Positions 1 to 64,000 of a DNA stretch of 64,000 bases are shown here, one piece after another. The position numbers were made by a program, and so were the translations under genes. Source of the stretch: an uncultured archaeon. GTDB taxonomy: Archaea > Altiarchaeota > Altiarchaeia > JAFGQM01. The stretch spans positions 68,715 through 132,714 of the forward strand of contig CAZUDQ010000002.1 of the NCBI GenBank assembly GCA_964619365.1, read 5' to 3'. Positions within the stretch are counted from its first letter, which is position 1; each line of letters starts with the position of its first letter. Below the pieces are notes generated by a model. That model did no database searches. It saw only the letters and a program-made list of their open reading frames with translations, and was not told where the DNA came from.

Positions 1-62
1 CGTCCGTCACTCATGCCTTCTTCGACAGTTTCTGCAAGACGTAAGGTCTCTTTTTCATCCAT
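1..62 (-). CDS. 5' end of a hypothetical protein running off the window (MDEKETLRLAETVEEGMSDG...)
   Basis: Manual translation; ATG at 62 follows a T-rich intergenic gap and the frame is open to the edge. Confidence 0.5.
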   Translation of the reverse strand, partial: MDEKETLRLAETVEEGMSDG

Positions 63-113
63 AGTATTCTAATTGATGAGCGTTTTTTTATTTTTAGACT
101 AATACCTGTATTT

Positions 114-1316
114 CTAAGTACTAAGAAGAAATTCTTCGACCCCCGAACAGTCTATTGTCCAGTTGCCGACATCTTCAGGCCAGGGCTTGGTGCAATCAGA
201 GCATGTGGCTTCAAAGATATACCAGCCGTCCCCTGCGTCAAGTCCAACAGTCATATGGTCATAAGCGTCATCATAGGGCTCGCTTGCGTCTGCTATGCAA
301 AGTTCTGCGTTACTGACTCCTGCGCGGTTCATCATTGAAATCATGAGTATTGACATATCATCACAATCGCCTTTCCCTGAGAGTAGCGTGTATGCGGGAG
401 GCATTGGCCAGTCGTTATACCAGCTGGGGTCAAAATTGTATTTGACATTTTTCCTTACAAATTCCAGAATTGCAAATGCGCGCTCTTCTTCAGTCATGAG
501 GTCACTTACTAAGGAATCTGTAACATAGACTACAGTCTCGTCAAGCGGGTCAACATTGTAAAAATAAGTGTAATAGCCACTCTCACTAAGCTCTGATGCA
601 AAATCGTTTCTTAGCTGATATAACTCAGAAAGGCCTAGGAGAAAATTGGCTTCGGACTCCCCGGAGCCTATCGTCTTTTCATAATAAAAGTCTGGATATT
701 CAGTCTTTGTCCTATAAACATAGTAGAATGCCGTGTTAAGTTCATTTACGAAATTTTCAAATTCAGTTTTTATGCCGGTTACGTCTCCCGCGTCAAGACC
801 TTTTCCAAGGTGGTAGAAAGCATCAAGAAGAGAGTCCATCATCGGAGGCTGCAGCTTTCTTGCTTCAAGCTCTTTAAGTTCGGCAGGAGCAAGCCCTGAC
901 TTATCTATGCGGTCAAGTGCCTGCGAGTAAGCAAGCGATTGAGTTTTACAGGACATAGAGCTGTTCATGACCTCCTTATAATCCTCTTTTGTTATGGCGA
1001 TTTCAACACCATTAAAACAAGTCTCAAAATCCTCTGCACGAGTCTTTGCTTCTAAAAACGGGTCTTGAGCCTCTACTACACCTGCAGTTAAATTCGTTGG
1101 GGCAGTTGTATTATTTGTTTTTGAGGGTAAGTTAAGGATTACTACTAGGGTGATGAGGGCTATTACTGTAATTGCAACAATTGCCAGGATAAGAACAGTC
1201 TTTGGATTCTTACTTTCCTTTGGCGTGGCCGGGACCACAGACTTTAATGGCGCACCACAATTAGCACAGAAGTTTTCAGTGTCCGCATTTTCCGTGCCAC
1301 ATTTACTACATTTCAT
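114..1316 (-). CDS. Membrane-anchored transglutaminase-like cysteine protease with N-terminal zinc ribbon
   Basis: MKCSKCG...FCANCG zinc ribbon, one TM helix, C-terminal GKGDCDD (Cys), DHMTVG (His), IFEAT; start moved from 1385 to the Met before the ribbon. Confidence 0.75.
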   Translation of the reverse strand: MKCSKCGTENADTENFCANCGAPLKSVVPATPKESKNPKTVLILAIVAITVIALITLVVILNLPSKTNNTTAPTNLTAGVVEAQDPFLEAKTRAEDFETCFNGVEIAITKEDYKEVMNSSMSCKTQSLAYSQALDRIDKSGLAPAELKELEARKLQPPMMDSLLDAFYHLGKGLDAGDVTGIKTEFENFVNELNTAFYYVYRTKTEYPDFYYEKTIGSGESEANFLLGLSELYQLRNDFASELSESGYYTYFYNVDPLDETVVYVTDSLVSDLMTEEERAFAILEFVRKNVKYNFDPSWYNDWPMPPAYTLLSGKGDCDDMSILMISMMNRAGVSNAELCIADASEPYDDAYDHMTVGLDAGDGWYIFEATCSDCTKPWPEDVGNWTIDCSGVEEFLLST

Positions 1317-1430
1317 TGTTCCCTTATTTTTGTTTTGTAGGATAAAAGAGTTTGCTTGAGTTTGAACTAAGTATTTTTGGGCCAATCATAAATAAGTCCC
1401 TTTTATTTTCCTAACCATTATTTTAGGGCA

Positions 1431-1979
1431 ATGAATATTCTTACAAAGATAGAGGCGCTGATGTTTGCGTTCCTTTTATGTGCGCTTGTAGGGTCCATTA
1501 TAAATCCCCTGTTCTATATCGCCTCATTTGCGTTCTTCGCACTTCAAGTCCCAATCTTCCTCGGCGACTTAAAAAAAGAGTACCCGGAGGACTACAAAAA
1601 ATACATAGGGGTTTTTGTCCTGTATGAAATAATCTTACTTTCCGTGTTTCTCTTCCTTAGCACAGTCACGATATCAATCGGGACGGTATCAGCCATCCTT
1701 GACGCACTTGTAATCCTTGTCGCCCTAATCATATTCCTCTTTGCAACACGAATGTTCTTTTCCAGAAAGTATTGCTTCGGGACGGTGATTTCAAAGTCAT
1801 CTGGGGGTTATGTTGCAGTCAGGGTGGAGTCAGACCTTCTGTCTAAAGTGTCCGGTGCAGAATACGCGGTATCAGATCCCCGTGGCATCAAAGCAAAAGC
1901 AGGAGCGAGAGTAAAGCTTCTTTTAAGGAAAAGCGGGGGCTCAAGCCATCCTGTTGAGATAATCGAAGAATTAAAATAA
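1431..1979 (+). CDS. DUF2101-like membrane protein (archaeal type IV pilus-associated)
   Basis: 3-4 TM helices then YCFGTV...VAVRVESDLLSKV; adjacent to a prepilin peptidase, as recalled for this family. Confidence 0.55.
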   Translation: MNILTKIEALMFAFLLCALVGSIINPLFYIASFAFFALQVPIFLGDLKKEYPEDYKKYIGVFVLYEIILLSVFLFLSTVTISIGTVSAILDALVILVALIIFLFATRMFFSRKYCFGTVISKSSGGYVAVRVESDLLSKVSGAEYAVSDPRGIKAKAGARVKLLLRKSGGSSHPVEIIEELK

Positions 1980-1986
1980 ATTTAAA

Positions 1987-2337
1987 ATGAATCTTTTTTG
2001 CAAAAACAAAAAAAAGGAGGGGTCTTGTGTGATTTCTAAGGTCCTTTATGACGAGATAAAGCGTTCAGGGAACATCTACACAATTGAAAATTCCCTGTCG
2101 TGTACTGATTTCTATATGGTTACTCAGGTTCCAGAACCTTTCATAAGGACTGCAGAACTTGACAAGAAGGCAGAAGAGGACGCCAAATGCATCTCTTTGA
2201 AAAGAGCTGTTAACATAACTGAGGCAAAGGAACTTGTCGCGGCAAAGAGCTTAGGGGCAAAGCTTGCCATATCAGCTAAGCAACTTTGGTTGCAAAAGGC
2301 GGCAAAAGCTGAAAAAGTCAATATCGAGACAATGTAA
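1987..2337 (+). CDS. Hypothetical protein, degenerate PIN-like fold
   Basis: ISKVLYDEI and ITEAKELVAAKSLGAKLAI...KAAKAEKV resemble PIN helices, but the acidic catalytic residues are not evident. Confidence 0.35.
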   Translation: MNLFCKNKKKEGSCVISKVLYDEIKRSGNIYTIENSLSCTDFYMVTQVPEPFIRTAELDKKAEEDAKCISLKRAVNITEAKELVAAKSLGAKLAISAKQLWLQKAAKAEKVNIETM

Positions 2338-2348
2338 GAAATTTTGAA

Positions 2349-3221
2349 ATGGATATCTTTTTTGCAGACCTTGCGCTTTTTACATGTGCCCTTGCATTTT
2401 CATTTTGTGCTGCGTATTACGATCTTAAAACAGGCGAGATACCAGATAAGTTCACAATAGGGCTTTTTTGTGCTGCAATAGGAATGAGAGCGATTTTTGC
2501 GCTGTTCCTCTGGGATATAGCATATTTTATCGATGGACTTGCCGTGGGCGCAATATTCTTTGCCCTAGGTGCTGGGTTCTTTTACATTGGCGGTTGGGGT
2601 GGCGGCGATGCCAAGCTTCTTTCAGGGATTGGCGCGGCTCTTGGCGGTCTTTTTGCGCCTTCTTTAATCTCAATGCCAATTAAGGTGTGGCCAGAGTTTG
2701 TAGGTTTCCTTTTCTGTCTCGGCCTTGTTGCGATATTCTATTCCATAACATACTCTCTTATACTCTCATTAAAGAAGCCTGAAGTCTTCTCTATCATGGG
2801 AAAAACAATCCATGAAAGGAAAATAGAACTCTTTGCCCTTCTCATCGCGTCCTGCGTTCTAGTGGTGTTATTCTTCCCGATAAAACCTATTCTTGGCCTT
2901 ATGGGTGCGTTACCTATAGTATTTTACCTGCTTTTAGTCTTCTCAAGAGCAGTAGAAGCTGTCGCCCTGCAAAAGGAAATCTCAATAGAAGCTCTTCGCG
3001 AGGGGGATATGGTAGTCGAAGATCTTATAATCGGCAAAAAGGTCGTATTCTCAAAAAGAGACATGGATGGGATATCAGAAAAAGTCTTAGAACAGGTACA
3101 AAAAGCAAAAAACAAGCCAAAGACAATAATAATAAAATGGGGCATAAGATTTGGCCCCGCATTTCCACTGGCATTGTTCCTAATCCCCTTTTGGGACAAG
3201 CTTGTATTTGGAACTATTTAA
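2349..3221 (+). CDS. A24 family prepilin/preflagellin peptidase (FlaK/EppA/PibD-like)
   Basis: YYDLKTGEIPD and GGGDAKL catalytic Asp motifs, multiple TMs, C-terminal IRFGPAF. Confidence 0.9.
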   Translation: MDIFFADLALFTCALAFSFCAAYYDLKTGEIPDKFTIGLFCAAIGMRAIFALFLWDIAYFIDGLAVGAIFFALGAGFFYIGGWGGGDAKLLSGIGAALGGLFAPSLISMPIKVWPEFVGFLFCLGLVAIFYSITYSLILSLKKPEVFSIMGKTIHERKIELFALLIASCVLVVLFFPIKPILGLMGALPIVFYLLLVFSRAVEAVALQKEISIEALREGDMVVEDLIIGKKVVFSKRDMDGISEKVLEQVQKAKNKPKTIIIKWGIRFGPAFPLALFLIPFWDKLVFGTI

Positions 3222-3249
3222 AAAAACAAGCCTTAAGGGACTGCATTGA

Positions 3250-3567
3250 TTACTCGCCGCCAAGTGCCTTTAAGAGTCCTGCGTTGAGTTTCTTTCCACC
3301 CATGGCAACATCCATCCCGGTTGCTTCAGGGGTCTCCGGACTTTCTTCAATATCGCGTTTTATGGCTTCAACAATGTTATCCATCTCATGTTCTGAAACC
3401 TTCAGGCGTCCAAGAACGTAAAGATAGGCTTCTACAAGACCCTCAATGTCAAGAATCTTCTTTTCTCTTTGCTGGATAAGCTCGCGAACATAAAGGTCTA
3501 CAAGCTTATATGCCGTGTCATGTTCCCAGTCTGCTTCGCAGCACGTATCGTCTGTTTTTTTTGCCAT
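3250..3567 (-). CDS. Conserved hypothetical protein
   Basis: 105-aa helical ORF 1 nt downstream of the dCMP deaminase. Confidence 0.6.
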   Translation of the reverse strand: MAKKTDDTCCEADWEHDTAYKLVDLYVRELIQQREKKILDIEGLVEAYLYVLGRLKVSEHEMDNIVEAIKRDIEESPETPEATGMDVAMGGKKLNAGLLKALGGE

Positions 3568-3568
3568 T

Positions 3569-4120
3569 TTAGTCTTTATTGAATTCTAGTGTTATCTCTT
3601 TTGTCTTTGGTTCAAGCTTCCTTAGTTTTACCCCAGTCATCTTAAACATCCTTTTTGAAGCCTTGACGCTTTCGGTTTCTGCGTATTTATCAGAAATGTA
3701 GACAATTTCAGCTATTCCCGACTGGATAAGGACTTTTGCGCATTCATTGCACGGAAAAAGCGCGACATAAAGGGTAGACCCTTTAAGGCTCTTTGAGGAG
3801 TTAAGGACTGCGTTTACTTCAGCGTGGACGACATAAGGGTATTTGGTGTCATTGACGCACGCTGCCTCGCGTGCCCAGGGAAGTTCGTCATCCGAGCAGC
3901 CCACAGGAAAACCGTTATACCCGATTCCGACAATCCGTTTGTTCTCATCAACGATGCAGGCACCCACTCTTGTACTCGGGTCTTTTGAGCGCTCGGCAGA
4001 AAGAAGGGCGATTCCCATAAAATACTCATCCCAGGGCAGATAGTCTTTTCTCTTGCCACCGTTGTTTTTTCCTTCAGCCTCGTCAAGGAACTCAATGTCG
4101 GGGTGTTGCGCATTCATCAC
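3569..4120 (-). CDS. dCMP deaminase
   Basis: WDEYFMGIA, RSKDP, GYNGFP, HAEVNA and PCNEC zinc motifs. Confidence 0.95.
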   Translation of the reverse strand: MMNAQHPDIEFLDEAEGKNNGGKRKDYLPWDEYFMGIALLSAERSKDPSTRVGACIVDENKRIVGIGYNGFPVGCSDDELPWAREAACVNDTKYPYVVHAEVNAVLNSSKSLKGSTLYVALFPCNECAKVLIQSGIAEIVYISDKYAETESVKASKRMFKMTGVKLRKLEPKTKEITLEFNKD

Positions 4121-4157
4121 TAATTTAATTAATCAAAATAGAAAAATAGAAGAGATA

Positions 4158-4715
4158 ATGAAAACTTGTATAATTGTGGGGATATCGGGCTCTTCTGCCT
4201 GTGGCAAGGGAACTGCCGCGAGTTACATAGAGGAAGAATATTCTGCCAAAAGGCTGATATTCTCAAACATACTTTCAGATATCCTGTTGCGTCTTGGACT
4301 CCCGCGCATCCGTGAGAACTATCAGGCCCTTGGAAAGAGCCTTAGGGAGAATCTTGGAAAGGATGTCATCGTAAACGCCATGCAAAGTGATATCGAGAAG
4401 ACAAACGCCAAGCTTCTTCTTCTTGACGGCCTTAGATATTCAAATGAAGCCGACCTCTTGGAGTCTTATCCCAAGCATTATCTTATCTATATTGATGCAC
4501 CAAGCGAGCTTAGGCACACGCGCGCTCAGAAAAGAGGGCAAAAAGGCGAAGATATTATGTCTCTTGAAGACTTTAAGAAGCGTGAGCTTGCGGCAACTGA
4601 AAAAGGCCTTGTGGAATTAAAGTCGCGCGCTGACTTTGTAATCGAGAATACAGGTTCAGGCGCCCAGTTAAAAGAAAAGATAAAAGAGGTCATGGATTCT
4701 GTAATCCATGAGTAA
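4158..4715 (+). CDS. P-loop nucleotide kinase (dephospho-CoA / dNMP kinase-like)
   Basis: GISGSSACGKGT Walker A, DGLRYSNE, ADFVIEN; start moved to ATG 4158. Confidence 0.75.
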   Translation: MKTCIIVGISGSSACGKGTAASYIEEEYSAKRLIFSNILSDILLRLGLPRIRENYQALGKSLRENLGKDVIVNAMQSDIEKTNAKLLLLDGLRYSNEADLLESYPKHYLIYIDAPSELRHTRAQKRGQKGEDIMSLEDFKKRELAATEKGLVELKSRADFVIENTGSGAQLKEKIKEVMDSVIHE

Positions 4716-5014
4716 AACAGCGTCCATGCATTCAACACTCGCACATGCGAGTCTTGCTTAAATCCCTCTAAATACACAATCTAGACTTATCGTGGGAGGA
4801 TAATTTTATCCACATATAACTATTTATACCCCCTCCTCAAAATTACTTGCTAAAGAATTCTCTTTGGGGGAGATTAATCCTTATAACAATTTAGTTTATC
4901 CAACAGCTTCAAACGCCAATTTGATTGAAACTACAGAATATGGTTCGGGAGGTTTTTCAGAAATTAGTAATATGAGAGTAAATGCTGTAGGTACAAGACC
5001 CGCTTTATAATAGA

Positions 5015-5479
5015 ATGGAAAAAGGAAAATACAAAATAGGTAAAAAACTAGGACTAGTAATTGCCCTTATACTAGCATGTGCGTTATCAATCTTAATTTT
5101 AATCTTATGTATGTCGGATGATATTACCAGGCATATAGATCCAAATTCATCCTCCAAAGGTGATTCTGAGTCTGAAGAAAAAATGTATTGTCCGACATAT
5201 GAAACACTTGTAAAAGCATTAGAGCCTTTGGGCAAAGGGGTGATCGTACACTCCGCAGGTATGGTTATGAGAAATGGGACAACAATGTGTACCAATGTCG
5301 CAACGTATAATCTAACTCCTGAGGAATTTAGGTGCGGTAAACGGACGTTTTATTATACACCCTATTTTCCAGAGCTAGTTTCATGTGAAACTGAATTTGA
5401 TTTTCCTAATTGCATAGAGGATTGTGAGCACTTTGAAAAGTTATACCTTTCAGAGGGCGGATTCACCTTACCCCTTTGA
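5015..5479 (+). CDS. Hypothetical membrane-anchored/secreted protein in an AT-rich insert
   Basis: Basic N-terminus plus hydrophobic helix, several Cys. Confidence 0.55.
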   Translation: MEKGKYKIGKKLGLVIALILACALSILILILCMSDDITRHIDPNSSSKGDSESEEKMYCPTYETLVKALEPLGKGVIVHSAGMVMRNGTTMCTNVATYNLTPEEFRCGKRTFYYTPYFPELVSCETEFDFPNCIEDCEHFEKLYLSEGGFTLPL

Positions 5480-5588
5480 AACTTTAATAGTTGTGGATAT
5501 TGGATAAATATCAAGACTTTATGGGCAAAGCCTACAGTAACTGGAAAGGTTAAACCAAAGTATATAAGAAAGTTAAAATCTAAATAAA

Positions 5589-5831
5589 ATGGTGGATAAA
5601 AAGATAGTAAGAAAGTTACTCAATAAGTGGGATCCACTTGGAGTATACCCTGAGGATGGAGGACCTACTGATGAGTACGATTGTTTGTTAGACCCAATAA
5701 TTTCTATACTGTCTAATAAAAATCCTAAAAAAGACCTCATTAAATTCTTGGAAAAAAATCTAAGAGAGCATATGGGTCTCAATCCTAATGAATGTGATGT
5801 GGTGCAATTCGTAGAAAATTTAATGAAGTGA
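5589..5831 (+). CDS. DUF1871-like small protein
   Basis: LLNKWDPLGV...PTDEYD motif typical of the WDP..DEYD family. Confidence 0.6.
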   Translation: MVDKKIVRKLLNKWDPLGVYPEDGGPTDEYDCLLDPIISILSNKNPKKDLIKFLEKNLREHMGLNPNECDVVQFVENLMK

Positions 5832-5891
5832 GTGTATTAATAATGAAACACGCGCCTAGATTTTGGATCTCCGTAGTCCTTATCGCCTAGG

Positions 5892-6782
5892 TTATGACCT
5901 ATAGAACTTAGCGGCAGTTTCAGGCGAGACTGTGATTATATAAGATCCTTCGCCAAGTTCATACCCTGCGTGCGTTGCAACCCTTGGAAGTATCTCAAGA
6001 TGGAAATGCCCCCATTTATGTGGGGAATGATGAACCACAAAATTATAGCAAGGCCCAAACTCCTTACTTAGTTTCATCAGGACTTTTTTTAGAACAGAGC
6101 AAAAGTCCAGTGCTTCTTCAGAGTTTAAATCAGAGAAATTGCCGACGTGTCTTTTTGGCATAAGCCAAATCTCATAAGGAAAGCGCGGCGCGTTTGCAGT
6201 CATTGCAATAGTGTTTTTCGTATCGATTGCGATTCGCGCCTTTTCTACCCCTCTGGTTTCATCGCACCATGCGCAGTGACCCGTCTTTTCAAAATAATCC
6301 TTTGATGCCTTGTTTTCCTGGCTGGCTATTGTAGGAACCTGATTGCTTGCAAGTATCTGGGTATGCGAATGTGCAAAGGAAGCTCCAGCCTCTTTTCCCG
6401 CATTCTTAAAAATCGAGACATACTTAAACTTTTTCTCAAGTGCCTTCCTGCGCTTTTCATACATATTAAAAACTTCTAGAATCTCAGGTGGATGTAATTC
6501 TTCTAGTTCTTGCCTGTGTTTTCTTGTTTCGACAATTATCTCATGTTCCCCTTCAGGCTTTTTAAGTGCCGGGAATTTATTTCTAAAAACACGTATTTTC
6601 CAGTCGCCATCCTTTGGATACGCATCAATTGTGGGTGGAGTGAATTCCTCAAAACCCGGGCAGAAGTAGCATGTTTTTTTATCCTCTTTGGTTTCAGTTT
6701 TGAACTGATGCGGGCGCTTTCCCCTAGTCTCTGATATTATGGAATATCGGTCCAGTAAAAAGTCCTTTCTTATCTGCGCCAT
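5892..6782 (-). CDS. galT: Galactose-1-phosphate uridylyltransferase (GalT/HIT family)
   Basis: RGKRPH, CYFCPG, NKFPAL, GASFAHSHTQ (HxHxQ), AGYELG. Confidence 0.88.
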   Translation of the reverse strand: MAQIRKDFLLDRYSIISETRGKRPHQFKTETKEDKKTCYFCPGFEEFTPPTIDAYPKDGDWKIRVFRNKFPALKKPEGEHEIIVETRKHRQELEELHPPEILEVFNMYEKRRKALEKKFKYVSIFKNAGKEAGASFAHSHTQILASNQVPTIASQENKASKDYFEKTGHCAWCDETRGVEKARIAIDTKNTIAMTANAPRFPYEIWLMPKRHVGNFSDLNSEEALDFCSVLKKVLMKLSKEFGPCYNFVVHHSPHKWGHFHLEILPRVATHAGYELGEGSYIITVSPETAAKFYRS

Positions 6783-6854
6783 CGGTTAATTTACCCCTTT
6801 GTGAAGAAAAAATGGCCAGGCTCAGGTTTTTAATACCCTAGTCGTAAATCAATT

Positions 6855-8711
6855 ATGATAAAACCAAAGGCAGATTTTCTTATAGAGAGCGCATATGAGG
6901 TAGTAAACCCTATAGGTGGCCTTTACACAGTCCTTACCACAAAGGCCGCTGAAATGGTGAAATACTATGGCGATAACTATTATGCCATGGGCCCGTATTA
7001 CTCAAGATATGCAAAAGTCGATTTTGAGGAAACTGAGGCACCGCCTGATTTGGTAACAGCTTTTGACGAACTTAAGGATAAAGGTATAATCTGTCACTAT
7101 GGTAGGTGGCTTCTCCCTAGCAGGCCAAAAGCAATACTCGTGGATTTTAAAGGCCGCATGAAAGACTTAAAGGATATAAAAGCGAGAATATTTGAGGAAT
7201 ATGGGGTAGTCTCAGACAAGTGTGGCAAGGAGTATAACAAACGCTTTGTCCTTTCAGATTCAGTAAGCAAGGTAATCGAAAGACTCCTTAAGACCCAGAC
7301 TTTTAAAGGAAATGGTGTACTCCACCAGCATATTTCAGGCTCGCCAGGAATTGCTCTTTTAGATGCCAAGAAGAATAAATGGAAGATAGGTCTTGTCGCA
7401 ACCGCTCATTCAACACGCCTCGGGCGCGATATTGCCATGAGCAACGAAGACCTTGTAGAGGAGATTCGGACCCAGCTGAAAAAAGATAAGCATGTTGACC
7501 ACAAACGAGAATATAATTATGGTGGGGAAACTGTAACCGAACATCAACTAGAGCGGGCATGCGCAAAGGCTTCAGACGTCTTTACCGCAGTCAGCGATAT
7601 TACAAGCAGGGAGTGTGGTTACATACTTGAAAGAAAAGCAGATGTGGTGCTGCCAAACGGCATAAACTGCGAGAAATATCCGACAATTGAAGAAAGGGCG
7701 CTTTTGCACAAAAAATCAAAGGAGAAAATATGGCGATTCCTTGAAGCATATTTCCTGCCATATTACCCGATTGATGTGGGAAACTCGCTTTTGCTTTTCA
7801 CATCAGGGCGCTATGAATTTCACAATAAGGGCTTTGACACACTAATCCATTCGCTTGGATGGTTAAATAAGATACTAAAAGAAGAAGGATATCCAAAGAA
7901 TATCTTCGTTTTCTTTTTTATATTCGATAGAGGCGTCAGGAAATACAACTATGAACTCTTAGAGAATTTGTCTAAATACGAACATATAGAAAGTTTTGTC
8001 GACGAAAACATCCAGGACATTGAAAAAAGGGCGATAAGCATGCTTGTGCACGGAGACGAGCTAGACAAAAAGGAGCTTTTTGACAAAGAGTTTATAATGG
8101 AAGGAAAAAAACTGATGAACAAGTTCAAGAAGCCTGAACATAGGCGCCCACCCATATGTGCGTTACGCATGGGCAGAAACGATGTTATTTGTAATACTCT
8201 TAACCACGAAGATCTTTTGAATAGGGAAGAAGACAAGATAAAAGTAATAGTTTATCCGACACGGATAACTGTTGATGACGGCCTTTTATCCATGCCCTAT
8301 TATGATGTGATGGCCGGAATGCACCTTGGTGTCTTCCCGTCTTATTATGAGCCCTGGGGGTACACACCGCTTGAGGCTGCCGCGTATTCAGTCATGTCCA
8401 TAACAACAGACCTTGCTGGCTTTGGGAAGTTTGTCCAGAAGAACACAGACCAAAGGAAAAAACCGGGAATCATCGTCCTAAAAAGGGACGGCAGGACCCA
8501 TGAGCAAGAAGTAATCGAATTAAAGAACGCATTACATTGGTTCTCAGGCTTAGAACGTTCAAAAAGAGTTGAAAAGAAGATAAATGCCAAGGAAATCTCG
8601 CAACTGGCCGACTGGAAGGACTTCGCAGAGTACTACATAGAAGCGCACAATATGGCGCTTCAAAAATCCAAAGGAAGAGAACCAGTCATAAAGGCAGAGC
8701 AGGACTCGTAA
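6855..8711 (+). CDS. Glycogen synthase, GT3 family
   Basis: ESAYEVVNPIGGLYTV, TSGRYEFHNKG, GVFPSYYEPWGYTPLE, ITTDLAGFG. Confidence 0.88.
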   Translation: MIKPKADFLIESAYEVVNPIGGLYTVLTTKAAEMVKYYGDNYYAMGPYYSRYAKVDFEETEAPPDLVTAFDELKDKGIICHYGRWLLPSRPKAILVDFKGRMKDLKDIKARIFEEYGVVSDKCGKEYNKRFVLSDSVSKVIERLLKTQTFKGNGVLHQHISGSPGIALLDAKKNKWKIGLVATAHSTRLGRDIAMSNEDLVEEIRTQLKKDKHVDHKREYNYGGETVTEHQLERACAKASDVFTAVSDITSRECGYILERKADVVLPNGINCEKYPTIEERALLHKKSKEKIWRFLEAYFLPYYPIDVGNSLLLFTSGRYEFHNKGFDTLIHSLGWLNKILKEEGYPKNIFVFFFIFDRGVRKYNYELLENLSKYEHIESFVDENIQDIEKRAISMLVHGDELDKKELFDKEFIMEGKKLMNKFKKPEHRRPPICALRMGRNDVICNTLNHEDLLNREEDKIKVIVYPTRITVDDGLLSMPYYDVMAGMHLGVFPSYYEPWGYTPLEAAAYSVMSITTDLAGFGKFVQKNTDQRKKPGIIVLKRDGRTHEQEVIELKNALHWFSGLERSKRVEKKINAKEISQLADWKDFAEYYIEAHNMALQKSKGREPVIKAEQDS

Positions 8712-8721
8712 CTCTAGTTCG

Positions 8722-10320
8722 TTAAAGGACTTTTCCCATGTAAGGCCCGACTCTTTTGTATCCGTGTTTTCGGTAATAGTCTCGCGCGCCGATTCCTGAG
8801 ATTACATTTATCTTGTCAAGGCCCCATTCTTCCTTAGAAATCTTCTCGGCTTTAGAAAGAAGTTCGGCACCATAACCCCTGTGCTGCCATTTAGACCCTG
8901 CTTTTTCCCCTAAGCGTGCCATTGAGCCATAAACATGAAGCTCCCTGATTCCCGCAGCTCCAATCATCTCCTTTCTGTGTACTTCATCGCTTGGCAGGCG
9001 TAGTCTAAGGAAGCCTACAAGAAGGTCGTTTTCTGTTTCTTCAAAGGAGATGAAAGTTTCTTTTCCGCCTGATGCCTCGTAATCAACACGCTTAAGTTCT
9101 ATTGCATCGGGGTTCGGTGTGATTTTCTCTTTTGCCGTCTTTATTCCGATTTCACGGCAGCGGATGCAGGCGCAAGAGTCGCCATGCGCTTTCATTTCCG
9201 TTTCCACAAGCTCTCGTAAGTTTGATTTTTTGACACCATCAACCACAAAATTCACAGGTATGTCCCGCTGGATTCTTATGATGCGGCACCACTCCGGGAC
9301 TATTTTTTTTATTTCGGCAAGAACCTTAACTGCGTCTTCAGTAGAGTAAGGCTTAAACTCGCCCCGCTTCCACATCTCATAGAGTTTTGTCCCTTTGATT
9401 ACAAGGCAGGGGTAGAACTTAAGGAGGTCAGGCTTAAATCGCGGGTCTGAAAAAAGCTCGCGAAACATCGCCACATCCTGTTGTTTTTCAGCGAACAAAC
9501 CGGGCATCATCTGGTAGCACACTTTAAGAAGAGAGTCGCGGCAAAGCTGGGTTGCGTGCGTTACCTCTTCAATCCCATGTCCGCGCTCTACAAGCTTATA
9601 AACCTCATCACTCAAGGTCTGGACGCCAAGTTCGACTTTTGTCCCCCCAAGCCTTAGCATCTCGTCAATTTCCTTTTCAAAGGCATAATCCGGGCGTGTC
9701 TCAAAGGTCATTCCGATACATCTAACTTTCGCCTTTTCGTTTTCTTCCTGAATCTTGATTAGGCTGGCATCAGAACTGGAAATTGATTTAGGATAGTCGT
9801 TCATCGCCCTTAGACATTCCCCCACAAAATACTCCTGGTATTCTGTTTCAAGAGATGGGAGTGTCCCACCCATAGTTATTAGTTCGCATTTGTCGATTGG
9901 GTGGCCTATTGTGTCAAGTTGCTCAAGCCGTGCGTGCACTTGCTTGTAGGGATCATACCCATGCATGACTGCGCGTCTTGCGGCAGGCTCCTTTCCAGTG
10001 TAAGACTGCGGGACATCTAAATCGAGACCGCCGGGGCAGTATATGCATTTGCCGTGCGGGCACTTGTGGGGTTTTGTCATAGCAGCAATTACAGCGACGC
10101 CTGAAGCCGTTCTTGTAGGCTTTTTTTGAAGAAGAAAAAGGACGCTTGGAATCTCTTCTTTTGTTGCAAAAAAGAGTACGTCAGAATTCCTTGGCATTGA
10201 AGAGAGGCCAAATTGCGCCGCAAGGAATGCTTTTTCTCGGGAAAGGTCTTTTTCGTCCTTGATACTACCATCACGAATCCCCTCGATTATCTTTCTTGCA
10301 AGTTTTTCTGGCGCTGCCAT
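8722..10320 (-). CDS. elp3: Elp3 radical-SAM/acetyltransferase, tRNA U34 modification
   Basis: CPHGKCIYCPGG, QSYTGKEP, ETRPD, RIQRDIP, RELHVYG, QHRGYG. Confidence 0.97.
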   Translation of the reverse strand: MAAPEKLARKIIEGIRDGSIKDEKDLSREKAFLAAQFGLSSMPRNSDVLFFATKEEIPSVLFLLQKKPTRTASGVAVIAAMTKPHKCPHGKCIYCPGGLDLDVPQSYTGKEPAARRAVMHGYDPYKQVHARLEQLDTIGHPIDKCELITMGGTLPSLETEYQEYFVGECLRAMNDYPKSISSSDASLIKIQEENEKAKVRCIGMTFETRPDYAFEKEIDEMLRLGGTKVELGVQTLSDEVYKLVERGHGIEEVTHATQLCRDSLLKVCYQMMPGLFAEKQQDVAMFRELFSDPRFKPDLLKFYPCLVIKGTKLYEMWKRGEFKPYSTEDAVKVLAEIKKIVPEWCRIIRIQRDIPVNFVVDGVKKSNLRELVETEMKAHGDSCACIRCREIGIKTAKEKITPNPDAIELKRVDYEASGGKETFISFEETENDLLVGFLRLRLPSDEVHRKEMIGAAGIRELHVYGSMARLGEKAGSKWQHRGYGAELLSKAEKISKEEWGLDKINVISGIGARDYYRKHGYKRVGPYMGKVL

Positions 10321-10327
10321 AGTAAAT

Positions 10328-10912
10328 TTATTCTATTTTCTTTAGAAGAGCCGCCATGTTTTTCCCGAGGTTCCTTGAAGTCTCCTGCCCGTCCTTGTCA
10401 TCCTTTGTCTCACCCAAAGCGTGACCCACACCTATTCCTCCAAAGTGTGCTGTTGGGGCAGAGTCCCCGACGACAATTCCTCCGTGAAGAGTAAACCAGC
10501 GTTGTATTGTAGCAACAACATATTCTTGTCCCCCGTTTCTTGAGGCTCCAACGGCAATTGCCCCGCCAACTTTTCCTGCTAGTTGGAAGCCCTGACGCCT
10601 AAGTGGGACGCTTCTTTCAAAAAGCATAGAAATGCGACTTGACACGTTTGAAAAATATGTTGGACTACCAATTATTATCCCACCAGCTTCTGTTAACATA
10701 GGTATGATTTCATCCATATCATCCCTTTGAACACAGGATGGACCAGTACTACACGCACCACATGCTTTACAGGGATTGATGTCCTTAGTTGAAAGGTTAA
10801 GGAACTTTGTCTCAAAACCCTCCTTTTCGCATTCTTCAAGGGCCGCTTTTACAAGCACGTCAGTATTCCCATTAAGCCTTCCGCCAGATATTCCAAGAAT
10901 CATTTTAATCAA
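10328..10912 (-). CDS. Iron-sulfur flavoprotein / flavodoxin family
   Basis: GNT, CKACGACSTGPSC, GSPTYF, RNGGQE. Confidence 0.9.
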   Translation of the reverse strand: MIKMILGISGGRLNGNTDVLVKAALEECEKEGFETKFLNLSTKDINPCKACGACSTGPSCVQRDDMDEIIPMLTEAGGIIIGSPTYFSNVSSRISMLFERSVPLRRQGFQLAGKVGGAIAVGASRNGGQEYVVATIQRWFTLHGGIVVGDSAPTAHFGGIGVGHALGETKDDKDGQETSRNLGKNMAALLKKIE

Positions 10913-10930
10913 GAATTTAAAGCTATTTTT

Positions 10931-12034
10931 CTAAAGAAGAGTCCGCGGGATTTCTCCCGCCCTTAAACCAAGGTCTGCTACAGTGAGAGCCGCCATGGCC
11001 TCAACTACGGGCACCGCGCGCGGCACGATACAGGGGTCATGTCTGCCTTCAATCTTAATCTTTGCCTCTTTCATCTTCCCCAAATCAACAGTCTTTTGTT
11101 CCTTTGATATGGATGCTGTCGGCCTGAATGCCACTCTTGCAACAATCGGCATGCCGTTTGTTATGCCTCCAGTTATCCCGCCGGCGTTATTGGTCTTTGT
11201 AACAATAGCGTCATCAACAAGGTCAATTTCATCATTAAACTCACTCCCGCGCATGACAGTTGAGGAAAATCCAGCTCCGATTTCAACGCCTTTAACGCCG
11301 GGAATTGACATTAGTGCTCCTGCAAGCTCTGAGTTCATTTTACCGAAGACAGGTTCGCCAAGTCCTGCGGGGCATCCAAGGATGACAAGTTCAACAATCC
11401 CGCCAAGGCTGTCAAGCTCTTCTTTTGCAAGAAGGATTTCTTTTTCCATTAACCCTGCGGCTTTCCTGTCAAGGCAGCGCACGCTGTTTCCATAGACCGC
11501 CTTTTTGGCTTTTACAACGTCACTCACATCAAGGCTTTTAGCCTCAATGTTTCCAATAGATTTTGTGTAAGTGAGAACATGACAGTTAAGGACTTCAGAG
11601 AGTATCTTTTTGGCAACAGCTCCACCTGCAACGCGGCCTATTGTTTCCCGCGCACTTGAACGTCCTCCGCCGCGCCAGTCGCGCACGCCGAATTTCACCT
11701 GCCAGGCAAGATCTGCGTGACCTGGTCGTGGAGTGTCTATTATTGCTTTATATTTTGAAGAATCAGCGTCTTTATTCCTGACAAGCATCCCGATTGGAGT
11801 CCCCATTGTAATACCCTCAAATACGCCTGAAAGTATCTCGATTTTGTCCTCTTCGTTTCGTGAGGTAGTAATATCGCTTTGACCTGGGCGGCGTCGGTCA
11901 AGGTCCCTTTGGATTTCTTTTTCGTTTAGTTCCAGGCCAGATGGCACACCGTCAAGCACACAACCTACCGAAGTCCCATGGCTTTCACCCCACGTACTAA
12001 GGGTGAGCGCTTCACCAAAGCTGTTTTTTTTCAT
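10931..12034 (-). CDS. aroC: Chorismate synthase
   Basis: GESHG, RRRPG, PRPGHAD, GGRSSARET, GRHDPC. Confidence 0.97.
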   Translation of the reverse strand: MKKNSFGEALTLSTWGESHGTSVGCVLDGVPSGLELNEKEIQRDLDRRRPGQSDITTSRNEEDKIEILSGVFEGITMGTPIGMLVRNKDADSSKYKAIIDTPRPGHADLAWQVKFGVRDWRGGGRSSARETIGRVAGGAVAKKILSEVLNCHVLTYTKSIGNIEAKSLDVSDVVKAKKAVYGNSVRCLDRKAAGLMEKEILLAKEELDSLGGIVELVILGCPAGLGEPVFGKMNSELAGALMSIPGVKGVEIGAGFSSTVMRGSEFNDEIDLVDDAIVTKTNNAGGITGGITNGMPIVARVAFRPTASISKEQKTVDLGKMKEAKIKIEGRHDPCIVPRAVPVVEAMAALTVADLGLRAGEIPRTLL

Positions 12035-12149
12035 TGCCTTGTATTTTGAAGCTGGAAAAAGAAAAGAAAAGAATTTTTAGATTAAGTTTTTTTATAACCG
12101 GTTTCTAAATTCTAGCATTTAATTTTTGAAGAATCATTCAGACAAGTAA

Positions 12150-13505
<1,356 letters not shown>

Positions 13506-13525
13506 TTCCCTTTTTTTCTTATTTT

Positions 13526-14332
13526 TTAATCCATTGAGCGCTTCATCAAAGACTCAAAGAGACCTTCAGGCAAGAATCGCTTAAGGAGGATAAGCCTATT
13601 TGCCGATGCGGGAACTGGATAGCGCGCCTTTGGGTTCTTTTTTGTTGCAGCACTTAGGATTGCCTTAGCGACAACATCTGGTCCAGCGCATTTTTCATAT
13701 TCTTTTTCCAGATATTTCTCAACGCCTTTTGCGCCTTTTTCATAATCTTTAGTCTTGATATTATCAAGAAGCGACTTTCTGGCAATAGAGTCCCAGTTTG
13801 TCTTTACCTGTCCTGGTTCAACCAATACCACTTTTATCCCGAAGGGCTCGACTTCAAGGCGCATAGCATCACTTAAAGCTTCAATCGCGTATTTTGATGC
13901 AGAGTACCAGCCGTGGAATGGCGCGCTCAACCTCCCTGCAATAGATGAAACGTTTATTATTCGCCCACCCTCATGTTTTCTCATTATGGGAAGGACTAAT
14001 TGTGCAAGAGCCATAGCCCCAAAAACATTGACTTCAAACTCAGATTTAGCGTCTTTTTCATCAACGTCTTCTATTGCCCCAAGTTCGCCGTATCCTGCGT
14101 TATTGATTAGAATGTCTAGTCTTCCTTGTTCCTTTAGAATCTTAGCTATGGCGCTTTTCCTGCTTGCTTTATTCGCGACATCAAGGTTTAAGGGACTGCA
14201 GGCCGGAGGTACGTTTTTGTCTATTGCGTGTCTTGAGGCGGCATAAACTATAAAGCCGTTTTTTGAAAGGATGTCTGATGTCGCGTATCCTATGCCCGAA
14301 GTCGCGCCTGTGACTAGAGCTACTTTATCCAA
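13526..14332 (-). CDS. Short-chain dehydrogenase/reductase
   Basis: TGATSGIG, NNAG, YSASK. Confidence 0.92.
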   Translation of the reverse strand: MDKVALVTGATSGIGYATSDILSKNGFIVYAASRHAIDKNVPPACSPLNLDVANKASRKSAIAKILKEQGRLDILINNAGYGELGAIEDVDEKDAKSEFEVNVFGAMALAQLVLPIMRKHEGGRIINVSSIAGRLSAPFHGWYSASKYAIEALSDAMRLEVEPFGIKVVLVEPGQVKTNWDSIARKSLLDNIKTKDYEKGAKGVEKYLEKEYEKCAGPDVVAKAILSAATKKNPKARYPVPASANRLILLKRFLPEGLFESLMKRSMD

Positions 14333-14880
14333 TTTAATATCTTTGGAGGGTTTCTTGTTCCCTTGCTTTCCTTTGCGGGATAACCGAGCATGACAATGCC
14401 CAAAACATCGTTTTCCTTAGGCATGCCGATCTTTTCTAGAAGTGGTGCATCGGCACCTACTGCTTCGCCAAATCCACCCCAACAAGAACCTAGTCCTAAA
14501 TCATATGCTTTTAAAAACATATTTTCTATCGCAAGTGCGACATCCTTGATATTGATTTCGCGCATCATGCCTTCTGCTTTTTTGCAGGTGACAAGGATAA
14601 GGGCTGGCGCTCTGTAAAAGATAGTGTCTTCTTTTGAGGTAAAATACCCAGAGTAGTTTTCCATGCCCGGGGCATTAAGGAGCGTCTTTTTAGCAGAGTC
14701 GCTAATCTCTTTTATAAGCTCAGGGTTTTCTATAATAATAAACTCCCATGGCTGTGAATTAAGGCCGCATGGTGCCCAGATGCCCGCATCGATAATGACA
14801 TCAATCTTTTCCTTTTCAACCTTTTTGTCAAGGTACGCCCTTACCGAGCGCCTTTCCTTTATTGCCTTGTCAAGTTCCAT
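14320..14880 (-). CDS. Nitroreductase family protein
   Basis: RRSVRAY, APCGLNSQPW, LGLGSCW, LGYP. Confidence 0.92.
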   Translation of the reverse strand: MELDKAIKERRSVRAYLDKKVEKEKIDVIIDAGIWAPCGLNSQPWEFIIIENPELIKEISDSAKKTLLNAPGMENYSGYFTSKEDTIFYRAPALILVTCKKAEGMMREINIKDVALAIENMFLKAYDLGLGSCWGGFGEAVGADAPLLEKIGMPKENDVLGIVMLGYPAKESKGTRNPPKILNWIK

Positions 14881-14945
14881 TTTTTATTGCGTATTTTTAT
14901 TAGGCTAGAGTTTATATTACTAGAATAGGCAGTTAACCAATTAAA

Positions 14946-15635
14946 ATGGTTTCAAAAAACATAGACAGGGTTTCTACAGGGGTAAAAGGACTTGACGAAC
15001 TAATTGAAGGTGGAGTGCCAAAAGGGTCTGTTATACTAGTATCAGGAGCGCCTGGTGCCGGGAAGACAATCTTAGGGATGCAGTTCCTCGAAGCGGGTCT
15101 GAAAAAAGGGACAAAATGCGCTTATGTCACAATCGAAGAGCGCCCGGAAAAGATTGTTGAACAAGCCGAGCAGTTCGGGTTTTTCAAAAAAGCTCCTGAG
15201 ATGCTTTCAGCAAAAGATGTTAAATACGATATCGGCTGGAAAAAACCTGACGCGATAGAAGAGAAGATAAAACTTGTCCTTGAGAAATTAAAGCAAAAGA
15301 AGGTAGAACTTGTCGTAATCGATTCAATCAGCTCGCTTTCACTTGAGGATGGAATCCTTGCTAGAAGGTTATCGCGCCAGCTTATTGAAGGACTATACAA
15401 CATTGGGGTTACTGCAATGATTACTGGGGAAGCCTTAGACGGGGATTATCCTGATGCAGTGACGCCGTTTTTGGTGGACGGAGTTATCTTAATAAAAAAG
15501 ATCGAAGCATTAGACAAAAGATCGATAAGCGTGTCAAAGATGAGACAGACTTCAATGACTCTAAAACCACAAACCTTGTCGATAAAGAAAGGAACAGGTC
15601 TTATTGTAGAGAAAGAAATGAAGCAAATTTTGTAA
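14946..15635 (+). CDS. Single-domain KaiC/RAD55 family ATPase
   Basis: STGVKGLDELIEGG, GAPGAGKT, TIEE, VIDSIS, VDGVI, KMRQT. Confidence 0.9.
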   Translation: MVSKNIDRVSTGVKGLDELIEGGVPKGSVILVSGAPGAGKTILGMQFLEAGLKKGTKCAYVTIEERPEKIVEQAEQFGFFKKAPEMLSAKDVKYDIGWKKPDAIEEKIKLVLEKLKQKKVELVVIDSISSLSLEDGILARRLSRQLIEGLYNIGVTAMITGEALDGDYPDAVTPFLVDGVILIKKIEALDKRSISVSKMRQTSMTLKPQTLSIKKGTGLIVEKEMKQIL

Positions 15636-15678
15636 GATATATAGTTTAATAAAACACATTCCACGATATCCCCTTAAA

Positions 15679-16266
15679 ATGAATATGTATCTGTTGTTTG
15701 CAGTCTTCGCATTTTTAGGGGCAGCTATAAAATACGTGGATCAAGCCTATGATACAGGAATTTTTAATAAGAAAGTAGCATTAATTTTAGCTGCCATAAG
15801 TGGCATTCTAATGGGGTATGTCATTACCCAGGATAGCATCGCAGGCATGTTAGTTCTTTCGTTTGTTATCTTCGCGATAGCTTCAAGAAAAGTAGACAAT
15901 AAAGCATTTATTCTAACCGCAGCGTTTACACTAATTATACCCCTCATTGCAATTCTTTATGGCCAAACAGTAACAATAGACTGGTTAATATTTTTAGTGT
16001 TCATAGTTTCTGGAATTATTGATGAAGAAGGTAATCGTAGATCCTACAAAGGGAGGCTTCCAGAACCTATTGCAATATTCTTTAGGTATCGCATGTTCAT
16101 GAAAGTAACGGTTTTCCTAATGGCGGCCTTAGGTTTTTATGGATTTGAATACTTTATAGCCTTTATACTATTTGATTTAACATATCTAATCATAGATATA
16201 TACAGCAAAAAGTTACTTAAGGTACACTACTCCAAAAAATGGCCTCAAACGAAACTAAAATCCTAA
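15679..16266 (+). CDS. Polytopic membrane protein of unknown function
   Basis: About 6 TM helices with charged motifs GAAIKYVDQAYD, KVDN, GIIDEEGN. Confidence 0.7.
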   Translation: MNMYLLFAVFAFLGAAIKYVDQAYDTGIFNKKVALILAAISGILMGYVITQDSIAGMLVLSFVIFAIASRKVDNKAFILTAAFTLIIPLIAILYGQTVTIDWLIFLVFIVSGIIDEEGNRRSYKGRLPEPIAIFFRYRMFMKVTVFLMAALGFYGFEYFIAFILFDLTYLIIDIYSKKLLKVHYSKKWPQTKLKS

Positions 16267-16619
16267 CAATACTTGAAGAGAATCTGTTAAGTTTAGATGA
16301 TATACTAGCATGTATGGTTGCTAGAAAAGGTATGGAAGGGGTTGTCCCACCCATGGAAAAATTTAAAATAAATGACATGGGCGTTTGGCAGGTACTCCAA
16401 AAGACCATGGACGATTTTTTTACTGTTATAGAGGCTTATTCGGAGTACGGTCTTGACAAAGTATATTTTGAATTAGGTAATTATGATGTCATGTTTTATA
16501 TTCTACCAAAAACAAATGTTGCCCTTGTTGCAATAGTGCCCGCGCTTTCTAATAGGGGTTTATTGGAAGTTGAATTAGAAAATGCCCGAATCAAGATAAT
16601 AAATACGTTAGATGACTGA
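16239..16619 (+). CDS. Roadblock/LC7-like protein
   Basis: 126 aa, alpha-beta-beta-alpha-beta-beta-beta-alpha pattern, ILACMVARKGMEG and NRGLLEVELEN. Confidence 0.6.
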   Translation: MASNETKILTILEENLLSLDDILACMVARKGMEGVVPPMEKFKINDMGVWQVLQKTMDDFFTVIEAYSEYGLDKVYFELGNYDVMFYILPKTNVALVAIVPALSNRGLLEVELENARIKIINTLDD

Positions 16620-17940
16620 AAAGTTCAAGATAGGCATTGGAGTGTCTCAGGAACATGATTCGTTAAGAGCAGGGGAAGATGCGATTTCAAGGTCATTGAA
16701 AAATTTAGGGACAAAACCAAATTTAGTTTTATTATTTGCCACAATCAATTATAAAAAATCCGGCGGATTCCAAAAATTGTTAGACGGAGTTTGGAAAAAA
16801 TTAGATGACAAAACAAGATTAGTTGGGAGCACAGTAACGGGGTTCATAGTTCCAGAAGGATGTTTTACTAATGGAGTTATAGCATATTCTATTTCTTATT
16901 CACAGATGGATGTCGCCATAGCAATTGGTAAAAATACAAAGAAAAATCCTCAAATGGCAGGGAAAAAATGTGCAGAAGCTCTTAAAAAAGAACTTTTGAA
17001 TTCAAAATACTCCAATGGATTTGTGTTCGAGTTTATTTCCTCCAATACGGTTGTACAAATGCCAGGCATAAAAGGTAAACGAGTTATAAGAGCTAGTAAT
17101 AATACTCTCAATTACGTCTTAGATATATTCTCCAGCAAACTTTTTGGTTTTATAAATGCAGTTCTCCAAAAAGGTTCTGGGAAAGAGGAAGATGTATTCG
17201 GGAGTTTTAGTGAAAAACTGTCCAATTTTAACATTATTGGAGGTTCTTCTGTTGATGATCTAAGAATGATTGAAAATTATCAGTTCTATAACCAGGAAGT
17301 TGTTACAAATTCTATAGTTGCAGCGGCCATAAAGTCAGACCTAAACACGAAGTTAAATAGCACCCAAGGCATTCAAGAAACTCCAATAAAATTAAATGTT
17401 AAATTAAGGGCCGGGGGCAGGACAATTCATAAAATCAACGGGAAACCTGCAATAAAAGAATTTTTAAATTTAATGGGATGGCCCAAAGAGGTGTTGGATG
17501 AGAAAAAATTACTGAGACATACCTTTTTTTTCCCACTTGGTGAGTACAGAGACAATATATTATATCCTCATGTAATTGGATGGATTGTTGGAAATGACAT
17601 ATTGTGTGGTTACAAGATAGATTCAACGGAGTTAAGAGTTATGTCCTCATCAGGTAAAGATATTATAAACTCAGTAGATCAAAATCTTTCAGTTTTTGAT
17701 AGCGATAAGGTACTAGCCGGAATGATATGTTCATGTGCAACCAGGTTGGATTCACTAGGTGGTGGCGTATTCGAGATTAGACGAAAATTATTGGAATTTT
17801 TTGGTGAAAACCCATTTTTGCTAGTGTATCTTGGTGGAGAAGATATCAATTCAGAAGAACAAACAAAACATGCGTATGAAAATTTCAATGTTATGGTTTT
17901 AGAAAAACCTGATACTAATGAGAATTTCAATGGACAGTAA
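16612..17940 (+). CDS. FIST domain sensory protein
   Basis: IGIGVS...AGEDA, LVGSTVTG, IIGGSS, IHKINGKPA, CSCATR, YLGGE, YENF. Confidence 0.85.
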   Translation: MTEKFKIGIGVSQEHDSLRAGEDAISRSLKNLGTKPNLVLLFATINYKKSGGFQKLLDGVWKKLDDKTRLVGSTVTGFIVPEGCFTNGVIAYSISYSQMDVAIAIGKNTKKNPQMAGKKCAEALKKELLNSKYSNGFVFEFISSNTVVQMPGIKGKRVIRASNNTLNYVLDIFSSKLFGFINAVLQKGSGKEEDVFGSFSEKLSNFNIIGGSSVDDLRMIENYQFYNQEVVTNSIVAAAIKSDLNTKLNSTQGIQETPIKLNVKLRAGGRTIHKINGKPAIKEFLNLMGWPKEVLDEKKLLRHTFFFPLGEYRDNILYPHVIGWIVGNDILCGYKIDSTELRVMSSSGKDIINSVDQNLSVFDSDKVLAGMICSCATRLDSLGGGVFEIRRKLLEFFGENPFLLVYLGGEDINSEEQTKHAYENFNVMVLEKPDTNENFNGQ

Positions 17941-17945
17941 TACAA

Positions 17946-19112
17946 CTAATTGAGATTTATTAATTTTTGGTTTAAAACATCCCGTACCTCTTCTATCTCC
18001 AATTTAAGTGAATTTTTAAGCTCTTTAGATCCTATTAAGTTTGAAAAAAGCCCAAAATTTAGAAGCGCGGCTTTTTTTGAATCCTGCAACATATTTATTT
18101 TAAGCATAAGATTAGCCATTTCCTTAGAATATTCTAATTCTTCACCTAAACTTTCATTAAGTCTAGTTATATATTCAGTTAATTCACCTGAACCTAGGAT
18201 AAACTCCGATGCCACTTCTCCCGCAATATTTCCTGCAATAATACCTGGAAGATTGCCCTCAAAGAATGGTTTTATGTTATGATTTGCGGAGTCCCCAACC
18301 AACAAGATGTTATTTTCCATAATTTTTTTATTTTGGGTTAGGGTTACGCCCCCACTACGATCAACGAATGCACTGGCCGATAAAATTAAATTCTTTATTT
18401 TATTGCTTTGCAAAAAAATATCAAAAGACCTCAGTGCATTTTCCCTAGAACTTACTGAAACCACTCCAATTAGTGCCCTTTTGTTATCAATTGGAAAAAG
18501 AAATGGATAATCATAAGGAGTCTCCTCATTAAAATACATATAATCAAATTCTGGAGCGTCCAAAGAGATTCCAACATATTCCCTACAAACTACGTATGCA
18601 ACAGTTTTTTTGTTTTGTGGGAATATATTTTCAAAAACTGAGGAATTGACTCCATCCGCCCCGATTATCACCTTAGGTTTTAGTGAAAATTCATCTTTAT
18701 AATGACGTATAACTGCCACGGGGTGAGATGTATTGCCATCTTTTATTGAAACGAGTTCATGGCCAGTCAACACCTTAGTACCAGCTTCCTTTGCCTCTTT
18801 TGTAATGTGTTCTAGAAAACCTTTTTTATTGATGCTTAATCCACCCCAGTAGTCCCCAGATAACTCTACAAAAAAATCATCAAGAGAAAATCGTAGTCCC
18901 CTAATTTCTCGAGAAATAAACTTTTTTGGGATTTTAAATGGAAGTTTCCCCATTAAATAGTTGCTAAAACCCTCTCCACATTGAATGAAATTTCCGATTT
19001 CATCCTTTTTTTCGATTAGGATTGTATTTGCGCCACCTAATGCGGCACTTCTAGCTGCTGCAACACCCGCAGGTCCAGCACCCACCACTAAAACATCGCA
19101 GTCGTAATCCAT
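17946..19112 (-). CDS. Geranylgeranyl reductase-like FAD-dependent oxidoreductase (divergent)
   Basis: VVGAGPAG, QCGEG, IGADGVNS, LVGDSA; canonical YxWxFP and PxxGGGI are altered. Confidence 0.8.
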   Translation of the reverse strand: MDYDCDVLVVGAGPAGVAAARSAALGGANTILIEKKDEIGNFIQCGEGFSNYLMGKLPFKIPKKFISREIRGLRFSLDDFFVELSGDYWGGLSINKKGFLEHITKEAKEAGTKVLTGHELVSIKDGNTSHPVAVIRHYKDEFSLKPKVIIGADGVNSSVFENIFPQNKKTVAYVVCREYVGISLDAPEFDYMYFNEETPYDYPFLFPIDNKRALIGVVSVSSRENALRSFDIFLQSNKIKNLILSASAFVDRSGGVTLTQNKKIMENNILLVGDSANHNIKPFFEGNLPGIIAGNIAGEVASEFILGSGELTEYITRLNESLGEELEYSKEMANLMLKINMLQDSKKAALLNFGLFSNLIGSKELKNSLKLEIEEVRDVLNQKLINLN

Positions 19113-19146
19113 ATCTATTTATACAATCCTAGACTAAAAATACATT

Positions 19147-19950
19147 ATGAACCCCACGAATGAATTCTTCACGAACGAAGAAGAATTTAACAAATTTTTG
19201 GGCATGACTGATCACTATAAAAGTCTTCAGGATAAAGTTGTTAGGCTGGTCAATCCCAAGTCAGGCCAAGTTATAATCGAAGTGGGTTGCGGGACTGGTT
19301 CGACCGCAATAACTCTAGCAAAGAAATGCTCAGAAGCACAGATAATAGCTGTAGACAATAGGGTTGAGGTAATCAAGGAAGCAGAGCGTATAGCAAAACG
19401 GGAAGGTGTAAAGAATATAGATTTTGTAGAACTTGATATGGCAGACATAGGCAACTTTATTCGAAAACACAATATAAACCCTAACACCATGTTATTCTTA
19501 TATTCGTTTCATCACATCCCAGATCCAATATCTAATAAAATAAAGGTAGCAAAAGATATTTTTGATTCCTGCCCAAATGGTACTAAAGTAATTATCGGCG
19601 ATGGACTAGTTCCAGTATCTCATACTAACAAAAAATATTCTCAGGAAGTCTTTAAACAAGAAAAGCCGCGTCCCCACCAAACCTATCTATCAGTTTTTTG
19701 GGAACAATATATTAAAAATCTTGAGTCAGGAATCGCAGATGAAGACTGCATTAAAGATGCGGTCAATATTGCTAAAGAATCTGAAGAAATGGAAAGGTCC
19801 TTTGCAGATATGATAGCAAACAGAGATGGTGAGTTTTTGTTATCTCTAGACGAGTTTAAAAAAGTTTGGACGGACGCAGGTTTTAATATTCAAGTATGTG
19901 AGGCGATTAATTCTCTTGGAGAAACAATTGCGATTTGTATTAAGGAGTAA
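19147..19950 (+). CDS. Class I SAM-dependent methyltransferase
   Basis: IEVGCGTG, AVD, YSFHHI. Confidence 0.85.
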   Translation: MNPTNEFFTNEEEFNKFLGMTDHYKSLQDKVVRLVNPKSGQVIIEVGCGTGSTAITLAKKCSEAQIIAVDNRVEVIKEAERIAKREGVKNIDFVELDMADIGNFIRKHNINPNTMLFLYSFHHIPDPISNKIKVAKDIFDSCPNGTKVIIGDGLVPVSHTNKKYSQEVFKQEKPRPHQTYLSVFWEQYIKNLESGIADEDCIKDAVNIAKESEEMERSFADMIANRDGEFLLSLDEFKKVWTDAGFNIQVCEAINSLGETIAICIKE

Positions 19951-20010
19951 TATATATCAAAGAATATTAACTTATAATTCAATTAACAATCCCACATGCT
20001 GATTTGTTAT

Positions 20011-20382
20011 CTATGAAGGAATCAGAACAAGCTTCTCAGCCCCGTTTCTCCTAAAATCCCGCACAAGTTCATTTATCTGCGCTCCGTCTCCAGCCAGAAC
20101 AAAAAGTTCTGTGCAACGCCCGTCAGCAAGATGTGTGTGAACTTGTGTCTCGATAAGGTCCTCAAAAACGTGCTTGATTTTAGTTAGCGCCTCCTCTTTT
20201 TCCTTTTTGTGTGCCATTATAAGAACGCATTTGGTCTCACCTTCAAGTTTTTCCTGTTTAGTCTCAAGGAGTGCCCGAAGCCCGGTGCGGAATACATCAG
20301 AGCGCGACTTGTAACCGTCGCTTGCAAGAAGCTCATCAACCTTTTTTAGCTCATCACTTTTAATCGAGATTGTTGTTATCAT
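20011..20382 (-). CDS. NikR/CopG family ribbon-helix-helix metal-responsive regulator
   Basis: ITTISI...GYKSRSDVFR RHH; C-terminal H...HTH...C metal ligands. Confidence 0.85.
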   Translation of the reverse strand: MITTISIKSDELKKVDELLASDGYKSRSDVFRTGLRALLETKQEKLEGETKCVLIMAHKKEKEEALTKIKHVFEDLIETQVHTHLADGRCTELFVLAGDGAQINELVRDFRRNGAEKLVLIPS

Positions 20383-20414
20383 TTTATTAAGTTTAGGGGC
20401 TTTTAGCTTAAAAG

Positions 20415-20442
20415 TTATTAACTATTTTATATAAGTTAATAA
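20415..20442. promoter_or_regulatory. Inverted-repeat operator between the regulator and znuA
   Basis: TTATTAACT-N10-AGTTAATAA perfect 9-bp arms in the 72-bp divergent gap. Confidence 0.6.
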
Positions 20443-20454
20443 TATAGACTAGCC

Positions 20455-21369
20455 ATGAAAAACAAGCTTCCATTTATTGTTGCCATACTTGTCCTTGCTA
20501 TGGCACTAAGCATCTCACTTTTTGTCGGAGTCCCAACATATCAGTCCAAATTTCAAAATAAGACAGTTGTTGAGAGTAAACTTGGAATTCTTGTAACAAT
20601 CCCGCCCCAAGAGCAGTTTGTAAAGCGCATTGGAGGCGATAAAGTAGAGGTGACCGTCCTTGTCCCTGCAGGTGCAAGTCCCCATACTTACGAGCCAACA
20701 CCCCAACAGATGACAAAGGCAGCTGGTGCCGACATGTATGCTAAAGTCGGCTCAGGCGTTGAGTTTGAGCTTTCCTGGGCCGGCAAACTCGCAGAACTGA
20801 ATCCTGACATGCTAATTGTCGATTCTTCAAAAGGAGTGATTATTCTTCAGACTGGTGAAGAAGACGAGGAAGACGAAGGCCAGCATGAAAGCGGGGACCC
20901 ACATATATGGAACTCGATTAAAAACGCAAAAATCATGGTTCAAAATGTCTACGACGGACTCGTACAAATAGACCCGCAAAACACAGATTATTACAAGGCA
21001 AACCTTGATTCTTACTTAACTGAGCTTGATTCCTTAGACAAAAACATCTCAAGCTCCTTAGAAGAAAAGAAGAATAATTACGTTATGGTCTACCACGACG
21101 CCTGGAACTACCTTGCAAACGATTATGATCTAAATCTCATTTCAATTGAGACTCAAGGAAAAGAGCCAACGCCACAAGGAATTGCGGCTTTAATCGACCA
21201 GGCAAAAAAAGACAATATCACAATAATCTTTGCGTCCCCGGAGTTTAGCACGCAAAGTGCAGAGACAATCGCAAATGAAATCGGAGGAAGTGTCGCATTA
21301 GTCAGCCCCTTGGAAGCTGACTACGTCTCAAATATGGCACGGGTAGCTGAAGCATTCGCAGAGGCATAA
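20455..21369 (+). CDS. znuA: Zn/Mn ABC transporter substrate-binding protein
   Basis: SPHTYEP, DPHIW, VYHDAW, N-terminal anchor. Confidence 0.9.
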   Translation: MKNKLPFIVAILVLAMALSISLFVGVPTYQSKFQNKTVVESKLGILVTIPPQEQFVKRIGGDKVEVTVLVPAGASPHTYEPTPQQMTKAAGADMYAKVGSGVEFELSWAGKLAELNPDMLIVDSSKGVIILQTGEEDEEDEGQHESGDPHIWNSIKNAKIMVQNVYDGLVQIDPQNTDYYKANLDSYLTELDSLDKNISSSLEEKKNNYVMVYHDAWNYLANDYDLNLISIETQGKEPTPQGIAALIDQAKKDNITIIFASPEFSTQSAETIANEIGGSVALVSPLEADYVSNMARVAEAFAEA

Positions 21370-21376
21370 ACCACAA

Positions 21377-22126
21377 ATGGAAAAACTAATCGAACTTAAA
21401 GGCATTTCTTTTAACATAGGCCAGACTGAGGTCTTAAAAGATGTTAATTTCTCAATAGGTCCGCGCGACTTTACTGCGGTAATTGGCCCAAACGGTGGTG
21501 GGAAAACGACGCTATTAAAAGTGATATTAGGTCTCATAACACCTGATTCGGGTTCAGTAAAAGTAATGGGGAAAAAGCCTAAAGAAGGGCGAAACGAGAT
21601 TGGGTATCTCCCGCAGCACAGCGAGTTTGACTGGCAGTTTCCAATTGATGTAAAAAGCGTTGTTATGATGGGACGCTATCAGGGTCTTTTTAAGAGATAT
21701 TCCAAAGAGGACTACGAAATCGCAGAGTCTTCCTTAGACAAAGTCGGGATGCTAAAGTTCAAAGACCGCCAGATAGGGGAGCTTTCAGGAGGCGAGCTTC
21801 AAAGAGTCCTTCTTGCGCGCGCTCTTGCAAGAAAGCCAAAGCTGTTACTCCTTGATGAACCTACGGCAAGTGTTGATCCAGGTATGCAAAAGTCGTTTTA
21901 TTCACTTCTTGAAAAGTTGCACAATGACCTTGCGATAATACTTGTGACTCACGATGTGGGGGCTGTCTCAAGCTATGTTGAGGATGTTGCCTGCATGAAT
22001 AAGGAGCTTATCTACCATGGTAAGGTTCATAGTATGGGTGATTCTCTAGCAAAGACTTACAAGTGTCCGGTAGATTTAATCGCCCATGGCGCTCCTCATA
22101 GGGTATTTGAAAAACACAAAAGATGA
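21377..22126 (+). CDS. znuC: Zn/Mn ABC transporter ATPase
   Basis: [24 protein letters not shown]. Confidence 0.9.
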
Positions 22127-22923
22127 TTGACATATTTGCTTATGAGTTCATGAGAAACGCGTTTCTTGCAGCATTCCTTGTCAGTGTTGCCTGCGGGGTT
22201 GTAGGCGTCTATGTTTATGTAAAAAGAATTGTCTTTATTAGCGGAGGTATCGCCCACAGTGCATTTGGAGGTCTTGGGATAGGATATTTCTTAGGAGTAA
22301 ACCCGGTCTTTGCGGCAATGCCATTTGGAATACTTTCAGCTATTGCAATAGGCTTAATCTCGCTTAATAAGAAAATCAGCGAGGACAGCGCTATCGGCAT
22401 GCTTTGGAGCCTTGGAATGGCAATTGGTGCGATATTTATCTTCCTGACGCCAGGCTTTGCCCCGGATTTATTTGGTTATCTTTTTGGAAACATCCTAACA
22501 GTCCCATTTTCAGATATCATTTTAATGGCAGTCCTAGATGTCATTATAATAGTCTCAGTAATTGTCTTTTACAAGGAGTTTATGTACATTTGTTTTGACC
22601 CTGAGTTTGCCTTGATTGTCGGTGTCCCTTCAAAGCTCTTTTACTTACTTTTACTTTGTCTAGTCGCACTTAGCATAGTGGTTCTTATCAGCATGGTGGG
22701 AATTGTTTTAGTAATTGCTCTTCTTACAATGCCTGCGATGATTGCAAAGCAGTTTACAGACAAGCTTAATGTAATGATGTTTCTTTCAACAATATGCGGG
22801 CTTATAGCTGGCATTTTAGGACTGATTACGTCTTTTTACTTAAATCTTCCTTCGGGCCCGACAATCGTTTTGCTTTTAGCGCTGGGCTTTTTAATTGCCT
22901 TGATATTTAAGAAATTAAGATAA
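22123..22923 (+). CDS. znuB: Zn/Mn ABC transporter permease
   Basis: [24 protein letters not shown]. Confidence 0.9.
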
Positions 22924-22929
22924 CGATTT

Positions 22930-23054
22930 TTTGATATTTTCTATTATCTCTGAGAATGCCCCATTATACCGCTTTGTAATCTCAGATACAGGTTTCATTT
23001 TGACAGTTTAGTGGATTTACCCACATCATCGTTACCACTCACAATCGCTACTTT
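22930..23054 (-). pseudogene. Relic of a MinD/Mrp-type P-loop ATPase
   Basis: Manual translation KVAIVSGNDDVGKSTKLSK* (decayed SGKGGVGKST) directly after the NifB/NifX gene, where such ATPases usually lie. Confidence 0.5.
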
Positions 23055-23386
23055 GTTTTTTCCAGTTTATTATCTATGAATTTGTTTATTACTTCCTTAA
23101 CAATTCCATTTCCAATAAAAGTCTCCACTCCAGACTGGGAAAGGATATCAATAGCACGCGGGCCGATTTTTGAATAAATAACAAAATCAGTTCCAGCATT
23201 GACGATAATTTGTGCCGTTGATATTCCCACGCCACCTGAACTCATGAGTTCTGTATTCTCAATTACTTCAAAGCCATCAATTTTTTTATCGTTTACATTG
23301 ACTATGAGAAAATAAGGACATCTCCCAAAACTATCATGAATTTCGGATGAAAGGTCTTTTCCCGTACTGGGTACTGCTATTTTCAT
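23048..23386 (-). CDS. NifB/NifX family Fe-Mo cluster-binding-like protein
   Basis: MKIAVPS, FGRCPYFLI, GGVGI, IGPRA. Confidence 0.85.
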   Translation of the reverse strand: MKIAVPSTGKDLSSEIHDSFGRCPYFLIVNVNDKKIDGFEVIENTELMSSGGVGISTAQIIVNAGTDFVIYSKIGPRAIDILSQSGVETFIGNGIVKEVINKFIDNKLEKTK

Positions 23387-23387
23387 T

Positions 23388-23537
23388 TTAGATGCGTCTT
23401 CTTCCGCGACCAAAGCCAGCGCCCCGTACAATTGGGGTTACAGCTTTATTTTCATTATCCTGCGGCGGACAGTTGCCTAAGCCGCGTCCAGTTCTTGTTC
23501 CTTTTCCGTCAGGTCCTGTTCCGTCTCCTCTTGGCAT
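23388..23537 (-). CDS. DUF5320-like small Gly/Arg-rich protein (49 aa, not in ORF track)
   Basis: Manual translation MPRGDGTGPDGKGTRTGRGLGNCPP...GFGRGRRRI*. Confidence 0.8.
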   Translation of the reverse strand: MPRGDGTGPDGKGTRTGRGLGNCPPQDNENKAVTPIVRGAGFGRGRRRI

Positions 23538-23543
23538 TTTGTT

Positions 23544-23846
23544 TTACTCCTTTTTTATTTCAATTGCTTTTCCATTTATTATAGCATCAGCGATTTTTTC
23601 TCTTGCATCATGAAGACTTCGTGCAAGGGTTCTTCTTGAGACGCCCATCTTTGTTGCAGCGTCTTCCTGTTCTAAACTCTCTTTATCAATAAGCCTTATA
23701 ACCTCAAGCTCTTCATGGGTCAAAAAGACAATTTCAAGCTCGTTCATAGGAACACCTAAAGGTTTAAAGTAGTTAGCAATAGGTTCAATAGCTATTCTTC
23801 TACGCATCCTTGGTCGCCCCCGACCTCTACCACAACCACGTCTCAT
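23544..23846 (-). CDS. DUF134 family HTH protein
   Basis: GRPRMRRRI, YFKPLG, EELEVIRLID, MGVSRRT, AREKIADAIINGKAI. Confidence 0.9.
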   Translation of the reverse strand: MRRGCGRGRGRPRMRRRIAIEPIANYFKPLGVPMNELEIVFLTHEELEVIRLIDKESLEQEDAATKMGVSRRTLARSLHDAREKIADAIINGKAIEIKKE

Positions 23847-23883
23847 TGCTTATTATTGAAGTAGCATCTATATAAATGCCCAT

Positions 23884-24165
23884 ATGGGCAATATTATTTT
23901 TATATATGGTATACCTAAGTATACTGTGAATATAACGACGGTCAAAGTAGGATTAAAAACAAAGAGTGCTCTTGATTCCTTTAAACAGTATAAAAACGAG
24001 AGTTATGATGAGGTTATCAATAAGCTGATTTATGTGGCAAAGAACGTAAATTCCCAACCTGAGTTAAGCAAGCAAACAATTGTCGAAATAGAAACGGCAA
24101 GAGCAAGAATAAAAGCCGGCGATTTTTACACAGAAGCAGACATGGCCAAGAAGCTTGGACTTTAA
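23884..24165 (+). CDS. Putative antitoxin (start possibly GTG 23926)
   Basis: TTVKV...ESYDEVI...ARARIKAGDFYTE, abutting the RelE gene. Confidence 0.75.
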   Translation: MGNIIFIYGIPKYTVNITTVKVGLKTKSALDSFKQYKNESYDEVINKLIYVAKNVNSQPELSKQTIVEIETARARIKAGDFYTEADMAKKLGL

Positions 24166-24423
24166 ATGGGGGTTGAACTAATTTTTGCTCCTTCCGCATA
24201 TAAGGAGTTATCTAAATTTAGAAAGGAAATTGCCCAAAGGATATTTAAGAAATGTCAAAAAACCAAAGGAGATCCGCTTGCTTTTTGGGTTAAGATTACA
24301 GATAAGGATTTTTATAAGCTGAGGATCGGAGAGTATAGAGTTATTGCAGATATTAATCTTGAGGATGGGTGCATAGAAGTGATCAAAGTGGGCCATAGGA
24401 AAAACATTTATAAACAAATTTAG
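24166..24423 (+). CDS. RelE/ParE family toxin
   Basis: YKLRIGEYRVI, IKVGHRKNIY. Confidence 0.9.
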   Translation: MGVELIFAPSAYKELSKFRKEIAQRIFKKCQKTKGDPLAFWVKITDKDFYKLRIGEYRVIADINLEDGCIEVIKVGHRKNIYKQI

Positions 24424-24440
24424 ATTAGCAATTAACCTTA

Positions 24441-24956
24441 TTACATAAGAATACATCTTACAGGAGCGCCTTCGACACCCTTTATTCTTAGAGGCATACA
24501 ATAAAGAGTGTATTTTCCTTTCTTTACCTCCTTAAGGTCAAGACCCTCAATGACGATGATGTCCTTAGAGAGTAGCGTTAAGTGGACATCCTTAGACCCG
24601 ATTGTCAGGCACTCGACGCCGACCCCAAAAACCTCCTTTTTGATAAGATACTCAGCTTCGTCTAAGGAGAGTTCTTCCTTCATAAGGACAAAGTCCCCCC
24701 TATTGATATCTACCTCAAAGACATTTTCACAAAATATGGCTGGTGCCTTGATAAGGGCTGGCAGGTCTTCTACATCTTTGGCCCCAGAGATATAATGGGA
24801 AGGCGCGTCAACATGGGTTCCACAGTGAAGGCTCATTTCAATCTTTGAAAGTGCATAGTCGTCCTTTTCAATGGATTTGACCTTAGTGATTTTAGTCTCC
24901 GAGTCGCCAGGATAAACTTCGGTGTCCGGGGATATTTCCCGAGTAATATCAATCAT
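24441..24956 (-). CDS. Cyclase family (kynurenine formamidase-like) protein
   Basis: VYPGD, HCGTHVDAPSH, VIEGL, GAPVR. Confidence 0.88.
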   Translation of the reverse strand: MIDITREISPDTEVYPGDSETKITKVKSIEKDDYALSKIEMSLHCGTHVDAPSHYISGAKDVEDLPALIKAPAIFCENVFEVDINRGDFVLMKEELSLDEAEYLIKKEVFGVGVECLTIGSKDVHLTLLSKDIIVIEGLDLKEVKKGKYTLYCMPLRIKGVEGAPVRCILM

Positions 24957-25087
24957 TTTAAAGTTTTAAGAATATGCTTTAATTAAGGTAGATACAACTA
25001 AAATTCTTTTTAGATTTTTATTCTCACGAAAGCAACATTAGACAAAGCAAGAGTCTTAATGTAAAAAGGCTCTTAAAACTCCCTGCC

Positions 25088-25969
25088 ATGGATCCCGTAT
25101 CAATAATATTTGAAATACTTTTCTTTACAGTAATCCCGTTTATCTCAGTCTTTTTCATAGCGTTTCTTTTCCGCATATTTGTAAAGGAAGATTTTTCGAC
25201 CTGGATGGGAATAATTATTGGTCTTGCCTTTGTTGGTTTTGACATAGGCATTGTGGGAATCGCTAAGTCTGCAACCCCCATTACCTTCTTAAAATATCTT
25301 GTCATAATGATAATCTCGGCGTGGGCCGCGCGCTTTGGAAACAAGTACGGCAAGGAGTTTCTTAAGCACCAAATCAGGGTGGAAGGCTACCATATCCTAA
25401 AGCGGGGCATCTATAAGGCAAGTGGAAAAAAGTTCATCGAAATAACAATGCCTTCGGCCTCTGAGATTCAGAACATCTACGGCAAACGGTCAGTAAGTAA
25501 TGACCTTAAACGCGAGCTTGGGGGTAGGAAATTTGTCGAACCTGCAGACCTTCCGGTCGAGATTCTTGAAGCAAGGATAAAACGAAGGCTCATCACTGAC
25601 TGGCGCATTGGTGATGCTGAAGTCAAGCTAAATGCAATGGGTGTTGTTGTAAAACTTGCAGTATCAGCCAAAAAGTCAAGATTGGGTGGAAAGCTTCCTG
25701 AAGGAAAAGTCCTTTTTTCATTTAAACCTGAAAGCGTCCCATTCGAGCTTTGTTATGGCGACCGCGTTGATGTATTCATCGATAATATCATAGTCCGTGA
25801 GGCAGAAGTCCTGAATGTCGAAGATGGTGCAGCCCTTGTCACGCTCCCAATAGCAGATGCCGAGCTTCTTGCGGCAAAGATAGGAAAAGGCATGCGTCCA
25901 GCAGTAATAGCTCTTCCCATCCAAACAATCCGGCAAAGGTCTCAAGACAAAAAAGAGAATAAGAAATAA
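25088..25969 (+). CDS. Membrane protein resembling the N-terminal part of archaeal TrkA-C-associated proteins
   Basis: 3 TMs then PADLPVEILEARI...GDAEV and GDRVDV. Confidence 0.5.
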   Translation: MDPVSIIFEILFFTVIPFISVFFIAFLFRIFVKEDFSTWMGIIIGLAFVGFDIGIVGIAKSATPITFLKYLVIMIISAWAARFGNKYGKEFLKHQIRVEGYHILKRGIYKASGKKFIEITMPSASEIQNIYGKRSVSNDLKRELGGRKFVEPADLPVEILEARIKRRLITDWRIGDAEVKLNAMGVVVKLAVSAKKSRLGGKLPEGKVLFSFKPESVPFELCYGDRVDVFIDNIIVREAEVLNVEDGAALVTLPIADAELLAAKIGKGMRPAVIALPIQTIRQRSQDKKENKK

Positions 25970-25971
25970 AA

Positions 25972-27273
25972 TTAAAACCCGTAATCCTTAAACTTGGATT
26001 TTATGTCCTCTAAACTATAATCAAGAGTCCAGTCATCGTAATAAAAAAGATCTTCCTCATTTATAACTGCGTGCAATTCGTCAAAGACACTTGATGCGCG
26101 ACCCTGATAAATCCCCGTCTGTGGTTCGAAAAGATATAAATCCTCTAGGTACTCTTCATCGTCAAGCTCAGGGTCTCCACCGGAAGATATACCAACTTCA
26201 CAATGCCCATCACCGTTTTTAAGCTCTCCACAGACCACAAAAATATCCTCGGTGTCTACTCCAGTGATATATTTCCTGTCGCAGCCAAGCGAGTCGCAGT
26301 ACCAAGTGGCTTCATCCTGAAGAACTAGCTCATAATCGCTACAGTAGTAATCAACCCGCTCAAGTTCGTCGCGAAGCCATGCCGCGGCAAATACTGAGTA
26401 ATCATCGCAGTCGCCTTCCTTGTCATCCCAGAAGTCCTCACAGCTTGATACAAACTGGCTGTCATCGTCACGATCATCATCATCGCTATAATCAAAACAG
26501 GATGCCATGCCTTGCCCCAAGTCAAAAGTATAGACATAACAGCCTGACCCATAACCTATTGAAGGGTCGGCGCAATCGTCGTGTACGTCCTCAAGTATGT
26601 CTGAAGGGAGATCTGCATTATTTGTCACCCAGTTAAAGAGTGAGATTAGGTCGTCATAGGCATCAGAAACCAAATCATGCAGTTCTGTAAGCTCTTCTGT
26701 TGCATCCTCGAGTTCTTGAGAAGTTATCTGAAGCTTGCCTGAGGCATCAGTATATTTATCCTGCCACTCTTTGATGTCGGCCTCAAGTGCGGAAATATCT
26801 GACTTCAAAGTTGAAAGTTCTCTGTTTAACCCAGATATCTCGCTAGCTTTCTGTGCGATGTTTGTGTCTTTTGCAGAGATTCTTGCAGTCATTTCAGTCT
26901 TATACCCATCAAATTCTGTCTTTACGGCGGACAGTTCGGATTCCAATACTGAAATATCGTTTCTTAAGCCTGCAATAATCCCGTCTTTATTCCCCAATTC
27001 AAGGTACATAAGGGTCGAGACAACTGCGATTATAACAATTAAGGCAATTATAATCATAAAGACTGGTGTTAAGAATGGCAAGTTAAATTCCTTTTTGGGT
27101 TTTGTTGAATCTTTGCTAAATGGGGGTGTTAGTAAAGACTTGTCGTCTACAGGTTTAAGAGTACTGCTCAGGGGAGTTTTATCTTCTCCCGACGAATCAA
27201 GGATATACCCGCATTTTTTACAAACCGTACGCTTCCCGTGTATGATGTCTCCGCACTTAGGGCACCTTTTCAT
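25972..27273 (-). CDS. Zinc ribbon - TM - coiled coil - transglutaminase-like protein
   Basis: CPKCG...CKKCG, TM, heptad region, EGDCDDY, GHCEV, FEPQTG. Confidence 0.75.
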   Translation of the reverse strand: MKRCPKCGDIIHGKRTVCKKCGYILDSSGEDKTPLSSTLKPVDDKSLLTPPFSKDSTKPKKEFNLPFLTPVFMIIIALIVIIAVVSTLMYLELGNKDGIIAGLRNDISVLESELSAVKTEFDGYKTEMTARISAKDTNIAQKASEISGLNRELSTLKSDISALEADIKEWQDKYTDASGKLQITSQELEDATEELTELHDLVSDAYDDLISLFNWVTNNADLPSDILEDVHDDCADPSIGYGSGCYVYTFDLGQGMASCFDYSDDDDRDDDSQFVSSCEDFWDDKEGDCDDYSVFAAAWLRDELERVDYYCSDYELVLQDEATWYCDSLGCDRKYITGVDTEDIFVVCGELKNGDGHCEVGISSGGDPELDDEEYLEDLYLFEPQTGIYQGRASSVFDELHAVINEEDLFYYDDWTLDYSLEDIKSKFKDYGF

Positions 27274-27435
27274 TTTTTTTATGTTAAGTTAAAGGCTTTT
27301 CTTAATTAAATCTTTTTACTAAAAACGTCAGCAAAATCACTCAAAAACCACTAAGATTACTTTTGGGTGCTTTTTATACACCATCCGACTAAAAGGGATA
27401 TAGGTGCGTTTAAACACCTAAATGTAAGTACTATA

Positions 27436-27624
27436 ATGAACGGAAAAGTAAAATGGTTTAATGAGCGAAAAGGTTACGGCTTTATCGAAGGTGAAGACGG
27501 CAACGATTACTTTGCTCATTCTGATGCAATAAAAGGCGGCAAGTTGTACGACGGCGATGCCGTTACATTCGACCCGACTGAGGGCGACCGCGGTAAAAAA
27601 GCAGAAAACGTAGAAAAAGCTTAA
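27436..27624 (+). CDS. cspA: Cold-shock protein
   Basis: GKVKWFNERKGYGFI, YFAHSDAI; start at ATG 27436. Confidence 0.93.
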   Translation: MNGKVKWFNERKGYGFIEGEDGNDYFAHSDAIKGGKLYDGDAVTFDPTEGDRGKKAENVEKA

Positions 27625-27681
27625 ACTTTTTAAGCTAACTCTAATTTTTTTATCCTTTTTATATTATTTTTATTGTTAATG

Positions 27682-27699
27682 TAAGGACGCGAGTCCTTA
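27682..27699 (+). terminator. Hairpin downstream of the csp gene
   Basis: TAAGGAC-GCGA-GTCCTTA among T-rich tracts. Confidence 0.4.
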
Positions 27700-27792
27700 T
27701 CTAGTTCTTTTTACACTTACCAAATCCCTATTTCATACGGTAGTTTTTATTCTAAGTGCATTTTTATAAAATGTGCAATTACTAATGTCACA

Positions 27793-29709
27793 ATGGACCT
27801 AAACAAAGTTTTCATAATATTATCTATTATATTATTTTCTTCTTTTGTTTCTGCAAGCGTAACCCAATTCCACGACCAATGCACTTCAGAAGGTGCGACA
27901 CCCCACATGATTCAGGGGACTCTTTACCCCACAAGTAACCCTTGGCAGTGTTATGATAACAGTGGCGAAATCAAATTCCGATATTTGGTAGCTTACACTT
28001 CTGCTCACTACAACCTTTGTGTAAAGCTTGACAATTCAAATGGCAGGTCCCAAAGTGTTTGGGTTGACGGAGAAAAAATAATAGATGCTCCTGCAGACAA
28101 CCTTGACTGTGCGTCTATCCCCATCTCAAAGACTTCTGACGGCTCATTTACAATAAGCGTTAAAAACGAAGGCAACGACAACGCCGCGATGACCAAAATT
28201 GATATCTTTAATGAAGACGGCGCTGGCCACGGCGAGTCCTGCTGGGACTCTGTTGAGTGTGTCCAAAGTGAAGATGATCTTTGCATAGACTCAAATGGGG
28301 ATACTGTAGTTGACACCTGTAGTTACTGTAGTGCAAATAACGGTGAGGCCTGCGATGCTTCAAAAGTTGATGGCGTCACACTAGGGATGTGTGTTATGGA
28401 TTATCCAAGTGTCTCTTGTCTTGGCGTTGATATAGCTTATCATAACGGCAATTATGAGACTTGTGACTCGGCGTGCGGCATGGATGATAACTACTGCGGT
28501 TATGATAACCAGATAACTCCGCTTTGTGACCATGATGTTGTTGGTCCGAATGTGGAATGGGTTCCTGACGGCGTCTGTGCAAGCCTTAGCGAGGGAAACC
28601 ACATTTGTGATGGCGGCCTTGTCTGTAAGTGGGAAGGCGTTTCGCCTGTAGCCTACATGGCAAACTGTGATGATTGCGATGATGGTGATGCCTGCGATAT
28701 AGACACAACTGACGGCTTCCAGGCAACCGGGATATGTCAGAGCGGGGCATGCTGCGACAAGGGCGAAGGAGACGACTGCGAAGCCGATTCTGATTGCGAT
28801 AATGTCTGCACGGGAGGTGCATTTATCCTTATGGAAGGTGACTGTACAGGTGCTTGCGAGTGTGATTACAAAAAGGTCCATACATGCGATTCGTCATTAA
28901 AAGGAACTAAGCGCATATGTGATAATGTAGAATATTGTTGTTCTGTTACATATTCAGGGATGGGTGATACCATATATCAGTGGACTGATTCTCCACAGGC
29001 CGAAACTGGCGCGCGTGCATGCAACGACAAGATAGACAACGACTGCGACGGAGACATTGATGAAGACGACAGCGGATGCGAAGGACCTGTGGAGATATGT
29101 GATAACGGTCGCGATGACGATGACGACGGCCGTGTCGATTGTGATGACGGAGAGTGTAACTCTGAATGCGAAACCTATCGTGAAAGTGAGTGCAGGGACG
29201 GCATAGATAATGATGGGGACGGCAAAACTGATTGCTGTGATTCAACAGATTGTGCAGAAACAGACCCGCTTTGCGGCAAGGCAAACGAGGCAAATTTCTG
29301 TTCTGACGGTGTCGATAATGATTGTGATGGCAAAATAGACTGCGCAGATTCTGATTGCAACTGTGATTCTGACAAAGACGATGAAACTGAGCCTGAAGAA
29401 AACGAATCTGAAGAGCTCCATTTGATAAATGTCACAAACCCCACAAACGATTCGATTGAGACAAACAAGAGCATGGGGAATATGACACCTGAAAATGATT
29501 CGTTACCCATAATTAAATTCAATTTTACAGATTCAGATTCTGCTGGTCCGACAATAAAATCAGACTATGTAGATACCCAAAGCATCCTTGTAATTCTAGT
29601 TGTAATAATTGTTATCCTAATGATAATTGTAGTTTTATTTCTTGCATTAAGAGTTGGAAAGAAAAAAGAAGCCCCGCTTATTGTAGAAGCAGAACCTAAC
29701 GTCGCTTGA
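27793..29709 (+). CDS. Cys/Asp-rich cell-surface protein with CxDGxDNDCDG repeats
   Basis: Signal peptide; repeats CNDKIDNDCDG, CDNGRDDDDDG, CRDGIDNDGDG, CSDGVDNDCDG; C-terminal TM. Confidence 0.8.
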   Translation: MDLNKVFIILSIILFSSFVSASVTQFHDQCTSEGATPHMIQGTLYPTSNPWQCYDNSGEIKFRYLVAYTSAHYNLCVKLDNSNGRSQSVWVDGEKIIDAPADNLDCASIPISKTSDGSFTISVKNEGNDNAAMTKIDIFNEDGAGHGESCWDSVECVQSEDDLCIDSNGDTVVDTCSYCSANNGEACDASKVDGVTLGMCVMDYPSVSCLGVDIAYHNGNYETCDSACGMDDNYCGYDNQITPLCDHDVVGPNVEWVPDGVCASLSEGNHICDGGLVCKWEGVSPVAYMANCDDCDDGDACDIDTTDGFQATGICQSGACCDKGEGDDCEADSDCDNVCTGGAFILMEGDCTGACECDYKKVHTCDSSLKGTKRICDNVEYCCSVTYSGMGDTIYQWTDSPQAETGARACNDKIDNDCDGDIDEDDSGCEGPVEICDNGRDDDDDGRVDCDDGECNSECETYRESECRDGIDNDGDGKTDCCDSTDCAETDPLCGKANEANFCSDGVDNDCDGKIDCADSDCNCDSDKDDETEPEENESEELHLINVTNPTNDSIETNKSMGNMTPENDSLPIIKFNFTDSDSAGPTIKSDYVDTQSILVILVVIIVILMIIVVLFLALRVGKKKEAPLIVEAEPNVA

Positions 29710-30100
29710 TTAAAAGCAGGAGTATAATCACGATTAGGAGTACAATTATTACTATTGGAAGCATGTCCTGAAGCGAAGTTTGAGATTCTGGAGGAGCAAA
29801 ATCCTTAGGCACCATTAACATGTCCGGGTCAAGTGGGATTACCTCACCAATTATTGGATTTCCGCCAGATGGAGTTTGCCCGGGAACGCAGCTTCCGTCG
29901 CGATAGCATACCCCTCCAGCACATTTCCCGCATTCAGGACAGTCGGCGCTAGTTTGACAAGGGTAATATTTGCAACGAGCAGCCTCGCACCATTCGCCCG
30001 CGTCACAGTCAGCCATGATTTGACAAGGTGCGTTCTCTATGGCAGAAACAATACTTAGAAGTATCAAGCAGCTCACCATAACAAGGATAAGTTTTTTCAT
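29696..30100 (-). CDS. Small Cys-rich secreted protein with C-terminal TM anchor
   Basis: Signal peptide, two CxxxxDC modules, TM and KRR tail. Confidence 0.7.
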   Translation of the reverse strand: MKKLILVMVSCLILLSIVSAIENAPCQIMADCDAGEWCEAARCKYYPCQTSADCPECGKCAGGVCYRDGSCVPGQTPSGGNPIIGEVIPLDPDMLMVPKDFAPPESQTSLQDMLPIVIIVLLIVIILLLLIKRR

Positions 30101-30191
30101 ACTTTTTACTAATGCTTTCCTTAATAAAAACACATTGTTCCCCCCGATAAACTCTTTTTTATAAAACTAGACCTAAAAAATAAGATTAATA

Positions 30192-30611
30192 ATGGAATTA
30201 CTCCCTCAATTAAAAGAAGAGCATATTGAAATCCTTCGCCCCTTTGATGTAGTGGAAGCAGATATTAGAAATTCATCCAAAAGTTCGGAGGATATAATTG
30301 ATGACCTAAGGGATTTAAAAGATACCTTAACAAGTCATGTGGATTTAGAAAACAAGCTATTATATCCAGCTATTGAGTCTTCAAATGATAAAAAAACAAA
30401 AGAGGCTGGTAAGAAGTTCTCAGGCGAGATGATAAAGATAGGTGAAGTCGCATTTGCATTCTTTAAAAAATATGATGAAACCGAAATCTCAGAGATAAGA
30501 ACAGACCAAAAATTCAAAACGGAATTTAAAGATATACACAAAATTCTCTCCAGAAGGGTGGATGTAGAAGAGAACAAACTTTTTCCGCTATACTCGCTTT
30601 GTTGCGAGTGA
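30192..30611 (+). CDS. Hemerythrin-domain protein
   Basis: LKEEH, SHVDLENKLLYP, RVDVEENKLFP. Confidence 0.75.
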   Translation: MELLPQLKEEHIEILRPFDVVEADIRNSSKSSEDIIDDLRDLKDTLTSHVDLENKLLYPAIESSNDKKTKEAGKKFSGEMIKIGEVAFAFFKKYDETEISEIRTDQKFKTEFKDIHKILSRRVDVEENKLFPLYSLCCE

Positions 30612-30629
30612 TTTAATTTCCTTTTAACT

Positions 30630-32123
30630 ATGCTTGATTACGATGCGATAATAATCGGAGCAGGTCTCGGTGGCTTAAGTGCGGGCGCAAAGCTTGCAAA
30701 AGAGGGCAAAAAAGTCCTTCTTATCGAGCAGCATACAATCCCTGGGGGCTATGCAACTAACTTTAAGCGTAAGGATTATGTCTTTGATGCGGGGCTTCAT
30801 GAAACAAGCTCATTTGAGGCGACAAAAGCTGAAAAAGAGATAGCCGACGCGCTCAAAATCAAAGAAAACCTCGAATTCATCAAGCTTCCCGAATTTTATC
30901 ACTTTACAAACGGGCGATTTGAGATTACAATTCCCGATGATACAAAAAAGGCAATAAAGGTATTAACAAAGCGCTTTCCTCATGAAAAAGAAGGAATAGA
31001 TAAGTTCTTCTCGATAATTCTTGCCATACAAAAGGAGATTACAAAACTGCCCAGCGGCAAGAAATTATATGTATCCCTTCCTCTTTTTCCGATTCTCTAC
31101 CCGGAACTTACATTTAAAAGCAAGAAGAGTCTCGGCGAGTTTCTTGATTCGATAATCGATGATGAGGAGCTAAAACTCATACTCTGTGCAAATATAGGTT
31201 ACTACCACAACGATCCTTATCAAACGTCCCTAGTATACTATGCGGTTGCCCAGGCGACAATGTTTGAAAGCGGGAGTTATTATATCAAAGGCGGGTCACA
31301 AAATCTCTCAGATTATCTGACAGGAGTCATTAAAGAAAACGGGGGCAAAGTACTACTTGGTCATATCACAACAGGAATAATCACAAAAGATAACGCGGCA
31401 ACTGGGGTTGTATATAAAAAAACGAATGGTTCCCAGATAATGACTGCGAGCGCAAAAACAATAATTGCAAATGCAGCGGTTCCAAATATCTCCTTGATGC
31501 TTCCTAAGAGAACCAGAATCCCCCTTGAAAAGAAGATATCAAAACTAAAAGCTTCTCCCTCGCTTATAACAATCCACATGGGATTTAAAAAAAGCCCCAA
31601 GGAACTTGGAAACAAATATTATTCGACATTTGTCTTTGACCCTTTACTAGACTCAATAAAAGAACTAGGTGAAAACCTAAAAGGCGAGTTTGAAAAGAAA
31701 GGCTTTAGTTTTGTAGATTATAGCCAGATAGATTCGGGCCTAGGTAAGCCTGTTGGTGCAATTTGTGCCATTGATAGCATAGACAACTGGGAAAACCTAA
31801 GTGATGCCCAATACAAAAAGAAAAAAGACGAAGTTGCAAAGATCTTCTTTGCGCGGCTTGAAAAGATAATCCCAGGGATATCAAGGGAAATTGAGCTTTA
31901 TGAAGTCGCAACACCAAAGACGCTTAAAAGATATACGCTTAACCCCGGCGGTTCGGTTTATGGCTTTGCCCAGACACCAAAACAGTCAGGAAGATTTAGA
32001 TTCCCGAATAAGTCGCCTGTAAAGAATCTTTATTTCGCTTCAGCCTGGGGAACTCCTGGTGGTGGCTTTGCAGCTGCGATTATCGGAGGCTATTTGTGTG
32101 CCAAAGAGGTTTTAAGGGATTAA
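30630..32123 (+). CDS. Phytoene desaturase / retinol saturase family FAD oxidoreductase
   Basis: IGAGLGGL, FDAGLH, KGGSQ, ATPKT, GSVYG, NLYFASAW..PGGG. Confidence 0.85.
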   Translation: MLDYDAIIIGAGLGGLSAGAKLAKEGKKVLLIEQHTIPGGYATNFKRKDYVFDAGLHETSSFEATKAEKEIADALKIKENLEFIKLPEFYHFTNGRFEITIPDDTKKAIKVLTKRFPHEKEGIDKFFSIILAIQKEITKLPSGKKLYVSLPLFPILYPELTFKSKKSLGEFLDSIIDDEELKLILCANIGYYHNDPYQTSLVYYAVAQATMFESGSYYIKGGSQNLSDYLTGVIKENGGKVLLGHITTGIITKDNAATGVVYKKTNGSQIMTASAKTIIANAAVPNISLMLPKRTRIPLEKKISKLKASPSLITIHMGFKKSPKELGNKYYSTFVFDPLLDSIKELGENLKGEFEKKGFSFVDYSQIDSGLGKPVGAICAIDSIDNWENLSDAQYKKKKDEVAKIFFARLEKIIPGISREIELYEVATPKTLKRYTLNPGGSVYGFAQTPKQSGRFRFPNKSPVKNLYFASAWGTPGGGFAAAIIGGYLCAKEVLRD

Positions 32124-32193
32124 AAACGATGGCAGACTACGTCTTTTAGTATAACTCCCATAGGGGAACCCAATTCATAAAACAGATGCTGTC

Positions 32194-32541
32194 TTAAACA
32201 ACTTTCACATTGCCTTTTGCTAGTTCAGCATGTAGTTTTGCAAGGGCTTCTCGGAATTCTTCCTCGCCGGCCTCCTTACCCATAAGGCATTTCTCATCCT
32301 TATTTTGCCAGTAAGGCTGACTCTTCATGTTTTTGCGGGTAATACGCTCTGCTAAATCTTTAGTCATGCTGGGAACAGAGTTCATAAAAAACTGCACCCC
32401 ACCTTCAAATATTTCTTTAGAATCCTTGACATTGTCTTTAGAATCAATACAAAAGTTACACACGGCCCCGTCCTTTGTTTCAAGGCCGATATCTTCCCTG
32501 TTTTTTAAGGGCATCCCACATGCAATACAATAATTTTCCAT
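32194..32541 (-). CDS. Zinc-ribbon domain protein
   Basis: CIACGMPL...CNFC. Confidence 0.75.
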   Translation of the reverse strand: MENYCIACGMPLKNREDIGLETKDGAVCNFCIDSKDNVKDSKEIFEGGVQFFMNSVPSMTKDLAERITRKNMKSQPYWQNKDEKCLMGKEAGEEEFREALAKLHAELAKGNVKVV

Positions 32542-32656
32542 TTTTAATTAATCAGGATTTTTCAAAGAACCTTAACAGTAATTTGTGCGCAACAAAGAAA
32601 AACTTAAGTGTGTTATATGCTCTTACGGGGGTTTAAAGTAAAATATGAAGTTTTAA

Positions 32657-32740
32657 TCAGCGTTTAGAAGGCTTAATGCCTGCAGCCTTAGCTGCCTTTT
32701 TCCTTTTATTTCTCTCAAGGTCTTTTTTTGACATGGACAT
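32657..32740 (-). CDS. 27-aa basic peptide
   Basis: Manual translation MSMSKKDLERNKRKKAAKAAGIKPSKR*. Confidence 0.45.
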   Translation of the reverse strand: MSMSKKDLERNKRKKAAKAAGIKPSKR

Positions 32741-32783
32741 TTTTCTTAGTTCCTGTTCTTTTGAGCAGTGCCTAAAGTTGCAC

Positions 32784-32927
32784 TTATACTGCCTTAGTCT
32801 TTATCCTGCTGTTGAATTCTGCTGTGGGCAACTTTGCCTTGCACGTTTCGCACAAAGCGCCACCTTTAGCAATAAAATCAACTTCCTTGCAACAATTTGC
32901 GCAGGTATAGCGTTTTTTTTCTTCCAT
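32784..32927 (-). CDS. 47-aa zinc-finger microprotein
   Basis: Manual translation MEEKKRYTCANCCKEVDFIAKGGALCETCKAKLPTAEFNSRIKTKAV*; two CxxC. Confidence 0.6.
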   Translation of the reverse strand: MEEKKRYTCANCCKEVDFIAKGGALCETCKAKLPTAEFNSRIKTKAV

Positions 32928-32969
32928 TGCGATATTTAGAAACATCATGGGGATAAACCCCTATCATAA

Positions 32970-33047
32970 CTAACTACTTATTTTTAGCTTGCCTGTGGCA
33001 GGACGAGTCCTGTCCAAATAGGCTAGCATTGAACTTGTTAATACCAT
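32970..33047 (-). CDS. Putative 25-aa leader peptide
   Basis: AAGGAG SD 9 nt before ATG; MVLTSSMLAYLDRTRPATGKLKISS*. Confidence 0.3.
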   Translation of the reverse strand: MVLTSSMLAYLDRTRPATGKLKISS

Positions 33048-33351
33048 TTTGTTTACTCCTTTTAATTTTTTTGTTTGGGCATACCAAAAGACGTGACTGG
33101 TTTGTCACAATAGAAGTCTTTTTTAGCGGGTTATGACTGCGCGTACGTAGTCATTTAATAATTTTTAGGTTATTTCTCGAAGAATAAAGGAACTCTTACT
33201 ATCTTTTATGAAGTTACAAGTGCTCAACTCATCAAACTTAAACTGACTTTACTTTTGTTTTATACCAAGGCTTGTTTGTAGCATGGTCTATATAAATGGC
33301 AAAATTAAGGAAAAAATCAGATTGGTGATGTGATTAGACAAAATATTTAAT

Positions 33352-33561
33352 TTATTTCCCAGTCAACCTGGCAATCTGACTTTCAAGAGCGGCTTTGGCG
33401 TTTTTAGAGTATACTTTAGTCGCAGAAACGCTAAGGACTTCTATTACCTTTCTTTTTCCGGCAGGTCCAAGTGCGTTATAGTCATTCTTGCTCATTTTCA
33501 AAAAGCGCCTTCGTCGAGCAGAACTCGATTCAGACTTCTCCGCAATCTTTCTTCTGGCCAT
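33352..33561 (-). CDS. Small basic hypothetical protein
   Basis: 69 aa; start overlaps the upstream stop (TAATG). Confidence 0.55.
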   Translation of the reverse strand: MARRKIAEKSESSSARRRRFLKMSKNDYNALGPAGKRKVIEVLSVSATKVYSKNAKAALESQIARLTGK

Positions 33562-34376
33562 TATCTAGCCTCTTTTTTATCCAGTCCCCTGACGAAATCA
33601 TCTGCATACCTTTGCAAGAGCTTCCCACGCTCATTAGAAATAAACCCCCTATAAGCGCCCTTATGATAGATTGGATAATCCATTCTTTTGCTACTGTTTG
33701 GTATTAACAACCCTAAAGCAGTGGGTAAACCCCACCTATGTATCCCAAGGTTTTCATGGTTTTCACTAAAACGTCCAGTATCTATGTCAATACATGATTC
33801 TGGACTGGGTAGGAATGCAATGCTTCTTGCAGCCTTAGTCAATATGTCACGCGGAACGTCGTTATTTGTTAACAGGCTTATCCATCTCCGGTCACCTTTG
33901 ATTAATGGTCTGAGTGCCCTCATATTTATTACTCTGGGTCCAACAAAATTAGGTGATTTTATCTGTTCAAATGAATCTCCCTTGCGCTCCATAGCCTTAA
34001 AGGCCAGCATATCCTTTTTTCCGGATTCTATATGTCTTATTGCAGAACTAGCAGAGCCCCTAGGAAATGCCATAGTGTCACCGTCCATAAGCACCATCAT
34101 ATCCCCACCACGGCGATGTACTTCGTTTACGGCAGTTACAAACGCCCTTCTCATGCCCTGATTGGTTTTATGTCGTGCTAGATGAACTCCGCCCTCAAAT
34201 CTGACTATGTCTGAAGTCCTATCATTACTCCCGTCGTCGACTACGACGATATCATGAACAATTTTTGCATCCCTTAATTTTTTGGCTTCTTCTAAAGCAT
34301 GACGTATATTGAATGCCTCGTTATGGGCAAGAATAGCAACAAATGCCTTCTTTTTTGCTTTAGGTCGTCTATACAT
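33561..34376 (-). CDS. GT2 family glycosyltransferase with basic N-terminus
   Basis: ILAHNE, VVVDDGSNDRT, LMDGD. Confidence 0.75.
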   Translation of the reverse strand: MYRRPKAKKKAFVAILAHNEAFNIRHALEEAKKLRDAKIVHDIVVVDDGSNDRTSDIVRFEGGVHLARHKTNQGMRRAFVTAVNEVHRRGGDMMVLMDGDTMAFPRGSASSAIRHIESGKKDMLAFKAMERKGDSFEQIKSPNFVGPRVINMRALRPLIKGDRRWISLLTNNDVPRDILTKAARSIAFLPSPESCIDIDTGRFSENHENLGIHRWGLPTALGLLIPNSSKRMDYPIYHKGAYRGFISNERGKLLQRYADDFVRGLDKKEAR

Positions 34377-34432
34377 ATTAGTCTAATAAGTAAAGAAAGA
34401 AAAGTTATTTTTTCCCAACCGGAGTAGATAGC

Positions 34433-34498
34433 CCGGATTATTACACCCGTCTTGAGAAGATGGAAAAAGAAGCAGACATATTCTGGAAAAAGGATTAA
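34433..34498 (+). pseudogene. C-terminal fragment resembling a DUF5661 protein
   Basis: PDYYTRLEKMEKEADIFWKKD* with no upstream start for the N-terminal part; family assignment from memory of the motif. Confidence 0.45.
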
Positions 34499-34557
34499 TT
34501 CTTGCCCTTACGGATTAGGTACGGCTCACTTTTTCTAAAAGTAATAAACTAATTTAA

Positions 34558-34573
34558 TCCCGCCTCCCGGATT
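34558..34573 (-). repeat. Duplicate of tRNA-Tyr 3' end (att-like)
   Basis: tcccgcctcccggatt identical to 35634-35649. Confidence 0.85.
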
Positions 34574-34593
34574 CGGGAGGGGAAATTAGCCAA

Positions 34594-35559
34594 TTAGATT
34601 GCTTCTATAGTTGACGTGGGTTTCGAGGTTATGTTGTATGTTACACTGACCACTCCCGGAACCTTACTCGTTATGAGTTCTGCGATCTTGGTCAACTTTT
34701 CATAGCTCACATTAGTCGGAGTCCCAGTCACGGCATCTTTACTGTCCCAGCAGCGCACTTCTATCTGCTGACCAAATTCTCGCTTTCCGTCCCGGATTCC
34801 CGTTACCCTGTCATTGTGTAAAATGGCTAGACATTGGAAGGCGCCAGAGTCTTTGAGCTCATCTTCGACAATTTTTGTGGCCTTTCTGACTATTGCGACC
34901 CTCTCAGGAGTTACCTCATTTATTACACGCGCTGCGAGAGCTGGTCCTGGAAATGGTGGTCTATTGTATATCTCTTCAGGAAGACCCACTGCCTTAGCAA
35001 CTCTGCGCACCCCCGGCTTTCTTAATTCGAGTATGGGCTCCAAAACTTTATAGCCAAAAACCGCCTGAGTGTCTATTCCAAGTTGCTCTAAAATATTATG
35101 CTGTCTTTTGATACCTGCAACAGTCTCCTCCACATCCGTGTAATTAGTTCCCTGCATCAAAAACTTTGCACCACTCTCTTGCACTATCCTGCCGAAAACC
35201 TTCTTGTAAAATGTTTGGGTGATTGCTTCTCTCTTCTCTTCTGGATCGATAAGACCACTTAATGCGTCAAAGAACTCCTTTTTTGCATCCACAAGTTCTA
35301 CCTTTACGCCAAGCTCACCAAACAATGAGACGATGTATTCGGGCTCCCCCTCCCGCATAATCCCGTTGTCAATAAAATAGCTTTTGAGACGGTCTCCCAA
35401 AGCACGATGCGCGAGCATCGTGACTGCAGCGGAATCGACACCCCCAGAGAGTGCGTTTATGGCTACGTCGTCCCCGATTATAGATGCAATATCTTTGGTC
35501 TTCTTCTCTATAAATTCCTCAGGATTAAGTTCTTCTAACGTTATTTCATTTATTTCCAT
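34594..35559 (-). CDS. guaA: GMP synthase ATP-pyrophosphatase subunit (no glutaminase domain)
   Basis: ALSGGVDS, DPEEKR, QGTNYTD, IKRQHN, PFPGPALAAR, YNITSKP.STIE. Confidence 0.88.
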   Translation of the reverse strand: MEINEITLEELNPEEFIEKKTKDIASIIGDDVAINALSGGVDSAAVTMLAHRALGDRLKSYFIDNGIMREGEPEYIVSLFGELGVKVELVDAKKEFFDALSGLIDPEEKREAITQTFYKKVFGRIVQESGAKFLMQGTNYTDVEETVAGIKRQHNILEQLGIDTQAVFGYKVLEPILELRKPGVRRVAKAVGLPEEIYNRPPFPGPALAARVINEVTPERVAIVRKATKIVEDELKDSGAFQCLAILHNDRVTGIRDGKREFGQQIEVRCWDSKDAVTGTPTNVSYEKLTKIAELITSKVPGVVSVTYNITSKPTSTIEAI

Positions 35560-35633
35560 TTTTCACTCTAGACTTAGTCCTTAATATATTGCTTTAAGAA
35601 ATAAAAACATTGACAAGAATCTTGAACAATGAG

Positions 35634-35750
35634 TCCCGCCTCCCGGATTTGAACCGGGGATCTTCCGGTAGCCGCGTGCTTTTCTTCCCGAATCACGTTC
35701 GGGCTTACAAACTACAGCCAGACGCGTTAACCAGACTACGCTAAGGCGGG
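35634..35750 (-). tRNA. tRNA-Tyr(GTA) with a 42-nt intron at 37/38 (35670-35711)
   Basis: CCCGCCT/AGGCGGG acceptor stem, CTGTAG anticodon loop interrupted by an intron with BHB-like pairing, GGTTCAAATCC T arm. Confidence 0.93.
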
Positions 35751-35827
35751 TTTAAAACGCTATATTTGAGAGACCCTATTAAAAAACCTGTCATCTAAAA
35801 TTTTGCTAAAAAGGACTATTTACTGAT

Positions 35828-37126
35828 TTATTTCTTGTGGCGAGCTTTTGTCTTTTCCTTTCTGCGCTTTTTCCAGGCTGCTTCGCGTGCCTTTCCAACT
35901 CCAACACGTTTGGCACGCATCCAGTCACGTCTTTCTTTTTTGAGGTATCTAACCTCAGCCTTACTTCGCTTTTCCGGAATAAGCCCTGCCTCCTTTGCTA
36001 GATATTCTCCAGGGCTTCTAATAGGCTCAAGTTTGACTACTGGGACTCCACTTCTTTCAGCAACCTTCATCTTAAGCAATTTAAAGTGTTCCCCACGTCC
36101 AGAGTTTCCTCCTATCTTGCCTTGGATGTGCCCGTAATCATAAAGTCTTGATACTACTGCCTTTTTTCTGTCACTTAATGCAAGTCTAAATTCTTCAGCC
36201 TCAACCAAACCCTCATGACCTTCTTCCATCATCTGATCCCAATCTGCATGGAGATAGTTTTGACTCTTTTGAAACGCAAGTGCCTTCTTTTTTGTTTGGT
36301 CAACAAGCTTCATATCTTCAAAACTCACCCATAAGTTTTTATCAGGAAGGCTTGCTAGCTGGTTTGTGGGATACTCCATTACAAGAACTTCGGGTTTTTT
36401 ACCTAGCTTGTGCTCATCACGTAAGTGCTTTCTAAGAGAATTAAGAACCATAGTGCGAGTGTTTGCATTCATTGACTGCATACGATCAAATTTTGAAGGC
36501 ACCATAACTACATTTGGATTAAGTTCTTTTATGCGCGCATCCATCCTTGCTTGTTCTTTAGGATGTATCTCACCGATTACTCCACCATCATAAGTTTTAT
36601 GGGCATTAAATGTTTCAAACTGTCCCCATCGCCTTACGCCATTTGGGAGTGTTTCAAGCTTTTCTTTTGGGGCATAAAGACCCAGGGCTTCTGCACTTTG
36701 TCTGCCTTCCTCAGCCCTGATATCTATCTTTTTTAATTTGTCAGGCTCAGTGGAATCAAGAACGCCTCTGTGTCCAGTACCCACAACGATTACATTTACT
36801 TTGTTTAATGGTTTTTTAGCCTTATCCATACGATTTAATAAATGAACTGTTGTCCCGGATCTTATGACAAAATCGTTTGGATGCGGGGAAAACATAGCGA
36901 CTCTTTTGCCACGCATAAGTTTAGATGCCTCAAGGTTATTGTGGTCAACTAAGAGAAAATCAGGCAAGTTTATGAATTTGCGTTCGTGATCCGTTTCATA
37001 TAGTTGGTATGGTTGAGGTTTTTTACCCCTATTTTTATTTCTTTTTAAAGCGGTTTGCAGTTCAGCAATCCTTTTGTTTGCTGCAGCAAGGCTTTTGGGG
37101 TGGTTCTCAGGGGCGGACCTTGTCAT
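35828..37126 (-). CDS. PIG-L/LmbE deacetylase-fold protein, probably inactive, with very basic termini
   Basis: VAMFSPHPNDF (cf. PHPDD), RAEEG...LG, KKKALAFQKSQ; second His motif missing. Confidence 0.6.
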   Translation of the reverse strand: MTRSAPENHPKSLAAANKRIAELQTALKRNKNRGKKPQPYQLYETDHERKFINLPDFLLVDHNNLEASKLMRGKRVAMFSPHPNDFVIRSGTTVHLLNRMDKAKKPLNKVNVIVVGTGHRGVLDSTEPDKLKKIDIRAEEGRQSAEALGLYAPKEKLETLPNGVRRWGQFETFNAHKTYDGGVIGEIHPKEQARMDARIKELNPNVVMVPSKFDRMQSMNANTRTMVLNSLRKHLRDEHKLGKKPEVLVMEYPTNQLASLPDKNLWVSFEDMKLVDQTKKKALAFQKSQNYLHADWDQMMEEGHEGLVEAEEFRLALSDRKKAVVSRLYDYGHIQGKIGGNSGRGEHFKLLKMKVAERSGVPVVKLEPIRSPGEYLAKEAGLIPEKRSKAEVRYLKKERRDWMRAKRVGVGKAREAAWKKRRKEKTKARHKK

Positions 37127-37194
37127 TTTTACATTATCTAACGCATTAAAAGATAAAAACCATAAGTCCAAGCCTACATCTCACTAAGAATTAA

Positions 37195-37290
37195 GTGCGG
37201 GCGCCGGGATGTTAAGGTGGACACATACCCCAGACTAATGACCTTAAGATAAGGTGCCAGTACTGCATTGCTAAGCAATAGAAAAAGTAA
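37195..37290. repeat. tRNA-Gly 3' duplicate (37195-37210) plus ~80-bp hairpin element
   Basis: gtgcgggcgccgggat repeats 37292-37307; stem ATGTTAAGGT / ACCTTAAGAT with a 22-nt loop. Confidence 0.85.
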
Positions 37291-37292
37291 GG

Positions 37293-37365
37293 TGCGGGCG
37301 CCGGGATTCGAACCCGGGTTCCGAGCTTGGAAAGCTAGAGTGATACCAGACTACACCACATCCGC
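37293..37365 (-). tRNA. tRNA-Gly(TCC), diverged second copy (possible pseudo-tRNA)
   Basis: 4 substitutions relative to 39299-39371, including an A-C mismatch and a U-G wobble in the acceptor stem. Confidence 0.7.
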
Positions 37366-37451
37366 AAGCCTGTATGCTTAGAAAGCGCTTACTTAGAATA
37401 ATTAAGTATAACAGATTTTTAAACAATCTCCCATTCTTTAACAAAACCAAA

Positions 37452-39233
37452 ATGGCTGAAAATACCCCTAAGACTGATGAAACCAAGCCAGTAGAGAAGA
37501 ATAAAAAGGACGATTTCGGAAAAGATCTCGGACCCAAGCTTATCTTCCTCGCTATTGGATTCATATTAGGACTACTTTTGTATTGTGTGATATTTGGATG
37601 TGACTGTGACATTAGAGGGTATGAAGAAATTACCTTTACTGGTGCTGATGGTGAATCTATTATTGTTTCTACTGACGGTGGAACAGCTACGATAACCAAG
37701 AATGGAGTTCCACAAGATTGTGAGTGGAATTGTATTCCTAAGAAAGATGGTGGTGGCGAACCTGGAATAGGACCTGGTGGCGAACCTGGACTTAAGAATG
37801 GTGGTGGAAAACTCCCCCCTGGCAAAACTTGGGACGATTATACTTGTGATGACTTAGAAGGATACCAGTGCAGCCCTGGAACTTGTCCACCGAATTACAA
37901 GTGCGATACTCTTATTTCAAAGACTGAGCCTGCGGCTTACTGTGATTGTGTCCCTGAAAATGGTGGTAATAAAACTCCAGGAGATGCTATGCCTGACTAT
38001 ATAATCCCAAAAGTAGAGTTGGTATGTGGCGAACAATACAATAATATCTCAGTAACCATTAAGAACCAGGGAACCAAAGAAATCCCGCTTAATGCTTGGG
38101 ACATTATGCAAGTTGATTTCTTCACAGACCCAGGCGGACAAAAGTTCCCCGGATCAATACAATTAGACCAAAACGATTTAATACAACTTTGCCCAAATTT
38201 CCTAAAGCCAGGGGAAAGCTGCACTTATAAAGTAGCTATAGGTGGAACCGGGCTTTCAGATCCTTCTGCTTGTGCAGATATATCCGATAATATCTCTGAA
38301 AGTGATGAGAACAATAATTGCAACAATCTCATTAAAGAGTGCCCAATGCCGCCTGATTCATCAGGAAATCTTCCAGATTTCAAAATGACTGATATCGGCG
38401 CTAGTTGTGATGGTGACTATGATGTGCAGACTCATACATACAGTAATGATAAGATATCTTCACTTAGATTCTGGCCAATGAACATGGGCCCCGGTGAAGC
38501 AAATGTTGCATTAAGTGGCAGATTCTCTCTTTTGGTGAATGGAAATATTATTATGGATGATCAAATGGCAGACCTTAATCCATTTTGCCCTGAACTCTTT
38601 AAGGTAATGAACATGAACTGCGAGTTAGACATAATGCAGCTTTATTTTGGCAACACACTGATAGCAAAAATAAAGCATGGTGATACCATAGAAATATGTT
38701 TGGATTACCAAAATGCAGTAGTTGAAGGCGATGAATCCAATAACTGCCTAACTCAGTTAATTAATTGCCCAACTAATGAGGGTGGGCCTGAGCCAGACGG
38801 AACCTGCCAAGGCGATTTTGAAGCAACTGGTTTTTGCGGTGGTGAATGTGAGTTTGAAGGCCACATTGGTTCCTGTGAAGCTATTGATGCTGCATGCCAC
38901 TGTATTGTCCCAGATTCAGGTCCTGGACCAGAACCAGAGCCAGAACCAGAGCCAGGACCAGAGCCAGGACCAGAGTATGTGAATTGTCGAGATGTATATG
39001 CTAACTCTGACATCTGCGCGGGCGATTGTATATTGTCTGATCAGACTGAAGGACAATGCTACTTTGATGGACCGAATGGTTGTTACTGTGCCGAGATCGG
39101 TTATGAACCTCCTGGTGGCAGTGATCCAGAACCAGAGCCTTGTGTGAATGAGGATTATCCATGCAGTGATGATGGTGATTGCTGTTCAGGTCTCAACTGC
39201 TGCTATGGATATTGCACAACAAGAAGCTGCTAA
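37452..39233 (+). CDS. Membrane-anchored Cys-rich surface protein with two CARDB-like domains
   Basis: N-terminal TM; PDYII...TIKNQG...ISESDENNN and PDFKM...VVEGDESNN; PE/PG linker; terminal CC-containing knot. Confidence 0.8.
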   Translation: MAENTPKTDETKPVEKNKKDDFGKDLGPKLIFLAIGFILGLLLYCVIFGCDCDIRGYEEITFTGADGESIIVSTDGGTATITKNGVPQDCEWNCIPKKDGGGEPGIGPGGEPGLKNGGGKLPPGKTWDDYTCDDLEGYQCSPGTCPPNYKCDTLISKTEPAAYCDCVPENGGNKTPGDAMPDYIIPKVELVCGEQYNNISVTIKNQGTKEIPLNAWDIMQVDFFTDPGGQKFPGSIQLDQNDLIQLCPNFLKPGESCTYKVAIGGTGLSDPSACADISDNISESDENNNCNNLIKECPMPPDSSGNLPDFKMTDIGASCDGDYDVQTHTYSNDKISSLRFWPMNMGPGEANVALSGRFSLLVNGNIIMDDQMADLNPFCPELFKVMNMNCELDIMQLYFGNTLIAKIKHGDTIEICLDYQNAVVEGDESNNCLTQLINCPTNEGGPEPDGTCQGDFEATGFCGGECEFEGHIGSCEAIDAACHCIVPDSGPGPEPEPEPEPGPEPGPEYVNCRDVYANSDICAGDCILSDQTEGQCYFDGPNGCYCAEIGYEPPGGSDPEPEPCVNEDYPCSDDGDCCSGLNCCYGYCTTRSC

Positions 39234-39248
39234 GATTTTTCTTAGCAG
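39227..39248 (+). terminator. Hairpin at the end of the CARDB gene
   Basis: CTGCTAAGA-TTTT-TCTTAGCAG 9-bp inverted repeat. Confidence 0.4.
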
Positions 39249-39255
39249 TACTCTT

Positions 39256-39373
39256 TAAGGTGCCAGTACTGCATTGCTAAGCAATAGAAAAAGTAAGGTG
39301 CGGGCGCCGGGATTCGAACCCGGGTTCCGAGCTTGGAAGGCTAGAGTGATACCAGACTACACTACGCCCGCAA
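39256..39373. repeat. 118-bp direct repeat of 37250-37367
   Basis: Offset 2006 bp, 4 mismatches; covers the whole tRNA plus 43 bp of 3' trailer. Confidence 0.92.
39299..39371 (-). tRNA. tRNA-Gly(TCC)
   Basis: GCGGGCG/CGCCCGC acceptor stem, CTTCCAA loop, GGTTCGAATCC. Confidence 0.93.
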
Positions 39374-39419
39374 AAAATATCAAGTTAAAGCGCTTAGTTA
39401 GAACAAAACCATATAAAAA

Positions 39420-40763
39420 TTATGAGCTTGTCTTACTTATCTCACGTCGTAAATAAAACTCAAACCAAAGGAATGCGATAACTGCTGCTATCCAGCCTGA
39501 AATCAACATCGCTATCCAGACACCGCTGATTCCAAGGATTGGCGGAAGTACTAGCGCAAGAGGCAAGAGCAGTACTAGTGAACGCAAGAGTGTTATTGCA
39601 AGAGAAGGCATTCCCCTGCCCATTCCCTGGAATGAAGAACTCATTGTTATACCAACGCCCCACGCGCAGTATGTGAGCGCAATGACTCTGGTGTAGCTTA
39701 TCCCTATTTCAAGGACTGCTGGGTTGCTTGTAAATGTCCCTATGAATATTGGTGCACATATCCAGGCGAGAGCTCCGATTCCAAGACCAAAGATAAAATT
39801 GACGCTGGCGGCAAACCTTGCGACACGAAGTGAATCACGCGGTTTATTTGACCCTTTGAAATAACCGACCATAGCAACAGCTGCCCCACCTAGACCAAGC
39901 ATTGGCATTATAACAAGGGAATCGACCCTAAAGCCTATTGCAAGGCCTGCTATTGCCACGCTTCCAAATGAGACAAGAACAGCGTTCATTATTATCATTG
40001 ACATTGAAAGTCCCATTTGGGCAAATGCCGCGGGGAGACCTATAGTCAATATCTCAAGGGAGGCCTTTTTCTCAAGTAAGAGACCAACTCCTCTTATGTC
40101 AAGCACAGGCCCGTTTCTTTTAAAGTAAATGAAATAAGCAAATAATCCCGCCATGATTATTACCGATATTGTTGTTGCAATAGCAGCACCACTAATCCCC
40201 AAATCCATGTTGTAAATCATTATAGGATCAAGGATTCCGTTAATCACAATACCTATTAGGTGTATTATTAACGGTGTTTTTGTGTTCCCTTCACCAACAA
40301 GAATCCCATTTGCAGCCATTGAGAACATAAGACCTATTCCACAAAGGGCAATAATCCATAAATAATCACTTGCCATAGCCGTGACTGCAGCATCTGCTCC
40401 AAATGCCGCTATAATCGGATAAGCCAGTGGAATGACAACAACCATCATCACAACGCCCATGAGTATTGCAAGAGTCGCCGCGTTTGCCCCGCCGTATGCC
40501 GCCTCTTTTTTCTGACCCGCTCCAAGTTTTCGCGATATCACAGAGGTTGCACCTATTGATAGTCCACCGGCAAATGCTTGGCCGATAAAGACTATTGGGA
40601 ATGCAAGCTGCATTGCTGCAAGAGCTTCGTGCCCTAAGCCTGCAATAAAATAAGTGTCAACTATTATTAAGACAAGCTCTGCCACCATACTCAGGATTAT
40701 AGGTGTTGCAAGTACGAGGAGTCCCTTTCTTGGGTTTTGCATGAGCGAGTCTATTCTATCCAT
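39420..40763 (-). CDS. MATE family efflux transporter
   Basis: 12 TMs, VDTYFIAGLG, GNTKTPL, NGILDP, GISGAAIAT. Confidence 0.92.
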   Translation of the reverse strand: MDRIDSLMQNPRKGLLVLATPIILSMVAELVLIIVDTYFIAGLGHEALAAMQLAFPIVFIGQAFAGGLSIGATSVISRKLGAGQKKEAAYGGANAATLAILMGVVMMVVVIPLAYPIIAAFGADAAVTAMASDYLWIIALCGIGLMFSMAANGILVGEGNTKTPLIIHLIGIVINGILDPIMIYNMDLGISGAAIATTISVIIMAGLFAYFIYFKRNGPVLDIRGVGLLLEKKASLEILTIGLPAAFAQMGLSMSMIIMNAVLVSFGSVAIAGLAIGFRVDSLVIMPMLGLGGAAVAMVGYFKGSNKPRDSLRVARFAASVNFIFGLGIGALAWICAPIFIGTFTSNPAVLEIGISYTRVIALTYCAWGVGITMSSSFQGMGRGMPSLAITLLRSLVLLLPLALVLPPILGISGVWIAMLISGWIAAVIAFLWFEFYLRREISKTSS

Positions 40764-40807
40764 TATAAGGTTGCGGGTAATTTTAAGCTCGCAATAGAAA
40801 AACTAGA

Positions 40808-41377
40808 GTGGATAAAAGCGTATATCCCCCGTCTGAGGACAGTTACTTAATAAAGGAAAGTATAGAAAAATATCTCAAGGCAGCTAGTGTGAAAAAGGCT
40901 CTTGATATGGGTTGTGGCTCAGGAATACTTTCAGTCGCTCTTGGGAATCAAGGTTGTGACACATTAGCCGTAGATATTAATCCAAAGGCGCTAGAAGCAA
41001 CCCTCGCACATGCGAGTCTTGAAGGCGTAGACGATAAAATCAAGGTTCTGGAGTCTGACTTGTTTTCAAACATAGATGAAAAGTTCGACTTGATTGTCTT
41101 TAACACCCCATATGTCCCGACAGATGATTCGGAAACTGATGACTTAGAATCACGGGCATGGGACGGAGGACACGATGGCCTTAGCGTTACAAGAAAGTTT
41201 CTAAAAGAAGCTCCAGTTTGTCTAAACAGGGGCGGTAAGATAATTATTCTTGTGGCGACAAATGACGACAAAGAACCCTCTTTTGAGGGATTTGAACAGA
41301 GTGTCTTAGGCAAAAAATCCTATTTCTTCGAGCGCTTGTGGGTTCTTCTCCTTACTCCACTTCAGCTTCGCCGATGA
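40808..41377 (+). CDS. HemK2/MTQ2 family protein methyltransferase
   Basis: VYPPSEDS, LDMGCGSG, FNTPYVP, WDGGHDG. Confidence 0.9.
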   Translation: MDKSVYPPSEDSYLIKESIEKYLKAASVKKALDMGCGSGILSVALGNQGCDTLAVDINPKALEATLAHASLEGVDDKIKVLESDLFSNIDEKFDLIVFNTPYVPTDDSETDDLESRAWDGGHDGLSVTRKFLKEAPVCLNRGGKIIILVATNDDKEPSFEGFEQSVLGKKSYFFERLWVLLLTPLQLRR

Positions 41378-42587
41378 TGTGTTCGCCGTCTCCAAACGCT
41401 GCACAATACTCGTTATAAGCCATTATATATTCTGCATGTGGCCAAATTAGGGGTTCAACGACATGGACAATTCCCTCTTTGAAAAGCGGGTGGGATTCAA
41501 TCTTTTCCATCATGATTTTTTTGTCGTCTCTCATGATGTGTGCTGTTGTGTATTCTTCTTTCCAGAGGCGGTAGCGCTCAGGCGTTGAAACGTGTTCTGG
41601 AAGCTGGTAATTGTAAGCTGAATTAACGACCCATGATAAGTATTTGTTTGCGCGCCATTTCCTTCCGGTCTTTATGTAGTGCTTTGCAAGCATTGTAGTA
41701 AAGTGGCACCATGGTCCGTAACCTCCATTGTTCCGACCCCAGCTTTCAGGATAGCGGTTTAAGCCCTCAAGCTCCTGGTCCCAAAGCTCTTTATATATGC
41801 GCTCACAGGTCAGGCGCACTTTTAGGTCGTGGTCTGAGATTACATTAAAATACGCTGGTGCATAAAGTGCCGCATCAACATCTGTTACAACAGATGAATA
41901 TGGGTCGCAACCAAGTGGGTTTGAACACTGGTGCTGGATTCTGATATTTTTTATAAAGCTTCTTCTCATCGGACTCCAAAGTGAAGTACATATTGCCTTC
42001 TGTAATTTTTTAGTCTTTTTCTTTGTTACTTTGACATCAGATTTTATCTTTTTCCCAAGTTCGCATACTTCAAGAAGCCCGCCACAGCAGGCCGAGTTTG
42101 CATATATCTCAAAGCCGTGCTCAAAGGCAGGGTATTCGTGGATACTGTTTATCGTGTGAATAAGGTTTATGTCATCATTCATGTGGGAGAAAATGAACTC
42201 TGTGGCTTTCGTTATGTTGTCCCAATAATCATCAAGAAGGCTCATGTCATCTGTTTTTCTGATGTAGTCGCCAAGTGCAAAAAGCACAAGACCATTTCCA
42301 TCTATTTGGAGCTCCTTATAGCTTTTGTTTTCGCCTGATACATCATATCTTTGGGCAAATTCACCAGTTTTAAGCTGGTTTTTAAACATGAACTCAAGAC
42401 CAAGGCGTGCCTGATCAAAAAGACCCGCCGAACTAGCTCCCATAATATCTATGGAATGGTCGCGCGCATAAACATAAGGATATCTTGTTCCGGGCGGCGA
42501 GGCGTAGAATCCTCCGTTTTTATGCTGGTTTTCTTTCAGTATCTTAACACTCGAGTCATATAGTTTATTGGCTTCTTCGTGATTCAT
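41352..42587 (-). CDS. GH15-like glycoside hydrolase ((alpha/alpha)6)
   Basis: YPYVYARD, QIDG, IHE, LPEHV, PLIWPHAEY. Confidence 0.8.
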   Translation of the reverse strand: MNHEEANKLYDSSVKILKENQHKNGGFYASPPGTRYPYVYARDHSIDIMGASSAGLFDQARLGLEFMFKNQLKTGEFAQRYDVSGENKSYKELQIDGNGLVLFALGDYIRKTDDMSLLDDYWDNITKATEFIFSHMNDDINLIHTINSIHEYPAFEHGFEIYANSACCGGLLEVCELGKKIKSDVKVTKKKTKKLQKAICTSLWSPMRRSFIKNIRIQHQCSNPLGCDPYSSVVTDVDAALYAPAYFNVISDHDLKVRLTCERIYKELWDQELEGLNRYPESWGRNNGGYGPWCHFTTMLAKHYIKTGRKWRANKYLSWVVNSAYNYQLPEHVSTPERYRLWKEEYTTAHIMRDDKKIMMEKIESHPLFKEGIVHVVEPLIWPHAEYIMAYNEYCAAFGDGEHIIGEAEVE

Positions 42588-42631
42588 TTTGGGCTTATTG
42601 GCGTAAAGTTAAGGTCTTCTGATTTAAAAAT

Positions 42632-43120
42632 TTATAGATAAACACTCACACGTTCATATTTGTCGAGAAGTTTTGATATCTCGGTATCTGAATGTTTTAG
42701 CTCTTTTATGTACTTCTCATTAAGCTTTTTTGGACAGAGCGCCCCCTTTGCCCCAAGGTCTATTAAATCATTTTTTCCGGCAAGTTGCGCGCGTTTTTTC
42801 CGATAGGCATAACCAAGCGGCGCAAAGACATTCATTGAGATATACTTATCCCCATTTTCAAAGGGCACAAGATAGTCTTTTGCATTTTTATCGCTGGGGT
42901 TTACTTCTTCTAAAAATTCAGAGATTTTTTGTGAAAATAAGTCTTCTTCAAAAAGATAGAGATTTCCTGTTTCTCTGCCCATTAGCGCAGGCCCTTCTAT
43001 TTCGGCAAGCTTCTCACCTATCGCATCAAGCATACTGATTGTATCTAGGTCACCAAGATTTTCTCTCATCTCTGATATTGCAAAGACAAAGGCCTTTGTC
43101 ATTGTTCTTCTGCGAAGCAT
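42632..43120 (-). CDS. Hypothetical protein
   Basis: Co-oriented ORF within the solute operon. Confidence 0.55.
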   Translation of the reverse strand: MLRRRTMTKAFVFAISEMRENLGDLDTISMLDAIGEKLAEIEGPALMGRETGNLYLFEEDLFSQKISEFLEEVNPSDKNAKDYLVPFENGDKYISMNVFAPLGYAYRKKRAQLAGKNDLIDLGAKGALCPKKLNEKYIKELKHSDTEISKLLDKYERVSVYL

Positions 43121-43134
43121 TTTTACGGGTTAGT

Positions 43135-43938
43135 TTATTTTTTTGTTAGCTTGAGTAGTTCCTCGTTCCAGCCGAGGGGTCCTGGTGCATTTGCCTTTAT
43201 GAGCCCATCGCACTTAACTCGCGGGTCATAACTTCCATTTTTCTTTTGGACAAGTATAGAAATATCAACCGCTTTTAGCATGGGTGCGTCGTTAAGTGAG
43301 TCGCCAATACCAACAGTCTTTATTTTTTCTCCTTTGACAGCAGCTTCCTTAAAAAGCTCAGTAAGAATTCGTACAGCTTCCCCCTTATCGTTTTGTCCCA
43401 TTATGTGCCAGAAGCGCCCGCCGCGCGTCCAGTTAAGACCTATTGTGCCAATTGCGTTCTGTAAGCCTTTTTCATCACCGTCGAAAAAAAATGCTTCGTC
43501 AAACTCTCTTTCTTTGGCAAGGATGGCTTCTTTTTCAGGGAGGCCTGTTGCTTTCATAACACCTTCAACTGTGAGATCTCCAAATCCTTCTATTAGGCCA
43601 AACTCAGTTAACTTGCCAAGTTCTTTTCTTATTGATTCGTAAGGAGTTCCAAGGCGGATTATCTTATACTCGTCAGTTTCCTTGTCAAATTCAAAATCTA
43701 TATTAAAATAATCCTTGGGTATAAAGATTCCCCCGCCGTTCTCAGAGATAAAGGGTCCTGTGAGTCCCATTTTCTTCCTGTAAACTTCGATTTCAGAACG
43801 AGTCTTTGAAGTACACGGGATTATCGGTATCTGTTTTCTTTTAAGTTTTGTAATGGCAGGCTTTGCCTGAGTCCAAGAATAGGTGTCATGGTCTATTAAG
43901 GTTCCGTCAAGGTCAGTGAATATTATTAATTCTTCCAT
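43135..43938 (-). CDS. Mannosyl/glucosyl-3-phosphoglycerate phosphatase (HAD IIB)
   Basis: FTDLDGTL, TSKTRSE, ENGG, GGRFWH, GDSLND. Confidence 0.9.
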   Translation of the reverse strand: MEELIIFTDLDGTLIDHDTYSWTQAKPAITKLKRKQIPIIPCTSKTRSEIEVYRKKMGLTGPFISENGGGIFIPKDYFNIDFEFDKETDEYKIIRLGTPYESIRKELGKLTEFGLIEGFGDLTVEGVMKATGLPEKEAILAKEREFDEAFFFDGDEKGLQNAIGTIGLNWTRGGRFWHIMGQNDKGEAVRILTELFKEAAVKGEKIKTVGIGDSLNDAPMLKAVDISILVQKKNGSYDPRVKCDGLIKANAPGPLGWNEELLKLTKK

Positions 43939-43948
43939 TTTAATTTAG

Positions 43949-45370
43949 TTACGGGCCATGCGCTTCAGCGTAGTCTTCTATTATCTGTTTTGAGCGGTCC
44001 ACATAAATTGATGAGAATATCACACCTGAAGTGAATTTGTTTATCCTTTGCCTGAGGGAAAGCTTTAAATTCTGGTAGGAATACCCATTTTCAAGATTCG
44101 TCTTTTTTGCGATGTCACGCCAGGCATGGAGGAGTTTTGGCTCACTATCCCTGTTCCACGCGGCTTTTAATATGCCCGTAAATTCAATTGCGCGCTCTTC
44201 GTCAACCTTAGCGTCTTCCTTAGTATAAACAAAATCTTTATATTCTGATGCCTTCTTTACAAATTCAGGGATTATGTCTTTTGCCTCTTTTGAATATAAT
44301 TCACACAGCGTATCTATATCTATATCCTTTTTGTATTTTTGAGCCCAAAATTTTAGTGCCGAACTAGCCTCTTCCATCATAGCCTTTACATGGTCATCGT
44401 CTCCTGGAATATGTTGATAAACCCCCAGGTCGACCTGAGCTATTTTATCCATTCCAAAATTTTCATGCAACTGGCAAAGTACTGAGGTTTCTATGTCATA
44501 GCCATTTGAGAATTGAATCTCCTTAAGTGCATCGATTGAAAAGGCGCATTCACCTGAAACTGGATAACCTATTTCATCAAGTCCAGAGAATTCATTCATC
44601 TTTTTAAGCGCTCGGAAAAGTGGTATCATTCCTATTCTTGCTAGCCGTCCCCCAAAATGAAAACCGTCCTTTTTTACGTTTTTCCGAACGTATGTTGCCT
44701 TAGTGAAGACTATATCTGGATTGCATTTGTATGTTGTGCTATTCGCATGCCAGCCGTCAAGGATGGGTTTACAGAGCGCCTCGACATAAAACTTCCTAAA
44801 GCTCTTAATATCAGAATCAACAAAACAGATTATGTTCCCATAAGTTACGGGAATTGAATACCAAAGACCTGCACCTTTGCCCTTTTTTAGGGTTTCTATC
44901 TCATCTTCTGTTAAGAGCTTGTGGTTGAGGAAAATCTTATGCAAAAGAGGGTCAAGCTGGGAGAGGAATCTTATTGAAAAGTCAAAACGCCCTTCCATGG
45001 ACTTTTGCTTCCCTTCAGGCATAGAACGCACAAAATCCACTTCACGCTTAAAAGTTGTACACTCGTTAACACAAAGGGCAAGGAGGTAGCGCATGAATTC
45101 AAAATCTGGCATCCCTTTGCTATCACGCGAGCCGTCAACAATAACTATCTCATCAATAGCTCCCCTGTCAATGAGCTTTGAAAGCTTTCGTATTACCATT
45201 TGCATGGTCTCAATATACTCTTCAGAGCCGTTGTTAAACGTGGGAAGAACAACAGAGATTATTACGGGGTTAACTCCCGCTTCACGATAGACATTAGATG
45301 AAAGCTTTGCTTCTTCAAGGTCCTTTTCACTGATTGACTTAGATTCAGAGAATGGGATAGTCTTGACCAT
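43949..45370 (-). CDS. Glucosyl-3-phosphoglycerate synthase-like glycosyltransferase (GT81-like)
   Basis: ISVVLPT, GKGAGLW, FVDSDI, GGRL, YPVSGE, GYDIET, AQVDLG..QH. Confidence 0.75.
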   Translation of the reverse strand: MVKTIPFSESKSISEKDLEEAKLSSNVYREAGVNPVIISVVLPTFNNGSEEYIETMQMVIRKLSKLIDRGAIDEIVIVDGSRDSKGMPDFEFMRYLLALCVNECTTFKREVDFVRSMPEGKQKSMEGRFDFSIRFLSQLDPLLHKIFLNHKLLTEDEIETLKKGKGAGLWYSIPVTYGNIICFVDSDIKSFRKFYVEALCKPILDGWHANSTTYKCNPDIVFTKATYVRKNVKKDGFHFGGRLARIGMIPLFRALKKMNEFSGLDEIGYPVSGECAFSIDALKEIQFSNGYDIETSVLCQLHENFGMDKIAQVDLGVYQHIPGDDDHVKAMMEEASSALKFWAQKYKKDIDIDTLCELYSKEAKDIIPEFVKKASEYKDFVYTKEDAKVDEERAIEFTGILKAAWNRDSEPKLLHAWRDIAKKTNLENGYSYQNLKLSLRQRINKFTSGVIFSSIYVDRSKQIIEDYAEAHGP

Positions 45371-45457
45371 TGCCTAAATTAAGGGCGCCTAGCTAAAAAA
45401 CTTGCTTTAGCTAACAAGGCTTTTATAATTTTAAGCGAAATACTTAACTATTAAAAA

Positions 45458-46282
45458 ATGCCAAAGCCAAAAACAAAAAAAATTGCATATAAAATAGCAC
45501 CAAGGAACTCACAAACCTTGCCAGCTAAAAATAGGCACACTAAGCTTTGGGGCCTAAATGTTCTTAAAGAGGTTGCAAAGGGCGACCCGCGCTGGACTAT
45601 TCCCAAACACCATGTATTAACATCAATTTCTGAATTGGAAAAAAAGCATATAGCAGATGCCAGGAGAGTACTTATAAGGACTGATGAAAATGGAGCTTAT
45701 TACACTGATTACAATTATCCAAGCATGCCACGTAATGAGCTTAAATTTGCTAGATATGAACCGATGTGGATTCGTACTATGCGAACCAAAAAACTCATGG
45801 AAAAGATGAATGTGGACTTACATACCAAAGATAATCCTGAAGTGGCAAAAGATTTTTCTGAAAAAGGAGCCAAGTTTCTTTTATTACCAACAAAGGCGAG
45901 GTCAGAAATCAAATCGTTTGGTAGCATAGCATACATTAACAAAACCAATCCTGTAAGTGTAGTTTATCATTCACAACCTTTTTCAAAAGAGCACAGCGAG
46001 CATATGAGGACACACACGTTAGATACTAATGTATTTAGTCTGAATTTTGCAAAAGACGGGAATATCTCTGAAAGCGAAATTAAAAAATCCTCCAGACTTA
46101 CAGATTCACAAAATATGGATTCTGAATCTGCAAGAGAACTTATGCTAAAACTGCTCAAATCAGGCAAATTAGATACAAAAAAAGGTACGATTGCCGAGCT
46201 TTTCTTCCTTCGTTGGAAAGGTGCTAAGCCAGGCAATCTGGAATTTTATGACTTAGGTCACGAAAAATATGTTAACCCATAA
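45458..46282 (+). CDS. Hypothetical protein, paralog 1 (MPKPK start)
   Basis: Shares HTKLWGLNVLK, LIRTDE, MPRN, LEFYDLGH with the next gene. Confidence 0.7.
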   Translation: MPKPKTKKIAYKIAPRNSQTLPAKNRHTKLWGLNVLKEVAKGDPRWTIPKHHVLTSISELEKKHIADARRVLIRTDENGAYYTDYNYPSMPRNELKFARYEPMWIRTMRTKKLMEKMNVDLHTKDNPEVAKDFSEKGAKFLLLPTKARSEIKSFGSIAYINKTNPVSVVYHSQPFSKEHSEHMRTHTLDTNVFSLNFAKDGNISESEIKKSSRLTDSQNMDSESARELMLKLLKSGKLDTKKGTIAELFFLRWKGAKPGNLEFYDLGHEKYVNP

Positions 46283-46291
46283 GCTAAAAGA

Positions 46292-46984
46292 ATGCCAAAA
46301 CCAAAACAGCGCAGACACACTAAGCTTTGGGGGCTAAATGTCCTTAAAGATGTTGCAAAGGGCGACCCGCGCTGGGTTATTCCGCACCATCATGTTTTAA
46401 GCCACCCGTCTGAACTAAAAAAAGAACATATAAACGGCACTAGAAGAATACTTATCAGGACCGATGAACTCGGTAATCATTATTCTATGTTTGATTGGCC
46501 TGATATGCCGCGCAATGATGTTGATTTTGAAAAACACGAAAGCGAGCAAGATCGCCTGATACGTGTACGCCGGCAGATGGAAAAAATGCATGAATTTACA
46601 AACTCATTCAATGAGTCTCCAGAGGCGGGGAAACTGGCAAAAGAACGATTTAAATTCCTGCTTTTACCTACAAGACCAAAGAGCGAAATTGAGGAATTTG
46701 GTTCGGTATCTGTATATAACCCAATCGAAAAACCCAAGCGCATTGAGCTCTACACACAGCCATTTAAACATATAAATCCTAAGCTACTCGCATTGCACAT
46801 AGCTCGAACTCCGTCTTATTCAAAATCAGCAGAAAAACTAATGTCAAAATTACTAAAGTCGGGCAAATTAAATCTTAGTCCTGGGTCAGAAACCAAACTT
46901 CAGTTCCTTCGCTGGAAAGGCGATGCTCCTGGGAAACTAGAGTTCTATGACCTTGGCCACTACAAAAAAGCCGATAAAGACTAG
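46292..46984 (+). CDS. Hypothetical protein, paralog 2 (MPKPK start)
   Basis: Tandem duplicate of 45458-46282. Confidence 0.7.
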   Translation: MPKPKQRRHTKLWGLNVLKDVAKGDPRWVIPHHHVLSHPSELKKEHINGTRRILIRTDELGNHYSMFDWPDMPRNDVDFEKHESEQDRLIRVRRQMEKMHEFTNSFNESPEAGKLAKERFKFLLLPTRPKSEIEEFGSVSVYNPIEKPKRIELYTQPFKHINPKLLALHIARTPSYSKSAEKLMSKLLKSGKLNLSPGSETKLQFLRWKGDAPGKLEFYDLGHYKKADKD

Positions 46985-47382
46985 ATCCTCTTTATACCCT
47001 TTAGCTCTTCGGCAAACATCTTGCCCTTTTCATCGATTTCTGCTATTCCTTTTTTCGATTCAGTAGTGTCGATTATTTCAAGCTGTTTTTTGACAAGAGT
47101 AGTAAACACATCCATGATATTTACAAACTTGTTTGTCATAACATCAGAGCGGCGTGTCACCCACATCATAATTCCGTAAAACGAAAGACACAAACCAAGA
47201 ACCAAAAGCACTAGAGAGATAATCCCCATGTTGCTTGCCATTGCAGGGTCTAATATCTTTTTTTGCGCCCAGTCTAGATTAGAAAGACTTGAGGCCACAC
47301 CCCAAAAAGCGAGCATTAAACCTATTACCAAAAGTGCCGAGACCTTAAATTCGATAGTTTTTATCCTGGTTGAAGCTTTCAT
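46981..47382 (-). CDS. Two-TM membrane protein
   Basis: Two hydrophobic helices and a soluble tail. Confidence 0.6.
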   Translation of the reverse strand: MKASTRIKTIEFKVSALLVIGLMLAFWGVASSLSNLDWAQKKILDPAMASNMGIISLVLLVLGLCLSFYGIMMWVTRRSDVMTNKFVNIMDVFTTLVKKQLEIIDTTESKKGIAEIDEKGKMFAEELKGIKRI

Positions 47383-47488
47383 TTTATTTACCGCCCTTTT
47401 GATATGATTATGGGATTAGGAATAAAAGTACAATAAAAATACAACATAAGTGTTTTAATAAACTAACAAGTAATTTTTCAAGATAAAA

Positions 47489-48298
47489 ATGAACCCAAAT
47501 CTTATGAGTAATCTGCTTTTGACCGGAACGACACTACAGACAATAGAACAAGAACTTGTCGCCCAGTTTTCATTCCTTGCATTTTGGATAATTTCAATGT
47601 TTTTTGGTCCAGGTATGGCGATGGCTTATGGGATTGAGCATAACTTCAGGCCCCTTACCTCAATTGCAATTCTTTTTGTTTTGGAACTAATTGCAATAGT
47701 CATAGTATATAAAATTCTTGAACGCCTCCCACTAGAAAAAAGATACACGAATAAATATGTAAACAAAATCCTTGACGAGGTTGACCCACATGGTAAAGGA
47801 ACTATTGCCAAGATGGGTGATTTTTCAACTAAACTAAAGATTCGCTGGGGTGAGGTAGGATTTATGGCGGCATTGGTTCTTTTAACAATAGCCTACGGTG
47901 TTTATGTGGGCGCAGTCTTTGCCTATTTTATAAGGTTGACTTTAAGGGACTCTATATTCGCATTAACTGTTGGTGCCTTTGCAGGTCTTACTATATGGTA
48001 TGGCATTGAGTTTTTTGTTCCGGCATTTGCCCCGGTGCTGTTTGTCATAATGACTGGCGGCGCAATATGTATGCTCCTTTATGGTTATGTGCAGCGTAAC
48101 GAGCGCATAAAAAAGATGGTAATCAAAATAGTCGAAAACGAAAAGAAGAATACAGTTGCAGCAAAAAGGAAGTTAGGGGAAGCCAAAACTAAGTCAAAAA
48201 GGGTTGGCGAAAATGCCAAAGCAGATGCTAAGAACTTAGGATCTAAAGTCAAAGAAGATTTAGGTAAAGTCAAATCTAAAGTAGAAAAGGATCTTTAG
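47489..48298 (+). CDS. Membrane protein with Lys-rich amphipathic tail
   Basis: About 5 TMs; C-terminal LEA-like repeats. Confidence 0.6.
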   Translation: MNPNLMSNLLLTGTTLQTIEQELVAQFSFLAFWIISMFFGPGMAMAYGIEHNFRPLTSIAILFVLELIAIVIVYKILERLPLEKRYTNKYVNKILDEVDPHGKGTIAKMGDFSTKLKIRWGEVGFMAALVLLTIAYGVYVGAVFAYFIRLTLRDSIFALTVGAFAGLTIWYGIEFFVPAFAPVLFVIMTGGAICMLLYGYVQRNERIKKMVIKIVENEKKNTVAAKRKLGEAKTKSKRVGENAKADAKNLGSKVKEDLGKVKSKVEKDL

Positions 48299-48358
48299 AA
48301 ATTTAAGTTCAATAGAACCTGAACCTTATTTATATCTTCTGCTCGAGTAATCTTAAAA

Positions 48359-49786
48359 ATGGAAAGAAGAGTAATGATTTCAAATGTTTTGGGGTTCACA
48401 ATACTTATTGTGGGTATCATCGTTCTTTGGTCCTACTATGTAGGGTCCACAGAAGATGCGATGACAGAAAAAGCGATAACAAATTTTGAAGAATGTGCAA
48501 ATGCAGGATATCCTATAATGGAGTCTTATCCTGAACAGTGTTGCACATCCGAAGGACAGTGTTTTACAAACGGGAAGCAAAACGTTGAGCCACCTATTGT
48601 TAAACCAATTGGACCAGACCTCCCTATTGCATCTGATGATGAAGTAAAAAGTATCTCAGATTCAATAAACAAATTCAGTTTTGACATGTATGATCAATTA
48701 GCCCCGAGTGGAAAAAACATATTCTACTCCCCTTTTAGCATACACGACGCTCTCACTATGACTTATGAAGGTGCGCGCGGAGAAACCGCAACTGAGATGG
48801 AAAACGTACTCTCTCTCCCTGTCGATAAAGTCAATCTGAATCCGTCATATAAGTCACTTTTAGAATCACTTAAAGGCGATAACACCTTTGATCTTTCAGT
48901 AGCCAATGCAATTTGGCCAGAAAAAGACTACGCGTTCCTTCCAGAATATATCTCAATTGTCGAGGATTATTATCTTGCAGAGACAAAGCCCATGGATTAT
49001 AAGAACGATCCAGCTGGCGCAGTAAAAGAGATAAATGATTGGGCCAAAGAGGAAACAAACGGCAAGATAAAAGACCTGCTCCAGCCAAGTGATGTAAATC
49101 CGATGACGCGCATGGTTCTTACAAATGCCATATATTTCAAGGCTGACTGGATGACTAAGTTTAAAGGTATTGACACCTTGAATATGACCTTTAATACGTG
49201 CCAAGGAAAAACGTCAAAAGTTCCGATGATGCGCATGTGGGACGAGTCCTTCCCTTATACAGAAGGCGAGGGATGGAAAGCAATATCGCTTCCCTATAAA
49301 GGAGACAAGACAAATATGCTAATAATCCTGCCTGATGACATGTCAGCCTTTGAAGCTGGACTAGATGAAGCAAAATTCAATGAAATCAAAACTAGCCTTT
49401 CAAATACACCGCTAGATGCAATCATGATACCAAAATTCAAGCTTGAAACTGAATACAGGCTTTCAGATGTTTTAAAAGCGATGGGTATGCCCCTAGCATT
49501 TACTTTTGGCCCCGCAGACTTCTCAGGAATGGATGGAACACGGATGCTTTATATAAGCGATGTAGTACACAAAGCTTTTGTCGATGTTGCAGAAAACGGT
49601 ACTGAGGCGGCTGCAGCAACTGCGGTTATAATGGCGGAGGGAATGGCAATGCCCGCCCCCCCAAAACCCAAATTTATAGCAGATAAGCCTTTTATCTTTG
49701 CCATAGTTGATGACAACTCAGGAGCAATACTCTTCCTTGGGAGGATTGTTGATCCGAAGGGCGAGAATACTCTTGAAAATTGTTAA
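48359..49786 (+). CDS. Membrane-anchored serpin
   Basis: NIFYSPFSI, LTNAIYFK, GTEAAAAT hinge, FIADKPF, LFLGRI. Confidence 0.95.
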   Translation: MERRVMISNVLGFTILIVGIIVLWSYYVGSTEDAMTEKAITNFEECANAGYPIMESYPEQCCTSEGQCFTNGKQNVEPPIVKPIGPDLPIASDDEVKSISDSINKFSFDMYDQLAPSGKNIFYSPFSIHDALTMTYEGARGETATEMENVLSLPVDKVNLNPSYKSLLESLKGDNTFDLSVANAIWPEKDYAFLPEYISIVEDYYLAETKPMDYKNDPAGAVKEINDWAKEETNGKIKDLLQPSDVNPMTRMVLTNAIYFKADWMTKFKGIDTLNMTFNTCQGKTSKVPMMRMWDESFPYTEGEGWKAISLPYKGDKTNMLIILPDDMSAFEAGLDEAKFNEIKTSLSNTPLDAIMIPKFKLETEYRLSDVLKAMGMPLAFTFGPADFSGMDGTRMLYISDVVHKAFVDVAENGTEAAAATAVIMAEGMAMPAPPKPKFIADKPFIFAIVDDNSGAILFLGRIVDPKGENTLENC

Positions 49787-49793
49787 AAACAAA

Positions 49794-51377
49794 ATGGAAA
49801 AAAATCAAACAATAATCTTAGGTATAGTTATATTAGTTGTGATTGCAGTAGCAATACTTCTTCTTCTGCCCCAAAACACAGTGCCCGACAACAAAGCGAC
49901 CATCTCGGATTTTGAGACTTGCGCTGCAGCAGGCTTACCTATATTAGAATCATATCCAGAGCAGTGTTGCGTACCTAATGGGGGTCCCTGTTATACTAAT
50001 GAGAAGCAAAAAGTTGAGTTACCAATTGTTAAACCCCAAATACCAACAGCCACAACAGAGGATGTTAAGGATATAACAGAGTCCATAAACAAATTCAGCT
50101 TCATTTTGTATAGCGAGTTGTCAAAAGATGGTGATAATGTATTTTATTCGCCTTTTAGCATACATGACGCACTTAGCATGACTTACGAAGGCGCGCACGG
50201 AGAAACCGCAACTGAGATGGAAAACGTACTTTCTTTGCCAACTGACGCGACTGTACGACAAGAAGGTTATCAGACTCTTCTCAGCTCGTTTAATCCTACA
50301 GGCGAGGCTTACAACCTTTCGATTGCAAACGCGCTTTGGCCTGAAGAGACTTATCCTTTCCTTCCAGAGTACATAAGTACCATTGAAGACTACTATTTTG
50401 CAGGGACGCAAGGTATGGATTACATAAATGACTCCGAGGGTTCAAGAAAGATAATAAACTCATGGGTCGAGGATAAGACAAACGAGAAGATAAAAAACAT
50501 CCTTGCATCAGGTGATGTCAATTCACTAACGCGCATGGTTCTTACAAACGCAATATATTTTAAGGGCAACTGGGAAACTTCTTTTGACCCGGAAAACACG
50601 CACAACAATACCTTTATCACTTGTCCAGGGGTAGTCTCTGATGCGCCGATGATGTCGATGTTTGATGAGGTTAATTTCCCTTACACAGAAGGTGACACTT
50701 GGCAGGCAATAAGCCTTCCATATGAAGGGGACAGGCTTAGTATGGTGATAATACTACCTGATGACATAACTGCTTTTGAAGCAGAGCTTGACGAGTCAAA
50801 GTTTGCCGATATCTCAAATCAGCTTGTTCCAACGGATTTAGATTATCTTGAGATACCAAAATTCAAGATTGAGACAAGATATGGTTTAGGTGGGGTGCTT
50901 TCTTCCCTAGGTATGCCTCTTGCTTTCTCAATGGCAGCAGACTTTTCGGGAATGGATGGCACAAAAGACCTTTATATAAGTAAGGTTATCCATAAAGCTT
51001 TTGTTGATGTCAACGAAGAAGGCACTGAGGCTGCAGCGGCAACTGTTGTTGTCATGAATCTAAAGGCTGTAATGGAGCCTGAACCAAACCCAGTCTTTAT
51101 TGCAGACCACCCATTTATCTTTGCGATACTTGATGACGAGTCCGGAGCAATTCTTTTCCTTGGGCGTATTGTTGACCCTGTGGGAGAACATACACTTAAG
51201 GCCTGTGATATAATGCCAGATACAGGAGACTTCCATACCTGCAGCGACACCGAAAAGACAATTGATATCTGCACGATGCAGTACGACCCGGTCTGTGGCA
51301 CTGACGGAGAAACATATGGCAACGGATGCTCGGCTTGCGCTGCCCAGGTGGATGGCTGGTTCCCTGGCGAATGCTAA
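49794..51377 (+). CDS. Membrane-anchored serpin with C-terminal Kazal domain
   Basis: Serpin motifs plus CTMQYDPVCGTDGETYGNGCSAC. Confidence 0.95.
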   Translation: MEKNQTIILGIVILVVIAVAILLLLPQNTVPDNKATISDFETCAAAGLPILESYPEQCCVPNGGPCYTNEKQKVELPIVKPQIPTATTEDVKDITESINKFSFILYSELSKDGDNVFYSPFSIHDALSMTYEGAHGETATEMENVLSLPTDATVRQEGYQTLLSSFNPTGEAYNLSIANALWPEETYPFLPEYISTIEDYYFAGTQGMDYINDSEGSRKIINSWVEDKTNEKIKNILASGDVNSLTRMVLTNAIYFKGNWETSFDPENTHNNTFITCPGVVSDAPMMSMFDEVNFPYTEGDTWQAISLPYEGDRLSMVIILPDDITAFEAELDESKFADISNQLVPTDLDYLEIPKFKIETRYGLGGVLSSLGMPLAFSMAADFSGMDGTKDLYISKVIHKAFVDVNEEGTEAAAATVVVMNLKAVMEPEPNPVFIADHPFIFAILDDESGAILFLGRIVDPVGEHTLKACDIMPDTGDFHTCSDTEKTIDICTMQYDPVCGTDGETYGNGCSACAAQVDGWFPGEC

Positions 51378-51380
51378 ACG

Positions 51381-51845
51381 GTGAAAATAAAGGATTGCCT
51401 GGAATTTGCAAGAAAGAACCCGACATGTTATCTAGCAACGGCAACAGAGTCGGGCGAGCCTAAGGTTCGCCCCTTTCTTTGCTGGGCAGCCGATTCCTCC
51501 GGCTTTTATTTTGACACAGCAGACTACAAGGATACCTGGCAGGAAATAAATGATAACCCTAAAATCGAGGTCTGTTTCCACCCTCAGGGTAAAAAAGAAT
51601 ATCTAAGAATATCTGGTGAAGTGGATATAATAGATACCCCAGAGGCGAATTCTTTGATAGATAAAATTTCAGATGAGGATTTTGGTCTGGGTTCCACAAT
51701 GTCAAAAGAGGGGGGAATAGCGCTTCTTTCGGCTCAAAGACCTTACTCGCCAAATACTCGGGCATTTAGGATGTCTCATGGTAACTGCATAGTCTGGAAC
51801 AGGGACTCGAGCGGAAAGAGCCACAGAGAAGAACTTAGTTTTTAG
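51381..51845 (+). CDS. Pyridoxamine 5'-phosphate oxidase family protein
   Basis: CYLAT...PKVRP, NPKIEVCF, LRISGEV. Confidence 0.85.
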   Translation: MKIKDCLEFARKNPTCYLATATESGEPKVRPFLCWAADSSGFYFDTADYKDTWQEINDNPKIEVCFHPQGKKEYLRISGEVDIIDTPEANSLIDKISDEDFGLGSTMSKEGGIALLSAQRPYSPNTRAFRMSHGNCIVWNRDSSGKSHREELSF

Positions 51846-52323
51846 TCTTTTTCCCATGTACGGGACAATTCGTGTGATTCTCAGGCGTACATTCAACAAA
51901 TTTTCCAGTCTTATAAAAATATTTAAAATGATCAAGCCAGCGGGGCGTGCTTTCAGAATAGTTCATAAACTCTACAAAAGCACTAAGTCTCTTTGATGTT
52001 TCTTTACTAAGGATATGCTCGATTTTGCAGGCGTCTTCTTCTGCGAGTTTTTTTTCTATGCCAAGCCCTGTTAAAAAGGCTGATAGCATCTCATGTTTGT
52101 TTCGAGTTTCGATTGCGATTTTTAGACCATTTTTTGTAAGTGTTACGTCGTGATATTTTTCATAATTTATGTAGCCGGACACCGCTAACTTTTGGAGCAT
52201 CTCAGTTACGCTTGACGGGCTAAGCTTAAGCATTTCTGTTAAGTCCTTTTGCTTAGCAGACCCTTTTTTACTTATAAGCTCTTCTATTGCTTCAAGGTAG
52301 TCCTCTTTTCTTTCAGTTCTCAT
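51835..52323 (-). CDS. DtxR/MntR family metal-dependent regulator
   Basis: EDYLEAI, SVTEMLQKL, EEDACKIEH. Confidence 0.92.
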   Translation of the reverse strand: MRTERKEDYLEAIEELISKKGSAKQKDLTEMLKLSPSSVTEMLQKLAVSGYINYEKYHDVTLTKNGLKIAIETRNKHEMLSAFLTGLGIEKKLAEEDACKIEHILSKETSKRLSAFVEFMNYSESTPRWLDHFKYFYKTGKFVECTPENHTNCPVHGKKTKN

Positions 52324-52576
52324 TTGAATTTAGTATTCTTTTTCCCTTTTTTGTCAGGGAGTAGCCATTCACAAGTTCCTTATCTGTATTAGAGGAAAGA
52401 AAGCAAAAAGAGCAGCTCTTATCACAGGTCACTTGCGATTTTTCTGCCTGCAGGTATCTCATTGAAGTAAGGAGTTCTATTCGAGATTTTAGCTCATCCG
52501 AGCTTATTTCCAAGGCGGATGCAGTTTCATTTAAACTTCTTTTTTCCAAAAGTGCGCTTAAAGTCTCTTTTATCAT
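52313..52576 (-). CDS. FeoC-like winged-helix protein
   Basis: HTH plus CxxxCxxC, in the feo operon. Confidence 0.6.
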   Translation of the reverse strand: MIKETLSALLEKRSLNETASALEISSDELKSRIELLTSMRYLQAEKSQVTCDKSCSFCFLSSNTDKELVNGYSLTKKGKRILNSNEN

Positions 52577-53031
52577 TTTCCAGCTTTTGCAAGATTATTT
52601 AATGCGAATTTATCCCTCCAAACGAGCAGTCCAAAAAGAGGGAGGAGCACAAGAAGCACAATAGGCTTAAGTGCCATTGTAAAATCAAGTGATGAAAAAG
52701 TCCACTCTGATTCTATTGCCATGTTTAAGAGCTCACCACCAATAAGGATTATCGCGATAACTGCCAAGATGACTGCAATTAGTATGCCGACATAAATATA
52801 GGCTACACCCTCATTTATCCCGGCATGAAGCTCCTTTGCGCCAAATAAGAAAATCACCGCAATTACAATTAATGTAAACCCACCCATTATGTCTGCGGGG
52901 AAAAAGAAGAAATCATTAAAGCCAAATATCATTATGATTTCATTTATGAGGACAAGAGTGCCTACTGCCAGGTATATCGCCCCGACAATGAGCCCGAATA
53001 AGAACTTTCCTTTTAATTTTTTGTTTTCCAT
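52573..53031 (-). CDS. Four-TM membrane protein in the feo operon
   Basis: Hydrophobic; coupled to feoB. Confidence 0.65.
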   Translation of the reverse strand: MENKKLKGKFLFGLIVGAIYLAVGTLVLINEIIMIFGFNDFFFFPADIMGGFTLIVIAVIFLFGAKELHAGINEGVAYIYVGILIAVILAVIAIILIGGELLNMAIESEWTFSSLDFTMALKPIVLLVLLPLFGLLVWRDKFALNNLAKAGK

Positions 53032-53033
53032 CT

Positions 53034-55019
53034 TTAGCTAAAACCCAAAATAAGCCCTCCTTGATATATCAAAAATGCAGCTATCCAGGCAATCCCTATG
53101 CTATATGTCGCAGAAAATGCCATCCACTTCCAAGAACCAGTTTCCTTTTTGATGACACTAAGTGTCGCAATGCATGGAACATAAAGAAGTGTAAATACCA
53201 TAAGTGAAAGGGAGCTAAGGGGTGTGAATGCAGCATCTTCTTGCAGACTTAAGGAAAGTCCCTTAGTTTCGTCATTACTATAAAGGACGCCAAGGGCACT
53301 TATTACAAGCTCCTTTGCAACAAATCCGAATATTAGTGCGACAACCATCTTCCAGTCAAAACCAAGCGGAGCAAAAATAGGTTCTAGGGTCTGACCGATT
53401 ACACCTACATAACTATCTGCCCCACCATAAGTTACACCTTCTGGGAAGCTTGCAAGGAACCAGATTATAATCGCGCCGATTACGATTATCGGTCCGGCTT
53501 TTTTGATGTAAGTAAAGCCAAGGTTCCAGGCGTGTAAAAAAGACGTCTTAAATGTGGGTCTCCTGTAAATGGGAAGCTCCATGATAAATGGTGCGGCCTC
53601 GCCCTTAAAGACAAATTTCCTAAGAAGAAGGGCCGAAAGTATTGCAACAACGATGCCCAGGACATATAAGCTAAAGATTACAGTTCCTGCTTCGTGCCCA
53701 AAAAAGGCACCTGCAAGAAGGATAAAGACTGGAAGGCGTGCACCACAACTGATAAATGGAGTTACAAGAATAGTTATGAATCTGTCTTTCTCATCATCGA
53801 TTGTTCGTGTGGCCATTATGGCAGGCACATTGCATCCAATCCCCATGAGCATCGGGACAAATGACTTTCCCTGAAGGCCAAGCTTATACATTAACCTGTC
53901 CATTACAAAGGCCGCGCGCGACAGATATCCACTGTCCTCAAGGACTGAAAGCATAAGAAACATTATAAATATCGGCGGCACAAAGACAAGGACGAAGCCA
54001 AGCCCCCCGATTATTCCATTACCTAGAAGGGAACCAAAAAGTCCCGGGATGGCGTCAAGAACAAAGACTGATAAATCTGAGAAAAAGGTCCCTACGATCT
54101 CCATAAATGGCGTTGAAAGGGTGAAAGTTAGCTCAAAAGCGGCCCAGATTATTATCAAAAATATGGGTATCCCTAAATACTTATTGGTAACTACGCGGTC
54201 TATCATATCGCTTACAGTAGTTTTGCCCGCACATATCGTGCATACTTGAGGTAGGAACAAGGATATCGCAGAGTAGCGTTTATCAACCATCTGGGCTTCA
54301 TATTTTTCAGAATCAATACCCTTTAAGAATTTTTTGACTTCGGGCCAAGCGGGGCTACTAGCGACATTTTCAATTGCATTTTTGTCGCCCTCAAGAAGTC
54401 TTGCCGAAAGCCATCGCAAAGGTATCTTTTTTGAAAGTTCTGCGTCTTCCCCAAGGACTTTTTCCAAGGACAAAATCTTTCTTTCGATTCTTGAACCGTA
54501 GCTTATCTCATGGATATGTTGCTTTGTTTTTGATACCTCAGTTATAGTTTCAAGAAGTTTTTGGGTTCCTTTATCTTCACTGGCAACAGTTTTAACTACT
54601 GGTACACCTAAAAATTCAGACAGGCGCGACACATCAATTTTATCACCCCTGGTTTCTGCCATATCAGACATGTTTAAAGCGATAACTACTTTGCTTCCAA
54701 GTTCAAGGATCTGGGTTGTAAGGTACAAATTGCGCTTTAGGTTTGTTGCATCAATTACATGCACGACGACATCGGGTTTTTCATTTATAAGGTAGTCCCT
54801 GGCAACAATCTCATCCTTTGAATAAGCTGCAAGACCATAAGTTCCTGGGAGATCGACAAATTCAATCTCATACCCTTCGTATTTTTTCTTTCCACTAAGC
54901 TTCTCGACAGTGACTCCCGGCCAGTTGCCCACCCTTTGCCGACTCCCAACAAGGCGGTTAAATACTGATGTTTTTCCGACATTGGGGTTTCCTGCAAGGG
55001 CTACAGTTATTTTTTCCAC
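53034..55019 (-). CDS. feoB: Ferrous iron transporter B
   Basis: GNPNVGKT, NWPGVTVE, DLPGTY, LEDSGY, PFISCGARLP. Confidence 0.97.
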   Translation of the reverse strand: MEKITVALAGNPNVGKTSVFNRLVGSRQRVGNWPGVTVEKLSGKKKYEGYEIEFVDLPGTYGLAAYSKDEIVARDYLINEKPDVVVHVIDATNLKRNLYLTTQILELGSKVVIALNMSDMAETRGDKIDVSRLSEFLGVPVVKTVASEDKGTQKLLETITEVSKTKQHIHEISYGSRIERKILSLEKVLGEDAELSKKIPLRWLSARLLEGDKNAIENVASSPAWPEVKKFLKGIDSEKYEAQMVDKRYSAISLFLPQVCTICAGKTTVSDMIDRVVTNKYLGIPIFLIIIWAAFELTFTLSTPFMEIVGTFFSDLSVFVLDAIPGLFGSLLGNGIIGGLGFVLVFVPPIFIMFLMLSVLEDSGYLSRAAFVMDRLMYKLGLQGKSFVPMLMGIGCNVPAIMATRTIDDEKDRFITILVTPFISCGARLPVFILLAGAFFGHEAGTVIFSLYVLGIVVAILSALLLRKFVFKGEAAPFIMELPIYRRPTFKTSFLHAWNLGFTYIKKAGPIIVIGAIIIWFLASFPEGVTYGGADSYVGVIGQTLEPIFAPLGFDWKMVVALIFGFVAKELVISALGVLYSNDETKGLSLSLQEDAAFTPLSSLSLMVFTLLYVPCIATLSVIKKETGSWKWMAFSATYSIGIAWIAAFLIYQGGLILGFS

Positions 55020-55020
55020 T

Positions 55021-55275
55021 TCACTCTTTTATGAGAATGCCTTCTGCAAGGCGCTTTGATATGCAGTATTTGGCGCCGTTTATCTCTATTATTAATGCGC
55101 GGCCTTGGGTGCTGATTAACTTGACAGGCAAGCCCTCCTTAACTCCCAGGTCCATAAGTCGTCTTCTTGAGCCGCCACAGGTCTGAATATCGAGTATAAC
55201 TACTTCCTCTCCAAGCGGAGCTAAAAGAAGGCTTTTACCTTGCGCTTGTCCACATCTGTGCCGACATCTCCTCAT
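55021..55275 (-). CDS. feoA: Ferrous iron transport protein A
   Basis: RRLMDLGVKEG, upstream of feoB. Confidence 0.88.
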   Translation of the reverse strand: MRRCRHRCGQAQGKSLLLAPLGEEVVILDIQTCGGSRRRLMDLGVKEGLPVKLISTQGRALIIEINGAKYCISKRLAEGILIKE

Positions 55276-55309
55276 TTTCTGGTATCTTAGAACCTGGCAA
55301 TATAAAAAC

Positions 55310-55327
55310 TTTTCGGTATACCGAAAA
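55310..55327. promoter_or_regulatory. Probable DtxR-family operator
   Basis: Perfect 18-bp palindrome TTTTCGGTATACCGAAAA 35 bp upstream of feoA. Confidence 0.7.
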
Positions 55328-55375
55328 CTCTTAATTGATTTTTATTCCAAGGCCCAAAATAATTAACAGAAAAAA

Positions 55376-55633
55376 ATGGTACAGACAAAGGAGCAAAAGG
55401 TCCTAAGGCGAGACGTTATGAATCAGATTTCATTACTCCTTACTAGCGCTTTTGCCTTAGTTGCCGCCCTTGCTTGGAATGATGCCATAAAAGCAGGATT
55501 TAGCGAGCTATTTGGCACACAAACTGCGGTTTATGCGATGATAATCTATGCAGTGGTTGTTACCATCATTGCTGTTGTCCTAATCATTATGTTTGCGCGC
55601 TCAGGCTTTAAGGCAAAGGACATTGACGACTAA
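55376..55633 (+). CDS. DUF5654-like membrane protein
   Basis: AFALVAALAWNDAIK, YAVVVTIIAV. Confidence 0.8.
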   Translation: MVQTKEQKVLRRDVMNQISLLLTSAFALVAALAWNDAIKAGFSELFGTQTAVYAMIIYAVVVTIIAVVLIIMFARSGFKAKDIDD

Positions 55634-55665
55634 TCTGGACTATTGGATTTTAATTATAAGTTATA

Positions 55666-55920
55666 ATGGCAAGCATTAAACGCAAGTGGGATTTACTCTC
55701 AGAAGAAAAAAGAAGTGAGAGTATTAGGGAACTGACTAGTTTTTTTAAAACACAAAGAGATGAAGAAATCGGAATGATTGCTGCTGAATCTATACTGGAT
55801 CATTTTTTGCAAAGTGTTGGAATAGAGCTTTATAACAAAGGCGTGGAGGACTCCATAACTTTGTTAAGAGGACGTTTTGAAACCTTGGAACTGGATATGG
55901 ATTCCCTATTGAAAAAATAA
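55666..55920 (+). CDS. DUF2164 family protein
   Basis: RDEEIGMIAAE...YNKGVED. Confidence 0.8.
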   Translation: MASIKRKWDLLSEEKRSESIRELTSFFKTQRDEEIGMIAAESILDHFLQSVGIELYNKGVEDSITLLRGRFETLELDMDSLLKK

Positions 55921-55951
55921 TCCAAGGCCCCTACCTAGAACATGAAAATGA

Positions 55952-55998
55952 GCGGACCCGCCGGGACGCTGAGGTGGATGTTTCTTCAATACCAATGA
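55952..55998. repeat. tRNA-Arg 3' duplicate plus half of the hairpin element (distal island boundary)
   Basis: gcggacccgccggga identical to 60888-60902; whole 47 bp matches 60795-60841 with 4 mismatches. Confidence 0.88.
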
Positions 55999-56044
55999 TA
56001 AAGATTGCTTTTGGAAAATGAAGAATTGCTATGCGATAAAAGGA

Positions 56045-56788
56045 TTATAATTTGTCTATCTCTTTTCTAATGCTGTTATACCAATCATAAATTATTTCCT
56101 TCATTCTAGTCTTGATTTCATCCCTTTCGCCTACTTTATACAAATAGGTGTAACCGCCCCTGGGTAGGTTCTTTCGCAGTCTGTTAACAAGTTGCTTTTT
56201 GAGAAGACTTTTCATAGCTTTCTGGATAGTTGTTCTTTCTAGGTTCATCCCCTTTGCGATTTTTGATATCGTTGTCTCACCTTCATTTTTCAACAAGAAA
56301 ATCAAGACATTATACTCAGTTTTATTCAAATCGAATGAACACTTGATTAACTCCTCATGTGTTATCTTCTTGCATGCGAAGGTAACATCCTTGATGGCTG
56401 AGTTATTTCCCAAGCCGTCAGCCACGAAACATGCGTTAGAGACTGCCTTGATATTGTTCTTTTTGCAAAAGTCTATGGCATTTTTCGATTCGGATCCAGG
56501 TTGCATCCAAACATTATCTACCCCGATGTTCTTACATTCAATCACAACCTTTTCTGTGGCTTTTGGGGGAACCGTAGTTATGACCACATTTGGTTTCTTG
56601 GGCAATGACTCTAAATTAGGGTAACATACAGTATTACCTATTTTTCGGTGTTTTGGATTTATTGGATAAACATTAAAGCCTAATGATTTTAGCGTCTGGA
56701 ATATTCTTGAGCCCCACTTGTTGGGATTGGACGAGACACCGACTACTGCGATTGTGTTGTTTCTGTCCAGAAAATCGTTAGGATTCAT
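56045..56788 (-). CDS. CoA-binding domain fused to a TrmB-like HTH regulator
   Basis: IAVVGVS, VYPINP, VWMQPG, NAC; then FACKKI...LIKCSFDLNKTE, LERTTIQKA, GGYTYLY. Confidence 0.8.
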   Translation of the reverse strand: MNPNDFLDRNNTIAVVGVSSNPNKWGSRIFQTLKSLGFNVYPINPKHRKIGNTVCYPNLESLPKKPNVVITTVPPKATEKVVIECKNIGVDNVWMQPGSESKNAIDFCKKNNIKAVSNACFVADGLGNNSAIKDVTFACKKITHEELIKCSFDLNKTEYNVLIFLLKNEGETTISKIAKGMNLERTTIQKAMKSLLKKQLVNRLRKNLPRGGYTYLYKVGERDEIKTRMKEIIYDWYNSIRKEIDKL

Positions 56789-57104
56789 TCTTGCCACCAA
56801 AAAGCCTACTGAAAAAGGATTTTTTCAATCCAAGCATTGTTTCAATATCATCTCGTAGATTGTCTTCGCTGGGGGCGCCACTTTTTCTCTTAATCTCTTT
56901 CCCTTCATTATCAAGGAACAATATTGTGGGTAGTCTTGTTATACCATATTTTGAGGACAGCTCTTTGCCTTCAGCAGTTTTTATTCTTACCTTTTTGTAT
57001 GACAAGCCTTGCTCACTATATGCCGGTGCGACCCTTTGGACTGCGCGTTCCGCTTTGGGGCAGTGTGGGCAGTGTGACGAGACAAAGACCAGTATTTTCA
57101 TCAT
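56778..57104 (-). CDS. Thioredoxin family protein
   Basis: CPHC, LPT. Confidence 0.85.
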   Translation of the reverse strand: MMKILVFVSSHCPHCPKAERAVQRVAPAYSEQGLSYKKVRIKTAEGKELSSKYGITRLPTILFLDNEGKEIKRKSGAPSEDNLRDDIETMLGLKKSFFSRLFGGKNES

Positions 57105-57365
57105 TCAGCTTTCCTTGCTTACAAATAAAAAACAATGGCAATGACCCTGCCCCTCTATCTCTTTCTTATGATAAGCACAGGGACACACGTTCTTATCATT
57201 GTGTTCCACTCTGCATGGGCAATATCTCTTCCCAAATATTTTCTCGTTTTCAAGTAAGCCAGTAACAAGCATCTCGATTATCTTCTGGTCGGGATTTAAC
57301 TTAAAGCCGTTCTCTTGTGCATACTTCTCATAGTCTTCAATAGTCCCTTTGATCTTTTCATCCAT
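57105..57365 (-). CDS. Ferredoxin-thioredoxin reductase catalytic subunit
   Basis: YCPCR...CPC...CHC.LF. Confidence 0.92.
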   Translation of the reverse strand: MDEKIKGTIEDYEKYAQENGFKLNPDQKIIEMLVTGLLENEKIFGKRYCPCRVEHNDKNVCPCAYHKKEIEGQGHCHCFLFVSKES

Positions 57366-57366
57366 A

Positions 57367-57546
57367 TTAATCTCTCAAGGTAATCGCATTATTTGGGCAG
57401 GCAGAAACACACGCCCCACAACTCTTACAGTTTTCTGGGTGCTTGACAACGACCTTCCCAGATATTATTTCCAAAACTCCGAAAGGGCATGCGTTAACGC
57501 AAATACCGCATCCAGCACAGATACTTTGTTTTATTTTTGGTGCCAT
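57367..57546 (-). CDS. 2[4Fe-4S] ferredoxin (59 aa, not in ORF track)
   Basis: Manual translation MAPKIKQSICAGCGICVNACPFG...NCKSCGACVSACPNNAITLRD*. Confidence 0.92.
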   Translation of the reverse strand: MAPKIKQSICAGCGICVNACPFGVLEIISGKVVVKHPENCKSCGACVSACPNNAITLRD

Positions 57547-57569
57547 TTTACACTAGTTTTTTATCCATT

Positions 57570-58538
57570 TTAATCTTCTTCAGGGATACAAAGACCTTTC
57601 CTCATTATTTCTTTGCTGGTTTTATAAACCAGATAGACGATTATTGAGGTGAGGATAGTCAAAAGAAGAATTGACAGGATTTCAAAAAATTGGATTTTTG
57701 TTTCATGATACATCAAGAGTGTCGCTATCGTTATTGCCGCCATTGGAAAGCTATAAGCCCACCAGGATAGATAAAATTTTATTTTTGAAAACAAGGTTAC
57801 TTGGGCAAAGACAAGCAACAGCAAGAATAAAGAGGTATAATATAATATTCTTGCGAAAGGGTCTATTTCGCCAACTAATTTTACATAAGCAATAAAGGCT
57901 ATCGCAGGCGGTGCAAATAATATAAAGAAAGTAGGGATTAACTTATCTGCAATTGGGTGGTGGAATATTATCCTATTGAATACAATTGTGAATAATACTG
58001 CCCACATGATAATACCAATGCTAAAAAAGAACCATGAGAGTTCTATGTAACCTAATTGGACGCCCGCAATCGGGATTATAACATTTCCCACTATAGGTAT
58101 GAACCAGGATGGGTTAAGATGCTCGAATTCAAATTTTGAATGCCTTAACCACATTGAGGTGATGGCTATGGAGAATATAAATTGGAGTATTACGCCGATT
58201 ATCCATAGATTTCTTGCAAGCAACAGATTCATATCCAAATAGATAATACTCAATATCAAGAATATTTTTGCGAATATCGGAAAAAAGTTTATCTTGATTG
58301 GATGGTTTATCTCTTTTCGCACCTCATCCGGAAATTTAAGTAATTTAAGGAAATAAAGCCCAGTGATTAGTATGAATATCAGGATTGTGGCATATAAAAG
58401 GTAATTGTAACCCTGGAATGGCAAATTAAGGATTACATCGGCCTTTTTTAGTGCGAGTGTAAATCCGACTAAACCTAAAGGTATCGCCAAAAAACTTATT
58501 GAAAAATGTTTTAGTCTACTAATACCCGCATCAGTCAT
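57570..58538 (-). CDS. SLAC1/TehA (TDT) anion channel
   Basis: HPIKINFFP, PSWFIPIVG, FILFAPP, SWWAYSFP. Confidence 0.92.
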   Translation of the reverse strand: MTDAGISRLKHFSISFLAIPLGLVGFTLALKKADVILNLPFQGYNYLLYATILIFILITGLYFLKLLKFPDEVRKEINHPIKINFFPIFAKIFLILSIIYLDMNLLLARNLWIIGVILQFIFSIAITSMWLRHSKFEFEHLNPSWFIPIVGNVIIPIAGVQLGYIELSWFFFSIGIIMWAVLFTIVFNRIIFHHPIADKLIPTFFILFAPPAIAFIAYVKLVGEIDPFARILYYTSLFLLLLVFAQVTLFSKIKFYLSWWAYSFPMAAITIATLLMYHETKIQFFEILSILLLTILTSIIVYLVYKTSKEIMRKGLCIPEED

Positions 58539-59325
58539 CCTTAACCTTTTTTATATACGGACATTTATCCACACCTATCTTATCGTCTAAAACCGCTCTT
58601 ATGAACTCATTGCACGACTTGAATCCACATTTGCCGCAGTTCATATTGGGCACCCTAGCTTTCAACTCCTTGCCTCGTAAATATTGGTTTAAGGTTTCCT
58701 GTGCGTCAATAGTCTTATTACCATAGCAATAACCACATACTGCTGAAGGCATGGTGTGTTTTAGTGTGAGCTTTCCCTTTATCTCTGGGCTATTTTGTAT
58801 CATCTCCGCTAGATCTATTGCCCCTTCTCCGGTTAATCCATTTGCCTCGATTATTGATGCAGTTTTATTTATCCCTATTACACGAGTCCTGAAGATTTCT
58901 CTCTCAGCCTGAGAGATTAAATCTCCTTTAGTTACTGCAACTACATCCGCTTGAGTTAGAAGCGGACCGTAATTTGAAGGCTTTCCCGATAATATGTTGA
59001 GGATGTTGATTGCGAGACCTTCATTTACATAAGGGGAGCATCTTAGGCAAAGCCCTGCAGTCTCTATGAATATAATGTCTTTGTTCTTATGTTCTTCAAT
59101 AATTTTTGGTATCTCCAATGCTGCATAATGGTCTGGGCAGACATCACCAGAAATTTTTTTTCCAGTACTTATGCCAAATTTTTCTTTGATTAAAGTAGCA
59201 TCGTCTGTATCAAGGACATCGAATTTTGTATAATGGATGTTTAAGTCTTTCAACTCTTCTATTACATGTTTGATTACACTGGTCTTCCCGCTTCCAGGTG
59301 TCCCCCCAAATATAACTAGCTTCAT
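58531..59325 (-). CDS. HypB/UreG-like (G3E) GTPase with C-terminal Fe-S domain
   Basis: GTPGSGKT, CPDH, ETAGLCLRCSP, TKGD, CGYCYG, NCGKCGFKSC...CPY. Confidence 0.85.
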   Translation of the reverse strand: MKLVIFGGTPGSGKTSVIKHVIEELKDLNIHYTKFDVLDTDDATLIKEKFGISTGKKISGDVCPDHYAALEIPKIIEEHKNKDIIFIETAGLCLRCSPYVNEGLAINILNILSGKPSNYGPLLTQADVVAVTKGDLISQAEREIFRTRVIGINKTASIIEANGLTGEGAIDLAEMIQNSPEIKGKLTLKHTMPSAVCGYCYGNKTIDAQETLNQYLRGKELKARVPNMNCGKCGFKSCNEFIRAVLDDKIGVDKCPYIKKVKDD

Positions 59326-60134
59326 TTTTTGGTCTCCAAAGGCGTACATATTAGTTTCAATTCTTCAACTTGGTTGCCGTTCCTGACTTCCTCACGTACG
59401 TCCAACATGTAATTATTTATCCAAGAGAGGTAATTTGCAATCCCTTTTTCTCTAATTGAGGTATAAATTATTTTACTCAGTCCTCCATTCTTCATAACAA
59501 GTCGCTTATCTGTGTCTAGAGCAAGTATTGGGTCATGCGTCACCAAGAAAACTATTTTCCCTTTCTCGACAAGAAGCTCGAGCGCTTCCTTAATATGTAT
59601 TCCAGCATTCTCTATTTCATCAATCAGTATAATCGGTGATTCGCTGACGTAGGCAAGGTCTGCGACCATTAAGGCTCTTGATTGCCCACCTGAGAGAGCT
59701 AACAGGTTCATTGAGCCCTTGATTTTTTCGCCAGTTACAGTATTTGCATCCTCAAGTATTCTACTAATCAGCTTTTCAGTCTCAGCGTTAGTTCGGTGCT
59801 TGCCCCTAGTCTTTATATGTGTTTTCAGGAAGTTGTGTACGCTGTCATCTGTCATAAAATTCATGTGCTGGGTAAGGTAACCGATTATTTTTTTGGTTGA
59901 ATCAAGCTTAATCTCCTGTGCCGCAGGCTTATCGTTTATGAGAATTTTCCTTTTAGTTTTAGTTTCACCCTGAGAAAGTTTCTCAATGTCATAAAGCAAT
60001 TGGCTTTTGCCAGAACCTGTTGGACCGACTACCCCAATTTTCTGACCGACAAGTATCTCTACTTTGTTGAAGGTCTCTTTTACACCCTCCTTATTATTAC
60101 CTGCGAAAATTGTAACCTTTTTTATAGATTCCAT
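59322..60134 (-). CDS. Stand-alone ABC-type ATPase
   Basis: GPTGSGKS, LSGGQSRALM, IDEIENAGI, VTHDP. Confidence 0.88.
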   Translation of the reverse strand: MESIKKVTIFAGNNKEGVKETFNKVEILVGQKIGVVGPTGSGKSQLLYDIEKLSQGETKTKRKILINDKPAAQEIKLDSTKKIIGYLTQHMNFMTDDSVHNFLKTHIKTRGKHRTNAETEKLISRILEDANTVTGEKIKGSMNLLALSGGQSRALMVADLAYVSESPIILIDEIENAGIHIKEALELLVEKGKIVFLVTHDPILALDTDKRLVMKNGGLSKIIYTSIREKGIANYLSWINNYMLDVREEVRNGNQVEELKLICTPLETKK

Positions 60135-60151
60135 GAGTGTATTATCCCAAA

Positions 60152-60562
60152 TTATTCCTCAGTATGTATATTTTTGCTTAACCACGCCCTAACATTCGAT
60201 TCTGGGAGTGCTCCTATGAACTCGTCAACGACTTTCCCATCCTTGAACATCTTTACAGAGGGTATGCTCATAATCCCATATTTTTGGCTTACTACCTGAC
60301 CCTCATCGACATTCAACTTCGCCAGGATAAATTTCCCTTTGTACTCATCCGCAAGATTTTCTAAGGTGGGTCCAAGCCTCAAACAAGGTGCGCACCATGT
60401 CGCCCAGAAGTCAACGACCACGGGAACCTTCTCTGACTGCCTGATTACGTTCTCATCAAAATCATTATCCTTAACCTCAATTTTCGTTTCCATTTTTTCT
60501 CTGTTGAACCTTTCAGCCAATTCATTTAGCTTCTTTTTCCTAATCTCTTCAAGTTCGTCCAT
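60152..60562 (-). CDS. trxA: Thioredoxin
   Basis: VDFWATWCAPC, SIPSV; N-terminal DELEEIRKKK extension. Confidence 0.92.
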   Translation of the reverse strand: MDELEEIRKKKLNELAERFNREKMETKIEVKDNDFDENVIRQSEKVPVVVDFWATWCAPCLRLGPTLENLADEYKGKFILAKLNVDEGQVVSQKYGIMSIPSVKMFKDGKVVDEFIGALPESNVRAWLSKNIHTEE

Positions 60563-60572
60563 AGTATCGTTT

Positions 60573-60608
60573 GTGACCAAAAGAATCACTAGTGGCTAAG
60601 TTTATCAC
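60573..60608. promoter_or_regulatory. Tandem GTG-N11-CAC sites upstream of the redox operon
   Basis: GTGACCAAAAGAATCAC (60573-60589) and GTGGCTAAGTTTATCAC (60592-60608). Confidence 0.45.
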
Positions 60609-60793
60609 TACTAATATAAAAAGCTTTATGGAGTCGTGATTTTGTATTAGCAAAAAATCACTAATGCCCATATATACCTTATAGTATCCGATATACTACC
60701 AAAAATAGATATCCAAGACTATTGGATCTTGGTATCTAAGATACAAAGTCCGTGATTCTCGCCTGGTTGATGCTGAATTTTAGAATAAGTAAG

Positions 60794-60886
60794 GACAGAC
60801 CCGCTGGGACGCTGAAGTGGATGTTTCTTCAATACCAATGACCTTAGCGTAGGTGGGAACGCTAATGCTAACATAATGAAAAACTA
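60794..60886. repeat. Degenerate tRNA-Arg 3' duplicate plus ~80-bp hairpin element
   Basis: 13/16 match to the tRNA end; stem ACGCTGAAGT / ACCTTAGCGT with a 22-nt loop. Confidence 0.85.
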
Positions 60887-60888
60887 GG

Positions 60889-60962
60889 CGGACCCGCCGG
60901 GATTCGAACCCGGGTCACAGGATCCGAAGTCCTGTAGTATGTCCTGGCTAACCTACGGGCCC
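60889..60962 (-). tRNA. tRNA-Arg(TCG)
   Basis: GGGCCCG/CGGGTCC acceptor stem, CAGGA-CTTCGGA-TCCTG anticodon arm, GGTTCGAATCC. Confidence 0.94.
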
Positions 60963-61144
60963 AAGAAAAATTTTGAGCGATTAGTTTTGAAGTAAAAGTA
61001 ATAAAACCCCCCACTAAAGAGATTTATCCCTAAGTATAGTATGGTGACCAGAATTTAGTTATATACGATAGTAAACCCATTTATATAAGATAGCATTTAA
61101 TAATAGCATTAAAGAATCCCCACCCAATCTTTAAAACAAATACA

Positions 61145-64000
61145 ATGGATATGCAGCAATCTGGCTTTGATAAGAACAAAGGTCTGAAGACAAGTTTTTT
61201 CTTTATCCTAAGTTTTTTAGTCCTTATTGGCTTAGCGTCAGCTACGGATATTGACAGCTGCGCAGAACTTGAAGGAATGTCTATTGGCGGAGACTACGTT
61301 CTTACTGCAGACATCAACTGTTCAGGGTACGGGGACTTTGATCCCATAGGTGGCGAGTCGACTCCGTTTACGGGCACCTTTGATGGGTCAGGTTATACTA
61401 TAACAGGTCTCACAGAAGATTTAGGTGTGGGCGAGTGTGGGGGACTTTTTGCAACCACCAACGGAGCCGTTTTAACAAATGTCAGTTTAGTTGATGTAGA
61501 TATAACAGGAGGTTCCTACTTAGGCAGCCTTGGAGGGGAGATATGGGATTCAAATGTGTCATTCATACACGTTTCAGGTTTGGTTAACGGAGAATCGAAT
61601 CTAGGGGGTATGGCAGGAAGGGCAGGTGGTACCTCTACTATATCTAATTGTTCTGCGGATTGTAATGTTACGGGTACTAAAGGACACCTGGGAGGTCTTA
61701 TTGGGCGTATGGATGCTGATCATACTATCCTTATAGGTCTTTATGACTCTTATGCCACAGGAGATGTGAGTGGAACAAATAGCGGAGTTGACAATGGTAT
61801 AGGGGGTCTTATTGGTAAGTATACTATGGGGACGGTGAGTAATTGTTATGCCGCTGGAGATGTTACAGGAAACTCTAGTGGTTATAGCCCTAATGATATC
61901 GGCGGTCTGATTGGTACGATGGGGCTGGGTAGCTCAAGTGGTCAACAGTCGATTATCATTAACCGATCTTTTTCAACAGGTTTTGTTGACTGTGATGGCT
62001 ATGATTGCGGAGGCCTTGTAGGTAATCTGACTAATGGGTGGATTATAGACTCATATTGGGTAGATCATGTTGGTGATGACCCGACAGATTGTTATTATGG
62101 TGGCAATGAAAACTGCACGGCAAAGACAAGTGCCTCATGGTTCTACGATTATTCAAACGATCCCATTTCTTACTGGGATTTCCCACCATGGAGTACTACA
62201 TATGAGGATTACTCCTATCCTATTCTTGCAGATGAGGGCCCAATATGTAATAGTCTCGACCCACCGTCACCTTATGCGTGTACCAATGTGAATGTCACTT
62301 ATGCTGGTGATGCGACAATCGGGGTTGCGGCCACCTACGAAAACTCAGAGATTCATGCACATAGTATTACTATCAGGTCCGGAGGAAACGTCACTTATGA
62401 TAATGTGACACTATATGTCGATTCATTTACTGCTGAAGCCGGTGGACAGGCAAGGTTTGTCAATGGAACCCACACCATTTGGATAAATGGTGATGTGACT
62501 GTTGCTGGAACTTTGACTTGGGAAAATGAGACAGTACGTATGAATTGTTCAGATGACGATGATTATTCAATTATCGTGCAGGCGGCAGGTGACCTTAATA
62601 TAATTAACACTACAGTTACAAATGGTGAAACTTCAAATGCAGGCTACCATTTTGAAGTGGCAGGCGATTTAATCATAGCCGATTCTGATATACAAAAGCT
62701 TACATCAACTGCTCTTGATCTTAACGCGGGCGGTTCCTTAACAATTGGAGATACTAATTTCACACAGCCTGATTCCAGTGGGAGCTGGTCGGTTGATGCG
62801 GGCGCAGATGTGTCGTTAACAGGCAACATCAGCACCGAACTGACTCTTTTTAAAGTTTCTGCCGACGGCGTCACAATAGATGGTAACGGATATGGCATAA
62901 TAGGTGACAGTATTTCTGATGACTATGGCATGTATGTGCAAGGTAGGGTTGGAGTCACAATCATAGATTTTGGCAGCGTGTCGCACTTCGCATCAGGAGT
63001 CTACCTTTCTTCTACTAGCGGTTCGACTATCGAGAATGTAAGTATAAGTGATAATAGCAACGACGGCATAATAATCCAGTCTAGCTCCGGTAACACCATA
63101 GAAAACAACTCTATAACAGCATGCGTGCGAAACGGTATCACATTCTCAGGAACTTCAACTGGCAACATTATATTTAACACTGATATCTATGCCAACACCA
63201 ACAAGCAGATTGACGACACGGCCTCTGGAACCAATTACTTAATATACAATAATTCAGAGGGTGAAATCAAGTGGACAAATGCATTATTCTTAACTGATAT
63301 TGATGTATCTGCTTCCGATAACCTGATTTTTGGACAGACAGTCAATATATCACACAATCTTGTCGCTGTAAGTGACGCTTTTGTGACAACGGGTCTAAAG
63401 AGTGAGGCTAATGTCACCTTATATAACTCGCCTTCCTCAGGGATGTCAAACCCAGTTATTGCAAGAAACATTTATTCACTATGTAACGATTTGACCTCAC
63501 CCGCGTGTACTCTACATAGTTCTCTTTCAGCTGCTACTGTGGAATTTGACGTCAGCGCCTGGAGCAACTATAGTATAAGTGATGCCAACCTTAGTGCGAT
63601 TAAAATCAACCAGACAGTGTATCTTGCTTCACAAGGTGGTGTTGTAACATTCCTCTTAAATATCACAAATGTTGGCAACGTAACTCTTGGCGATATAGTG
63701 CTCCTGGATGAGTTGCCCGATGGCGTGACCTATAGTGGTGCCAATGTTACGCCGAGTGCCATTGCCGGGGCGAATGTAACCTGGAATCTAGGTTCTATAG
63801 ACAAGGATGACTCCTTCCTAATTATTCTTAATGTGACTGTAGACAATTACCCCGATGAATGTGACTCGTTAACTAATGACATAACGGTTTCTGCAGTCCT
63901 AAACAGCACTGCAAATGTAAGTTTCATTGATTCAGAGACATTTGAAGTATGTGAGGCAAATGTCACTTCAGTTAAAGCTGATATCACCGCATACACAGCG
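61145..64000 (+). CDS. Large secreted adhesin-like protein (GLUG-type repeats, beta-helix, DUF11-like); runs off the window
   Basis: Partial manual translation: signal peptide, YVLTADI...FTGTFDGSGYTI, repeated GGLIG...SYATGDV, NosD-like repeats, VTFLLNITNVGN...DELPDG; absent from the ORF track because no stop lies in the window. Confidence 0.85.
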   Translation, partial: MDMQQSGFDKNKGLKTSFFFILSFLVLIGLASATDIDSCAELEGMSIGGDYVLTADINCSGYGDFDPIGGESTPFTGTFDGSGYTITGLTEDLGVGECGGLFATTNGAVLTNVSLVDVDITGGSYLGSLGGEIWDSNVSFIHVSGLVNGESNLGGMAGRAGGTSTISNCSADCNVTGTKGHLGGLIGRMDADHTILIGLYDSYATGDVSGTNSGVDNGIGGLIGKYTMGTVSNCYAAGDVTGNSSGYSPNDIGGLIGTMGLGSSSGQQSIIINRSFSTGFVDCDGYDCGGLVGNLTNGWIIDSYWVDHVGDDPTDCYYGGNENCTAKTSASWFYDYSNDPISYWDFPPWSTTYEDYSYPILADEGPICNSLDPPSPYACTNVNVTYAGDATIGVAATYENSEIHAHSITIRSGGNVTYDNVTLYVDSFTAEAGGQARFVNGTHTIWINGDVTVAGTLTWENETVRMNCSDDDDYSIIVQAAGDLNIINTTVTNGETSNAGYHFEVAGDLIIADSDIQKLTSTALDLNAGGSLTIGDTNFTQPDSSGSWSVDAGADVSLTGNISTELTLFKVSADGVTIDGNGYGIIGDSISDDYGMYVQGRVGVTIIDFGSVSHFASGVYLSSTSGSTIENVSISDNSNDGIIIQSSSGNTIENNSITACVRNGITFSGTSTGNIIFNTDIYANTNKQIDDTASGTNYLIYNNSEGEIKWTNALFLTDIDVSASDNLIFGQTVNISHNLVAVSDAFVTTGLKSEANVTLYNSPSSGMSNPVIARNIYSLCNDLTSPACTLHSSLSAATVEFDVSAWSNYSISDANLSAIKINQTVYLASQGGVVTFLLNITNVGNVTLGDIVLLDELPDGVTYSGANVTPSAIAGANVTWNLGSIDKDDSFLIILNVTVDNYPDECDSLTNDITVSAVLNSTANVSFIDSETFEVCEANVTSVKADITAYTA

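What the first reader, a model, noticed from the sequence alone, without database searches (positions are those of the whole stretch)
37195..60962. Same ~80-bp covarying hairpin element behind two different tRNAs, closed by a tRNA 3' duplicate: candidate tRNA-anchored gene-capture system
Seen: behind tRNA-Gly (37209-37290) and tRNA-Arg (60809-60886) lies the same architecture, on the + strand: [16-nt tRNA 3' duplicate]-ATGTTAAGGT ggacacataccccagactaatg ACCTTAAGAT aaggtg...tgctaa...gaaaaa-[tRNA] versus ACGCTGAAGT ggatgtttcttcaataccaatg ACCTTAGCGT aggtg...tgctaa...gaaaaa-[tRNA]. Both have a 10-bp stem with compensatory changes (T-A to C-G at stem positions 2 and 4). Both have an exactly 22-nt loop with fixed GGA and AATG ends and a variable 15-nt centre. 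Periods are 97 and 93 bp, and AGGTG-like motifs recur. At both loci, cargo DNA is bounded by a partial duplication that breaks in or at this hairpin. Established: tyrosine-integrase islands duplicate tRNA 3' ends. Inference: this is a non-autonomous mini-element or recombination platform, or a structured RNA, shared across tRNA isotypes and used for cassette acquisition by an enzyme encoded in trans. No recombinase is in the window, and I do not recognise the motif.
Basis: partly seen in the sequence, partly recalled or inferred. Interest (0 to 1): 0.82.

Follow-up and report, generated by a model that had tools for sequence, protein, structure and literature searches.

The report
Palindromic repeat units behind tRNA genes
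Many tRNA genes of this uncultured salt-lake archaeon and its relatives are followed by a roughly 95-base unit that carries a spare copy of the tRNA's own tail, an inverted copy of that tail and a conserved hairpin; it looks like a small mobile DNA element that slots into the tRNA gene without breaking it.

Summary
Both tRNAs are on the minus strand, so the element lies 3' of them. The same unit follows 12 of 34 tRNA genes in this 1.2-Mb genome. A covariance model finds it in 6 of 7 other genomes of the family, always behind tRNAs.

New points:
- Each unit also holds an imperfect inverted copy of the tRNA 3' end. Inverted copy, hairpin and direct copy therefore form one long palindrome.
- Identity between successive direct copies starts sharply at tRNA position 59/60 in the T-loop and fades after position 73.
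- Stem mismatches show no G·U excess (13 G·U against 21 A·C). tRNA stems show 46 against 1. This points to DNA rather than RNA.
- Two arrays hold a Gly-type unit inside a Thr or Ala array. This defines the movable unit as [3'-end copy, spacer, inverted copy, hairpin].
- Compact units with other hairpins occur in another family of the class.

No recombinase was found in this genome, and none matches Rfam. My best reading is a non-autonomous, T-loop-specific integrative mini-element built like an integron attC or CTX attP site, with the enzyme unknown. Gene capture is only weakly supported.

The parts
37291..37365 (-). tRNA-Gly(TCC) copy 1. Its 3' end is the proximal core of the Gly unit. The acceptor stem has an A5-C68 mismatch, so this looks like the older copy and is decaying.
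   Evidence: ARAGORN. Rfam 52.7 bits against 60.4 for copy 2. Alignment of the two copies and the G001 orthologue.
37253..37290 (-). Spacer of the Gly unit. It has a T-rich start, a small CTTAGC palindrome, and at 37253-37263 an imperfect inverted copy of the tRNA 3' end (8 of 11 complementary).
   Evidence: Sequence read. In 44 of 61 units the inverted copy fits its own tRNA better than the 95th percentile of cross pairs.
37209..37250 (-). Conserved hairpin of the Gly unit: a 10-bp stem (9 pairs) and a 22-nt top with fixed CAT and TCC ends (sense strand).
   Evidence: Covariance model R1 scores 53.6 bits.
37195..37210 (-). Distal direct copy of tRNA-Gly positions 59-74, 16 of 16 identical.
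39256..39371 (-). tRNA-Gly(TCC) copy 2 (39297-39371, perfect acceptor stem) plus 41 nt of the same spacer. The repeat ends at the hairpin foot.
37366..39255 (+). 1.9-kb insert between the two tRNA-Gly copies. It holds one ORF (37374-39233) with a CARDB domain, Glu-Pro repeats and a Cys-rich end.
60887..60962 (-). tRNA-Arg(TCG).
60793..60886 (-). Arg unit. Spacer with inverted copy at 60852-60862, hairpin at 60809-60850, and a degenerate direct copy of the tRNA-Arg 3' end at about 60793-60810.
   Evidence: R1 scores 56.6 bits.
55999..60792 (-). 4.8-kb insert with seven minus-strand ORFs: CoA-binding/TrmB regulator, thioredoxin-like protein, ferredoxin-thioredoxin reductase beta, SLAC1/TehA channel, CobW-like ATPase with an Fe-S motif, ABC ATPase, and thioredoxin. 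No recombinase. GC is 0.35-0.41.
   Evidence: The TehA homologue was not found in the congeneric G001, and in G006 it does not lie next to a tRNA.
55952..55998 (-). Truncated unit end. It has the loop and 3' stem arm of the hairpin (2 differences in 44 nt from the full Arg hairpin) followed by a perfect 15-nt copy of the tRNA-Arg 3' end. This is probably the original tRNA tail.
   Evidence: (family D8). R1 E-value 0.001.
35634..35750 (-). Intron-bearing tRNA-Tyr(GTA), the proximal end of a third tRNA-flanked insert.
34558..34585 (-). A 7-bp hairpin made of an inverted copy abutting a direct copy of tRNA-Tyr positions 58-73. It lies 1.06 kb downstream of tRNA-Tyr, and a GMP-synthase C-domain ORF (34594-35559) lies between them. 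Coordinates are approximate.
   Evidence: The orthologues in 5 relatives are not within 1.5 kb of a tRNA-Tyr or of its tail copy.

Best explanation
The roughly 95-nt units are non-autonomous, site-specific integrative mini-elements aimed at the T-loop of tRNA genes.

The movable unit runs from tRNA position 59 onward. It consists of:
1. a copy of the tRNA 3' end (positions 59-73 plus a few bases)
2. a spacer of about 25-30 nt
3. an imperfect inverted copy of that 3' end
4. a conserved covarying hairpin

How it most likely works. The unit is joined into the gene between positions 58 and 59/60. Its own 3'-end copy then completes the tRNA, and the old tail is pushed to the far side of the unit. 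This explains several features:
- why each unit matches its own tRNA
- why the left edge of identity is sharp and the right edge fades
- why units stack in arrays
- why a foreign (Gly-type) unit survives only at a distal junction

Inferred, not shown. In a single-stranded or circular form, the inverted copy and the direct copy pair across the junction, with the hairpin on top. That rebuilds a duplex image of the target, as in integron attC sites and the CTX phage attP.

The enzyme is unknown. It is not encoded in this 85%-complete genome, where the copies look partly decayed.

The larger inserts at tRNA-Tyr, tRNA-Gly and tRNA-Arg use the same anchor. They are rare and irregular.
For: Distribution:
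- 12 of 34 tRNAs in the genome carry the unit, and all 15 strong R1 matches lie directly behind a tRNA or a previous unit.
- R1 matches occur in 6 of 7 other family genomes and in 2 of 21 genomes of family f5 (weak). The other families searched had none.
- 15 of 24 tRNAs of the congeneric G001 have a downstream tail copy. Three more show a degenerate unit.
- Presence differs within the genus. His, Ile-GAT, Asp and Pro-TGG carry a unit only in G001. Lys-TTT carries one only in G000.

Anatomy:
- Identity between successive copies in 50 units is 0.18 at position 58, 0.70 at 59, 0.94-1.00 at 60-70, 0.88 at 73, 0.68 at 74, and about 0.4 from 78 on.
- The inverted copy is tRNA-specific in 44 of 61 units.

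DNA rather than RNA:
- Upper stem: 517 Watson-Crick, 13 G·U, 21 A·C and 59 other cells.
- Lower stem: 532 Watson-Crick, 13 G·U (sense), 21 G·U (antisense) and 50 transversion mismatches.
- tRNA acceptor stems, as a control: 576 Watson-Crick, 46 G·U and 1 A·C. The register in that control was chosen to maximise pairing.

Mobility:
- Tandem arrays occur at Gln, Ser-TGA and Arg-TCT, and G002 Val units are 99% identical.
- In G007 a Gly-type unit, 94.7% identical over 76 nt to one in the Gly-GCC array, sits inside a Thr-type array.
- In G003 a Gly-type tail, trailer, inverted copy and hairpin sit inside an Ala array.

It is not the att site of the ordinary integrase elements. Those have identity from position 55, repeated arm motifs and no hairpin.

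The compact form (inverted copy, hairpin, direct copy) recurs with different hairpins in family f5 (G018 3 of 3).
Against: - No candidate enzyme was found. In G000, PF00589, Cas1, RVT_1, Y1_Tnp, Resolvase, IS110 DEDD and Transposase_20 gave nothing, and TnpB stayed below its cut-off.
- No one family is present in all unit-bearing genomes. PF00589 is in 2 of 5 tested, Y1_Tnp in 4 of 8.
- No excised circle, empty site or strain polymorphism was seen. Only contigs could be laid, and no joint skips a unit or the insert.
- The test of which copy the inverted repeat fits is undecided: distal 19, proximal 15, neither 4.
- Only two heterologous arrays support the unit boundaries. Both involve Gly-type cores that share 5-8 nt with the host core, so microhomology-driven ectopic recombination could give the same result.
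- The hairpin top is about as diverged (about 7%) as the tail copies (about 11%) in G000. These figures are my own count. Neither selection nor decay is therefore shown.
- The spacer resembles the motif upstream of tRNA genes, which would also suit a small transcription unit.
Confidence: 0.5

Rival explanations
1. Small structured RNA or cis-acting RNA signal. Each unit would be a transcription unit or a tRNA trailer whose long hairpin, with a 3' arm identical to the tRNA tail, acts in tRNA processing, termination or regulation.
For: - The hairpin covaries.
- The spacer carries a TTAGC-type motif like the one that ends 19-22 nt upstream of tRNA 5' ends.
- T-rich runs follow the tRNA and each tail copy.
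- In family f5 the central hairpin looks like an A-run/stem/T-run terminator.
- The architecture is class-wide.
Against: - There is no G·U excess in either stem, while tRNA stems in the same genomes have 46 G·U against 1 A·C.
- No Rfam family matches.
- Presence varies between congeneric genomes at the same tRNA.
- Tandem and heterologous arrays are hard to reconcile with a dedicated function.
- The discriminator base and trailer bases are paired in the long hairpin, unlike a tRNA acceptor end.
Confidence: 0.15
2. Products of ordinary tyrosine-integrase elements. The units would be miniature derivatives (cis-mobilisable remnants) moved or left behind by the integrative elements that target the same tRNA tails.
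For: - Direct repeats that run from the T-loop to the tRNA end are the classical footprint of T-loop-targeting integrases (recalled: Williams 2002, not read here).
- Integrase-bearing elements sit at tRNA-Thr (G002) and tRNA-Ser (G007). A remnant lies inside a unit array.
- The freshest tandem copies and one heterologous array are in G002 and G007, which have such integrases.
Against: - These elements' repeats start at position 55, carry repeated arm motifs and have no hairpin or inverted copy.
- PF00589 was not found in G000, G001, G004 or G006 (80-87% complete), which hold 4-15 R1 matches each.
- It was also not found in G018, which has compact units.
- Random deletion would not give about 60 units of one length and one hairpin.
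Confidence: 0.15
3. Integron-like gene-capture platform. The units would be empty cassettes, and the Tyr, Gly and Arg inserts would be filled cassettes taken up at the tRNA anchor.
For: - The architecture parallels attI / core site / inverse core site (abstracts of PMC2727003 and PMC5027507, seen in the listing).
- Three inserts in one window are bounded by tRNA tail copies. Two of them are closed by an inverted-copy or hairpin structure.
- The inserted genes are patchy among relatives.
Against: - No integron integrase or any PF00589 match is in the genome.
- 12 of 15 strong units are empty.
- The Arg insert lacks the inverted copy and one stem arm. The Gly insert ends in a whole second tRNA gene with its own upstream motif. 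The Tyr site lacks the conserved hairpin.
- Genome-wide, such long-range copies occur only at these three loci.
Confidence: 0.12
4. No dedicated mechanism. The units would arise by local template switching or slippage at tRNA 3' ends and spread by unequal crossing-over and gene conversion.
For: - Tandem copies exist that are 89-99% identical.
- tRNAs with the same tail share near-identical units: Ser-GGA/Ser-TGA 94% and Ala-TGC/Ala-GGC 95.6%.
- No enzyme was found.
Against: - One conserved hairpin sits behind at least 20 different tRNA species in 7 genomes.
- The junction is always in the T-loop.
- Gly-type units lie in Thr and Ala arrays whose flanking hairpins are unlike.
Confidence: 0.08

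Closest known systems
Integron attC cassette sites
   Same: - A palindromic site whose two outer arms are an inverse core and a core.
- The core matches the platform site.
- The crossover lies at the foot of a hairpin.
- Units stack head to tail behind one anchor.
- Stem sequence varies while the structure is kept.
- Unpaired features are conserved: here a TT/CCC internal loop and a TCC bulge.
   Different: - The anchor is a tRNA T-loop, not attI.
- No IntI gene or any PF00589 match is in this genome.
- Most units carry no gene.
- The core is 15-16 nt and tRNA-specific, not a 7-nt consensus.
- The central hairpin is conserved in sequence within a family.
CTX phage attP(+), a folded single-strand site used by host Xer recombinases
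   Same: Two inverted imperfect copies of the chromosomal target fold into a hairpin that mimics the target duplex. The integrated form then shows the target repeated on both sides with an inverted copy inside. Basis: abstract of PMC3089051 seen in the listing; details recalled.
   Different: - The target is dif, not a tRNA.
- The element is a 7-kb phage.
- Xer-type recombinases were not found in 4 of 6 family genomes tested, G000 included.
tRNA-targeting tyrosine-integrase elements (T-loop sublocation)
   Same: The element replaces the tRNA tail with its own copy and leaves the old tail as a distal direct repeat. Arrays form by accretion.
   Different: The units are about 95 nt, carry no integrase, and have an inverted copy and a hairpin. 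The true integrase elements in relatives have another junction and other arms.
IS200/IS605-derived palindrome-associated elements (PATEs) and REP/RAYT repeats
   Same: Small non-autonomous elements built around DNA hairpins that are read in single-stranded form. The target is recognised by pairing with an element-internal guide (recalled).
   Different: - The Y1 transposase is absent from G000 and present in only 4 of 8 family genomes.
- The IS ends there have unrelated hairpins.
- Those elements leave no direct repeat.

Membership tests
Integron | IntI-type tyrosine recombinase next to the platform | tested here: not met
   PF00589 has 0 matches in G000. There is no recombinase domain in 10 ORFs of the inserts.
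Integron | Cassettes that end in an imperfect palindrome with inverse core and core | tested here: met
   An inverted copy specific to the unit's own tRNA occurs in 44 of 61 units. The long hairpin is predicted in most relatives' copies.
Integron | Each cassette carries a promoterless ORF | tested here: not met
   12 of 15 strong units in G000 hold only about 40 nt of spacer.
Tyrosine-integrase integrative element att sites | Direct repeat from the T-loop to the tRNA 3' end | tested here: met
   Identity profile of 50 units.
Tyrosine-integrase integrative element att sites | Integrase gene inside the repeats, or present in the genome | tested here: not met
   G000, G001, G004 and G006 have none.
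IS200/IS605 PATE | Cognate Y1 transposase with matching end hairpins | tested here: not met
   Y1_Tnp is absent in G000. R1 finds nothing at E below 0.08 near the transposase genes, and their inverted repeats are unrelated.
MITE (DDE type) | Terminal inverted repeats at the element ends and a target duplication of fixed length | tested here: not met
   The element's first bases (T-rich) and last bases (hairpin foot) are not inverted repeats. The right edge of the repeat is not fixed. DDE transposase families were not searched.
Casposon | Cas1 casposase | tested here: not met
   PF01867 has 0 matches in G000. Relatives were not tested.
IS110 with bridge/seek RNA | DEDD plus Transposase_20 recombinase | tested here: not met
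   0 of 8 family genomes are above the cut-off.
Described RNA families (Rfam 15) | Match to a curated covariance model | tested here: not met
   Only tRNA and weak tmRNA-type matches appear at E up to 1.
Archaeal bulge-helix-bulge tRNA intron at 58/59 | Splice-site bulges 4 bp apart, formed with T-loop bases | tested here: inconclusive
   By eye, across 5 copies, the hairpin's 3' arm does not track the T-loop sequence (TTCGAAT against TTCAAAT). No formal search was made. The tRNA is intact without splicing.

The most novel reading that the evidence does not exclude
A whole archaeal class uses a hairpin-dependent, probably single-strand, site-specific recombination system. The tRNA T-loop plays the part of attI. 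Each cassette brings a replacement tRNA tail plus its inverted image. The system would be run by a recombinase outside the known tyrosine, serine, HUH, DEDD and Cas1 families, and it would occasionally capture genes, as at tRNA-Tyr, tRNA-Gly and tRNA-Arg here.
Probability: 0.2. Interest if true: 0.9.

Novelty: new variant of a known kind. Interest (0 to 1): 0.7.

Why it matters
If the reading holds, a third to two thirds of tRNA genes in these small archaeal genomes are occupied by a previously undescribed miniature element. The element solves the problem of inserting into an essential gene by carrying a spare tail. Its palindrome mimics its target in the way integron and CTX sites do.

That would extend folded-hairpin recombination to archaea and to tRNA targets, and it would point to an unidentified enzyme.

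Practical consequences:
- The units break assemblies. Contig C8 ends inside a unit array.
- They can mislead tRNA intron and gene calls.
- They mark insertion hot spots that are useful for tracing gene flow in uncultured lineages.

Four literature searches found no description of such units. Only listings and abstracts were seen.

Tried and rejected
Ideas considered and dropped:
- T-loop intron. The tRNA is complete without splicing, and the hairpin arm does not track the T-loop sequence. This was checked by eye only.
- tRNA-primed reverse transcription stopping at the A58 methylation site (idea recalled). The copies carry genomic trailer rather than CCA, the inverted copy stops at about position 64, and RVT_1 is absent in G000.
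- Kink-turn, C/D box and H/ACA motifs. By eye there are no GA pairs or box motifs, and Rfam is silent.
- Small peptide. There is no conserved frame.
- Casposon-like duplication. There is no Cas1 and no terminal inverted repeats.
- Helitron/IS91-type. Y2_Tnp gave 0 of 8, but the control rang nowhere, so this is uninformative.

Searches that led nowhere:
- Three hairpin patterns against viral contigs gave 2, 9 and 0 loci. None of the 11 was confirmed by R1 at E up to 0.01.
- A fresh unit from L015 found no match in plasmids or phages.
- The genome contigs pattern scan gave 13 loci. Six are 'uncultured archaeon' contigs, all confirmed by R1. Seven are bacterial and were not tested with R1; I took them as chance.
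- The metagenome scan gave 16 loci. Nine were strongly confirmed, and ARAGORN placed a tRNA beside the match in 3 of the 11 I submitted.
- The two weak R1 matches in family f5 (G031, G052) had no tRNA within 1.5 kb and were not followed up.
- The weak IS110-like hit near the Lys unit is a DEAD-box helicase.

Reads. No RNA holder was listed. Only contigs could be laid, and no joint skips a unit or the insert.

Paper supplements were not consulted.

Taxonomy. It was not established. Record titles say 'uncultured archaeon' and the runs are salt-lake metagenomes.

Slips in my own work. A first identity-profile script used too short a flank and gave n=1; it was redone. The gapless lower-stem count is unreliable because of indels and was replaced by the local alignments.

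Full report
**What is at the coordinates**

ARAGORN and Rfam place tRNA-Gly(TCC) at 37291-37365, a second tRNA-Gly(TCC) at 39297-39371, tRNA-Arg(TCG) at 60887-60962, and an intron-bearing tRNA-Tyr at 35634-35750. All four are on the minus strand.

- the tRNA
- a T-rich start
- a small CTTAGC-type palindrome
- a 10-bp stem with a 22-nt top that begins CAT and ends TCC
- a copy of the tRNA's last 16 or so bases

The stems are slightly less perfect than stated, and the Arg tail copy is degenerate.

**The unit is genome-wide and family-wide**

I took the 100 nt downstream of all 34 tRNAs of the 1.2-Mb, 17-contig genome. Twelve tRNAs show the same architecture: Ala-GGC, Gly-TCC, Gly-GCC, Arg-TCG, Arg-TCT, Ser-GGA, Ser-TGA, Gln-CTG, Val-GAC, Glu-TTC, Lys-TTT and Thr-GGT. 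Units are tandem behind Gln, Ser-TGA and Arg-TCT.

A covariance model of the hairpin (R1, built from 14 copies) finds 15 strong matches in the genome. All lie directly behind a tRNA or a previous unit. It also finds a degenerate second Arg-TCT unit, the half copy, and one weak match that I did not examine.

Among 100 relatives, R1 matches 6 of 7 other genomes of the family and, weakly, 2 of 21 genomes of family f5. It matches nothing elsewhere. In the relatives the matches again sit behind tRNAs and are closed by that tRNA's own tail.

Pattern scans of public collections recovered only 'uncultured archaeon' contigs and metagenome contigs with the same context. None of the viral loci was confirmed.

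Rfam has no family for the unit. A fresh unit finds nothing in plasmid or phage collections.

**The inverted copy**

The GC-richer relatives show clearly that the stretch just 5' of the hairpin is an imperfect reverse complement of the tRNA tail. It covers about position 64 to two or three bases past the tRNA end.

The unit therefore folds as one long hairpin:
- a lower stem made of the inverted copy and the direct copy
- a TT/CCC internal loop
- the 10-bp stem
- a structured top

Predicted energies are about -25 to -47 kcal/mol in most relatives' copies, and weaker in some and in G000.

The inverted copy is specific. In 44 of 61 units it fits its own tail better than the 95th percentile of 3336 cross pairs.

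**DNA or RNA**

The hairpin stem covaries strongly, but its mismatches are not those of an RNA helix:
- Over 61 units the upper stem has 13 G·U and 21 A·C cells.
- The lower stem has 13 mismatches that would be G·U in the sense strand, 21 that would be G·U in the antisense strand, and 50 transversions.
- tRNA acceptor stems of the same genomes give 46 G·U and 1 A·C. That control chose the register for best pairing, so it is biased, but the gap is large.

Antisense folds are slightly more stable than sense folds (41 of 61). I give this little weight. Overall I read the palindrome as a DNA-level feature.

**Where the junction lies, and what moves**

I aligned each tail copy with the preceding one in 50 units. 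Identity by tRNA position:

| Position | Identity |
|---|---|
| 58 | 0.18 |
| 59 | 0.70 |
| 60-70 | 0.94-1.00 |
| 73 | 0.88 |
| 74 | 0.68 |
| 78 and beyond | about 0.4 |

A sharp left edge in the T-loop with a right edge that fades at the tRNA end is what one expects if the copy has to complete a working tRNA. A target duplication of fixed length would not look like this.

Two arrays fix the unit boundaries.
- In G007, a Thr-type tRNA is followed by a unit, then a Gly-GCC-type tail with a Gly-type spacer, inverted copy and hairpin, then a Thr-type tail. The Gly-type stretch is 94.7% identical over 76 nt to a unit in that genome's Gly-GCC array, and the similarity ends inside ATCCC.
- In G003, an Ala array holds a Gly-type tail with the Gly gene's own trailer, a Gly-type inverted copy and a hairpin, before the Ala tail.

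Both fit a unit of [tail copy, spacer, inverted copy, hairpin] joined in at a hairpin-foot/position-59 junction. A mismatched unit is tolerated there because it does not touch the tRNA body.

Presence also differs between the two genomes of the genus.

**Enzymes**

G000 (85% complete) has no match to PF00589, Cas1, RVT_1, Y1_Tnp, Resolvase, IS110 DEDD or Transposase_20, and only sub-threshold TnpB hits.

In relatives:
- PF00589 occurs in 2 of 5 family genomes tested.
- Y1_Tnp occurs in 4 of 8 family genomes.
- Neither tracks the units.

The integrases belong to ordinary integrative elements at tRNA-Thr and tRNA-Ser. Their repeats start at position 55, and they have repeated arm motifs and no hairpin. 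A remnant of one such element lies inside a unit array. The IS200/IS605 ends are unrelated to the hairpin.

**Beyond the family**

I ran a test that ignores the hairpin. In ten genomes of four other families, 15 of 52 tRNAs have a copy of their 3' 13 nt within 300 nt downstream, and none has one upstream.

In G018 (3 of 3), and at one tRNA of G031, the layout is compact: an inverted copy at +34 to +38, a short A-run/stem/T-run hairpin, and a direct copy at +68 to +77. The junction is again in the T-loop. G018 has no PF00589 match.

So the architecture appears to be class-wide with lineage-specific hairpins. The sample is small.

**The inserts**

Three tRNA-anchored inserts lie in this window.

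1. tRNA-Tyr. A GMP-synthase C-domain gene follows the tRNA. After it comes a 7-bp hairpin made of an inverted and a direct copy of positions 58-73. Orthologues in five relatives are not next to a tRNA-Tyr.
2. tRNA-Gly. A 1.9-kb segment with one CARDB-domain ORF lies between two tRNA-Gly genes. The downstream copy has an A5-C68 mismatch and shares two base states with the G001 orthologue, so it is probably the old copy. Both copies have the upstream motif.
3. tRNA-Arg. A 4.8-kb redox and transport gene set lies between a full unit and a truncated unit that ends in a perfect tail copy. Its TehA homologue was not found in G001.

None of the three encodes a recombinase. Genome-wide, near-exact tail copies occur only at such local sites, plus one stray Arg-type copy on C8. 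These inserts show that the anchor is used for larger DNA, but their junctions are irregular.

**Verdict**

The best-supported explanation, at about 0.5, is a non-autonomous, T-loop-specific integrative mini-element. Its palindrome mimics its target, in the manner of attC and CTX attP sites. That comparison rests on abstracts seen and on recall. The enzyme is unknown, and the copies in this genome are partly decayed.

Still open are a structured-RNA role, dependence on ordinary integrases, a true cassette-capture system, and mechanism-free duplication.

I found no description of such units in four literature searches; only listings and abstracts were seen.

Noticed in passing
Relatives: L098 (G001 Ile-TAT), L111 (G001 Thr-GGT), L094, L112, L037; also L031:1170-1250: A second palindromic repeat family was seen: two adjacent hairpins closed by a CACGA...TCGTG helix, about 58 nt. 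It is inserted between positions 59 and 60 of distal tail copies, lies in arrays behind tRNAs, and occurs inside the long intron of G001 tRNA-Gly(TCC). It was not seen in G000.
   Followed up: partly
L080/L081 (G002:C38 18208-29303); L083 (G007:C6 946-10250); L014 (G007:C91): Ordinary integrative elements sit at tRNA-Thr and tRNA-Ser. Each has a tyrosine integrase right behind the tRNA, repeated 'cagtcttg'-type arm motifs, and a distal repeat that starts at T-loop position 55. A roughly 0.8-kb remnant with two small ORFs lies inside a unit array.
   Followed up: partly
Whole genome G000 and relatives G001, G004, G006, G009, G018, G031: No PF00589 match of any kind was found, so no Xer-type recombinase either, in genomes 80-92% complete. 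G007, G008 and G010 each have one ORF of 269-276 aa. This is unusual for archaea if real.
   Followed up: no
Upstream of tRNA genes genome-wide, e.g. window 39372-39410 and 37366-37405: A shared motif of the type AAWTTAGCGC ends about 19-22 nt before many tRNA 5' ends and is probably the promoter. The unit spacers carry a similar TTAGC(G) motif.
   Followed up: partly
G000 contig C8 end (53395-53696) and contig C14 end (11724-11761): Contig C8 stops inside the tRNA-Ser(TGA) unit array, and C14 begins with the same unit. The array probably has more copies than were assembled.
   Followed up: no
window 48359-51377: Two adjacent paralogous genes (475 and 556 aa ORFs) form a 1.42-kb tandem duplication at 73-83% DNA identity (repeat families D2-D5, D12, D13).
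   Followed up: no
window 38925-38977 and 39123-39139: A 12-nt periodic repeat (Glu-Pro coding) lies in the CARDB-domain ORF 37374-39233, which ends in a Cys-rich stretch.
   Followed up: no
G000:C8 about 5596 (+): A stray 15-nt copy (1 mismatch) of the tRNA-Arg(TCG) tail lies away from any ARAGORN tRNA. It may be an undetected intron-bearing tRNA-Arg or an orphan tail copy.
   Followed up: no
G000:C1 207733-207865, downstream flank: Behind the intron-bearing tRNA-Met lies a stretch that resembles only the 5' half of the conserved hairpin. It is possibly a decayed unit.
   Followed up: no
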